Below are positions 1 through 64,000 of a stretch of DNA of 64,000 bases, piece by piece (the first letter of the stretch is position 1; the number at the start of each line of letters is the position of its first letter). The stretch is taken from assembly GCA_026770705.1 (NCBI GenBank), contig JANJGN010000210.1, forward strand, positions 62,001 through 126,000, read 5' to 3'. The DNA comes from Isurus oxyrinchus. Taxonomy: Eukaryota. Made by a program: the position numbers and the translations under genes. The notes under the pieces are model-generated. The model was not told the DNA's origin and made no database searches. It was given only the letters and a program-made list of their open reading frames with translations.

Positions 1-133
1 CAGTCATTAGTGTGAGGAAAGCTTTATCATTGTGGGATTATATCCCACGGTCACTTTACTGAGCATTGATCTATTTCATTTCGTTGTTTCGAGACACAGT
101 GAAAACGTCAACATAATCCTGTTGCAACACTTG
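1..133 (+). pseudogene. Possible 3' remnant of a degenerate TCR V segment with RSS
   Basis: Perfect heptamer CACAGTG at 95-101 preceded by ...ATC TAT TTC ATT TCG TTG TTT CGA GA (FR3-end-like); nonamer 22-23 nt later is poor (GCAACACTT). Confidence 0.3.
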
Positions 134-1800
134 CCTTTACATTAAATTATTCGCACTGCGCTACAGTTATGCCCTGAATCTTAAACAATGAAAAGGACTG
201 TGGAAAAAGATGACATTGTGAAACGCTAAAACAAATTTGAGTTTTGCCTGGAGAGGCAAAAGGAAACTTTCGTCTTGTGCATCGCATGAATCTCCACGTT
301 GTCTTAATCATCTCAGCCTGTTGAGTTTTGGTGATTGATATATTTCTATGTAGGCTAGGCCAGGTAAGGACGGCAGATTACTTTTCCTCAAGCATTGTAG
401 TCAACCAGATAGGTTTTTACAACAATTGGTGATAGTGGCCGTGGTCAATATTACTGATTTATATACCGGAGTTTCCTTTTCAAAGTGAAGCTAATTATGC
501 TTCATTTTCCATACCGGGAAAGATACTTCAGCTCATAACAACTCGCTGCATAAAAAAAAAATCTATTTTTTTGCCTTTGTTCTTTACGAATTGTCTGAAT
601 TCTGGGTGCAGTGGCTACTGATCCTCCTTCCAGAAGTATCAATATCTCATGAACAACTCTGTGAAAAGCCTTCATAAATGTAAACACATCAATTACACCC
701 TTTCACAATCTCTGCTCTAAGCAGGCCAATCCCAGTTTCTCTAATCTCTTCACATAACCGAGGTCCCTCATCTCTGGTGTAATTCTTATAAATTTATTCT
801 CGACCCACCCCAAGACGATGACATCCTTCTGAAGGTGTGGATTCAAATAAACACATTAATTACTTCTCCTTCAGATAAGTTCTAGCGATAAATGTCCTCC
901 TAAAATTAGGCTGAGCAGTAATCTATGTGATACCAATATTGGTAACAATGTAATGTTGCTTTCTGCTATGTGTTCAACAAAATTGGTTTCTCTATCATTC
1001 TGATGTCAATAGATCACTGTCGCCACCTGCTGACGAAGACTTTCTTCTACTGGCCCCGGAATTTATCAAAGATGATTCGAGAATTCTTTATGCAACCACG
1101 TCCACTTATCGAGTGAAGTTCACTCACAGGAGTTTCTGAGAGCAAACCACGAGGGGCAACAAGATCAAGAGGATTTATGTGCAGAAGGGCCAGAACCGTT
1201 GTCATAAATTATGAGAAGTGTTCCATGGGAAAGTGAGCGGAAATTGAAAATGATAAACCGACCCCATCCTGCATTTGGCTTCTTTCCCCGCATCACATCC
1301 TGTGTTAATTTGTGTAAAAACTGCTAGGGCAGACTTTCTCACCCAGCTTTCGCTCCCTTCCTGTTATCTGGACCACACCCTTTTCCTGGCCCTAGGGGGC
1401 TTTGAACCAGCTGCACCGTCAATGCTCCCAGGAGCTGTACACAGGTGCATGATTAATTATTGAGAAGTGCCAGTGCGTTTCTCCTTCAATTCTTTCCCGA
1501 TCCAGATTCAGAAAACTTGCAGCTATTGGAGTTCGAATGTGCAATTCCAGCACCAGAACTGATAAGATGGGATTTTAATAACGGTCTGCCTTCATTCCTT
1601 TAGACAAACGTTGTAGAAATTCAAATATTTACCAACACCCGGAGCCTATGTTTGTCCCTTTGCAGAATCAGTGTCTCAAAGTTATTATGTTCCGCTCACT
1701 TCCCGCCACAGGGAGTAAAGGAAATTCCTGGCGATTCGACAATTGGCATGTTCCGATGGGAACCGATGGAGAAAGGAGCAGGGGGTCAAAAACGACATCC

Positions 1801-1858
1801 TTACGTCACGAGAACAAGTCTATTTCCAACCAATCTAAGAGCAGAAAAACCACGTGAC
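1801..1858 (+). promoter_or_regulatory. Candidate V1 promoter elements (CRE-like TTACGTCA, E-box CACGTG)
   Basis: TTACGTCA at 1801-1808 and CACGTGAC at 1851-1858, 130-190 bp upstream of the leader ATG; CRE-like motifs are typical of TCR V promoters. Confidence 0.45.
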
Positions 1859-1989
1859 TGGAACATTATCCCTGCCTGTCACATTAACCGAGTATTGACT
1901 TCGTTCAGACGCTCCGTCCTCTGCTGATGTGAGCTGGGCTTCCTTTTTTTACTGACACTTTCATTGTAAGGATACACTACGCGACACAA

Positions 1990-2407
1990 ATGAATCTACT
2001 CTCTGTCATTCTAGTGCTGCTAACTTGTAAGTATAGGGGATTTATTCTGTAACCTGTAGAGAGTGTCTATTTATGCAGACGTTTCTCCAATGACTCAAAG
2101 TCTGAATGTTTTTACAGGTCGATGTCGCTCGGAACAAGTGTCCCAATTTCCCACTGCGGGAAACGTACAGAGCGGGGATTCACTGCAGTTAAACTGCAGC
2201 TATGACATGTCCAATACTTACAGAATGTACTGGTACAAACAGAAATCTGGTCAGGGACTGGAGTTTATTATAAGCAGCTTCTCATCTGGCAAAGAGAGAA
2301 AAGACCGATTCGAATTGGAACTTTCCACTGCGGACAAACGGGGCCAATTGGTTATTGAGAAGACGGAGAACGCCGATACCGCTGTGTATTACTGTGCGAT
2401 AAAGCCT
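1990..2407 (+). CDS. TRAV/TRDV: TCR V alpha/delta-type gene segment V1 (leader 1990-2026, intron 2027-2117, V exon 2118-2407), open frame
   Basis: Leader MNLLSVILVLLT ending in phase-1 GTAAGT; acceptor TTTACAG; V exon EQVSQFP..LQLNCSY..MYWYKQKSGQGLEFI..DTAVYYCAIKP with both V-domain Cys and WYxQ motif. Confidence 0.9.
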
Positions 2408-2446
2408 CACACTGAAGGGAAACGCGGCAGTCACTGTACAAAAACC
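2408..2446 (+). promoter_or_regulatory. 23-RSS of V1
   Basis: CACACTG + 23-nt spacer + perfect ACAAAAACC. Confidence 0.93.
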
Positions 2447-4216
2447 TCGCTCCTGTTTATAGCCCCTGAACAGCTGCAGCGACCTGTCCAATAACACAGA
2501 GGAGGCACGACGGTTCAGAGCCAGTGCAGCAAATGGAAGCTGTGGGCTGGTCTTCCGTGGGCTTTATAAAACCCTTCATATTGTGGCTTTGATCAAAGAT
2601 TGTAACAGTCGCCGCATTAAGTATCCAATAGGAGAAACAGTCACTCGCTGAACGCGGCCTTTGTTGTGAGAAAACCTTCAGTATTGATTATAATTGTAGG
2701 CTTATAATCAGTTGAGCTGATTCGGATATTTTACCGAATATGTGTACATGTGAATCTGCTGTGTGACGACGGACCGAACTTTTAACAGTGATAATTCTTG
2801 AGTCTGTCGATCTTCCGTGCGGGAACGTATCTGTCAGGTCATACAAGCACACGAACAAGAGCAGGAGTAGGCCATTCAGCTCCTCGAGCCTGCTCCTCAA
2901 TTTAAAAAGATCATGGTTGATCTGATTATAAGCTGAAATCTGCATCCCACTTACCCCCGATAACCTATCACCCCCCTTTCTTTCGAAAAATATATCCACC
3001 TTTGCCTTAAAAATATTCAGTTATTCTGCTTCCACCGCCTTTTCAGGAAGAGAATTCCAAAGACTCACAAACCTCTGAGTGAAAAAACAAATTCCCCTCA
3101 TTTCTGTTTCAGATCAGGTCCCTGGTTCACTGTACTGCTGATACATCCAATGGCAAGAACAGACCAACGGAAGCAACACCTCCAACAGCAAAATCGGGTC
3201 AGAGGAGAGGTACAAACGGAAGCTGTGGCGGGGGATGCAGCAGATTGAAAACTGATAAAAGTGCGCGGCGGTGATAAGCTGCAGCCGGAACTGTTGGAGC
3301 GGAAATCGCGACGGTTGAAGCTCCAGAAACCTGTGAGCATCCTGCACCTGTTCACACATCAAATGATTGAGAGCAAAGAGTGCGGGAGGCGCAGGAAGGG
3401 AGCAGAATCATAGAAAGTTAGGGGACTGAATGAGGACTCCGCCTACTGTATCTGTGTCTATTTGAAAGACCCATCCCAATCGCTTTTCATACCTCACAAT
3501 TTCCACGTTGTTTTCACTTTTCAACTTATAATAATTCCGTACTGAAATTTGCGACTGAACCTTCTTCCCCCATCATTTCAGTCACTGTATTCCAGATGGC
3601 AACACATACAATGTAATAAATAAAACAGATCTTTTCATCTCTATTGTTTTCATGAAAATAGAAATGAATGGGTTATTGTATATTCTGGTGCTGGAGGAAA
3701 TTGCGACCTACTCTCAATAAAGGACAATTTTTGGCACATCAATCGAGTCTCTCTTCTGCCTTCTTTGTTACGAGGACATGTTCCCCTATTCAGTTCGCAA
3801 AAATGTTCCCCATCTGTGGTATCAATCTAATGTGCAGCGTCCGCACTTTCTCCAAACCCAGCAATGATTTTTACAAATATAACATCACACCGCAACATAA
3901 ACATCAGCCGCAACAAAGGCTGTGTCCAAACAGCTGCAATTAAGATTACTGGGGAACATTCATGTCTTGAAACGCATTTTAATGAGCCCCGAATCCTCTC
4001 AACAGCCCCATCCGAACACGGTTTGAACTGAATTCACCAGCGGAGGGCGACAAGCTCAAGCAGAGCGTCACTAAGTCAGGTGGTGGAAACGCCAAAGCCA
4101 ATAGGGATGGTTTCCTGAGTGAGGTCAGAATGAGCTGAACAGCCCCCGGGTTCCGTCTCTCGTTCTCAATCTCTGGCTCATTCCATTCACATTCACCGGG
4201 AGGGATTCATTCAGAC

Positions 4217-4744
4217 ATGTTTCTGATAATACTGGCGGTGCTGTTGGACAGTAAGTACTGGAATTAGTTAATCAAGGCAGAATAGAAGATTATTGTACAA
4301 AGATTGCGCTAGTAAGTAATACAATTAACGATCATAAATATCCATATGATGGACAGCTGGGTAGATAGGAGGTTCCACAAACTCACGGAGCTACAAACAA
4401 ATTTAGATCAACACTGTTTAACCGATTGATATTTCATTTCTCCACACACAGGCGGACTATGCGCAGATCCAATAACTCAGGCCCCGGTTTCAATGACGGT
4501 GTTAGAAGGTGGTTCAGTGCAGTTAGGCTGCGAATATACAGATCGGAATATGGAGTACATGCAATGGTATCGGCAGCAGACGGCACAGCCACCAAGATGG
4601 ATTATTACCAATATCATAGCACTGAAGAAAGACGTAGTTTCAGGACGATATCTGGCGGTTGCTGACAAGTCTCAAAAGAACGGTTACCTCAACATAAGCG
4701 AACTGAGTGTGGAGGACGAGGCGGTGTATTACTGTGCAGTTAAG
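4217..4744 (+). CDS. TRAV/TRDV: TCR V alpha/delta-type gene segment V2 (leader 4217-4250, intron 4251-4451, V exon 4452-4744), open frame
   Basis: Leader MFLIILAVLLD + GTAAGT; V exon DPITQAPVSMTVLEGGSVQLGCEY..MQWYRQQ..LNISELSVEDEAVYYCAVK. Confidence 0.9.
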
Positions 4745-4783
4745 CACAGCGTTAGATCACAGCTAGAACCCCGTACAAAAACC
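4745..4783 (+). promoter_or_regulatory. 23-RSS of V2
   Basis: CACAGCG + 23-nt spacer + perfect ACAAAAACC. Confidence 0.93.
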
Positions 4784-5552
4784 TCAACGAGCATTTAGAG
4801 CTTTCGTTTGTGCCTTGGCCAGCTGGAACGGTTTGATCCCGGGTTGCACAGAAGCACAAGAGACAGGTTTATTTATCGCACTTATCCTTGCTCAAATCCA
4901 CCGAAAAGCAGTATTGGGATTTTTTTTAAACCGTGGGATGTGGGATGTGGGCATTACTGGCTAGGACAGCATTGGCTCCCATTCCTTAACTGCCCTTTGT
5001 TCAGAGGGTATTTAAGAGTCAACCACATTGCTGGGTCTAGAATCACATGTAGGCCACGCAAAGGTGGCAGATTTCCTTCCCTAAACAACATTAGTGAACC
5101 AGATGAGTTTTTGCAACAACCGAAAATGGTTTCATGGTGGCGTGGTTGGACATGGTCATCATTAGACTTTCAATTGAATTCAAATTCCGCCATCTGCCGT
5201 GGTGGAGATTCGAACTCGGTTTCCCAAAGAATTAACCTGGGTTCTCAACATCACCAACCTAGCAAAATACCACCAAAGCGGTGCGTTTATCTCCATACCG
5301 CCATTTATACGATAAATAGCTCCAAACTGAACCGGAATATCGATTTGCCAACAGATGTAATGAAAGCTCTCAGAAGTGCAGCTCCTATAGTTGATAATTA
5401 GGGTTGTTCTTACAGAACCGTTAACTCAGGTGGACCCAGGGCGGAATGGTGGATGGGTGGATTGATCGGTTTTTTCTACCTATTTCCACAAGCAACGTTG
5501 TTTAATTTTCCTTGTATATATCATTATGTTAATTGGATTCTTGTTTTGACAG

Positions 5553-5872
5553 CTACTCTTTGTCGCTAGCTTAAAAAAAATCAGATGTTGGTTTATCAGG
5601 AACGCAACGTCAATCATTTTGCTTCACCATAACTCTACTTTCGCTGCAAATGAACTTATATTCTTGTACCGGCAATTCTCCAATCGAGCTCCCGAGCATT
5701 CGTCACCATATTCAGTGATGAAAGAGCTCAGGGAAGATTTAAAGTATCTGTGGACCGTGAGAAAGACCCTGGAACTCTCACCGTTCACTCTGTTCAGTTC
5801 TCAGACGCTGCTGTGTAGTGCAGTGTGGTAAAGCACGGGGAGGCAAGGAGGTGACGAGATTGTACTAGACCT
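5553..5872 (+). pseudogene. TCR V pseudogene (frameshifted, stop in YYC motif) with degenerate 23-RSS
   Basis: Acceptor TTTTGACAG; fragments LYRQFSNRAPE and QGRFKVSVDREKDPGTLTVHSVQFSDAAV*CSVVK; then CACGGGG + 23 nt + ACTAGACCT (5834-5872). Confidence 0.75.
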
Positions 5873-8800
5873 CACTCACCAATGTGACTGGTGAGAAAAT
5901 TAGGACATTGGCTTTAGAAGCGAGAGTGATACAAGTCAATTATGCAAAAAATGCAATTCATCATCCGAGTCATTTAATGGAATAAAAGTATTTTTATGAT
6001 TTACAATAACATAACATACTGATTAATCCTCTGCACAAAAAATAAATCACACATGGAAAGGATCTTCCTTCGTGTGGGAGAATCTAGATCCAGGGGTCAC
6101 TGTTTGAAAAGAAAGTGTCTCCCATTTAAGGCAGAGATGAGAAGATTTTTTTTCTCTCAGAAATTAATGAGTCTTTTGAAGTCCCTTCCTCAAAGGACAG
6201 GTGAAGCGAAGTCTCCGAATGTTTTCAGGTAGAGGTAGATCGACTTTTGATAAACAAGGGAGTGAAATGTAACCCGGGGTAAGTGGGAAGTTACAGTCAG
6301 ATCAAACATGACCTTATTGAATGGAGGACCAGACCTGAAGGCCCAACAGGCCGACTACAGCTCCCGTTTCCCATGTTGGTCCCTACTTGGCATCCTGAAA
6401 TTTGGTTGACAGCCTTCTTTGATGATAAGGGTGATCGCATGCTTTCCATCCTTCCGAAATAAACAATCACAGCATCATCTAAGGCGGATTTATGAATTTA
6501 TGAACAAGAAATTAATCTATTTATGCACATCAGAAAACAGGCAAATAATCTGGGAAGGAAAGCTAATCAGTAAATGTAGCAGAAGCATAACAATGAAAAG
6601 AGAAAAGTTACAGTAATAATATAACCAAAGCCATAAAAACCATGATAATGCAACAATATCACGCAGCAATATTCGAGAATAAATTGAGAGTCGTTGTTTT
6701 GCAGACGAGATTCCACTGGATGGCGTTCTTTGGAAAAAATTTAAGAAGCCAACAGTTCATTGCTGTGACAGGTGACAGCTGGGGATTACAGGAAATATTT
6801 TGGTGCCACGACACGTACTGCAAATAAGAGTATATATAGGGCAAGAATTGATAGATGACTTACAAAAGAGAATTAGAGAAAGGTCCCTGTAACACATTGT
6901 ATTTCATGGTCCAATGTCACTGTGTAGTCTGAAGTATAAGGTTATCACAATGAGAGAGAGAGATAGACAGAGAGAGAGAGAGAGAGAGAGACAGGAAGAG
7001 ATCAGTCCATCTTTTCTTGAGCTAATATTTTGGTTACTATTAGTCACAACTTCAAAGTATCTGGGAAATACCTGGACATTCAAATCCCATCACTCCGCAA
7101 CAAGGGTCAGAGTGACAACCCTTTCTGGCAGAGAGTTAAACATTCCCATTGCCCTCTGTGTAAATCATGTTTCTCACATCACAGCAGCGACTGCACTGGA
7201 AAGATGTTTCCTTAGGGTGGAACGTGCTTACTGACACCCTGAGTCTGTAAAAGGCGATTTCTCTTTCCGAGTGAGATTTGATTTCAGGTGTAAAATTTAG
7301 TTGGCCCCTTCTTTACAGGGGGGCCGGTGAAGTTTATTTATTTAAACTTCCTTCTCTTTATTTCAATCCTTTTTCCTGGATTGGGTTGATGAGGGGACAC
7401 CACCTCTTGAGATTAACAGAATCCTGTCTCCGCTATACACACAGATTCTGTCCGCTCAGCGGGACACCCGTAACTTGTTGGAAACAACAATTGGGAATTT
7501 ATTGAGGAGACCCTGACGGAAACTGGCTTCCTGTTCAGGGAGGACCAGTGATCAAGGCGCCTAAGTCAGTCATCAGCCTGATCACCATTATGAAAGATGT
7601 TCATTAATTTGCCTGAAAGTGCAACCCTGTGTTTGTCGAATTTTTCAAACTCTGTATTCACTCCCTGAGTTACTTGCACTAATTTCCATGTGTTTTACAG
7701 CGCTAAAGAATCTTATATCAAGCTTGATTGACTGACCAGAGAGGTAGAGATAGGTAGAAAAGAGACACTGAGAAACTCAGAGACAGAAAGAGAAACAATC
7801 AGAGAAAGAGAACCAATCAGAGAAAGCCTCCACGATGAGAGTCATAGGGACCTTCCTGAAACATCATAACAAAACACAACACTCAACTAAAAGAGGTGAG
7901 AATCACTTGCGGAGTTATATTAATGAATTTTAACTCGCATTTTTACTAAAATCGACCTTCAAAAATCTATTTGATCACTTTTATTTAATTTTTGGCTTTT
8001 GATGCAGTTTCCGTGCCTTCATGTATTATTGAACAATGGTGCCCCATCTCTCCTGTCAGTTTGCTGTGGACTTTGACCGTGGCCTGTTTGACAGGGTTTA
8101 TTTGGTCAAAGAATGTTGCTGGGGCAGAGACAGGTTATACGCAATGAGCATTGTTCACCAGGTAGTGACTGACACGAAGTAGGACAAACCCCCAAGTACA
8201 AAGTTCCACCAGGACTATTGAGCTTCAGAACTTTCCCTTAATTCTGGAATGTTTCCTGTCACCATTAATAATCCCGAGTTTGCTGGAGATAATGAACAGG
8301 CCAAGATTACATCCCGCCCCTCCCCCATCCCCGTCTCTAAAAGTACAGCCATCACCCTATCAAGACACTGACTGTCCTCCAGCTCGGGGTGTTTCCATTC
8401 CATGTCGGCATGAGCCAGTGAATAGACACGCCCTGAGCTGGGATTCCGTTACTGGCCTCATAGGGTGATTGTGTCCGTTTTACAGGAGAGACGGTGACAA
8501 TTCAAGCTCTGCTTGGATATTTCAACTGTCAAACACAGCATGTTTCATAGATTTCTTTTTTTCCGGGTCAGTTCATTCACTATAATTCTTTTAGTCTTAC
8601 TGCCAGGACACCTGCAGCCGTGACTCCAGTGAGATCTTCCCGATGAACCACTTATCCAGTAACCTGGCTATGATTAAATGTTTTGTGGAGTGATTTCTAA
8701 TATTAGAACAAGGATACCGGTTGTTACGGTGCAAATACTTGAACAGGCAAAATACTCTCCTAATGTAAACAGATATTTGCTCACTGCCCACTTCAGTTTA

Positions 8801-9973
8801 GAACGATTGAATTCTATTTGGTTTGTTGTAGTCCTCGTTGTATCGTTACTCATTTATTTAATCAGCCATGACTCTCAGATTTTAGGTTTGCTGTGAGAGA
8901 GAATGGCGGGAGCACCGGGTTTGCGCTTTTCAGCAATTTGACACTGATTGGCTCAAATTTACGGGGGCTAAGCTCAGAGAGCAGTGTTACAGCCCCCAGC
9001 ACACGTGTAAAGTGATACCTAATTAAATAGAACTCAATGCCAGCCCCCAGGAAAGCCTTTCCATATAAATTTCACTCATAGTGGAAATAGATATGGCGTC
9101 GAAATAGTTCCAATCAAAAAGTTCAGAAACAAGACCTCAGGGCGGGTTTTGCATTTATATTTTTATATTATTTCCCATTAGTTGCACCTTCCACTCACTT
9201 ACTCTGCCCTCTGCATAATAACAGCTTCCAAACATTCTATATGCAATTTTTTTGTTATGATCATACCGTCTCCAACCTATTAAGACAAGTTGATTTCACT
9301 TATTAAACTTCCATTTAATCCAGTGTTTTTAGATCACTGCTTGTGCTGTGATCAGCAAGAAGTTTGCTGTGATCTGCCATCCTCTGCTGGATATTCTGTA
9401 AGTGTTCAGATGTCAATGCATAGAGTTTGAAAGATTGATCAGACAGTCACTGTTTGTCAGAAGCCGCTTTGTGGCAGTTCACAATTCATTTTCCGAGTAG
9501 AATCGAAGGTTTTATATCATGAAAATAAAGACTCGAATAAGGAGTGTTCAGTAATTCTGTGTGAACTCTGGAAATAGGGAGCAAAAAGAGACGGAGAGGA
9601 TAAATACATTGAAGGACATACGGTCAGTTAAAAGTATTTTGTAACCGCATAAAACCCACCACATTCTTACCCCTCCTCAGCCCTGACCAGGACTGATTTT
9701 AGACTCCAAACGTTAACTGCGCATCTCTCTTCGCAGATGCTGCCGGAGGTAGAGTTTCCCCAGTAGTTTCTGGTTTCGTCAGTTAAAGATCCATAGCTGT
9801 ATATCTGAGGTTTATCTTCAGTTCAGTTGCGAATTGAAATCATAAAGCAATATCGCCCTGCAAGTGGACTTCACCAGTTCTTGTTACGTTTTGTGTTTTA
9901 TTGCACTTCTGGAAAGATACCTCGGACGCTCGCACCAGAGGTTGAATTATTGCTTCCGTTTGCCATTGTGAGA

Positions 9974-9987
9974 ACGCCTTCTGCTGA
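9974..9987 (-). promoter_or_regulatory. CTCF-binding motif just downstream of V-RSS
   Basis: Minus strand GACAGTTCC-n8-CTCAGCAGAAGGCGT (core plus upstream-module-like), about 24 bp past the nonamer. Confidence 0.55.
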
Positions 9988-10051
9988 GCAGTAACGGGAA
10001 CTGTCGCTGTAGGCTTTTGACCGACATCCGCTGTATCTCTCCAGCAGTGTA

Positions 10052-10522
10052 GGATCAAGATGCAGAAATGCACCGCAGTCGTAGGTCCGAGCTTTACTAA
10101 TCGTTAACTCGGTGATCTTAGCAATTTCAATAAGCCTAGAACAGAATCGGTCCGCAAAGTAGAATTTCCAGGTTTCTATCCATCTAGGGAGAGGGTGGAC
10201 AGTGGAGGGCGCCTAGGATGTTGATTGCATCACAGTACAAAGCTCTTAGAATAGCTTGTTTTGAAGGTGCATTTCACGGTGATATTACTTCCCTCTTCAG
10301 CCGTCATTTCAGCAGCCGACTATTCTACTGTGTGTTGGTGGCTCAATTCTGACATATATATTAATGATAGTTACGGTCTCATCATCGAGAGCATCATTAT
10401 TAGTGCATTAACAATAAAATGTGGGTTACAGCGCTGAGGGGGAGAATAGAGTTTAACTGGAAAGGGAAATACTTATTGAGAAGTGACATAATAATGAGGA
10501 GCATTCCAGTATGTTTCCACAT
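10052..10522 (-). pseudogene. TCR V pseudogene on minus strand (leader 10477-10522, V exon 10052-10348)
   Basis: Leader MWKHTGMLLIIMSLL with donor mutated to ATAAGT; exon TVE*SAAEMTAEEGSNITVKCTFKTSYSKSFVL*CNQHPRRPP...FADRF..KITELTISK..TAVHFCILI with stops/frameshifts; RSS TACACTG-24-TCAAAAGCC at 10012-10051. Confidence 0.82.
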
Positions 10523-11309
10523 GATGATCATTCCCTCTGTAACTCTGCAGTCTGGAAATCCTCTGCCAGAGCAGAAATACCGAGTCCCGGCCCACTGACA
10601 TTCTGACCCAGACAATGCCAAACTGAGAACAGTGGCAGTAATCTGTCCAATAACACAGGGCAGGCCAGGCGGGCCAGAGCGACGGCAGAAAACGGAAAAT
10701 TTGGGCGGGATTGGAGCAGGCAGTGTCGACACACATCGAATCCATCTGCAAGGATCTGAATTCAACAATAATGGCCCCTTCGAAAATCAAATAATTCTGC
10801 CTGTCGATAGGAGTTGCGGTTCTTTCACATTCATTCCATATTGGGTAAGGGCAGGGTGGACACTGGCGGACCAGAGTTAGTAAATTGCTCAATAACGAAG
10901 GAAATCTTCATTAGCAACCTCGGATAATACTGCGGCTGAACCAATGTGCAGCTTGGCTAGAATAGTCCTGAGCTGAATTATACACAATTATCAATTCTCT
11001 GAAACGTTTAAACCAAAGACTGGCAGAAGGAAATGTCTGAAAATATGGGTGACAGATGGAGTCAGGGATTGAAAAAACACAAGTCGATAGTCAAAGGCAT
11101 CCAAGGAAAATAAAGGTGAGTTCAAGCGTCATAGATCGATTCGTAATGTTCATTTTTATTAGATGTGCGTGCTAAAATCGCACATTGAAATTACTGCTGA
11201 AGTGGTCATTGTCTGTTCTTGTAGGGGGTTGCGTTTTGTTGCAATGTTCCGACGGTTCCTCTGACTGACTGTGGAGGCGGGATTATTGTTTCTGTTTATT
11301 GACTTGAGA

Positions 11310-11323
11310 GCGCCCTCTGCTGA
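11310..11323 (-). promoter_or_regulatory. CTCF-binding motif just downstream of V-RSS
   Basis: Minus strand GAGAGTTCC-n8-CTCAGCAGAGGGCGC, near-consensus CCAGCAGAGGGCGC, about 25 bp past the nonamer. Confidence 0.7.
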
Positions 11324-11348
11324 GCACTAACTGGAACTCTCAGTGTGG

Positions 11349-11412
11349 GGGTTTGGTACGGCATCCGTTATAGCTCTGCTGCAGTGTGGGCTGCATGGCA
11401 CCTAAATATAGA
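11349..11412 (-). pseudogene. 3' stub of a minus-strand TCR V plus RSS, truncated by Penelope insertion
   Basis: Minus strand LYLGAMQP then CACACTG-24 nt-ACCAAACCC (11349-11388); downstream flank 11210-11390 is homologous to the flank of the V pseudogene at 9880-10050. Confidence 0.7.
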
Positions 11413-11413
11413 G

Positions 11414-13638
11414 AAAAAAACAAAAAAACTGCAGATGCTTGAAATCCAAAACAAAAACAGAATTACCTGGAAAAACTCAGCAGGTCTGGCAGCATCGGCG
11501 GAGAAGAAAAGAGTTGACGTTTCGAGTCCTCATGACCCTTCGACAGAACTTGAGTTCGAGTCCAAGAAAGAATTGAAATATAAGCTGGTTTAAGGTGTGT
11601 GTGTGTGGGGGGCGGAGAGATAGAGAGAGAGAAAGGTGGGGGTGGGTGTGGTTGTATGGACAAACAAGCAGTGATAGAAGCAGATCATCAAAAGATGTCA
11701 ACGACAATAGTACAATAGAACACATAGGTGTTAAAGTGAAAGTTGGTGATATTACCTAAACGAATGTGCTAATTAAGAATGGATGGTAGGGCACTCAATG
11801 TATAGCTGTAGTGGGGGTGTTTTTTTATAATGGAAATAGGTGGGAAAAGGAAAATCTTTATAATTTATTGGAAAAAAATCGAAGGGGGAAACAGAAAGGG
11901 GGTGAGGATGGGGGAGGGAACTCACGACCTAAAGTTGTTGAATTCAATATTCAGTCCGGAAGGCTGTAAGGTGCCTAGTCGGAAGATGAGGTGTTGTTCC
12001 TCCAGTTTGCGTTGGGCTTCACTGGAACAATGCAGCAAGCCAAGGACAGACATGTGGGCAAGAGAGCAGGGTGGAGTGTTAAAATGGCAAGCGACATGGA
12101 GGTTTGGCTCATTCTTGCGGCCAGACCGCAGGTGTTCTGCAATGCAGTCGCCCAGTTTACGTTTGGTCTCTCCAATGTAGAGGAGACCACATTGGGAGCA
12201 ACGAATGCAGTAGACTAAGTTGGGGGAAATGCAAGTGAAATGCTGCTTCACTTGAAAGGAGTGTTTGGGCCCTTGGATGGTGAGGAGAGAGGAAGTGAAG
12301 GGGCAGGTATTCCATCTTTTGCGTGGGCATGGGGTGGTGCCATAGGAGGGGGTTGAGGAGTAGGGGGTGAGGGGGTTGAGGAGTAGGGGGTGATGGAGGA
12401 GTAGACCAGGGTGTCCCGGAGGGAGCGATCCCTTCGGAATGCCGATAAGGGGGGTGAAGGGAAGATGTGTTTTGTGGTGGCATCATGCTGGAGTTGGTGG
12501 AAATGGCGGAGGATGATCCTTTGAATGCGGAGGCTGGTGGGGTGATAAGTGAGGACAAGGGGGACCCTATCATGTTTCTGGGAGGGAGGAGAAGGCATGA
12601 GGGCGGATGCGCGGGAGATGGGCCAGACACGGTTGAGGGCCCTGTCAACGACCGTGGGTGGAAAACCTCGGTTAAGGAAGAAGGAGGACATGTCAGAGGA
12701 ACTGTTTTTGAAGGTAGCATCTTCCAAACAGATGCGGCGGAGGCGAAGGAACTGGGAGAATGGGATGGAGTCCTTACAGGAAGCGTGGTGTGAGGAGCTG
12801 TAGTCGAGGTAGCTGTGGGAGTCGGTGGGTTTGTAATGGATATTGGTGGACAGTCGATCACCAGAGATTGAGACAGAGAGGTCAAGGAAGGGAAGGGAAG
12901 TGTCAGAGATGGACCACGTGAAAATGATGGAGGGGTGGAGATTGGAAGCAAAATTAATAAATTTTTCCAAGTCCCGACGAGAGCATGAGGCGGCACCGAA
13001 GTAATCATCAATGTACCGGAGAAAAAGTTGTGGAAGGGGGCCGGAGTTGGACTGCAACAAGGACTGTTCCACATACCCCATAAAGAGACAGGCACAGCTG
13101 GGGCCCATGCGGGTACCGATAGCCACACCTTTTATTTGGAGGAAGTGAGAGGAGTTGAAGGAGAAATTGTTCAGTGTGACAACAAGTTCAGCCAGACGGA
13201 GGAGAGTAGTAGTGGATGGGGATTGTTCGGGCCTCTGTTCGAGGAAGAAGCTAAGGGCCCTCAGACCATCCTGGTGGGGGATGGAGGTGTAGAGGGATTG
13301 GACATCCATGGTGAAGAGGAAGCGGTTGGGGCCAGGCAACTGTTGATGTGACGTAAGGTGTCAGAGGAATCACGGATGTAGGTGTGAAGGGACTGGACCA
13401 GGGGAGAGAGAAGGGAGTCAAGATAACGAGAAATGAGTTCTGTGGGGCAGGAGCAATCTGAGACGATCGGTGTACCGGGGCACTTCTGTTTGTGGATTTT
13501 GGGTAGGAGATAGAAGCGTGCCATCCAAGGTTGTGCGACTATCAGGTTGGAAGCTGTGGGAGGGAGATCCCCAGAGGAGATGAGGTCAGCGACAGTCCTG
13601 GAAACAATGGCTTGATGTTCAGTAGTGGGGTCATGGTC
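11414..13638 (-). mobile_element. Penelope-like retroelement, 5'-truncated, frameshifted (left arm of inverted pair)
   Basis: ORFs 13261-13524, 12248-13339 (RT: DVQSLYTSIP, GTRMGPS, RYIDD) and 11922-12251 (GIY-YIG: VYCIRCSQCGLLYIGET..AEH). Confidence 0.93.
11511..11551 (-). ncRNA. Minimal hammerhead-ribozyme-like motif at Penelope 3' end
   Basis: AAGTT-CTGTCGA-A-GGGTC atgag GACTC-GAAA-C-GTC-AACTC: stem I, core with A6>U variant, stem II, GAAA, GUC triplet. Confidence 0.6.
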
Positions 13639-15636
13639 ATTTCTCGTTATCTTGACTCCCTTCTCTCTCCCCTTGTCCAGTCCCTTCCCACCTACATCCG
13701 TGATTCCTCTGACACCTTACGTCACATCAACAATTTCCAGTTCCCTGGCCCCAACCGCTTCCTCTTCACCATGGACGTCCAATCCCTCTACATCTCCATC
13801 CCCCACCAGGATGGTCTGAGGGCCCTTAGCTTCTTCCTCGAACAGAGGCCCGAACAATCCCCATCCACTACTACTCTGCTCCGTCTGGCTGAACTTGTTC
13901 TCACGTTGAACAATTTCTCCTTCAACTCCTCTCACTTACTCCAAATAAAAGGTGTGGCTATGGGTACCCGCATGGGCCCCAGCTGTGCCTGTCTCTTTAT
14001 GGGGTATGTGGAACAGTCCTTGTTGCAGTCCAACTCCGGCCCCCTTCCACAACTTTTTCTCCGGTACATCGATGATTACTTCGGTGCCGCCTCATGCTCT
14101 CGTTGGGACTTGGAAAAATTTATTAATTTTGCTTCCAATCTCCACCCCTCCATCATTTTCACGTGGTCCATCTCTGACACTTCCCTTCCCTTCCTTGACC
14201 TCTCTGTCTCCATCTCTGGTGATAGACTGTCCACCAATATCCATTACAAACCCACCGACTCCCACAGCTACCTCGACTACAGCTCCTCACACCCCGCTTC
14301 CTCTAAGGACTCCATCCCATTCTCCCAGTTCCTTCGCCTTCGTCGCATCTGTTCCGATGATGCTACCTTCAAAAACGGTTCCTCTGACATGTCCTCCTTC
14401 TTCCTTAACCGAGGTTTTCCACCCACAGTCGTTGACAGGGCCCTCAACCGTGTCCGGCCCATCTCCCACGCATCCGCCCTCACGCCTTCTCCTCCCTCCC
14501 AGAAACATGATAGGGTCCCCCTTGTCCTCACTTATCACCCCACCAGCCTCCGCATCCAAAGGATCATTCTCTGCCATTTCCGCCAACTCCAGCATGATGC
14601 CACCACCAAACACATCTTCCCTTCACCCCCCTTATCGGCATTCTGTAGGGATCGTTCCCTCCGGGACACCCTGGTCGACTCCTCCATCACCCCCTACTCC
14701 TCAACCCCCTGCTATGGCACCACCCCATGCCCACGGAAAAGATGTAACACCTGCCCCTTCACTTTCTCTCTCCTCACCATCCAAGGGCCCAAGCACTCCT
14801 TTCAAGTGAAGCAGCATTTCCCTTGCATTTCCCCCAACTTAGTCTACTGCATTCGTTGTTCCCAATGTGGTCTCCTCTACATTGGAGAGACCAAACGTAA
14901 ACTGGGCGACCACTTTGCAGAACACCTGCGGTCTGTCCGCAAGAATGACCCAAACCTCCCTGTCGCTTGCCATTTTAACACTCCACCCTGCTCTCTTGCC
15001 CACATGTCTGTCCTTGGCTTGCTGCATTGTTCCAGTGAAGCCCAACGCAAACTGGAGGAACAACACCTCATCTTCCGACTTGGCACCTTACAGCCTTCCG
15101 GACTGAATATTGAAATCAACAAATTTAGGTCGTGAGCTCCCTCCCCCATCCCCACCCCCTTTCTGTTTCCCCCTTTTTTTTCCAATAAATTATATAGATT
15201 TTTTTTTCCCACCTATTTCCATTATTTTTAAATATTTTAAAATCTTTTATGCTCCCTCCACCCCCACTAGAGCTGTACATTGAGTGCCCTACCATCCATT
15301 CTTAATTAGCACATTCGTTTAGATAATATCACCAACTTTAACTTTAACACCTATGTGTTCTATTGTACCATTGTCGCTGACATCTTTTGATGATCTGCTT
15401 CTATCACTGCTTGTTTGTCCACACAACTACACACCCACCACCCCCCCCAACCTCTCTCTCTCTCTATTTCTCTGCCCCCACACACACACCTTAAACCAGT
15501 TTATATTTCAACTCTTTCTTGGACTCGAAATCAAGTTCTGTGAAGGGTCATGAGGACTCGAAACGTCAACTCTTTTCTTCTCCGCCGATGCTGCCAGACC
15601 TGCTGAGTTTTTCCAGGTAATTCTGTTTTTGTTTTG
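13639..15636 (+). mobile_element. Penelope-like retroelement, 5'-truncated, RT + GIY-YIG in one open frame to 15135 (right arm)
   Basis: ORF 13531-15135 from ISRYLDS onward has RT motifs (RYIDD) and C-terminal GIY-YIG endonuclease; 3' UTR is the reverse complement of 11450-11920. Confidence 0.93.
15533..15572 (+). ncRNA. Minimal hammerhead-ribozyme-like motif (core 1 nt short)
   Basis: AAGTT-CTGTGA-A-GGGTC atgag GACTC-GAAA-CGTC-AACTC. Confidence 0.5.
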
Positions 15637-16050
15637 ATCTTCTTCTGGACCTGGTCTTGGTTGAAACAACAATTTGAAGATCCAAGATGTAAAGGGCATA
15701 TAATGGGGGATGGTGGCGGGTTCACACTATGTGCCGGCCTCTTTCGTAGCCTCGTCTGTGCCCCGGTAACCCTGTACAGCGAGCATGTGGTGTCCATATT
15801 CCATAACTGGTGGGGACATCAGGATACAGTGTGTTTCATAGACATGGAGAACAACATCCTGGTTCCGATACAAAGGTTCTCTGAACTCTTGTTGGGACTT
15901 CGTATCTGATTTTCTCTTCTTTTACTTTTATTGAACCACATCTTTGGGGAAACAAGAGAAGAAAGAATGTTCCATCGGAACTAGAATTGCCTATTCTGAA
16001 TTTCTATCCTGGGCTGATAGTGATACTGACATTGTCAACTTCTTTTCCAG

Positions 16051-17227
16051 CGATTAGAAGGAGATAATTTGCAAAGAGTTCTGCAGATCTGACAAAGTCA
16101 CTCGATTCATCAGGACCTGAATATCATTGGCAGTTGAATGTGGAAGGAACATTTTTGGTATGTTCTGCCTGGGACTGGAAAAACACCCGATTGAGGGTGT
16201 TCCTGTGCCCTGATTGTCGAAAGAGATTTAACCAGTTACACGGCCTGAAAATACTTTGCACCATTCACAGTGGGGAGAAACTATACGTGTATTCTGTGTG
16301 AACGAGATTTCAACCTGGAGAGAAACAAAGACATTGACACCATAGAGAAACCATGGAAATGTGGAGACTGTGGGAAGGGATCCACATCGCCATCGGCATT
16401 GGAAATTCATCGATGCAGTCACACTGGGTAAAGGCCATTCATCTGTTCTGAGTGTGGGAAAGGATTCACTCGACTAACCCACTCACTGCTCACCAACTTG
16501 TTCACTCTGACACGAGACCTTTTAAATGTTCTGTGAGAAGAGCTTTAAAAGAAAACAAAACCTGCTGACTCACCAGCGAGTTCACACCAGGGAGAGGCCG
16601 TATACTTGTGCTATGTGTGGGAAGGGATTCACTCAGTTATCCAGCCTTCAGTTACACCAGCGAGTTCACACTGGGGCGAAACCATTCGCCTGCCCTGAGT
16701 GTGGGATTGCATTCACTCAGTTATGTAAACTGTTGGATCATCAGAGAGTTCACATTGGGGAGAGGCCGTTCACCTGCTCTGTGTGTGGGAAGGGATTCAC
16801 TCAGTTATCCACCTTGCTGAGATACCAGCGCATTCACACTGGGGTGAAACCATTCATCTGCACTGAGTGTGGAAAGGGATTCACTCAGCTTCCTCACCTC
16901 ACTTCACACCGTGTTCACTCTGACACGAGACCTTTTAAATGTTCTGTCTGTGAGAAGAGTTTTAAAGTCAAAATGGATCTGCTGACTCACCAGCGCACTC
17001 ACCCTGGAGAGAGGCCGTTCACCTGCTCCGTGTATGGGAAGGGATTCATTCAGCATTCCCTCAGGCTGAAACACCGGCGCATTCACACCAGGGAGAGACC
17101 GTTCACCTTCTCCATCTGTGGGAAGGGATTCTCTCATTCATCCACCTTGCAGACACACCAGCGAGGTCGCAAGCTGCAGGGGTTGAATTCTGCTGTTATT
17201 GCTGCTCTTAATCACATCCAGGACTGA
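16051..17227 (+). pseudogene. C2H2 (Kruppel-type) zinc-finger gene, main exon, disabled
   Basis: Acceptor TTTTCCAG at 16050; repeated HTGERPFxCxxCGKGF linkers; stops/frameshifts before 16526 and several fingers with lost Cys/His. Confidence 0.85.
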
Positions 17228-18078
17228 ACCATGTTCAATCTGAAAGTTGGAGTTTATTTTTGTTGATGTTAATAATCCCTGTACCTGGGCTGGAGTTTAA
17301 TATTCTGGATAACACTGTGGGTGTACCTACACCATATGGACTGTAGCAGTTCAAGAAGGCAGCCCATCACCACCTTCTCAAGGGCAATTAAGGATGCGCA
17401 ATAAATGCTGGCCCAGCCCACATCCCATGAATGAATAAAAAAAATATGTTTAATAAATCAGCTTTGTATCAAACACAGAGAGTATTCAAGTCCTTGATTT
17501 CGCTAAGATAAGAGGAAACTGGTTGATGTCCTGTTATCGACGGTTCCATGTTTGGGTCTTTTCTCCTTTGTTAATGGAGATTTGTATTTATATAGCACCT
17601 TTCACAACTTCAGGATGTCCCTAGGTGCTTTACAGCCAATGAAGTTCTTTTGAAGTGTAGTCACTGTTGTGATGTCGGAAATGCAGTCCACCAAATTGTG
17701 CACAGCAAGATCCCACTAATAGAAATGTGACTGAGACCAAATAATCTGTTCAGTGATGTTTGCTGGGAGATAAATATGAAGCAGTACACCAGGGAGAACT
17801 CCGCTATTTGGAGTAACATCCTGGGCAGTTTTACACCCAACTGAGAAGGCAGATGGGGCCGTAGTTGACGGTCTCAACTAGAAGACAGGACAATGCAGTG
17901 CTCCCTCAGTACTGCATCAGAATATCAACCTGGATTTTATGCTCATGTTTCTGGATGTGGATTTAAACTCACACACTCCTGACTCAGAGATAAGAATGCA
18001 ACCACTGAGCCACAGCTAACACCCATATTACTCTAGATTATTTCAGTTCTCATCCCTTCAGTTACTCTCCTGGATAAG

Positions 18079-18272
18079 TGTAAGATTTTGGTCCAGGAGT
18101 CACAGATTACCCAAAAAGGCAGTCGAAGTCATAGGTGATTTTAAAGCAATTTATTAAGAAGCAACAGTTTGGATATGATACATCAGTTAAATGGGCAGAA
18201 AAAAAATATGACCCACAACAGGTGAGAACAGTTTACTGATCCTGGGTTGGACAAATGGAAGGGGAGAAGCAG

Positions 18273-18308
<36 letters not shown>

Positions 18309-19002
18309 ATGCTGATCTCCGTGGCTGGAGGTGACAGTGTCCTCGGAATGGTTTACTAGTCCCGGGGCAGGGGGAATGCTGATCTCCGTGGCTGGAGGTG
18401 ACAGTCTCCTCGGAATGGTTTACTAGTCCCGGAGCAGGGGGAATGCTGATCTCCGTGGCTGGAGGTGACAGTCTCCTCGGAATGGTTTACTGGTCCTGAA
18501 TCAGGGGATGCTGATCTCTGTGGCTGGAGGTCGCAGTTTCTCAGTCTCCTTGAGCCAAAACATTTAGCCAATGCCAACATGCATCATTTTGAGAAGCTTT
18601 TTCCTGTCTGAAATGATTTTTCCTCTCGAATGCCCGTTCATGTATTTTATTTCTGAGGGTCTTATGTCAATCACTTATCCACTTGTCCATTAGCAAGGGA
18701 CAGATATTCAAGAAAATCCCTGCTATTTCTATTGGAAGTCTGTTGAGTTATTTTGTGGCTCATTGCTACAACATCCTGTTTAATCTTTATTCAGACAATT
18801 GGTTTACATATGGGTCATGAGGTTTCCCCACCCCACCAAGTTTGTTTTGTTTCAGTTTCATGTCCTTGCCAGATATAATAGACCTGCACTGTTCTGTGCT
18901 TGTCAATCCAGGAAGCTTTCTTCATGAGTAAGAGAGAACGAGTCAATCCTATAATAATGAATTTTTAAAGATTTTATAAGATTATTGGACTGATTTATTA
19001 CA
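18079..19002 (-). mobile_element. LTR of an endogenous retrovirus-like element, with env-like remnant at about 19010-19400
   Basis: Minus strand starts TGTAA after purine tract GGGGAGATC and ends ..TTACA with AATAAA about 70 nt before the end; adjacent hydrophobic stretch FILGAAQGFVLLILMILVALLC resembles an env TM anchor. Confidence 0.55.
18274..18545. repeat. Poly-G run plus about 67-bp minisatellite (3.5 copies) inside the LTR
   Basis: TGCTGATCTC recurs at 18310, 18377, 18444, 18509; about 32 G at 18274-18305. Confidence 0.9.
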
Positions 19003-21029
19003 GATCTCCCCAGCTTGAGAAGGGAATATTCATATTGACTTCTCACAAACTGATTTCTGCTTAACCCAGCTATTTCTAAGCTGTGTTTTCATAATGTCTT
19101 GATTACATTCCATCGAGGACAAAGTAAAGCTACTAGAATCATCAGAATCAGCAACACAAACCCTTGAGCTGCACCAAGAATAAATGTAAAAACTTTTCCA
19201 GTAAATGGTGATAACGATTGACTTTAATTCATCCTCCCCACATGCAGTTCATCTCATTGAATTCTAAATTATTGGCATGTCGTAAATACATCTGGTTCAA
19301 ACAAAAGTTCATGAATGGACTTTAAAGATTCTCCAGCTCTCTGTTCACCTGCATCCAGTTTGTGGATATTTTTTAAATCCAGATTCTATATCCCTCTTCA
19401 CTTTAAGTTTACTCCCTCTGAAAGTGTTTAAGTTTACTCCCTCTGAAAGTGGCCAGGTTATAAATTCAATTTTCTATTAAAAAATACAAGTAAGTCCCAA
19501 GACAGTTTATTAGTTTCATGGACACTTTCACTATGACAATTTTTAAAAAAATATTCTTTCATGGAATATGGCCATTCCTAATTGCACTCAGACCATGTCG
19601 GAACACAGTTAAGAGTTAACCACATTGCTGTGGAGTCACACGTAGGCCAGCAGAGTCAGTACTGAACCCAAGATTCAATTAAATGACTTTAAATTCCACT
19701 AGCAGTCATGGTGGGATTTGAACCCGTGTCTCCAAGCATTAGCCTGAACATCTGGATTACATCTCACCCTGATGGATTGACAAATTCCATTAACTATACC
19801 CAGCACGAGTCATTGCAATTACCAGTTGGTGGTGTGATTTTGCTCTTTTTTCCTAAGCGGAGAATTCCAATAATTGCCATTCCATCTCACTCATGAGCCC
19901 TGGGGGAACTTATTGTTCAATTCAATCTTCTCAGAATGTGGTGTCTGTAGATCAGAGACAGAAGTGTTTGCGACCAATTTGGAGATAACTCCCATATCTC
20001 CCGTTCTCAAGAACTTTGTCTTGAAGATAACAAATAACAAAGCCAATTTTTTTCATGGCATGTGGATATCGCTGGCAACTGCAGCATTTGTTGCTCATCC
20101 CTAATTGCCCTTGCTAGGTCATTTCAGAGGGCAGTTAAGAGTAATCACATCACTGTGGGTCTAGAGTCACATGTAGGCCACATAAGGATGGCAGATTTCC
20201 TTCCCTAAAGGGCATTAATGAACCAGGTGGGTTTTTGCAACAATCAATGGTCATTATCACTGAGACTGGTTTTATATTGCAGATTTATTAACTGAAATCA
20301 AATTCTATCAGCTGCCATGGTGGGATTTAAACCCATGTCCCCACAACATTAACCTTGGTTCCTGGATTACTAATCCAGCAACATTACCGCTGCGCCACCG
20401 TCTCCCCAAATCATTAAAAAGGAAAACCTTTTGTTCAAATCGTCACCATGCAGTCAGTGGAAAGGGTTAACGTCACTGTTTGTTTGCAGAAGGGCAGAGC
20501 AAACATTCACAAATATGCACAATTGTGTTAACTTTAGACAGCTTTATTTTTCAGATTAAAGACGAACCGACCACCATTGTCAACTTTGTTTTCCTCATTC
20601 CTCTGGTATTTTTCTCAGCTTTGCCCAAATGTTAGTGCTTTTTTTGTTGTTTCTTCAGGTGCCTTCCCAAATGACTGTAATAAAGCTTAAGAAAAATAAA
20701 ACTAAAGAAGTGAACTTTCACAGGTAAATCGAGCTTCAACCATCTTAGACCCAAAAAGTGTTAAAGAGGATGGGGCTTCCCACAACTTGTGAGCTCCGAA
20801 ACAGAGCTTCAAGGGTGAAGCTTATCTTCAGGGAATCAAACTTTTTGGTGTCTTTTCCAATTGTACAAGTCAAATGTAATTCATACTTAAAGGTTTACTT
20901 TCAATCAGTAATTTTAACGTTTCACATTTCTCAGCACAGGAACTGGCAGCATTTTAGATTAAATACCAATTGTACACTTCTCTTGGAGCTAGTGTTTGGA
21001 GAAGATCATGACCTCTGCAGATCTGCTAG

Positions 21030-21900
21030 CACAGGAACCGCACTCCGCTTCTGGATACTCTCAGTCTGCAAGCAGATGAAGCCTTTTAAGCATGACCCTA
21101 GTGAAGGTCTTCCCCGTGACTTTAGGGAGTGAGATGCCTCTGTAGTTGTTGCAATCTCCTCTGTCAGCTTTATTTTTGTTTATTGTGATGATTTTTGTGT
21201 CACACATGTCTTGTGGAACGGATCCGACCATCCAACAGAGGAGGAGATGATGAAGATGTAGCAGTAGATGGGACTTTCCGTGCTTGAGCAGTTCAGCTGG
21301 AATTCCATCCTTGCCGGGTGCCTTTCTGCTTACTGAACAATCAATGGCCTTTTTCAACGCAAGTGATTAGGTTTCCTGGTCCAACTCAGCCCTGACAGGA
21401 AGCTGCTGGGGAGAGTCAAACAGAGTCTGGGAGATGTCCGTCTCACAGGGAGCACAGCTCCCAGTGTTAAACCCAGTGACAACCTGCTCTCTTCTGTCAG
21501 TCAGCACTTTACCATCTGTCCATTTCATGGGAGGGGCAACTTTGGTGATGGTTGGACCAAGCGCCCTCTTGATCCCATCATACATGGCACATAGTTCCCG
21601 GTGTGACAGGCAGTTTGGATTTCTTGGTGTAGGCTGATCCAGTGTTAATTTACACAGCTCCTCCCTGTCTTTTGCACAACTATCTTGGAGACTTTCAAGT
21701 GATGCAGTGGTCTAGCTGTTGGGTTTATGTTGTGCATCAGGTGGGCTGTGCTTTTTGCTTCAATGACAGATTCATCTCTGCTGAGTGGGTCTGAAACCAG
21801 TCTTTGTTGTGGGTTCCACCTTTACCAAATGTTGCTGCTGCTGTGTCACAAATGATTGAATCAACGACTTCCAAGATTCATCAATATCAATGTTGATCGA
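21030..21900 (-). mobile_element. RTE-clade LINE fragment
   Basis: KAPGKDGIPAELLK..DCNNYRGISL..GKTFTRVMLKRL (ORF 21061-21357) and upstream MYDGIKRALGP. Confidence 0.8.
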
Positions 21901-22288
21901 TGAAGCTTTTATTGATGTGCCTGTAAAATATTTTACTGTTTTGTTTCATGCTCCTTGATAATTTAATTCCATGATGGAGGTGTCACTGTGAAGAATGTGG
22001 AAGTCAGTAAGAATTGTCAGCAAGGATTAATCAGCACTTTCTAATTTTCGATGTTAATCAGAGGAACTGCAAAATACTCAGAGGCGGCAGGAAAACTCTC
22101 CCCACAAAAGCCCCCAAAACACCCCTGAATATTCAATGGGGTGACCATTGAAAGAAAAGCTGCCTCTGAATGTGGGAGAGACACAATCTGTGAGAAACAG
22201 CTTCTCCAGTCAGATTCTGTCTCTCCTGATCTTGCTGTTCCCCTATTCAGTCCTGGATGTGATGAACAGAAAAATCCAATCACTATAG

Positions 22289-23069
22289 TCACTTGTAAAC
22301 TTGCTGGTGTCTCAGCAGTGTGGATGATCGACCAAATCTTTTCCCACACATGGAACAGGTGAATGGCCTCTCCCCAGTGTGAACTTGCTGGTGTCGCAGA
22401 AGCGTGCATGTCTGACTGAATCTCTTCCCACACACAGAGCATGAGAATGGTTTCTCCCCAGTGTGAGTGCGCTGGTGTACAGTGAGGTCAGATGATTGCT
22501 TGAACCCAATCCCACAGTGACAGCATCTGAACGGTCTCTCGTCAGTGTGAACTCGCTGATGGGACATCAGTTCCCCAGAACTTTTATAGCACTTCCCACA
22601 GTCTTGGCATTGAAAAGGTCTTTCATCAGTGTGAACTCGCTGGTGTCTCAGCAAGTTGGATGACTGAGTGAATCCCTTCCCACACTCAGAGCAGATGAAT
22701 GGTCTCTCCCCAGTGTGAATGAGCTGATGTGCCAGCAGATGGAATGAGGTAGTGAATCCCTTCCCACACTTGGGGCAGGTAAATGGCCTCTCTCCGGTGT
22801 GAATGCGCTGATGAATTTCCAGCCTAACTGGATAATTGAATCCCTTCCCACAGTCACCACATTTCCACAGTTTCTCCACAGTTTGACTGTGCTTGTGTCT
22901 CGACAGGACAGAACAAATTTATGGTTTCTCTCCAACGTGAACGGTGCTTTTTCCTTCCATGCTCAAAATCCGGTAATATTCAGGTTACAATTAATTGGAC
23001 AACTTTGCCAGATCCTGATGTGATGTTTGGTTTCAGTTTCCTGACTGCAAATCCTCCTCTTCTAATACC
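22289..23069 (-). pseudogene. C2H2 zinc-finger gene main exon; 7 fingers in open frame 22289-22879 but premature stop just upstream
   Basis: ORF with canonical CxxC-x12-HxxxH and TGERPF linkers; upstream ATG (about 22960) hits TAA after MEGKSTVHVGEKP; acceptor TTTCAG at 23070. Confidence 0.8.
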
Positions 23070-23879
23070 CTGAAATTGATTTAAAATAGAAAAAAGGGAG
23101 TGAGAGAGAACCCACAAAAACACACACAAAGCCAGGTTGTGAAACTGAGTTGAATTAATCTGATCATTTGTGGGGCCAGCACTAGGAAGAAGTGACCATG
23201 AAAGTTGGTGGATTGTCGTTAAAAACACAACTGGTTCACTAATATCCTTCAGGGAAGGGAACCTGCCACCCGGTCTGGGCTACACAAGACTCTGGCCTTC
23301 ATGGGAGGAGAGCAAGAGAAAGAGGTGGGATAGGCAAAGTGCGGAGAGAGAGATTTTGTATTTCTACAACTCGACCAGAACTTTGACAGGATCTCCCGAA
23401 CTCTCAGCCTCCACCACCTAGAAGCACCAGAGTAGCAGGTATATACGAACGCCATCACCTACAAGTTCCTCTCCGACTCCACATTGTCCTAACTTGTCTG
23501 ACATCCAGCACTACATGAAGGCAAATTTCCTCCAATTAACATATGAACATATAAATTAGGAGCAGGAGTAGGCCACTTGGACCCTGGAGGCTGCTCCGTC
23601 ATTCAATATGATCATGGCTGATCTGACTGTTACCTCACGCCTACTCCCGATAACCTTTCACTCCCTTGTTTAGCAAGAATCTATCTACCTCTCCCTTAAA
23701 AATATTCAAAGACTCTGCTTCCACTGCCTTTTGAGGAAGGGAATTGCAAAGGCTCATTAATCTCTGAGATAAAAAGAACTCATCATCTCTGTGTTAAATG
23801 AGTGACCCCTTATTTTTGCACTGTGACCCATATCCTCACCACCACCCTTGACGCTCTAGTTCCCAGTAAAGCCTTTACT

Positions 23880-25270
23880 CTCTCTCTCCCTGGCTGCAGC
23901 CCCTAGTACAGCCCTCATCTCCGCTCCCTTAAGTCCAAGGGATGCAGACTTGAAAAGATACAGCGGACAATTGGTCTAAGCATCCACCCCCAGATCTTGC
24001 TGAAGCACATAACTCACTATAGGGTTCTCTTCTCACCTATAAAGCTCTCTAGTCTAGGATCATTCTCAAATACAAATATAACCCCAGGCTTTTTCTCTAA
24101 TGCAAATCATCTTTCTTAACCCTTCTTCCACGGTCTCCTCCACCCTCACTTCCAACAATAAGAGATAGGAGCTCACAGACTTTTGTCACTAAAATCAACA
24201 TCATCCATTCAGCTGCCTCTGCTGCTTCCTTCCCTTCCACTAGCCCAACTGGCCAAATTTCCTCTGAAGCTTCCCCCTGCCCCAGCCCCGAACATCTTTC
24301 TCTCGTTTTTCTCCTAACTCCTTCTCCGAACTTATCTTGTCCATGACACCCAGCTCTTGCTTTCTCAATATTAATGTCAACTAAACTGCTAACTATTCAA
24401 CTTCATCTCTTGGTCCCCATGTTAACAGATATTGTTAACAGATCTCTCCAGATGTTGTTCCTCTCTCCTCTAAATCTGCCATATCACCCCTTTCCTCAAT
24501 AAGCATCGATCAGTAAATAAGCTTTCCTCAGTAAATACTGGGAAGACTGAAACCATTGTCTTCAGTCCCTGTTACAAACTCCACTCCCTTTTCACTGACT
24601 CCATCCCTCTCCCTGGGAACTGTCTGAGGCTGAATGAAAAGCAATCATGGCAAAATATTTCACCCCAAGATGGGTTTCCATTCACATATCCGCATCATCA
24701 CCAAGACTGCCTATTTCCACCTCAGTAACATCGCTTGACTGCATCCCAGTCTCAACCCATCTACTGCTGAAACCATCATCCAATCCTTTATCACCTCTGG
24801 ACTTAACAACCCGAATGCACTCCCAGCCATCCTTCCAGATTTAACCTCCACCATCCAAAACTCTTGTGCTTACTCGGACCAAGTCTTGTTCACCCAGCAC
24901 CCCTGTGATCACTGATCTACAAAGGCTCCCAATTCAGAGGCAGCAACATTTTAAAATTCTCAGCCCTGTTTTCCTCCATGGTTACAATCATCCCTTTCTC
25001 TGTAATCTCCTCCAGCCACACAACCCTGCAAAATATCTGCACTCATCTAATTCCACCCTCTTTAGCATTCCTGATTTTATTTGCTCCACCATTGGTGGCT
25101 CAAGCTTGGAAATTGCTCCCAAATCTCTCTAACTTGCTTTCCTCTTTTAAGACACACCTTAAACCAACCTCTTTCACCAAATCTATATCCGAATATCTCA
25201 TTGTGTGGCTCAATATTAAATGTTGCTTTGTAAAATGTTTGTGAAATGCCTTGTTAAAGGCGCCAGATAA
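23880..25270 (+). mobile_element. Old L2-clade LINE fragments
   Basis: Pyrimidine-rich coding-strand composition and L2-like peptides (KTAYFHL, STPVITDLQRLP..FKIL, FKTHLK). Confidence 0.6.
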
Positions 25271-26559
25271 ACACAAATTGTTCCCGTTGATTTGGACATA
25301 CACCTTTCCTGCATCATCACTGGGTGAATAATCTGTAATTCCTTACCTAACAGCATTGTAGGAGCACCTTCACCACACGGACTGCAGTGGTTCAAGAAGC
25401 TCAAACATCATCTTCTCCACTAGCAACAGGTGACTGGCAATATATTCTGATATTGGTGGAGAGGGAAACAGAGTTAATGAGTCATGTCTGTAGAATGAAT
25501 TACAGGCATTAAAAATGGTGCAGAATTTGATGATCAATATAAGTTCAAAAGTGAAAGGGCTGGTAAGCCTGCAGCACATGTTCAGGGGATGGGCAGCAGT
25601 GGAAACCTCATTTAGACATGATCGGCAGAAGGAACAGTAAAATGCTAAACATAACTGAAATACATTCATTATTAGAGACAGAGGAAGTTAGACAATGGCA
25701 GAGAGGTGATCAGGGAAGAGAGAGTTGAAACAGAGCAATGGATGGACATGGATTCAGATCCACAGCAGAGGAATCAGACCAGCCCCAAAGCAGTAGTCAA
25801 AAATACTCACATCTGAAACAATTTCAGTTTTCAACATTAAAATCTCCTGCTGGAGCCTGCAGCTAGAAAGATATCAGAAGCACTGGAGGCAGAGAAAAAT
25901 CTCCCAGTTGAGGAAATACCCGGGGAGCAGGGTGATGTCACTGACCAATTGTCAGTGCGTGATGACATCACAGACACGAACACAGAACATCTGGGTCTGT
26001 GCAAACCAGTGATCACCACACATTATGAAGGATGTGAGGGCCTTTGGGAGGGGGCAGAGATTTATCAGAATAGTTCCAGGGATGAGGGATTTTAGTTGCA
26101 ATGTTAGGTTGGAGAAACTGGGGTTGTTCTCCTTGGAGCAAAGTAGATTGAGGGGAGATTTGATAGAGGTGTACAAGTTAATAATAGGTTTAGATAAGGT
26201 AGATAAAGAAAAGCTTTTCCCATTATTTGATCGTAAAAAATTATGGACACGGATTTACGATTTTGTGAAGAGATAAAGAAGGAATGTGAGGAATAACTTC
26301 TTTTTTATACAGTGAGTGGTAATGACCTGGAACTCAATGTTTACACTCAAAGGCCGATAAGATCCAGGCCCTGATGAATCGGGTCTGCTCTGAATGTGAT
26401 GCTTGGTTTGACTTTCCTGTCTGTAAATCCTCCCCTCCTCACCCTCTGTAAAAGGTGTTTCCAAAATCCATCCCTGTCAGTCCAGGATAGGAATTCACAC
26501 CATTCTCTCCTCCTGCTCCAGGATCAGTAGAGTGAGTTAAAGATGATTTCTCATTAACA

Positions 26560-26930
26560 AACCCATTGCTGCATTTCCTTCATTAACGCACATTTGGCCA
26601 CTCGGGCCTGGCACCGGGAGAAAGCCGGCAGCTGCCGTTCCGTTCGGTGCAAAGGCGAGCTCGGTACTTTCTTATTGGGGGTGTTGAGGCCTCCACTGGG
26701 TGTTGGTGAAGCCTCCGCTCCCACCCACTGCCCCTAACGCTGCATCCGCTTATCCGCCTCCTTCCCGCCTGAAGATGAGACAAACAAGCGTCTGTCCCTG
26801 GACATCACCCGCACTACGCATGCTCCAGATCACACTGCCCGAAGGGTGATTGACAGCAGCTCCGTACCAATAGGAAGAGGGGGCGGGGCTGAGCCCGAAT
26901 CTCTCTCATTGGCTAAAGCTCTGCATCATT
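26560..26930 (-). promoter_or_regulatory. CpG-rich housekeeping-type promoter, probably of a minus-strand ZNF gene
   Basis: Local CpG enrichment, NRF1-like ACGCATGCTC (26817), CCAAT (26868), GC box GGGGCGGGGC (26881); a ZNF-exon-start homologue lies at 26340-26450. Confidence 0.6.
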
Positions 26931-28499
26931 TTGGAAGCTGATTTGTCTCAAACTCCAGGAGAAAACTGGACCTTTCTGTTTGTGACTTTAACCAGATGAA
27001 ACCCTGTGGGTGTGGAGCAAACATTTCAACATTTGTTTGTGAAATGGATTCATTCAGGACAGACAGCAGGGATTATTTCAGGAAATTACACAGTGTAGCG
27101 ATTATTTCTCTTTGAACTCATCCCTTGGAGAACAGTGTGAATTAGTGGAAGAATTCACAGGTTGTTTAATGCTCCTTCCATGACTGGAACCATTTAATTC
27201 CAGCCGATCTGTTGGTCCGGCTTCAACTGGGAGAGTTTGATGAGTTCCCACAACTCACACAATTGGAGTGGACAGCCAGACCCGCTGGACACACCTATCC
27301 TGCCTGATAGCAACCCAGAATGAACTGGAGTCATCTCCACTCAGCAGGAGTGTCCGCAGTGGTGTTTCTGACTCAGGGGCAGGAATGTTAACAGTTATTT
27401 CTTATTAATAACCCCAAAACATGCAAAAGCCATCAAACTGGAATCCACTCCTTTTTACCTTCATCATTGTCCAAACGAAGTCTTAATTTTACTTTTGCAG
27501 CTTGTGAGAGCACGGAACTACAGTAGCTGTAGAAAACTCATTCTTATCTACCCTCTACCATATCTCACCCCATTCTCTCAGATTCATACCAATCCTGTCT
27601 TTGACCAGGATCCTAAAACTCATTGTGTTAGTTGATTACTGATTCAGGTTAAGGAGGGAGGTATTTGCATTGGAGGCAGTTCAGAGAAAGTTCGGTAGGC
27701 TAATTCCTGGTATAAAGGGGTTTGTCTTAAGAGGAAAGGTTGAGCAGGTTGGGTCTATACTCAGTGGGATTTGACAATGAGAAGTGATCTTACTGAAGCA
27801 TGTAAGATTATAAAGGGGCTTTACAGTGTAGATACTGAGAGGATGTTTCCTCTTGTGGGAGAACCTAGAGATAGGGCGTATTTAACACGTAACGGGCCTC
27901 CCATTTAAGACTGAGATGAGAGGAATTTCTTCTCTCAGAGGGTTTGACAGTCTTTGGAATTCTCTTCCCCAGTGAATTGTGGAGGCTGGGTCATTGAATA
28001 AAGTCAAGGCGGAGTTGAAGAGATTTTTGATCCACAAGAGAGTCAAGGTTTATGGGGGAGAAACAGGAAAGTGGTGTTAAGGGTACAGTCAGATCAGCCA
28101 TGATCTTACTGAATGGTGGAGCAGGCTCAATGGGTCAAATGGCCTACTCCTTCTCCTATTTCTTATTGTCTGCTTCCTGGGTCAGGATGGCTCTGCATGT
28201 ACTCTGCATGGCGGATGTGAGGGTGAACACGTTTACACGGTGAGTGGCATTGTCCTGGAACTCGCTGCCAATGGGAGTGCTGGAAGTGGAGATGAATTAT
28301 TTCAAACAGAAACTGGATGGACACTCAAGGGAAATAAACTTGCAGAGCAACAGGGTTAGAGTGGGGGAATGGGACTAACTGGATTCCTCGACAGAGAGCT
28401 GGTGTAGACCCCTGACCTGGAATCACTCGGTGACTCCATGAGTCCTGCTTTCTGCTTATTGTGCATTTGTAAGTTGATCTGTCCTGGTTTTATAAACCC

Positions 28500-28990
28500 A
28501 TTCAGGCCAATAATGGGTCAGGTAATTTCACAGTGATCCCAGTCAGCATGTTGTGGTCTGAACTGGGACTGGGACAGGTACTTTCTGTGAAGCTTCGTTT
28601 AACAGTTTGACCAACTCTGTCCAGGCTGGTGTCCATTCCCACTCAGCAATCCTTCTCAACAAAGCAAAGAGGGGAACCCTTAATGGGGCAAAACCCTTGA
28701 CAAAAACACCATCAATCCCGAGAATGACCAGACCACCTTCATAGTTGTTGGTGGGGGCAACTCCTGTCCAGCTTTTTTTAAATGTTATCAATGTTACCCC
28801 ACCACATAACTCATATTCATTCCTGAAACACTTACCTTCTCCTGCACCGATTTATTGAGATGAATCTTGAACCTTCCCTGGTCAATCCTTGTTACAATTC
28901 TCTCAGAAATCTCACATGACTCTCAATGCCCAGATTCAGCAACAGTAAATCATCCAGCTCCTGTATTAAACTGTCAGACTGATTAAACTG
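28500..28990 (-). mobile_element. Gypsy/LTR-retrotransposon pol remnant
   Basis: FVKGFAPLRVPLFALLRR..WEWTPAWTELVKLL resembles the RT-RNaseH connection. Confidence 0.5.
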
Positions 28991-29485
28991 ATTAGTCACA
29001 CTCCCCTGCCCTCTCCCAGAGGTCTGCAGAATGTACCTTTCAAGTAGAGATTCAATTCACTTTGGGAAGTTACAATTGAATCTACTTCCACCTTTCAGGG
29101 AGTGTGTTCCAGATCACAACTCACTCAGTAAAACGTCTTTCCTCATCTCCCCTCAGGCTTTTTGCCAATTATTTGACGTGGTCTGTTTACTCCTCACTTT
29201 TTGTTAAATCAATTTGCTGAGTGGATTCAGGTTTACATTTAAACCAAGTTTGTAGGTGTGATGGTCTATTCACACATCGAAGGTGGGAGAGATGCTGTAG
29301 GACTATAGACATTGTTAGAGAGATCAAGGGCATAACACACTGAATGTTTTTAATAATGACACTATTCACAATATTAAATGCTCACCATTATATGGGGTGA
29401 TTAACATCAGCAGAAACAAAGCCCAACTATCAGAATGAACATGGTTCATTTCTGGACGTCATTAACAGCAGAATCCAACCCCTGG

Positions 29486-30600
29486 AGTCACTTGTGGACT
29501 CGCCGGTGTCTCAGCAGGGTGGATGAGTGAGTGAATCCCTTCCCACAAACAGAACAGCTGAACGGATCCTCCCCATGTGAACTCGGTGGTGACTCTGAAC
29601 ATTGGATGAGCGACGAAATCTCTTCCCACACCTGTAGCAGGTGAATGGCCTCTCCCCGGTGTGGACTCGCTGGTGTGCCAGCAGGTTGGATGCGTGAGTG
29701 AATGCCTTACCACACTCGGAGCAGATGAACGGCCTCTCCCCAGTGTGACTGCGTTGGTGTATCAGCAGATCCCTTGTGCTTTTAAAGCCAGAATCACAGT
29801 CAGAACATTGAAAAGGCCTCTGAACAGTGTGAACAAGTTGGTGTGATGTGAGGTTGGTTAAACAAGTGAATCCCTTCCCACACACGGGGCAGGTGAACGG
29901 TCTCTCCCCAGTGTGAACACGGAGATGTTCAGTGAGATTGGATGACAGTCCAAATCTCTTCCCACAGTAAGAGCAACTGAATGGTCTCTCCCCAGTGTGA
30001 ACTCGCTTGTGTTTAGTCAGGGTAGATGATTTAGTAAAGTCCTTCCCACACATGGAGCAGGTGAATGGTCTCTCCCCAGTGTGAACTCGCTGGTGTGTTA
30101 ACAAGGTAGATAACTGAGTGAATCCTTTCCCGCAATCAGAACAGATGAACGGTCTCTCCCCGGTGTGACTGCAGCGATCAGTTTCCAGCTTGGATGGATA
30201 ATTGAATCCCTTCCCACAGTCCCCACATTTCCATGGTTTCTACGTGGTGTGGGTGTCCTTGTGCTTCTCCAAGTTGGATGATCAGTTGAAGCCTCGTCCA
30301 CACACAGAAAAAGGGGAACTTTTCTCTCCGCTGAGAATGATGTGATATTTTTCAGGCTCTGTAACTGGTTAAAGCTCTTTCCAGTCAGTTCACTGGATCA
30401 CTCTCACTTGGGTGTGTGTGTGTCTCGTTGCTTTTCCAGCCACACTGATGTTTGAAATCATTTCCTAGAGGCAAAAATTTCTTGTGCTGCATTCAAAGGC
30501 TGATGATATTCAGGTCCTGGTGAATCAAGTGACCGTCAGATCTTGACGTGATGTTTGATTTGAGTTTCATGAATGTAAATTTTCCCTGTCTTATGTCCTG
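29486..30600 (-). pseudogene. C2H2 zinc-finger gene, disabled (stops near 5' end, frameshift near 3' end)
   Basis: ORF 29511-30104 with tandem HTGERPFxCxxCGK repeats; in-frame TGA/TAG at about 30240-30285. Confidence 0.85.
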
Positions 30601-30884
30601 GAAAAGGAATTTACAAAGTCAAGCCTGTCAATCCAGGACAGAAATTCAGAGCAGACAATTCTAGTTTCTATGGAATATTTTTTCCTCTCTAGTTGCCCCA
30701 AAGCTGTAAATCCCCGTCCCACACACTCTCCCTCCTCCCTGGGCTGAAATCCAAACCCATTTCACCATCTCCAGCATTTCTTTCCTCCAATCCCAGTTTT
30801 CTCCCTCCCTCTCCTCTGCCTGGGATCAGTTCTCCAGCAGAGTGAGAATAAAATAAATGAGTCAATCATTTTCTCTCCTGGTCA

Positions 30885-31400
30885 CAGGGACTGTGACTCG
30901 CTTCAGCCCCACAAACAGCACCATTTACAGCAGAGAGAAACCATGCACATGTTTTGTGTGTAGTCAAGGCTTCATTGATCATCTCTCTTGTTAAAACACA
31001 AGTGCAATCACACTGGGGAGAAACTGTGTCAATGTGGGGATCTTGAAGGCAATTCAATGATCTGTCAGATCTGGAAACTCAATGCCAGTCACACAGGGTA
31101 GAGGCTGTTCTCCTGCACTGAATGCAGGAAAGGATTTATATCACACTTTCAGTCACACCAGGGACTGCACACTTACAAGAGACTGTTTAAATGTTCTGAC
31201 TGCAAGAAGAGATTGAAAAGCAGAAGGGATCTCCTGAAACACCAGTGAGTTCACACTGAGGAGGTGCTGTTCACCTGCTCTGTGTGTGAAAAGAGCTTCA
31301 CTCGTTAATCCAACCTGCAGACAGACTGATGAGTTGACAAGTGACAACTGGGGTTGGATTCTGCTGTTATTGCTGCTGTTAATCACATCGAGGACTGAAC
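30885..31400 (+). pseudogene. Highly degenerate C2H2 ZNF relic
   Basis: EKPCTCFVC, HTG, FKCSDCKK, FTCSVCEKSF fragments and the same 3' tail (GGGTTGGATTCTGCTGTTATTGCTGCTGTTAATCACATC) as the other ZNFs. Confidence 0.7.
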
Positions 31401-31429
31401 ACTGACTGTGACACTGAGGTTTATTTCTG

Positions 31430-32370
31430 CTGATCACAGAATCACACAATGCAGAAGAAGCCCTTCGGCCCATTGAGTCTGCACAAGTGAGAAACACGTG
31501 ACCTACCTACCTACCTAATTCCATTTACCAGCACTTGGCCCATAGCCTTGAATGTTGTGACGTGCCAAGTGCTCATCCAGGTACTTTTTAAAGGATATGA
31601 GGCATCCCGCCTCCACTATCTTCCCAGGCAGTGCATTCCAGACCATCACCACCCTCTGGGTAAAAAGGTTTTTCCTCTCATCCCTCTTAAACCTCCTGCC
31701 CCTCACCTTGAACTTGTATCCCCTCATGACTGACCTTTCAACCGGGGGAACAGCTTCTCCCTATCCACCCTGTCCATGCCCCGCGTAATCTTGTACACCT
31801 CAATCAGATCGCCCCTCAGTCTTCTCTTCTCCAATGAAAATAACCCAAGTCTATTTAACCACTCTTCATAACTTAAATGTTTCATCCCAGGCAACATCCT
31901 GGTGAATCTCGTCTGCACCCCTCCAGTGCAATCACATCCTTCCTATAACGTGGCGACCAGAACTGCACACAGTACTCCAGCTGTGGCCTCACCGAGGTTC
32001 TACACAACTCCAACATGACCTCCCTAATTTTGTAATCTATGCATTGATTGATAAAGGCAAGTGTCCCATATGCCTTTTGCACCACCCCACTAACATGCCC
32101 CTCCGCCTTCAGAAATCTATGGATACACATGCCAAGGTTCCTTTGTTCCTCAGAACTTTCTAGTGTCATGCCGTTCATTGAATACTTCCTTGTCAAATTA
32201 CTCCTTCCAAAGTGTATCACCTCATACTTTTCAGGGTTAAATTCCATCTGCCACTTATCTGCCCATTTGGCCATCCCGTCTATATCTTCCTGTAGCCCAA
32301 GACACTCAACCACACTGTTAACCATCTGGTCCATCTTTGTGTTATCCACAAACTTACGAATCCTACTTCT
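31430..32370 (-). mobile_element. CR1-clade LINE 3' fragment
   Basis: WQMEFNPEK, RPQLEYCVQFWSP, LFSLEKRRLRGDLIEVYKI, FTQRVVMVWNALP. Confidence 0.92.
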
Positions 32371-35300
32371 GAATAATCTTTAATCTTAATCGGGTGAAAT
32401 TTAATATTCTGGCTGTCGGTTTGCTTTACCTTGTATCCTTTCGTCACCAAATGAATTATATTACTTCAGGTTATGTTTGAGGTTTTGTGTGATGAAACAA
32501 ACAGTGATTTACTTGTACTTCTTGCAGCTCAGTTACTGTATTAACTGCTGACAATCTGGTCTGCTCTACACTGAGAAGATGAAAAACAGATTAGGTGGTC
32601 ACTCTGTGGAACAACCTCTGTTCAGTCTGTCAGCTTGACCCTGAACTTCCGGTCATTTGTCATTTTAATTCTCCACCCCACTCCCACTCTGACCCTCTCT
32701 GTCCTCAGCCTCTTGAACTGTTCCAATGAAGCTCAATGGGAGCTCGAGGAACAGCAGCTCATTCTTCAATTCTGCACTTTACAACCTTCAGAACTCAACA
32801 TCGAGTTCAGCAGTTTCTGCACCAACAGAGAGTTGTCAGGATCTGGAACTCTACCTGAAAAGGTGCTGGAACCTGAGTCTATGTTTGGACTCCGCTCACT
32901 GATCCTAGATTCCCCAACCAGTGGAAATAGTTCCTCTGTCTTCCCTGTCAGCTCCAATTAATATACCGAAAACTTGAACCAAATCACCTGTTAATCTTCT
33001 AAATTTCAGGGATTACAACTTTCACAGCGAGGTGATGGATTTTGACAGGAAGGATAGAGAGAGAAAGAAAATAGCGACCTCATGGCACAGGTCAAAACAG
33101 TGTACAGAGTCAGAGGGATCTGGCCCTTTATGTGCAGAGATTTTTTAAGGGTGACAGGATAGATTAGGAGAGCAGTTAGTAAGGGATTTGTAATCTTGGG
33201 CTTCTTAAATAGAGCTACTGAGTACAAAAGCAAGGAAGTTATGCCTAATCTTTGTTAGGCTCTGGTTAGGCCACAACCCGAGTATTTGTGTCCAGTTCTG
33301 ATCACCACACTTCAGGAAAGATGTAAAGGTCCTTGAGAAGCTGCAGAGGAGATTTAACCAAATGGTTCTAGCAAAGAGCTGAGGGCAGATTGATAGATAA
33401 GCTTTAGATAAGATTGACAAAGAAAATCTATTCCCATCAGTTGATTGTACAAGGACTAGGGGGCACAGATTTAAGTTTTTGGGTAAGAGATACAGGGGAA
33501 TGTGAGGGAGAATAGGCACTTGAGGGAAATAAACTTGCAAGGATACAGGGATGGCGAGCAGAGGAATAGGTCTCACTGGATTGCTCTGGAGAGCTGGCAT
33601 GGGCTCAATGGGCCAAATAGCATCCTCTGTGCCACAATGGGTCTTCCCTGTCATCTCATTTTGTAATTAAACCCATCGAGTTCAGGTATCACTCAGGTAA
33701 ATCTGTGCTACACTCTCTCCATGACCATTCTATCCTTCCTAAGGTTTGTTGCACAAAAGTGAACATATTATCTAGGTGTGGTCTAACCAGGGTTTGTGCA
33801 TCTTGGTGCTTTTCCACAGACAGAACAGACAAACCTTCTTCATTCCACATTCAGATGCTGATGATATACAGGAAGGAACCTTGGTTGAGGGATCAATAAC
33901 AAGGGAGCATAGATTTATGGTAAGGGCAGAATGTTTAGAGGGGATGTGAAGAAGAATTTTTTCACCCAAAGTGCTGTGGGAACCTGGAACCCCCTGCCTG
34001 AAAGGGCGGTAGGGGCAGAAACCCTCATAACAGTTAAGAAGTATTTGAATGTGCACTTGAGATGCCAAGGCATACAAGGCTATGGGCCTCGTGCTGGAAA
34101 ATTAGATTAGAATAGTTACGTACTTGTTTGGCTGGTGCGGGCTCGATGGGCCGAAGGGCCTTCTTCTGTACTGTAGACCTCTATGACTCTATGACTCTGT
34201 AACAGGGTCCCATGTCTTGTCCAACATTTATCTCTCAATCAACACCACAAGAACAGATTATCTGGTCATTAATGCGCTGCTGTTGGTAGGGGTTTGTGCC
34301 ATTTCCTACATTGCAACAGCGAATATACTTCAAAAGTACATAATTGCCTTTAAAACCCTTTGAGATTCCGGTGGTGGTGAAAGGCACTTTGTAAATATGA
34401 GGATTTGTTTCTTTCTCAATCCATGTCCCTGGTTATTGATCAATCTGCTCACAGAAATAGGTCCTTCCTATATTCTCCATCTCAATCCTTATAATTTTAT
34501 ATTCCTCAATTAAATCTCCTTTGCTTTCCCTGTTCAAAGAAAACAGACCCATCCTATCCAATATTTCCTCCTCACTCATTTTGATGTGAATAAGGTTCAG
34601 CAGGAGTTCTCCAATACTCTCCCCTAATCATATAAATCTGATCTTTCTCATCTGGATTGTGTTTGAACTGCATCCACTTCTCTTAGTTCCCCAGAAAGTG
34701 TCCATTCTAACCCTTTGACTCTGAGCAGTGTTGCTGGTACAGCGGTTTGACTGGAAATTGCCACTTTGAATACCATTATTCATTGTACACAAGGCCACAT
34801 ACCTGCCGTGCTTCCGGTGTAGCTGGGGACTGTTTTAACTCATAAACCAGCAACTGTGATGTGAATAATAGCATGCTGGAGAATGATTTACTTTGAGCCC
34901 CGTGATACCTTGGAGGAATGGCTCAAACCGAGGATGTTTCAAGGTCTCAAACTCCACCGACTGAGCTAACGGGACATATAGTGATGACATGTCCATATCC
35001 CTGGTCACAGTGAGATAACTGTCTGAATGCAATGGTAGAGAAGGAAATTGACCACCAGTAGCCCAAGGGTCCAATGCTTTCCCATCAATCATCAATAACA
35101 TCATTCACAGCTTCTGCTTCTCAGCCGCACCTCCTTTCAAACATTGTGATCCAGTTTCCTCAGGATTTGTTCCTGGATTTAATACTTACCTGCATTATGG
35201 CCACATTTTGAAATCAGATTCACTTCAATCTCCAACACAAGTTGAATTGCAAACCTAAAGGACAAACAATGGAAAACAAGTCAGTCCGTAACACAAGTCA

Positions 35301-38300
35301 CTTGGTTCTCATTTCCAGATCCACCACAATCAGCTTTTAAATCAAAGGAAAGAGTTTTGTAGTGAAAATATTTTGAAAGTTGTCATTTTTATTTGTGACT
35401 CACTCATTTGGGTATTCTGTAAATGATGCTCGGGGGTTTAGTGACCGGGATATAATCCACCTGTGTTTCCCTGAACCTGTGCTCGGTGCATTGGGAGGTT
35501 TAGCCCGGGTTGGAATATCTTGTGTCCTAGGGATGGGCAGTAACCTGCTGATTGAAGCTGCAATCGCTGCCTTCTGCTGGCAGCAGGTGATTGGAGAGTG
35601 TGGGGCCAGAATATTGCTGCTTTTCTGCTTTTCCCTGTCCCAGTCACTGTGGTGCTGGAGGAGGAGCGAGTGGGTTTGCTTGAATCCAATGACTTCATTG
35701 ATTTCCAATGGGTCAGACATAGGTACATGGTTGGTCTAATCGTTTACTCATTAAACTTGACGTGAATATACATGACAAAAAATTGCTTGCATGGGAATTC
35801 ACTAAATAACAGAAATACTTGCTTCGATTGTGAAATATTTTCTTGCAAGTAATGTGGACCCTGACAACCCAGAGCTGTGGGGGAATGAACGCTGATAAAG
35901 TGAAAACTCCACCCGTGGATGGACTTGAGTCACCAACCAAATAGCCAATTGCGCTTTAGAAACTGATGGCAACGCAATCTGTCAAGGTACCCGCTTAAAA
36001 CTTCAGATCATTACTGCCACATTAGCAATTGTTCTCAAAAGTTTCCTTCTTCCAAACAAAAGGTAGGAACATTCATTGTAGATACATGGAAACAGTTGAT
36101 TGAGGGATAAACATTGATCAGGAAGCAGGGAGAACTCCCCTGCTCTTCTTTCAAATAGGCTCATGGCATCTTTTACATTCTGGTGCCTAAATCCCGTCAT
36201 GTCTCTTCTTTCCCAACTGAATAGGAAAGGAGGGGTGTCACCAGACCTACACTGAGTCTCGATTTCCTCGCCTCCGTTGTAGTTTTTCCTCTTCCTCTAT
36301 TCTGAAGACCGACGCAAGGTGATTCTGCAGCAGGTCTGCCATTTCCTCAGTTTCAGTTACAGTATCCTTGCACCTGTCTTCAGGTGCTGTTAGCCAATAT
36401 TTGAGACGGGGAGTAAGTATGTTAATCTGCATCAATAATCCCTTTCGTTGACTGCACAAACTGCTAATCGGCCTGCCCAGTGACGGTTGAAAATGGTTAA
36501 TAACTTCCAGTGGTTAGTGTGTGGTGGAATCGCGGCTGTTTTTAATTTGTTGGATGTTATTCACCTTGACAAGAGGTGACACGTGGCTGTATGATGCTGT
36601 TTTTGATAACACAAGTAAATTAGCGAACTTCCCTTCACACTTAACAAACGGCTTTTGGCAAAGCTTTTTTTGCCGAGCTTCGAATGAGGGACTTTCTGTA
36701 TGTTAGGTGCACATGATAATCACTACACCACAGAAACGACACACTGCTGGGATCACAATGGACCTGTCCACAATGTTAACCTGTGCCGCCATGCAGCAGC
36801 ACTTTGGGTCTTTGTTTTGAAGAAATAGATTCAGCTGCTATAAATAGGAATGCTGGAGTCAGACTGATCCAACAATGTGATCATAAAATTACACAGCACA
36901 TTAGGAGACAATTCGGCCATCGTGTCTATGACAGCATTTCACAAAGAGCTTTCTATAACCTTGGTTTTTCTCGCTTTCTAGTCATTGTCCAGCTCCCTTT
37001 TGTAAACTGAATGAAGAGAAACAATATTGAAAGAGGTGCAGGAGTTTCTGCAGTGCCCATGTGCACCATGTGATCATTAACAAAGTTTCCCTGATCCAAT
37101 GACATCAAGAGTTGGACTCGAGATTCTCATATAATTTTTGAACCAAAAAATGTATTGATGCAGCTGATTTCATACCGAACTTTCAAAACAGGTTTATTCA
37201 GATCAAGCATGTCATCATTTTTCTCAGTCGCTCTGTACAATCTAATTCTCCTTGCTGTACAACCTGTTACAGAGACTGTTGTGGAAAAGAGGGAAAGGTT
37301 TGCTGCAGCTATACAAAGCCCTGGTTAGGTCACACTAGGAGGACTGTGGATAGTTTTGATAAAAGCACCTGATAGAGGATCAATACTTGCCTTGAAAGTT
37401 TCAGAGGAGCCGCATTGATTCTGTTGGTGGGTTTTGGAAACTGCAAGTTGTACATCCGCAGCTTGTGGCACAATTTCCCCTCACTGTTAACTTCATGTTC
37501 ATGTCGAACACACTCGATGCTGTTATTGGCTGAACAAATCTGTGTTTTAACTAAAATCGCTGTTATTCGGCGCTCCCACTCCCGCCGCCTGGGTTTGGCC
37601 CTCATCAGGGAACGTTTCCTTGTTGCTGTGTGAAGTGTCAAAATGAACTGATCCTGGAGTCTCTTTCCCCCGGGATCCACAAAGCCCGTCACTTCTCTTC
37701 ATCTTTCATTCTCACTTGTTCATTCCCAGTTTGAGTCGGTTCTCCTTTCGGCCCCTTCAACAAATCCATTTGGATGGACAAGTGGCAGCTGGAATTTGAT
37801 GGGAGGGAGTGTGAAGTGATTCATTTTGGTCGGAGAGAAGAGGAAACAGAAAATAAATTCTGCAATTTGAAAGGGGCTTCTTTGTTGCATAGTGAGTGGT
37901 TCGGATCAGGAATGAATCAACTCGGTTCAGCTCCACGAGGGGGTGGACACAGTTTTACCACCGCAAACTTCATTCACACTAGTTGTGTAGCTTCATATTA
38001 AAAAGGTTCAGAGAGAAAAAGCAGGTTGGAAAGATGCAAGAGGAAATTGTTTCTTTCTGTATGTTTTTTTCAGTGGAGACTGTTCCGTTACCGAGTCCCC
38101 ATATGCTACAAGGTGGAGGATGATTGAAATTTTCTGTCAAGGCAACGACAATTTCAGAATTGATCGTGGTGGCGAAGCCGAGCGGCTGAAGGCGCTGGAT
38201 TTAAGCTCCAGTTTCTATGGAGGTGCGAGGTTTGACAGAGTTTCAGACAGTTCATATTTTCAGTCAATTTAGCCAAATCCTTCAGTGTGTGCTCGGGACA

Positions 38301-38559
38301 AGTATAGTGCTCCATTCTGGAGGAAAGATCGAAAAGAGGCAGGAGGAATTGCAGGGCAGCCAGGAATAGGTGGGGCCACGTCTTCATTCTCTGCTATAGC
38401 CATTCTCTGATTTTATGTAGAGAACATTAAGAGGCACATGGCGCCTGAGTACAGAGCTGAGTTGCTCAGGAAAGGGGTTCGAAATCGTTTGGATTTTCCT
38501 GATGTTGGTTTAAATCCTCCAAACTACATTTCTCACTGTTCCTGTTTTAGGAATGAGTT

Positions 38560-40210
38560 CACAGAATCACACAGTGCAGAAGAGGAACTTCAGCCCATCG
38601 AGTCTATACCGACACATGAGAAACACCGTACCTACCTACCTAATCCCATTTATCAGCACTTGGCCCATAGCCTTGAATGTTATGAAGAGCCAAGTACCCA
38701 TCCAGGTACTTTTTAAAGGATGTGAGGGAACCCGCCTCCACCATCCTCCCAGGCAGTGCATTCCAGACCTTCACCACCCTCTGGGTAAAAAAGCTTTTCC
38801 TCACATCCCCCCTAAAACTCCTGACCCTCACCTTGAACTTATGCCCCTTGTCACTGACATTTCAACTGAGGGGAACAGCTGCTCCCTATCCACCCTGTCC
38901 ATGCCCCTCATAATCTTGTACACCTCGATCAGGTCACTCCACAGTCTTCTCTGCTCCAATGAAAACAACCCAAGTCTATGCAACCTCTCTTCATAACTTA
39001 AATGTTTCATCCCAGGCAACATCCTGGTGAATCTCGTCTGCACCCCCTCCAGTGCAATCACATCCTTCCTGTAATGTGGCGACCAGAACTGCACACAGTA
39101 CTCCAGCTGTGGCCTCACAAAGGTTCTATACAATTCCAACATGACCTCCCTACTTTTGTAATCTGTGCCTCGATTGATAAAAGCAAGTGTCCCATATGCC
39201 TTTTTCGCTATCCCACTAACGTGCCCTTTCGCCTTCAGAGATCTATGGACACCCACGCCAAGGTTCCTTTGTTCCTCAGAACTTCCTAGTGTCATGCCGT
39301 TCATTGAATACTTCTTTGTCAAATTACTCATTGCAAAATGTATCCCCTCACGCTTTTCAGGGTTAAATTCCATGTGCCACTTATTTGTCCATTTGACCAT
39401 CCCATCTATATCTTCTGGTAGCTCAAGACATTCAACCTCACTGTTAACCATCCAGCCAATGTTTGTGCCATCTGCAAACTTACTAATCCTACCACCCCCC
39501 CCCCCCCCCGCCCCGCCCCGCCAACATATCATTTATGTCATTTATATAAATGATAAATAATAGGGGACTGAGCACAGATCCCTGTGGCATGCCACTGGAC
39601 ATTGGCTTCCAGTCACAAAAGCATCCTTCTGTCATCGCCCTCTGCCTCCTACAACTAAGCCAATTTTGAATCCACATTATCAAATTACCCTGTATCCCAT
39701 GTGCATTTGCCTTTTTTCTAAGTCTCCCATGTGGGGCCTTGTCAAAGGCTTTGCTGAAATCCATATAAACTACATCAACTGCACTCCCCTCATCTGCACA
39801 CCTGGTCACCTCCTCTAAAAATTCAAATTTGTTAGGCATGATCTCCCTCTGACAAAGCCATGCTGACTATCCCTGATCAAACCAAGTGGAGATAGATACT
39901 CTCCTTCAGAATTTTCTCCAATAGTTTCTTTAGCACTGACGTGAGACTCACGGGCCTGTAGCTACCTTGCTTAATCTCTACAACCCTTCTTAAATAGCGG
40001 AACCATATTAGCTGTTCTCCAGTCCTCTGGCACCTCCCCCGTGGCCAGGGAGGAATTAAAAATTTGGGCGAGAGCCCATGTGATCTCCTCCCTTGCCTCC
40101 CTCAGCAGTCTGGGACACAAATCACCCGGACCTGGAGATATGTCCACTTTTAAGCCTGCCAGTACCTCCAATACCTTGTTACTCCCTATATCAATTTGCT
40201 TAAGTTAGAA
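38560..40210 (-). mobile_element. CR1-clade LINE, 3' about 1.6 kb (RT), frameshifted
   Basis: VDVVYMDFSKAFDK, GMPQGSVLSPLLFIIYIND, SKFADGT, RPQLEYCVQFWSP. Confidence 0.93.
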
Positions 40211-40779
40211 AATTAATTATCTATGAAATTGACTAAAGAATCTTTCAAATGACCCCATGTGTTTTTCATTTTCATTCATCCGTAGGCATTCGCCAAACTT
40301 GCAGTTGCAAATGGAACAAAAATGGAGCCAATTTGGCGACATCCTTGATTTTTAAATGTTTGTCTCTCCTTCGGCCTCTGTCACTATTGGTGTTTATGTC
40401 TGTGTGTGTTCCTCGCCATGTGTCAGTGTGGTTCAGTTCCCTGAGCGGGTAAACACATTTTTACCATCGCAAACTTTATTCACTTTCGTTATGTATCTTC
40501 ATGGTAAATGGTACAGAGAAAAACAGTCGGCTTAAAAGTTGCACAACGGGATTGACCTTTTTGTACATATTAGACCCATTGGCAAAGCCCAGTGGTTAAA
40601 ATACTGATCTCGGAAACCAGGTGCTGTGAGTTTGGTCATGGCTGGTGCCTGTAGTTAAAGTTTAGCTGATGAAAGTGGTGAAAATGTAAGTTATGGGGAA
40701 GATACAGGGGAGTATGTAGGCTGAAAAGAGATTTAGGACAGATCAGGGCAACAAGGATGGAACATGGAGTATAGGTTCG

Positions 40780-41850
40780 GGATGTGCGAAGCGCTTCAGA
40801 AGGTCTGAAAGAAATTTTTTAACTATTAGGTACAGCAAGTAATTAGGAAAGCTAATAGAATGTTATAATTTAATGTGAGGGGAATTGAGGTAAGAAGATT
40901 ATGCTGCAGCTGTACAGGATTCTGGTAAGACCATTTCTGGAGTATTGTGTAAATTATTGGCCTCCTTATTTAAGGAAAGGTGTAAATGCGTTAGAAGTAG
41001 TTCAGAGAAGGTTTAGTGGACTAATACCAAGAATGGTCAGGTTGTCTTATGAGGAAAGGCTGGACAGGCTAGGCTTGTATCCGCTGGAATTTAGAAGGCT
41101 AAGAGGCAAAACCTGCCCTTTTACCTCCTCCCTTCTCACCTTCCAAGGCCCCAAACACTCCTTCCAGGTGAAGCAGAGATTTATTTACACCTCTTGCAAT
41201 TCAGGCTGTTGTATTCACCGCTCACAATGTGGTTTCCTCCACACTGGGGAGACTAAACACAGACCGACTGCCCGTTTTGTCAAACTTGTCGATAAGCATG
41301 ACTCAGGCCTGCCTGTCGCTTGCCATTTCAATTCACCATTTTGCTCTCATGTTCACATTTCTGTCCTGGGCCTTCTACAATGTTCCAGTGAAGCTCAACG
41401 CAAACTGGAGGAACAGCACCTCATCTTCTCATAAGGCATTCTACAGCCTTCTGGACTCAACATTGAGGTCAACAAGTTCACATTATGAACTCTGTCCTCC
41501 ATTTTAATTTCCCTGCAGCCCCCAACCCCCCAAGTGCCAGTCTACATCTTGTTCTCATGTTTTGATTTCAGACAGCGCTGACCCTTTTTCTGCTATTAAC
41601 ACATCCTACTATTTTGCTTCCAGTCAGTGCTGACCTTTGTTTAGATATTAACACATGCTTTAGTCTTTGATGATATCATAAACATTTCCCTTGACTTGTG
41701 TTCCATGACATCTTTGTCATTGAATCCCTCCTGACCTCCAACCTATCCCTGACCTTCTATTTTGCTCCATCTGCTCCACCCACCCTCGGCAGTAGCATAA
41801 AACCCATCACATTTCTACTTCCCTTCAATTCTGAAGAAGTCATATTGTCT
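40780..41850 (+). mobile_element. CR1 3' fragment fused to a Penelope GIY-YIG/3' fragment
   Basis: ORF 40901-41434 switches from CR1 (RPFLEYCV..LYPLEFRRLRG) to Penelope (TCPFTSSLLTFQGPK..HTGETK..LEEQHLIF). Confidence 0.85.
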
Positions 41851-42484
41851 GGAAACAGAGTTAAAGCTCCACGTGGGCATTAAATAGAACTGGAAATGTC
41901 CGAGTTGGAGATTAAGAATTAAAAAATATGACATGAAAGTGGAAGAATCTTACGTTGCTCAATTATTTTCCATCATGAATATCTGCCGTGTCCTGCCTTA
42001 AAAGGTTTGCAGGAACCGCAGTGATTTGATTGGTGGGTTTTGGAAATTGAATTTTGCATTTCACAGCTTTTGGTACTATTTCACCAACCTGTCAATTTCA
42101 TGTTCTAGCCAATGGCGATGGTTGTCTTAATTGGTTGAATAGGTCATTTTTCCTCTGGAGAAAGTGGTTTAAAATGAAAAAAAAAAAGGCAAAGGTATTG
42201 TTTATCAAACTGCAGGGGTAACCCCCCTGCTGGCCTCATGGCTAGGGTTCGGAACTTCTACTGCCACGGCTCGCGTTCAATTTCTGGTTGATTAAAGCAC
42301 AGTGATAACGCCCCTGGTGTCCGAGTGGACAGGATTCAGCACATTGACCGCTGCGGCCTTGTGTGGGAATGAGGGTTCTTTGCTCATGTCCACACTGCTT
42401 AAACAGAGAGTTTATATTATTGGTTAAAAACTGAACACGCAGTGGCGAATCAGTGGAGTGAGAGTTGAAGCTTCACATCAGAGC

Positions 42485-42676
42485 TGGTATCAGAGGGAAT
42501 GGAGCAGGGAGAGAAGATCCCCAGGGTGCTCTTCAGTGAGTTCAGGAGGATGGTATCAGAGGGAATGGAGCAGGGAGAGAAGATCCCTGGAGTGATGTTC
42601 AGTGAGTTCAGGAGGATGATATCAGAGAGAAGGGAGAAGCGAGAGAGGATCCCTGTGGTGATGTTGAGTGAGATCA
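42485..42676. repeat. 66-bp tandem repeat, about 3 copies
   Basis: TGGTATCAGAGGGAATGGAGCAGGGAGAGAAGATCCC unit at 42485, 42551 and diverged at 42617. Confidence 0.9.
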
Positions 42677-43640
42677 GTTGTTTGTTGCGTCAGGCAGGCC
42701 GCACGTTCTGAGAATTTCCACGATTTGTACTCACTGGTGATCCTGATAAACCCCAAACTGTGGTAATAATTTGCAGGATTACTCCTTGATAACGTGTCTT
42801 TGTCAGATCGGCCCCAGCTTCTGGGAGTCAGTCTTGGGTTTGTGTCAGCTGTTCCTTCTGTCTTAAATGTGTACTTTTTGTTATTCATTTATGCGATGTG
42901 GGCGTGGCTGTCTAGGCCAGCATTTATTACACATCCCTAATTGCCTTGAGAAGATGGACTGTGACGTCTCTGCCTTGAGAGTGTTTAATTGGACAAGGTA
43001 GAGAGAGTCCAGGCGAATGCTCTGGCGGTACGGGTTCATATCCCAACATGGCAGCTGCTGGGATTTGAATTCAGTTCATAAAATCTGGGATTGAAAACTG
43101 ACCTCGGTATTGGTGACCATGGCAACTATCACCGATTGTCGTAAAAACCCACCTGCTGCACTAATATACTTTAGTGAAGGAAATCTGCCATCTTTATCCG
43201 GCCTGGCCGATATGAGATTCCAGGTCCACAGCAATGTGACTTAACTGCCCTCTGAATTGGCCTCGGAAGCCGGGCTGTTCGGGGCGGCCTTGCCAGCGAC
43301 ACCCACATCTCATGAAAGGATAAAGAGGAAAAAAACTTTTACTCCCTACCTTACCCCTGCTAAACGGACCCTGGGAATGTTTAACGGGACAGTGTAAAGG
43401 AAACTTTAGTCCTCCATATGCTGTCCTGTAGGGGCACCTGATGGAGCAGACCCCTGCTGTTCACTATTACCTGACATGTGACTGTGACAGGCCTGAGTAT
43501 GAGTGAAATCACCGAGGCTCTCCTCGCTCTGCTATCATTCTGCCTCTGGGGTTTGGCATAAAAAGGCAGCGGTAAAGATGTATTAACACCGACGGGTCGC
43601 TGGGTGGCGCGATGACTCTTTCACTGAAGGACCTTGGGCT

Positions 43641-43671
43641 CTGAAGAAGAGTCATGAGGACTCGAAACGTT
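43641..43671 (+). ncRNA. Hammerhead core in a solo Penelope 3' remnant
   Basis: CTGAAGA-A-GAGTC atgag GACTC-GAAA-C-GTT: canonical CUGANGA/GAAA core, but stem I partner not evident. Confidence 0.5.
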
Positions 43672-44330
43672 CTGTTTTTTTGGCTCCAGAGATGCTGTGA
43701 GACCTGCTGAGTTTTTCCAGCATTTTCTGTTTTTGTTTCACATCCCAGACAAGACTGGTTAAAAATGCCTGCCTGGGAACGGGGGGAAAACAGTGTAATA
43801 GGGAAAATGGAGCGGTGTCGATGGGCCTGAGAGAAAGGAGTTCGGCAAAGTCAGTTCGTTTCACATTCATGATTTATTAACAATTTCAGGGAACATTTTA
43901 CAGAAAAGTTTATTTTAAAGTTAACTGAAGTGAATATAATGACTGAGAGTCACATTGAGAACAGAGCATATTCGCTCTGAGCTGCCAACTGTGTGTACAA
44001 CTGTAACAGAGACCTGAAAGAGAAAACAGGAACTCAACGTAAAGGGATGGGATTAATTGTGAATGAGGGATTAGAAACGTTACTTATTTACACAGGGAAT
44101 TCAAACTACTGGGAAATTATAAGCTGCTACTGCAATGCAATCATAATTATCTCGCACATTTGAAACAGAGAAACGGAAATACCGTCCATGATTGTCTCAG
44201 TTACAAATTCGGAAACATGAACTGAAGGTATTTCATTTTTACAGTCACCGAGAGAACATATTTTAAATTCGGAATACAGAAATCTCAATAAACAGCTGAG
44301 GAAAATCTACGGTGTCCAAAATTCAACCGG

Positions 44331-44339
44331 TCACTTGAT
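44331..44339 (-). CDS. IGHM: IgM TM2 exon (IK-stop)
   Basis: Acceptor TTCTTTTACAG then ATC AAG TGA, giving the short KIK cytoplasmic tail. Confidence 0.85.
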   Translation of the reverse strand: MK

Positions 44340-44478
44340 CTGTAAAAGAAGATGAAATAATGAAGCAGGTTGTTTTGATCTAGGACATTTATGTTAGAGT
44401 TTTAATCAATGAAACATTGAGAGATTTTTTCAAACCGCTTCTGTCAGTTTGAAGTGTGAGTGGATTGAATCTTCTCAC

Positions 44479-44606
44479 CTTCACCAGAGTGACGGCAGTG
44501 CTGTAGAAAATGCTCAGGAAGAACAGGATGATGAATGTGGAAGCGGTTGTCCAGATGTTGCCGTTATCATCCTCAGAGTCTTCAGTCCAGATACGGTCTG
44601 TGGAAT
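44479..44606 (-). CDS. IGHM: IgM TM1 exon
   Basis: (D)STDRIWTEDSEDDNGNIWTTASTFIILFFLSIFYSTAVTLVK with CART motif residues (T..F..LF.LS..YS..VT); AG/GT boundaries in correct phase. Confidence 0.95.
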
Positions 44607-45159
44607 CTACGGGGATATAACCGAGGAGATATAACTAGATTGATTATTAATCTAGGATATCATTTTTAAACATTTCCTTTACTCTTTCCTAAGTTATTAA
44701 TGTATTCCATGTTCAATGTATATCTCCTATTAAGTTCGTGACACTCAGTAACCCATCTCTGTAACTATCTCCACAGCCGTTCTCCCTTTACAATCTTTGT
44801 ACAGCCCGTGTCGGAAAATATGGCAACTTTTCTCCAGTATCAGTTTATTTTCGAACAATTTCGTATGATCTATTATTGGAGAATATTATGATGGGTATCA
44901 GGAGAGATTCACTGAGCTACTTATTTGGAAACTGTGAACGTTGCTTTTTAAAAGCTCGGATGTGAGTTCCCATCTTGTTTATCTATTTGTGATGGGAATA
45001 TTTGGTGCATCATTAACTTAAATCAGTTTCTCAGTAAGAGCATTTTTTCAGTGTGTTTATCGGGTTATTATGTAAAAGAGACAATTGCCGGAGGATATGC
45101 CATTAAAAAAGTCCATTTGAATTATACTTTCTTCAATAGTCTGGCGTTTGCGTTGTGCT

Positions 45160-46250
45160 TTAGCTTTTGTATGTGTGTGCATCAGTATCTCGCGCTTTGC
45201 ATTACTGTTTGTTTGTGTGTCCATAGGTGTGCATGTGTGTTAATGTGTGTGTTCATGTGCCAATGAGTGCTGATTTGTGTATTTTTGTGTCTGCATCTTT
45301 ACGTATATTTTGTTTTTCTGCTAATGTGGGTGTATGCGTGTGTTATTGTGTGTGTTTATGTCTTGATTTCCAAATTTACTTATTACTATCTGTGTAAATG
45401 TGTATTTACCTGTTTAATGTGTGCCTGCTAATATGAGTGTTAATGTTTCTTTTTGTGTTCCACGTGTATGTCAGCATATTAATGTCTGGGTCACAGCGTC
45501 TGTGTGTGTGTGTGTGTATGCGCGTGTGTGTGTGACACAGTGAGAGAGAGAGTTTTTAATATGTGCATTTGTGTGTTGATCGATATTTAGAACTATGTAT
45601 CAATGTGTTTTTATGTTTTCATATGTACTAACGTGTGTTTTTGTTTTCTAGTGTGTATGAGTATATTCATATTTGTGTCTACATGTGTGTTTGTGAATGT
45701 GTTAGTCTGTTCTTCTGTGTTTTTGTGTCTGGGTGTCATCTGCTCATATGTGTGCATGTGTTAATGTGTGTCCATGCATTTGTTTTAATTTGAACGATAG
45801 TGTGTGTCTTTATGTCTGGATTTATGTCATTGTGAACGTGTAATACTGCATATGCTAAAACTTACATTTGTTCTTTGTGTCCTTGTATGAGTCTGCCTGT
45901 GTGGTTTTATCTGTTTGTGTGTGTGTGATTGTGTATATGTGTGTGAGTGAGTGTGTCTGTGTGTGTATTTCTGCATGTGTGTGATTGTGTGTACGTGTGT
46001 CTGTGTATGTTTGTGTGTCTGCACCCATGTGTTTGTGATTGTGCGCATATGTGTGCGCGTGTGTATGCACGTGTGTCTGTATTTGTCTATGAGTGTCTGC
46101 CTGTGTCTGCCTGTGTTTGTGTGGCTGCGCATGTGTGGGTGTAAATGTGTCTGCCTGTACCTGTGTGTGTTTGTCTGTGTGTCTGTGCCTATGTGTGTGT
46201 GTACGCATGTTTGTGTCTGTCCATTTTTGTCAGCTGTGTGTGTTTTTACT
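45160..46250. repeat. Degenerate (TG)n simple repeat in Cmu4-TM1 intron
   Basis: Long TG/CA-dominated tract. Confidence 0.9.
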
Positions 46251-46719
46251 ATTTTCCCGAATTTTACCAGTACCAATGATCGAGTCTGACCTTGATGTTG
46301 AAAATTTTGGTGAATATTTTCAATGTTCTGTGCATAAACATGTTTTCTGTGAGATGCAAGGTGATATCAGGTGAACGAATGCAAACAATCAATCATGTGC
46401 CTCATAAGATTCAGGGACAGAACCTTGAACAACCCAGGGAGGATTCAATCACCAGTATAGATTCGGATTATGGGAAATTAATCTTAGCATAAGCTTAACA
46501 GGAACAAGAGTATTAAAACATCTTCAAATTATGTTGCATAAATATATGTTTTGCAACATCCTAAGCATGATGAGAGTTTAAAATCTGTGGCCAGTAAGCT
46601 GGAAGCCAACGTGGACTGTTGGTAACTGAGTCCTGACAGTAGAGACCGTTTCCTTCCAGATTCTCTGCTCGGTGAGTGAGGGTCCAGTGAGCTAATAGTT
46701 TTGTTCTGTCTGGTTGCCT

Positions 46720-47200
46720 AAACAATTTGCCTTTCAGTTCTCTCTGCTGAGAAGGTGGAGACACATCGGGTTAACCAATGACCTTCCTCTTCTTTTTGTT
46801 TAGCAAGTGGAGGTAAGACTGGCTTAAAATTTTCCTTTCAGTTTTCTCTGTTGGGGAAGTGGAGGTACAGCGGATTATCAATTTCCCTTCCCCTCTCTCC
46901 GTTGGGAAAGTGGGATACAGTGGCTAAACAATTTCCCCCCCCCCCCACCCCCCCCCCCCCCCACCACCCACTGTTGTGGAAGTGGAGGTGAAGTTAGTTA
47001 ACAATGTCCCCTTCCCCTCTCTCTGTTGGGGAAGTGGGGGTAAAGTAGGTTAACAATTTCCCTTCCCCTCCCTCTGTTGGGGAAGTCGGGGTACAGCGGG
47101 TTAACAACTTCCCTCCCCCATCTCTCTGTTGGGCAAGAGCGAGTACAGTGTATTAACAATTACCCTCCCCCCTCCCTGATGGGGGATTGTTGGGACATGT
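46720..47200. repeat. About 55-bp tandem repeat (around 8 copies) carrying GGGGAAGTGG
   Basis: Unit GGTTAACAATTTCCCTTCCCCTCTCTCTGTTGGGGAAGTGGAGGTACAG repeated with variation. Confidence 0.85.
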
Positions 47201-47625
47201 TTCTGTGTGACTCCACTTCAGTTCCCAGTGGGTGTGGTGCAGCAGTTTAAAGCTGACGTCCATTTTAAAGGGATGGACAATAAGAGAAGCAGGAACACCG
47301 AGATCTAAATGCGCTGTGTTTGTTTGTCTGAAATGGGAATTGTCAGATTTCTCCTCAGTGGGAGGAGAGCTGGTGAAGTTATTTTACAGAATCCCTTAAT
47401 GAATGAGCTTTACTCTGTCTCTAACCCTGGGTGTATCTGAGCTGCGAGCACTGGGTGTACAAGACTTGGGTATGAGCCCTGTAAATATTCGATTTTAACT
47501 AAACAGGTCTAACATCAGCAAAAGTGGAAAACAACATTGATTATACAATTGTGTATTTAAATCACGATTGGAGAAAAGGACTTTATTATTTGTTTATTGA
47601 GGTTTGAAATTTAACCGAGAAATTC

Positions 47626-48017
47626 TCATTGACATGAATTAACGGTGTCCATCAGTGCAAGGGAAATGTTCACAAAACTCGGTTTACCGCTGGATTTATC
47701 AACAGTTCTGTTGATGATCTTCAAGGGGATTGCTTCATGTCCCACCACACAGGAGTAAGGAGCTCCGCTGGCCCACTCCTCTGCTGCAATGGATAACAGG
47801 CTGTACATGAAGAAGGAGCGATTGCCGTTCTCCGCCACTACCTCGGTGTTCTTGTAGTTTCCGGGATCCACCGGCTTGTCATTGACGGTCCACTTGACGA
47901 AAATCTCTCGTGGGGAGAAACCTCTCACTAAGCAGCTGAGGGAGACGAACCTCTGAGCGGAGACATCTTCTGCCGAGGGCAGGAGGACAGACACGGACGG
48001 TTCCCGCGGGTCTTTAA
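47626..48017 (-). CDS. IGHM: IgM Cmu4 plus secretory tailpiece
   Basis: [62 protein letters not shown]; internal donor G|GTAAAC (exon end 47688) for the membrane form; AATAAA at 47593-47598. Confidence 0.97.
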
Positions 48018-48731
48018 CTGCAGAAAATGTACAATAAATGTCAACAAACTGGATACTTTCGTAGATAATGAAACTGCTGGTTAGATGTGAGAGAAACGTG
48101 TTTTGTGATGAATATTAAGGTTTTTCATTATCCACTTCTTGGAAATATATCACCGATCCTTCACTATAACTGAATCAAAATCCTGGGACTCCCTTCCTAA
48201 CAGCACTGTGGGTGTATCTACACCACATGGACTGCAGCGGTTCAAGAAGGCAGCTCACCACCACCTTGTCAAGGGCAATTAGGGATGGGCAATAACTCTG
48301 GCCCAGCCAGCGACGCCCACATCCCATGAATTAATAAATAAAATACTTTGGGATCTGTCCGGCTTTCCAGCTCGGAGCAGAGGTGGCACAATCCTTTTCA
48401 TGGAGAACTTATGGGGTTGGACGAGAAAGTTTCTCAAAGTTTACAGCACAGAAACAGGCCATTCTGCCCAACTGGTCTATGTTGGTGTTACAGCTTCGCA
48501 CCAGGATCCTCCCATCTTGCTTCATCTAAACCCAATGGCACAACCTTCAATTCATCGTTCATTCATCTACTTATCAATTTCCCCTTGAAAGTCCACATGC
48601 CCAGGGCGTTTAGTTGGCGAAATTGCTCATCAGAGTAGACCATGAGTACACTGAATAGTAAATATTGATCCTTACACTTACACTGGAAATAGATTCATTG
48701 AACCACTTATTGCTTCAATCTCACCGCTCAC

Positions 48732-49043
48732 CTTGTTCCTTGTGGATGGAACTCCTTAAAGGAGTTGGCAGATCCTGATGGCTCACCACGCAGTAGAACT
48801 CAGCCCCACTCAGCCAGGCTTGTGTCGAGATGTTTACGTTGCTGACCACGCTGTCGGGATCTTCTCCCGGTTGGATGGCGATCTCTGATTTCAAAGGCTT
48901 CTTCTCTTGTGTCCAGGACACGAGGACTCCATAAGGAGCATTAGAAATGATGCAGGTTAAGGTCACGGTCGCCTCCAGTAAGACCTGTTCAATTGGCGGT
49001 GGCAATAGAGTAATTGTGGGATCGTTGTGGCAGTGGTGATCAC
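48732..49043 (-). CDS. IGHM: IgM Cmu3
   Basis: [48 protein letters not shown]; CAG/GTGAG boundaries. Confidence 0.96.
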
Positions 49044-49664
49044 CTGTGAGACAGAAATTAATATCAACCAAAGTTTCACCTTCAGAATGAGGACAGCAGT
49101 GTTCAGTCTTCATTCTCTAAAGGAGAATAAATCACCTTGGACATATCAACCTCTAACTATCGTCTTAAATCTTCTTTATACAATGGAAAACCAGTTTGGT
49201 CTGTTTAAATCGTTCTCATAATTTAAGACGTTTAGCCCCGGTAACATTCTGATGAATCTGCATTGCCCCAGTCCCAATACAAATATATTATTGCTGGGCC
49301 CTGGAACGCAGTACTGAAAGCTGTTTTATAAATAGGGTGGATGCACTTTCCAACACTCTATCTTGAAGCTGTTACCAGTGAAGGGTTCCAGACACCTGCC
49401 TCTCCAAATATGATCAGCTGACTCAGGGTAAAGCTGATGTCAAGTCCACCTCACTCACTCTGTGACGTCAATGCAGAGACGTGATGTGATAAAATCCTGA
49501 ATGGTGAACAAACCGAATGCAGCCATTACATCGGAATTAAATACCGACTACATGATAGTAAATTGGAAGTTGTTCCGTGCTTTCTACTAACACCAATAAA
49601 TTCCTCATTTGATTAACATCAGAGAGCAGAATGATCTATTGCTTCCTCGGTTTGTATTTCTTAC

Positions 49665-49979
49665 CCTCACACTTGGTGGCGTTTCGACTTTGGGTGACCC
49701 CTTGGTGAGTGACCTGACAGGTATAGACCGCGTCGGTGAACCATTCCCCAGCGGAGACTTTCAGCCGACTGGTCGCCGAGAAGTTCCCCTTCACTTCAAA
49801 GGCGGGAGAGGTGACAATTCCTGAATCCATGGATTGTCCATTCTTCAGCCACTTCACGGTGATTGGCTTCGGACGGAAATCGATGATTGAACAGACGGCG
49901 ATTGCAAATTTGTTGGTTGTGATTTCTTCCCGGGAACTCACGGTGAGGAGAACAGTTGGAGAGAAGATGTCAGGAGGAC
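49665..49979 (-). CDS. IGHM: IgM Cmu2
   Basis: [43 protein letters not shown]; AG/GTAAG boundaries. Confidence 0.96.
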
Positions 49980-50191
49980 CTTCAAAAAATACAGGTTAAA
50001 CATTTCTTGCAGAATAAATTGATAAAAGATACAATTAATTCCTACATTTTTATAGGTTCTTTTCCGTTAATAGACACTAACCGAGAATTTGCAGGGAGCA
50101 AATCTATGCGAAGCACTATAAATGTATTATAACCAAGGCCCTATACAGGTCATTCCCAGCCTCTGTTTCTCACAGGTTCCCCAACACTTAC

Positions 50192-50491
50192 AATGCATTT
50201 CAATGCTCTTGTCTGAGCCGCTGTGTCGAACCTCACACTTGATTTTGCTGCATTCCCCCTCTGACTCGGTGATGGTTAACTGGCTGCTCAGGGTGTAGGT
50301 TCCCTTCTGGTTTCTCACTGACGGGTAAGTCTTAAATCCAGTGGGGATCTGCTGCCCATCTTTCTTCCAGGTCAAGCTGGTGATTTCTGGGGAGTAATCC
50401 ATCGCCAAACAGCCGTAGGTGACGGAGCCATCGGTGTTGTGTTGCTGACAGGAGGAGACCAGGCTGTAGAGAGTGGGCGAAGACGGTGTCA
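50192..50491 (-). CDS. IGHM: IgM Cmu1
   Basis: [45 protein letters not shown]; CAG/GTAAGT boundaries. Confidence 0.96.
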
Positions 50492-51039
50492 CTGGGAAAG
50501 AATGGCCGATTGAACAAGTTAGACTCTGTGATTTGTGATCATTAAGTAACCATACAACTCAAAAATTGACAACAACTATAAATATATCCTAATATATTCC
50601 AACTAAAACCCACATCCACATTTGATCATTTATTATTTCCATCATTTGGTGACCCTCACTTGTCGGTTCCCTCTTTAGAAACCCACACTTGTTTTCCTGC
50701 CTCTATCCCATTACTAAAAGAGAACATTTTGTGTCATCTGAATGACGTACCTTTCATTGGATTAAAACGGAAGAGCAGAGCATCTTCCCCATTATTTCGC
50801 CACCATTTATTTCTCAATCAACAGCACTTAGTGAGAGAGAAATTCTCTCGTCATTCAGATCATTGCAGTTTGGAAATTGGCTCTGTTCAAATTGACTGAT
50901 GCCCCCTCCCCTCGCCACGTCCTCCCAAAACAAAGAATATCAACGGCCCTTCGAAAGTACCTTTGTAATGGTAACTATATAATGACCATAGAACTCTAAA
51001 CTGAATACCAGTTACAGTAAGTACGACAGTTTCCAATTG

Positions 51040-52430
51040 TATGTACATGTGAACATGCGGATCAGTAGCAGGAGTAGGCCATTTGGCCTCTGGGGCCTCC
51101 TCCACCATTCACTCCGGTCATAGCTGATATGATTGTGACGTTAACTCCACGTTCCCGCCTAATCTCCGCTAACCTTTGACTCCCTTGTTAATGAAGAATC
51201 TCTCTACCTCTGCCTTGAAATTTTAATGACTCCTCCTCCATCCCTCTCTGGGGAAGAGAGTTCCAAAGTTTCATGACTCTTTGAGAGAAAAATAAAATCC
51301 CCTCATTTCCGTCTGAAATGAGAGACCTCTTATTTTTAAACCGTGTTCCCTATCGTTAGTCTGTCTCACAAGGGGAAACATCCTTTCAGCATCCACCCTG
51401 TCAATTTCCCTCAGGATCTTACATGTTTCAATAAAATCAGCTCTTATTCTTCTAAACTCCGATGGATACAGGCCCAGCCTATCCGAATTTCCACATAAGA
51501 TAACCGACGACACCTCCCAGTATCATTTGAATTTACATTCTCTGAACAACTTCTAATGCTTTTACACCCTTTCTTAAATGAGACCAAATCTGTACACAGT
51601 AATTCAGAAGAGGTCTCATCGACACTCTGTTAAACTGTAACATAATATCCTTCCATTTATATTCTATTCCCCTTATAATAAATGCCAACACTCCCTTTGC
51701 CTTCCTCATCACTTGCTGTTCCTGTATTATAACTTTTTGTGATTCATACACCAAGGGATCCACATTCCTCTGTACCTCAGGGTTCTGCAGTCTCTCTTCC
51801 TTTCAATAATATGCTGCTTTTATATTCTTCCTGCCAAAGTGGACAAGTTTATATTTTCCCACATTATACTCCATCTGTCATTTTTTGCCCACTCACTTAA
51901 CCTATTGATATCCCTTTGCTGACCCTTTATCCCCTCTTCACCATTTACTTCCCTATCTGTCTTTGTGTCATCAGCAAATTTAGCAAATTCATTCAGTCCT
52001 TTCATTCAAGTCATTGATATAAATTGTAAATAGTTGAGGCTGCGGCAATGATCTCTGTGGAACTCCATTTGTCACATCTTGCCAACCTAAAATAACCAAT
52101 TTATCCCTGCTGTTTCCTGTTAGCTAACCAAACTTCTACTCATGCTGAAATGTTACTACTGACACCATTATTTTGTGCAGTAACCTTTGATGTGCCACTT
52201 TGTCAAATGCCTTCTGGTAGCCCAAGGGCAGCACACCCACAGGTTCTCCTTTATTCATGCTCCTTGTTACTTCCTCGAAGGACCTCAAATAAGTCAGCCA
52301 AACATGATTTCCCTTTCACAAAATCATGACGGGTTTGCATAATTGCATTTGAATTTTCTCAGTGACCCGTGATAGATTCCTGAATAATCGATTCCAGCAT
52401 TTTCGCTCGGACAGATGTTAAGCTAACTGG
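51040..52430 (-). mobile_element. CR1-clade LINE fragment in J-Cmu intron
   Basis: AKFADDTK, RPLLNYCVQIWS, LGLYPSEFRRIRADFIE. Confidence 0.88.
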
Positions 52431-52559
52431 CCTGCAGATGAGAGCCTTTCCCCGGGAATGGAAAGGATTTCAGGAGGGGGAGAGACAATGAGGGAGAGAT
52501 AGAGAGAGAGTTAGAGAGAGTGGAGCCCAGGGTATTTGGTGCCTCCACTCGCAACTGCT

Positions 52560-54060
52560 TTTGCCCAGCTCTCCCCACTATAGACTGGCTCTCAGCCCTT
52601 CCCCCACCCTCCGCCTCTCTGCTCTTTCCCCTCCACCTCTCTGCCCTTTCTCCCCCGCCTCTCTGCCCCTTCTCCCCAAGCTCTCTGCCCTTTGTCCTCA
52701 GCTCTCTGCACTTACTCCACGGCTCTATTCGCTTTTGCCCAGCTCTCTGACCCATTCCATTGGCTCACTGACCTGTCCCCTGGCTCGCTGACCTTTCCCC
52801 CTCAGCCCTTTCCCGTCTTCCACCTCTCTGTCCGCTCCCCCCTCTGCCTCTCCGCTCTCCCACCTCCCTGCCCTTTCCGCCACCCATCTCTCTGCCCTTT
52901 CCCCCTACTGCATCTCTGCCCTTACCCCCTGCCTCTCTGCCCTTATCCCCCGCCTCTCTGCCCTTTTCCCAGCTCACTGCCCTTTCCATCGACTCTCTGC
53001 CCTTTCTATCACCTCTCTGCCCTTCCCCCTCTGCCTCTCCACTCTTACCTCCCGCCTCTATGCCCTTTCCCCCTCCGACTCTCTGCCCACCCTCCTCTCT
53101 GTCCTTCCCCACTCTCCCTCTCTGCTCTGCCTCCTCCCTGCACCTTCCCCCTCCCGCCTCTCTACCCTTTCCCCCAACCCGCCTCTCTGTCCTTTCCCCC
53201 AGCCAGCTCTCTGCCCTTCCCCCTCCCACCTCTCGGCCCTTTCTCCATCCCGCCTCTCTGCCCTTACCCCCCACCTCTCTGCCTTTACCCCCTCTCCTCT
53301 CTGCCCTTTCCCTCACCTCTCTGCACTTTCCCCCCTCTGTCTCTATGCCCTTCCCCCCCTCCTCTCTGCCCTTTCCCCCTTTTCCTCTCTAACCACCCTC
53401 CCCTCTGTCCACCCCCCTCTGCCTCTCTGCCCTGCCTCCTCTATGCCCTTTCCCTCTCTTGCCTCTCTGCCCTTTCCCCTACCTGCCTCTCTGCCGTTAC
53501 CCCCCCCCCCCCCCGCTTCTCTGCCCTTTTCCCCACTCACCTCTTGGTCCTTTCCCCCTACCGCCTTTCTGCCCTCCCTCCTCTCTACCCTGTCTCTCTC
53601 CCGCCTCTCTGCCCTGTCCCTCACCCGCCTCTCTGCCCTTTCCCCCCCGCCTCTCTGCCCTTTCCACCACCCACCTTCCTGCCCGTTCCACCTGCCACCT
53701 CTCTGCCATTTCCCCTTACATCTCTGCCCATACCATCCCCCGCTTCTCTGCCCGGTCATCCCTCTGCCTCTCTGCCCTTCCCCACCCCCCACCTCTCTGC
53801 CCTTTCACTGGCTTGCTGATCTTTCCCCCTGCTCGCTGACCTTTGCCCCATCCCAATGCATTTTCTGCTGGATACCTGCCCTGTTCTCGGACTCTCTACC
53901 CTTCACCCGCAACCCTCCCCGGCTCTCTGCCATTTCCCCCACCTCCCTGCCCTTTCCCCCAGGCTCTCCGTGCTTTCCAACGAAGCTCGTCGCTCCCTTC
54001 AGCCATGCTCCACTTTCTGGCACTACTAGGCCTCAGGCCTCGCATGCAGGTCTCTCTTCC
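52560..54060 (-). repeat. About 1.5-kb purine/pyrimidine-skewed repeat, G-rich on the IgM sense strand (GGGGAAAGGGCAGAGAG-like units)
   Basis: CTCTCTGCCCTTTCCCC repeated dozens of times on the + strand. Confidence 0.92.
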
Positions 54061-54099
54061 CTGCAGTTCCCACCCTCCCACACACCAATTTATGAAAAG

Positions 54100-54975
54100 T
54101 GATTGAGTGAGTGAGCGCGTGCATGATTGACAAAGTGAGGGTGGCTGAGTGACAGATCAAGGGTGGGTGTCTGAGTGAGTGAGGGTGCGTGGGTGAGTGA
54201 AGGTGTGAGTGAGGGTGGTGCTGAGTGGGCGTGGGTAGGTGTCTGAATGTGGGTGAGTGAGAGTGGATGAGTGAGTGTGAGGGTGGGTGATTGAATGAGA
54301 GTAGCTGAGTGGCTGAGTGAGTGTTGGTGGGTATGTGAGGGTGGGTATGTGAGTGAGGGTGAGTGGGTGTGTGAGGGCGGGTGGATAAGATATTGAGTGT
54401 CAGTGAAGGTAGGTGAGTGAGGACGGGAGGGTGAGTGAGGATGAGTGAGTGAGGGTGAGTGAGTGAAGGTTAAAGTAATTGATGGTGAGTGAATGAGGGT
54501 TTGTGAAGCTGGGTGAGTGGGTGAGGGTGAGTGAGGGTGGGTGAAGGAGTGAGATTGAGTGATGGTGAGTGAATGAGTGTGGGTGAGTGAGGGTGATTGA
54601 GTGAGGGTGAGTGAGTGATGAGTGAGTGAGGGTGGGTGAGTGAGGGTGATTGAGTGAGTGTGAGTGAGGGTGAGTGATGAGTGTGAGTGAGGGTGAGTGA
54701 GTGAGGGTGGGTGAGTGAGGGTGATTGAGTGAGTGTGAGTGAGTGTGAGTGAGGGTGAGTGAGGGTGAGTGAGTGAGATTGAGTGAGGGTGAGTGATTGT
54801 GGGAAGTGAGGGTGAGTGAGTGAGTGAGTGAGGGTGAGTGATTGTGGGTAGTGAGGGTGAGTGAGTGTGAGTGAGGGCGAGTGAGGGTGAGTGAGTGAGA
54901 TTGAGTGAGGGTGAGTGATTGTGGGTAGTGAGGGTGAGTGAGAGAGTGAGGGTGAGTGATTGTGGGTAGTGAGGG
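54100..54975. repeat. (GAGT/GAGGGT)n simple repeat
   Basis: GAGTGAGGGT tandem units. Confidence 0.92.
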
Positions 54976-55551
54976 TGCCCTGGTGCTGCAGGCTCATCAA
55001 GGCGATGTTTCTCCGGATGATTTTCTGCTCCGGCTCAGCTTTCCATTGTCTGTTGTCCACAGCCGAGCTGAGGGCTCCTCCATTCGGCTCCATCACCTCC
55101 ACCTCCTCCTCTTCCTCTCCATAGATCCTATCCTGATTCTCCATATTGACCAGCTTTCAGTAACACCGGCTGCATAAAGTCAGGCAGCAGTGTAGATCAC
55201 TGGCCAGCTGCTTTAATGCCGATGCCTTTCTTTAAGAAACCCGTGTCAGTGCGCGAATAGGCAGACTGAGGGGGCTGGAGGGGAAGGGTACAGCAAAACC
55301 AGGAAGGGCCGTGCAGGCATCTTGCACCAAGTGTGCACCAGTATTGGGGATCCAGGCGGCCGTGGTCTCAGTCACATCCCTCCACTTTTCTTGTTTCTTT
55401 GTGTTTGGTTCAACACTTGGAAATTCTCCACATATATAGTGAGGTCACCTGTGTAATTTCATTTTACCCAAAAAGGCATCAGAAACGGAACAATGAACAT
55501 GCCTGCAGCTTAAAGGATCTTCTTTCTGAAATTAACATTTTCAGCCCACTT

Positions 55552-55741
55552 NNNNNNNNNNNNNNNNNNNNNNNNNNNNNNNNNNNNNNNNNNNNNNNNN
55601 NNNNNNNNNNNNNNNNNNNNNNNNNNNNNNNNNNNNNNNNNNNNNNNNNNNNNNNNNNNNNNNNNNNNNNNNNNNNNNNNNNNNNNNNNNNNNNNNNNNN
55701 NNNNNNNNNNNNNNNNNNNNNNNNNNNNNNNNNNNNNNNNN
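55552..55741. other. Assembly gap (N run) in J-Cmu intron, followed by (GA/GT)n repeat to about 56460
   Basis: 190 N characters. Confidence 0.99.
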
Positions 55742-58700
55742 GCGTGAGAGTGTTTGAGAGAGAGAGCATGTGTGTGTGATAGAGAGAGAGTGAATGTGTT
55801 TGTGTATGTGTGAGAGTGTGTGTGGGGGTGTGAGTGATATGTAGTATATGTAGTATAAGTACGTGAGAGAGAGTTTGTGTGAGAGTAGAAAGAGTGTGTG
55901 AAAGAGAGAACCAGTGTGTGTGTCAGAGAGAGAGTGTGTGTGCGTGAGAGAGCGAAAGAATGAGAGCGAGTGCGTGTGTGAGAGGAACAGTGTGTGTGTG
56001 TGTGTGTGAGGGAATGTGAATGTGTTTCTGTGTGCGTCAGAGAGAGAGATTGAGGATGTGTGTGAGGATGTGAGAGACAGTGTTATGTGTCTGTGTGTGA
56101 CAGAGGGGGAGAATTGAGAGTATGTATGTGTGTGTGGCAGAGAGGGTGTATGTATGTGAGATATAGAGTGGGTATGTGTAAAAGAGAGAGAGTGTGTGCA
56201 TGTGTTTGTGTGAGAGCGAGAGAGAATGCATGTGTGAGAGTGCAGGTGTGAGAAAGAAAGAGTGCATGTATGTGTGTAGGAGATAGTGTGCACGTGTTAA
56301 AGGGAGTTTGTGTGGGAGAGAGTGAATGTGAGTGTGTGTGTGACAGAGAGAGAAAGAGAGAGTGTGTGTCTGTCAGAGAGAGTGCATGAGAGAATGTATG
56401 TGCACGTATGTGAGAGAGAGCGTGTGTGACAGAGAGTGAGCGAATGAGGGTGTGTGGTAAAGAGACTGAGTGTGTCGAGGTAGATCAGCCACGATCTTGC
56501 TGAATGGGGGGCAGGATCGAAGGGCTGAATGTCCTCCTCATGCTCTCATTTCTGTAATTCATTCCTCTCCCTGCAGGTGGCAATCCAATGGCTCAGTTTT
56601 TGATGGTGGCTCCTTTTCCCAAATCCCCCGCAGCTGGTTATTTGTAGTGGGAGTCTGGTATTTGTCCATTTCAATCGTTTAAATAACTCTGATCAGATCA
56701 GAACAGGCACTGCTCTCTGGAGCCTCACTGTCACTCCCTGATTCTGTTTGTTCTGAAATTGTGCTCAAGTTCAGGTCACTCACATTCAATGATTTTCTGA
56801 TACTCAAAATGCTTAAACATAATTAATTCATTAAAATTTATACATGTTCTCTGCAGAAATATTGTTAAAAACAGTTAACGTGTGTCATTTCAACCGAGCA
56901 ATGGAACAATTTATTTTCGCAGATCTGGCTCGAAAACCCACGGCCAGTTAGTTCAATGCTGATTCAGTTTGTTTGACCTCTGCAGGGAGAAGACTCCCAG
57001 GTCAGGGACAGGACACGTTAAGATATGGATTAAATTCCCCACTCCTCCCCCAGTCACTCCTGTCATCAGCTGCAAGGGTGGGATTCAACAGAAAGCCAAC
57101 TCTCCACTAAACTGTCAAACACTCCGGGGCAGGTACAGCACTGGTTTGACATAAAATAAAACTCTCTCTACATTGTTCCATCAAATATGCCCAGGAGAGG
57201 GTTCAATCCAGTTTTGATATAAGTGCTGTACTGCAGGAGCCGGTCAGAGGCTGGGAATTCTGTGGCAAGTAATTCAACTCTTATCGCCCAAAGAAAACTG
57301 ACCATCTACAAGGCTCAAGTCAGGACTGGGATTGAATAGTTTCCACTTGCTTCAATGTGTGAAACTTCAAAAAACCCCAAGAAACTCCATACTATCCAGG
57401 ACAAAGCAGCCCACAGAATTGGTACCCCATCCACTACCTTAAACATTCCCTCCCTCCCCCACCAATGCACAGTGACAGCAGTGTGTGCCATACACAAGAT
57501 GCACTGCAGCAACTCGCCAAGACTCCTTCAAAACCCGCAACCTCTCCTAACTAGAAGGACAAGGGCAGCAGGTGCTTGAAACATCGCCACCTGTATGTTC
57601 CCCTCCAAGACACTGAAAATCCTGATTTGGAACTATATCGCCGTTCCTTCACTGTCAATGTGTCAAAATCCTGGAACTCCCGACCTAACAGCACTGTGAG
57701 TGAACATGCAGCAATTCAAGGAGGCGGCAGTTCAACACTTCCAAGGATGGGCAATTAGGATGGGCAACAAATGCTGGCCTTGCCAGCGACCCCAACATCC
57801 TATGATAGGATTAAAAATAAGATACAAAGTAATTTCTTCCTCCGCATTGTCCAATCAAATAGGTCAAGGACTGCGACAGCACAGATTAACATAGGATAAA
57901 ACTCTCTCTGCATTGCCTAACTGATCTCCCAAGACAGAAACATCACTGGCTTAGAATCGACCAAATCTCCTTCGACAGTCTGTCTGTCGTTTCTGAACTG
58001 TCCTTTCTGACTGTCACAATGGGTTGGGCATCTCATTTCTGAGGCGCCTGGTCAAAAAGTCAAACTTTCATATTTCTCACAAATACAAGTCTTGTGAAGA
58101 AATTAATCGAACTGCACTTCCTGAAATACAGGAGAGTGAACCAGAAGGTTAACAACCAACCAGGAAGATTCCTGGTCCCAGCACAGTGACCATGCGCACA
58201 GAAACAGAACAGACAAAAACGGTGCAACAATCGAATTCCCAGCAGATAGATCTGTTCAATTTGTCCATTTCATTCAAGCTGTTTGATTCCAATTGATCAA
58301 CAGTCAACTTGTTACAATTATTCTATAACTTCTTTGAAATTAAACTGATTTTCATTTCAAGTCCATTTGAAGTCCATTTAATTCTCCGTCTGACTCAAAT
58401 CTCCAAACAATGTATGATTTAAGTTACCCTGAAAATGAGCACAGCAAATCCTACAGATTCAGGATAATTAGTTGTTCGTAATAAAGACTCAATGACAGGG
58501 TAAGAATTAAACAAATCAGGAAACATTCACATTGAAAACCGATTACACACTGATTTCTTTTGATTTTAGGTATAAATATAACCAATAAAAACATCAAGGC
58601 GAAACACATTATCGAGCTGAGCACAGCTGAGTAAGAAAAGTATTCTTTTCTGAATTCATTTTGGATACAATTAAAAATTCTCTCCACCCTTTGAGATTTT

Positions 58701-61133
58701 GCATTCACTATAATGTCCAGTACACTATTTAATTGTTGGAGTTCATTTATGTTGAATTAATTATCACTAATATTATATTGTAAGTTAATTACCTTGTTAT
58801 TGTCAATTCATTTTCTTGTTAGCTGATTTCTACTTTATAATAAAAATAGTTTTCAATGATTGAAAATTTGTTTCTCCTTGGTACTTTGTGAAATAATTGA
58901 GGTTTATTTAAATCAACCTTACACTGAAACAATGTTATACAATAAACTTCACATTACTAGATGGTAACATTCAGGCAAGTATATCAATTTTACTTATATC
59001 TGATCAATATTTACTATTGTATTTTTACTTCTCCTGCTCTGTTTTAACGGACAAAATTATAAACTATGCGTTTCTGAAGAGATTGAGAAATCATAAGTTC
59101 CATCTATTCTCATCAAGCAATTCACACGACAAATTTATGAGTTGAATATTTGAAACACTTTCAAATCTGACCGGGGTCACATCGCATTAACTGTCGATGA
59201 GGTGTAATATCATTTGTTTACTGAATTAATCTTGTCTTAACTCCAAGCTACATATAAACAAATCTTCCTGGCAGTTACTTATTATCAATAAAATTGCTTC
59301 CTAGATAACAATCCCTATAATTTAATTGTTAATTATATTATTCACTGAAAAAGATCCAAATTGATCAGTATAAAACTTGATGAGAACAATTCATTCAGAT
59401 CATCTGCACCACTGAAATATTACTGGCAAATTGATTCCAGATTTTGTCCTTCAAGTTAATATTTAATAAGAATTAAGCATGAATCTCAGATATAATCTGT
59501 ACTTCTCCTATAATTCTATTCTGTGCACAGCACAGCAATAGGAGACAGGATGTTGTTATTAAGTTCAAAACTAAAACTAATGTTTGCAATTAAATTAACC
59601 TGTTCGAATTTCAAGCTTTTACTTGTCAATCTCTATTCAAATGCAGTCTGCACCTTCCCACAGTTCAAAAAATGTAAGAACAATTCCTTTACTGCCAGCG
59701 AATTACACCCCCCAGTAAACTGTTTAGAATTAGATTAGTGACAATTATCTCGCAATCCAAATCCCAATGACATTGAAGGAATAATATGGTTATGGCTGCA
59801 CAGAAAGAATGTAATAACCGGATAGACATATTGCCAAACTGCAATGTCAAACTCTTCTTTAAGTCAATGCAAATGTTATCAGGGATATAAAAAAGTAATT
59901 TAAAATCTCTTTTGAAACTGAACAATTTTGTAGTCAATATATTCTTACTGAAATTTTTTCAACCATAATCACAAAATGTTTCCAGCCTAAAAACTTTCCC
60001 GATCATGTTAATTGTGCGCAGAGCACAGCAGAATTGTGAAAGGCGATTAATGATCAATTAGGTTAATATGAAAGCTGTTCCATCAATATGGAGAAATATT
60101 ACCACATTATAATTGTTTGAATTGTATTAATTTTACTCTACAATTTGAAAACTTGGTAATTATATAGTTTCTGATTGCAGTAACGAATTATGTTCTGAGT
60201 GAGCGTCATAATCCATGGTTTAGTTTAATCTGCAATTACCACTTAAAATAAAGACAAAATGTTCTAACACATTTTAAACGCTTTTTTTCCATTTCTGAAA
60301 CCTGTTTGTTTTCTGCATACAATCGCGCTTCAAGCAGATACAAACGCGTAGGTTGCTTCAATTCAATCGCAAAACGTGTAACCGCTCAATGTCACCGAGT
60401 TTAAACAAAGCAGAAACAATGCAGAACCGCCAAACCGTTTCATAAATTCTACTTGTTCAAAGTCACCCAGACACACAATCTCCTCAGCAGAAAATACACC
60501 AAAATCACATCACTGAGGGGCTGAAACCCGTTTCATGGAGAAGCAGCTCAATTCTACAAACGCTTCCAACAGAATTCATTGTAACATTGCAAGAAAATCT
60601 CAATATCGAATCCAGACAACCGCTCGTCACCAAATGAATGAATAATTAAACTAAACAGAAATATGGAATAATGTCAACAGCATTCTGGAATGCTGTAGGC
60701 GGAACATGTTCAATAAATTATTATTAAAACTTAAGCATATTTGCTAAAATTGGGTTTGATTTCAAATCTATTTAAATCCTTGTGCAACAGATGGTAAAAC
60801 CCGCAGCCATTAGATGTCACCGAGATTAAACAATGCAGAAACGTCAAACTGTTTTCACAAACGTTAGATATTTCAAGTAGCCCGGCCACACAGTATCCTC
60901 AGCAGGTAAACACCAAATCACAACGACCAAGGTCTCAATCCATCAGCAGCACTTCTTATCAAGACACAGCGGAATTATATAACTCAATTTCAGCAGAATC
61001 ACATGAAACATTGTAAAAATTCTACATACAGAATCCACCAAACCCAGATTTCATTGGCTGAATAAATTATTAAAATAGACAAAAAAGCAAAGACTCAAAT
61101 AAAACAGTTACTAAATAAATGTGTGGTTCTTAC

Positions 61134-61181
61134 CGGCAGTCACTGTCATCATGGTCCCTTTCCCCCAGTAGTCCATAGCTT
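61134..61181 (-). CDS. IGHJ: IgH JH segment (AMDYWGKGTMMTVTA)
   Basis: WGxG motif, donor G|GTAAG; RSS CACAGTG (61182-61188) + 23 nt + ATAATAACT (61212-61220). Confidence 0.95.
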
Positions 61182-61549
61182 CACAGTGTTACATTCCCTG
61201 GGCTGTGCCATATAATAACTGGCCCTGCACGAAAAAGACAGAAATCCACCATTATTTTAAATATTCATAAGTCAGAGGCAAAGCAAGATCTCGATGAATC
61301 TTCACGAAATTATATTTGCGTATGTGGATATCTTTAGCTATTTATCAATGATCCTCATGTTTTATAATTCACAGAATAACACATAAACATTTTATTGAAT
61401 TCACCAACTGATGAATGCATAATTATCACAACTTTTCCATCTTAAACCATGCTTTTTGGGCAGTGCTGAGTAGAAATAATACTTCATTGTAAATATAGCA
61501 GGATTGTAAAAGCGAGCACTGAACCCGGCAGACTCAATTAGTGCTGAGG

Positions 61550-61618
61550 GGTTTTTGTATTCTTAGTAACTGCTGTGCCACCCAGTATATCACAGCGAGA
61601 CACATCATGTCAAATACT
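61550..61618 (-). other. IGHD: IgH D2 segment (coding 61578-61590, ATATACTGGGTGG) flanked by 12-RSS and 12-RSS
   Basis: + strand GGTTTTTGT-12-TGCTGTG [D] CACAGCG-12-TCAAATACT. Confidence 0.93.
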
Positions 61619-61928
61619 GCGGCAGACTGTTCACTGTAAATGCAGAGATTTAATTTCACTGCGCTCACAAAAACCTGATTCCGACACACCTAAGAGTGAA
61701 TCAGTGAGATATTTCAGCTTGTGCTGGTCATTATATTTATAAATATGATTGGAGTTCTTTAAAAGCCTCTGTGAAGATTTAGCGTGTCCGTAAACACAAA
61801 CAAAGCAGAAGACTTTTATATATTTTTGCAAGCCAATATTACTTATACCCATTATTTTATTTAGCTCCTATTTTCTTTGACTTTTCCTGTTGTGATCGTG
61901 ATCACCAATTTGAACAAACTCCTTCTGA

Positions 61929-62008
61929 GGTTTTTGTATGAGGATGTCGCTGTGCACAGCACTGTGACCCCCTGTAGTATCACAGTGAAATACACCCGCA
62001 CAAAAACT
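61929..62008 (-). other. IGHD: IgH D1 segment (coding 61967-61980, ATACTACAGGGGGT) with 5' 12-RSS and 3' 22-RSS
   Basis: + strand GGTTTTTGT-22-CACTGTG [D] CACAGTG-12-ACAAAAACT; the 12/22 then 12/12 D arrangement is the shark IgM pattern. Confidence 0.95.
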
Positions 62009-62377
62009 GCACCCACTCTCTGTTCAGTGCTGCCTCTCAATATTCACTTCAAAAAGACGTTTACTCCTGATCTAGTTTAGTATTTATGCAGCAATTTACA
62101 AAACTCAATGAACAGTGATCCCCTACAAGTATTAGACATATTCAAATGAACATTACATCCAGGTCTGTAATTGCGGAAACTGTTAACAGTAAATATAAAC
62201 ACAGCCGAAGTTCAACCCATGATATCGATTGTTTTGTTAGGTTTTACTGTTAAATTTGCTGTTTTACTTTGGTCAGAAGCGACTTGTTGTCGGGTTCTGA
62301 TCATTACAGTTAATATTACATTTAAAACAAGTACTGACTGTCAGGTTACGATGGAAGTTGTTGAGTTTCTCTCGATC

Positions 62378-62416
62378 TGATCTAGTTCGGGTCCAGCCCT
62401 GGTTCCTCTCGCTGTG
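62378..62416 (-). promoter_or_regulatory. VH 23-RSS with weak nonamer
   Basis: CACAGCG + 23 nt + ACTAGATCA (5/9 match to ACAAAAACC). Confidence 0.8.
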
Positions 62417-62893
62417 GTCTCTTGCACAGTAATAGATGGCGGTGTCTTCAGTCTTCAGGCTCGTCATGTCCAAGGAAAAGATGTTTCTTGAAGTGTCTTT
62501 GGACGCAGTAAATCGATTTTTAATTCCTGGGGCGTAGTTGTTGCTGGATGAACTATCGTACCGAAGCAGCCACTCCAACCCTTGTCCGGGAACCTGTCGG
62601 ACCCAGCTCATCCAGTAGATGCCAAGATCGAAGCCGCTGGTTTTACAGGTCAGTGTCAGGGAGCCTCCGGGACGCCCGGTCTCTGCCTCTGGCTGAGTCA
62701 ACACAACCTCCGACTGGACACCTGTAAAAATATATCAAAAACCCCGAGGATTAATCCTGGTGAAATGATTCCTGACTCTGTAACATTCCAGAGAGATTAA
62801 CTCTGAGACAGTAATAGTGACACACTTGGAGAATGAAAACTACTCACGGGATAAGAAAGTCAGCAAGAAACTGAGAGAAATCGCCGACCTCAT
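62417..62893 (-). CDS. IGHV: IgM VH gene (leader 62848-62893, V exon 62417-62721), open frame
   Basis: [15 protein letters not shown]|[64 protein letters not shown]. Confidence 0.97.
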
Positions 62894-62979
62894 CCTTCTG
62901 GTCATTTGGGGAAAATGGTTCTGTCCAGAACTCAGTAAACAAACCAGCTCCCGGACTGTTGGATTCCGGCTCCAGTGAG

Positions 62980-63050
62980 CGATATTTAAATACCCGGCAG
63001 AAGGGGGCGGGTTTCCAGGCGCCGCCTGTTGATTCCCTGGTGGAGGCGGT
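62980..63050 (-). promoter_or_regulatory. VH promoter (TATTTAAATA box, GC box); no octamer
   Basis: TATTTAAATA about 90 bp upstream of ATG, GGGGGCGGG at 63003; no ATGCAAAT/ATTTGCAT seen in the 400 bp upstream. Confidence 0.6.
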
Positions 63051-64000
63051 GAATGGATCCACGCCCCTCCTTCCACACCCCCAACAGAATGGACTCAGAT
63101 ATTTACAATAGGTTATTGTTAAAAGTGGATATCGGGATATTTGGCTGAATGGATTCATTGGAATGCATCCATTGGTTCCAATGGTGAAATTCCAGTTGAA
63201 CATCTGTTAATAAAAAAAACTAATTCCATTGATAATTAAGTCAATTTATTTCTACACTACCTCACAAGGGATGGAACCTAAAAAAATAAATTATATTATC
63301 AGGGAATAAAGGGAATGTCAGTCTGTTTTGCAGCAACTCCGGGTCTCTATCTCATTACCACAATAAAGTGTCATCAGTCATTGGAATTATTATCGATTTG
63401 TGTAAGTAAATGCGGGGGATGAACAAGGTGATTCTATTTACAGCCAGGGTGGCTATCGCTGTACAATTTGGGTCCGGAGATAAGAAGAATCTCCTCACAT
63501 TATACAATGTCCCTCCTCGCATTTCTCTAACTGCCCCTGACCCTAAGACAGCCCTGTGAAAATTAGCAGCAAAAGAAGCCCACCTGCCTGATAATTAAAC
63601 AGTGAGTTTACAGAGAAAGGTAAAATTTACATCAATTTTTGACGGAGAAGTTAATGAATCAGAACGGACACGGAGATTAGCAAAGTTATCCTTCAGAATT
63701 CAAATCATTGCAGCTAATTTTATTGGCCTCCCGCTGTCTACCATTCACTGGTATTGGGAACACAGGATATCAGCACTTTGCGGCATATTATACAACATCA
63801 CAAGAATAAATGTTTTATCTTCCACTGAAGCGGGTCATGAACTGGTTATTTCTCCACTCATTGGCAGCAATGAGAGGGACTGTTAAATATTCGAAATCAG
63901 CACAAATTAAACTATACAGTACAGGGTGCTAATCGGGTATAAGTGATCCCTCAGGTTAATTAAGGTGCACAACTCGGGGAATATTCAAGGAATTCCTGCG

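Follow-up and report, generated by a model that had tools for sequence, protein, structure and literature searches.

In elasmobranchs, clusters of IgM, IgW, and IgNAR genes show linkage to TCR alpha/delta within one antigen receptor complex, and TCR alpha/delta-type V exons between shark IgH clusters have already been published (PMC12227049). Sharks also form VH-to-TCR-delta trans-rearrangements and have TAILV, as described by Criscitiello 2010, Deiss 2019, and Ott 2021, cited here through PMC12227049, PMC5931798, and PMC6795676. In the nurse shark, 78 rearrangements lay inside the minilocus, as did the partial ones, all but possibly 1 of 97, in an assay whose VH-intron and JH primers are blind to joins of TCR V to D (PMC2435157). 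A layout in which a V segment can join only by inversion is known from the mouse, where Trbv31 stands alone at the 3′ end of Tcrb (PMC10772921).

The present study concerns a 64,000-nucleotide stretch of a contig from Isurus oxyrinchus, referred to as the window, in which two V genes of TCR alpha/delta type, V1 and V2, lie ~57 kb behind an intact IgM gene, in opposite orientation and ~40 kb past its TM2 exon (Table 1). The IgM minicluster is complete. Its segments follow the order VH(23)-(12)D1(22/23)-(12)D2(12)-(23)JH inside ~2 kb, which is the elasmobranch IgM minicluster layout, Cmu1-4 are open, and the secretory tail, TM1, TM2, and splice sites are all present. The nurse shark IgM minilocus likewise has a single VH, two D segments, and a single JH in 2 kb at ~400-bp spacing, with Cmu downstream (PMC2435157); in contrast to it, the VH nonamer of the window carries two changes more than the VH nonamer most frequent in this genome. 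No RNA dataset was listed for the V1/V2 stretch, which is silent on expression. RNA contigs from four of five runs chosen by species label, probably from other individuals, matched positions 47000-64000 with spliced leader-V, JH-Cmu1, Cmu1-2, Cmu2-3, and Cmu3-4 junctions that are not assignable to the window cluster. Two nonamer bases mark the window VH; at both, the contig depth of runs X1 and X2 consisted entirely of the usual base, which is uninformative about function.

Table 1. Segments, exons, and joining signals of the window
Feature	Position	Strand	Remarks
V1 leader exon	1990..2026	+	phase-1 donor GT at 2027; read from sequence
V1 exon	2118..2407	+	open, TCR alpha/delta-type V domain; 91% aa to C242:351805
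V1 23-RSS	2408-2446	+	CACACTG-23-ACAAAAACC; heptamer 6/7, nonamer 9/9
V2 leader exon	4217..4250	+	read from sequence
V2 exon	4452..4744	+	open, TCR alpha/delta-type V domain; 88% aa to C242:335576
V2 23-RSS	4745-4783	+	CACAGCG-23-ACAAAAACC; heptamer 6/7, nonamer 9/9
TM2	44331-44339	-	IgM membrane exon
TM1	44479-44606	-	IgM membrane exon
Switch zone	44500..47500	.	C301-like (left) to C151-like (right), informative sites
Cmu4 and secretory tail	47626-48017	-	open
Cmu3	48732-49043	-	open
Cmu2	49665-49979	-	open
Cmu1	50192-50491	-	open; matches named shark IgM heavy chains
JH	61134-61181	-	
JH 23-RSS	61182-61220	-	nonamer 6/9
D2 3′ 12-RSS	61550-61577	-	nonamer 9/9; faces V1/V2
D2	61578-61590	-	12-RSS on both sides
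D2 5′ 12-RSS	61591-61618	-	CACAGCG/TCAAATACT; heptamer 6/7, nonamer 6/9
D1 3′ RSS	61929-61966	-	spacer 22 bp
D1	61967-61980	-	
D1 5′ 12-RSS	61981-62008	-	CACAGTG/ACAAAAACT; heptamer 7/7, nonamer 8/9
Resident VH 23-RSS	62378-62416	-	CACAGCG-23-ACTAGATCA; heptamer 6/7, nonamer 5/9
Resident VH V exon	62417-62721	-	open
Resident VH leader exon	62848-62905	-	open

V1 and V2 each possess a split leader, an open V exon with a YYC end, and a 23-RSS. Their closest nonidentical relatives belong to the V array at the TCR alpha/delta locus of contig C242 and share a strand with D, J, and C segments arranged there as in TCR delta and alpha, where the C-delta and C-alpha labels derive from position and from matches to unnamed or “uncharacterized” proteins. 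Searches of longer proteins returned no longer relative of V1 and two gene models only for V2, a search of representatives gave no close relative of V1 among the 150 matches listed (best identity 44%), and PDB searches mixed antibody and TCR alpha matches at low identity, from which the class of V1 and V2 is not assignable. Blocks of C210:0.3-73 kb match C242:289-353 kb with ~90-96% identity, and the V block itself is 4-10% diverged, which makes it likely that the V1/V2 block is a copy of the V block preceding the TCR delta/alpha locus, duplicated from the array upstream of TCR delta into a field of IgM miniclusters. C242 also holds an IgM cluster, at 45-63 kb. The combination in one region of IgM miniclusters, interposed TCR alpha/delta-type V genes, NAR-TCR-type cassettes, and an IgH-like V near D-delta is that of the described elasmobranch complex (PMC12227049). 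However, the available part of that report does not treat the interspersed V genes at the level of their RSSs or consider their use by IgM, whereas here many of them are open with intact 23-RSSs. Relatives of V1 and V2 are dispersed among VH matches on C26, C140, C151, C152, C210, and C301; 19 of 30 V2-family copies are open, and genes of the two families among the IgM clusters have dN/dS values of 0.33-0.73 against their paralogs.

The joining signals are not chance matches, because every one of them ends a recognizable V, D, or J segment. As read from the sequence, the V1, V2, and D1 5′ signals point in the same direction, and those of V1/V2 and of D1 5′ all score as strong, so that a compatible 12/23 pair between V1/V2 and an IgM D is present in cis. 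Joining of V1 or V2 to D1 would invert 59.6 or 57.2 kb, respectively, and would place the V gene before D1-D2-JH-Cmu on a single strand. An initial annotation of this DNA had proposed just such an inversion of ~60 kb, and the elements on which it drew, namely the perfect nonamers of V1 and V2, the 5′ 12-RSSs of D1 and D2 on the minus strand, and a resident VH nonamer matching at five of nine positions, were all recovered at the positions given. It had overlooked that the convergent 3′ RSS of D2 also permits V1 or V2 to join by deletion, with loss of JH and Cmu, and that the JH and D2 5′ nonamers match at only six positions. V1 and V2 have three 12-RSS partners inside 60 kb and, since no TCR D or J was found near them in C210:1-216 kb, the closest 12-RSSs available to them are those of the IgM D segments. 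The arrangement is reminiscent of Trbv31 in that V1 and V2 lie 3′ of constant exons, on the opposite strand, with their RSSs oriented as the D 5′ RSS. Trbv31, however, is situated in its own locus next to E-beta (PMC10772921), whereas V1 and V2 are of a different receptor family, face competition from a VH at 435 bp from D1, and occupy a place that is not kept in paralogous clusters: an intact V is retained there in C301 only, while in C151 and at C26:35.3 Mb the position is taken by a V2-like gene that has a stop and whose RSS is broken. As in the VH-TCR-delta trans-rearrangements of sharks, a 23-RSS V of one family would be joined, within a linked locus, to a 12-RSS D belonging to the other; those chimeras are reported from transcripts and combine an Ig V with a TCR C, whereas the reverse chain is here predicted from RSS geometry. 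Joinable geometry is also common. At least 11 of 40 VH matches lie within 100 kb of an open gene of the V1/V2 families that is oriented for joining and has a nonamer of 8/9 or better, a count that covers two V families and includes copies that are not independent; for 29 of the 40, no open gene of these two families is found within that distance.

The initial annotation had further taken the RSS of the resident VH to be the weaker one. As a mismatch count this holds (5/9 versus 9/9); JH and D2 5′ in the same cluster score only 6/9. Among 30 VH loci, 20 nonamers match at 7/9, five at 8/9, five at 5/9, and none at 9/9; the form in the window, ACTAGATCA, is present in three, and the usual form is ACAAGAACA. 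The proposal was to lose ground if other functional clusters had the same nonamer, and this has happened in part: two further intact VH genes share it, in clusters that have the stop-bearing V2-like gene at the V1/V2 place, while on C301 copies of V1 and V2 with 99% and 98% amino acid identity face a VH whose nonamer has the usual 7/9 score. The weak nonamer does not travel with V1 and V2. The contrast between strong TCR V signals and weaker VH signals is locus-wide, because all 19 open V2-family copies score 8/9 or 9/9, and the perfect nonamers of V1 and V2, considered as something special, proved to be usual in the V family. Comparison of informative sites shows, in addition, that the window is mosaic, with sequence of two paralogous units and a changeover between V2 and VH. 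Left of ~44.5 kb the sites favor C301 (55 versus 9 and 35 versus 6 in the last two bins), right of ~48 kb they favor C151 (20 versus 6, 31 versus 4, and 34 versus 2), and the mixed zone between spans ~3 kb. The idea that the weak VH nonamer evolved to favor V1 and V2 was rejected on the basis of the nonamer distribution, the V2-family RSS survey, and the mosaic window. The VH signal may truly be weaker, as T at nonamer positions 3 and 7 is rare in the TCR J signals of this genome (1/95 and 4/95, respectively); neither ACTAGATCA nor ACAAGAACA is among the top-scoring nonamers tabulated, perhaps not in full, in the supplement of PMC12711392, which cannot rank the two.

We consider it probable that the block holding V1 and V2, two intact V genes of TCR alpha/delta type, was duplicated into the IgM minicluster field, that the neighboring IgM cluster rearranges internally, and that inversion is at most a rare by-product. 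Deletion of the 435 bp between VH and D1, which are convergent and ~130 times nearer to each other than V2 is to D1, would out-compete a 57-kb inversion. If used, V1 and V2 would be joined over long range to TCR D-delta or J-alpha in thymocytes, by analogy with the IgM VH segments reported to join D-delta. The 5/9 nonamer would reflect drift in one sublineage of clusters, and unequal crossover or assembly would have brought the VH that bears it beside V1 and V2. Counting against this reading, strong RSS pairs in the mouse support inversional, diffusion-based joining (PMC11153149), the V1/V2 and D1 5′ signals being strong here, and genes of the V1/V2 families among the IgM clusters often remain open with their RSSs intact. 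A far stronger role for these genes, in which they are a real second V supply whose inversion onto D1 or D2 yields expressed V(TCR)-D-D-JH-Cmu chains, seems to us very unlikely. The geometry and the RSS pair allow it, as do intact leaders, exons, and Cmu, the Trbv31-like layout, and the proximity of the IgM D segments. Yet the resident VH competes at close range, the convergent join to the D2 3′ RSS would lose JH-Cmu, the weak VH nonamer is independent of V1 and V2, and, in 17 database proteins with Cmu1 (a weak sample, mostly gene models, of which three look cDNA-derived), the V domain before Cmu1 was of VH type in 10 of 10 cases and of TCR type in none. General considerations would also speak against such a supply, in that B cells would keep their TCR V genes closed and would retain a mu chain lacking a light chain. 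VH-to-TCR-delta joins are common in sharks (PMC12227049), which favors it, whereas nurse shark thymocytes rearrange IgH without detectable Ig transcripts (PMC2435157).

Those same thymocytes leave room for a weaker form of the proposal that is compatible with the reading we prefer. Joins of TCR V to IgM D in thymocytes are possible, if short of probable, as rare and mostly silent DNA accidents, some inverting and others deleting JH-Cmu. TCR V genes and IgH miniloci would both be open to RAG in these cells, three partners lie inside 60 kb, and interlocus TCR hybrids are reported in normal human lymphocytes. In nurse shark thymus, IgH is widely rearranged, with V-DDJ forms in which the D1 5′ RSS stays free and with 60% of Group 2 and Group 4 IgH genes rearranged, mostly partially; against this, long-distance IgH joins are rare or absent in the nurse shark (PMC2435157). 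It is rather unlikely that V1 and V2 are recent duplicates left stranded, joined to nothing and yet to decay. The block is indeed little diverged from C242, neighbors within it carry stops (C210:49.5 kb and 60.7 kb), and 11 of 30 V2-family and 16 of 30 V1-family copies are broken, but leader, frame, and RSS are kept in both genes, and V1 has a dN/dS of 0.57 against its C242 counterpart, with 15 changes, too few to decide. Equally doubtful is that the pairing of V1/V2 with the weak-nonamer VH is an assembly join of two near-identical paralogous units: the change from C301-like to C151-like sequence would be expected of one, but IgM clusters exchanging sequence by gene conversion or unequal crossover would yield the same pattern, the mixed zone is ~3 kb long, and TCR V genes beside IgM are certain regardless, being seen on C301 and C242 as well. 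Of the initial proposal, then, compatibility with the joining rule and the single transcriptional orientation stand, and the layout is like that of Trbv31, while the weight of the proposal is reduced by the commonness of the geometry, the nonamer that is not tied to V1/V2, the far nearer VH, and the confinement of nurse shark IgM joins to the minilocus (PMC2435157).

No report of a TCR-V–Cmu chain was found in the literature; the reciprocal chain may have been looked for in Criscitiello 2010, Deiss 2019, or Ott 2021. With its layout, the window provides one more example of the shark antigen receptor complex. Its addition is modest: many interspersed TCR-type V genes are open with strong RSSs, which makes their partner, be it D-delta/J-alpha at long range, IgM D, or none, a well-defined question. 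If, very improbable as it is, the dozens of intact TCR-type V genes among the IgM miniclusters were used by them, through inversion or deletion onto D1 or D2, so that IgM heavy chains bearing a TCR V domain were expressed, then V sharing between antibodies and T-cell receptors would be two-way, and an exception would exist to the minicluster-only rearrangement of shark IgH. If IgM D segments are not real partners, the region would be a natural test of what bars RAG from TCR signals that are strong and lie 57 kb away from an active IgM cluster.

The recombination signals (RSSs) to which the initial annotation had drawn attention proved correct when both strands were scanned and then re-read by coordinate (see table). 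Their geometry permits V1 and V2, the TCR alpha/delta-type genes near the left end of the window, to join the IgM cluster, but the product envisaged, a V(TCR)-D1-D2-JH-Cmu heavy chain, is itself unsupported. Joining of V1 or V2 to the 5' signal of D1 or D2 is an inversion of 56.8–59.6 kb, while joining to the 3' signal of D2 is a deletion in which JH and Cmu are lost; VH reaches the D1 5' signal by a deletion of 435 bp.

Recombination signals of the window and receptor segments of the TCR contig C242 (x/7 and x/9, heptamer and nonamer matches to consensus)
Feature	Location	Strand or orientation	Remarks
V1 23-RSS	2408	+	nonamer 9/9
V2 23-RSS	4745	+	nonamer 9/9
D1 5' RSS	61981	-	heptamer 7/7, nonamer 8/9
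D2 5' RSS	61591	-	heptamer 6/7, nonamer 6/9
VH RSS	62416	-	heptamer 6/7, nonamer 5/9
Lone IgH-like V with 23-RSS	C242:584,988	+	~5 kb upstream of D-delta-like segment
D with 12/23 signals	C242:590 kb	as V1/V2 relatives
J segments	C242:590-608 kb	as V1/V2 relatives
First C exon	C242:617 kb	as V1/V2 relatives
Long J array	C242:660-743 kb	as V1/V2 relatives
Second C	C242:749.5 kb	as V1/V2 relatives
Repeated cassettes	C242:385-548 kb	opposite to D-delta/J-delta	at least 8, ~21-24 kb apart

The IgM cluster would ordinarily be joined as VH-D1-D2-JH through short deletions, with V1 and V2 most likely either supplying TCR alpha/delta over a long distance or having no partner. Nurse shark joins stayed inside the minilocus in 78 rearrangements and, with one possible exception, in all of 97 partial ones, and IgH is widely rearranged in thymocytes in which Ig transcripts were undetected (PMC2435157); a review describes shared orientation of cluster segments as enforcing deletional joins (PMC5192425). 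Compared with open paralogues, dN/dS is 0.48–0.73 for V2 (18 pairs) and 0.33–0.57 for V1 (12 pairs, excluding one that lacked synonymous changes), values that mostly reflect older history. Several observations make rare TCR-V-to-IgM joins in thymocytes credible, if somewhat doubtful. The nurse shark primers, placed in the VH intron and JH, are blind to a TCR V partner, and those thymocytes contain V-DDJ intermediates in which the D1 5' signal is still free (PMC2435157). Mouse Trbv31, a V at the 3' end of its locus, joins physiologically by inversion (PMC10772921), and strong RSS pairs favor inversional joining (PMC11153149). A TCR V in an expressed antibody is far less credible, and indeed very improbable. 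Seventeen database proteins contain Cmu1, and none of the 10 V domains that precede it there (three of which look cDNA-derived) is TCR-type, all being VH-type. No report of such a shark chain was found among the papers listed by the literature searches or in the passages checked of PMC5931798, PMC6795676, and PMC2191748.

The joining geometry is not special. In three of four placements of a V gene around a cluster, the coding joint stays on the chromosome. From 60 loci examined, 29 open V1/V2-family genes combine a 23-bp spacer with an 8/9 or 9/9 nonamer; among 40 VH hits scored from 100 candidates, 11 have such a joinable gene (open, nonamer at least 8/9) within 100 kb, a count that covers the V1/V2 families only, takes each VH hit as a cluster, and includes copies that are not independent. 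The joinable pairs comprise 14 inversional and 2 deletional cases. In 14 of the 16 pairs the V1/V2-family gene is on the strand opposite to VH (contigs C26, C140, C151, C210, and C301), an excess behind which a few duplicated ancestral units may lie. On contig C210, of which the window covers 62001-126000, other TCR-type V genes occur near the window cluster at C210:45, 47, 54, 193, 204, and 206 kb. The one at C210:192.9-193.4 kb (L105) is upstream of the window VH on the same strand, and a simple deletion could bring it to D1; its RSS combines a 9/9 nonamer with a spacer of 24 bp.

A tie between the weak VH nonamer and V1/V2 is ruled out, since on contig C301 the same V1/V2 block faces a 7/9 VH. 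At C151 and C26:35.3 Mb, where the VH nonamer is also 5/9, the V2-position gene has a stop and a broken RSS. The window is ~99% like C301 across most of 1–44 kb and ~99% like C151 from 48 kb onward, with informative sites changing from one to the other within 44.5–47.5 kb. Two paralogous units were brought together, through crossover, conversion, or a join made in assembly, to give the pairing of V1/V2 with a weak VH. For ~8 kb at 11400-19400 the C301 counterpart, as retrieved, offers no long match, and this stretch is likely an insertion, the flanks being 99% identical on both sides.

Among the best 30 VH loci, including that of the window, all V exons are open and none has the consensus nonamer; the sequences are ACAAGAACA (20, of which 18 were parsed directly and 2, where the parse had shifted, were read by eye), ACAAAAACA (5), ACTAGATCA (3), and CCAAGATCA (2). 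Nonamers of 8/9 or 9/9 are found in 19/19 open V2-family and 11/14 open V1-family copies, and the contrast between strong TCR and weaker VH signals is therefore general. Positions 3 and 7 distinguish the window VH nonamer from the commonest form. At both, T is rare in TCR J nonamers of this genome (1/95 and 4/95), making some signal loss plausible. In mouse VH, RSS score is a poor predictor of usage (PMC11153149).

Both V1 and V2 have split leaders in frame and open V exons. The IgM cluster is open throughout (leader, VH, D1, D2, JH, Cmu1-4, secretory tail, TM1, and TM2), with Cmu1 74–83% identical to named shark IgM heavy chains. The starts of VH CDR1 and CDR2 (DLGIYWM and YDS; 62560-62625, minus strand) resemble the Scyliorhinus gene models P0155 and P0156, which appear germline-joined, more than most VH of this genome.

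The closest relatives of V1 and V2 are the C301 copies (98–99%), followed by those on C242 (91% and 88% at the amino acid level, respectively). We provisionally take the segments of C242 to be TCR delta, TCR alpha, and NAR-TCR, given the order in which they lie and their similarity to the database proteins P0034 (unnamed) and P0002 ("uncharacterized"). Its lone IgH-like V is a candidate TAILV or resident VH, and, with its cassettes oriented as they are, inversion is the expected mode of joining for the V that supports them. A 5-kb stretch at C210:172.5-177.8 kb (L103-L104), ~84% identical to each NAR-TCR-type cassette, may be a copy stranded among IgM clusters. Between C210:0.3-73 kb and C242:289-353 kb there is a block-wise match of about 90–96%, so that V1 and V2 stand at the end of a TCR V block that has been duplicated. 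An IgM cluster is present on C242 as well, at 44.9–63.0 kb (L176-L178), in which VH runs directly into D-like sequence followed by a D2 3' 12-RSS, with JH apart; judged from this order it looks like a germline-joined VDD-J, and its C exons look damaged. IgM and TCR delta/alpha thus share one contig in this genome. Linkage of IgM to TCR alpha/delta is described in four elasmobranchs, with some TCR alpha/delta-type V exons sitting between IgH clusters (PMC12227049), and the arrangement of V1 and V2 beside IgM is of an already known kind.
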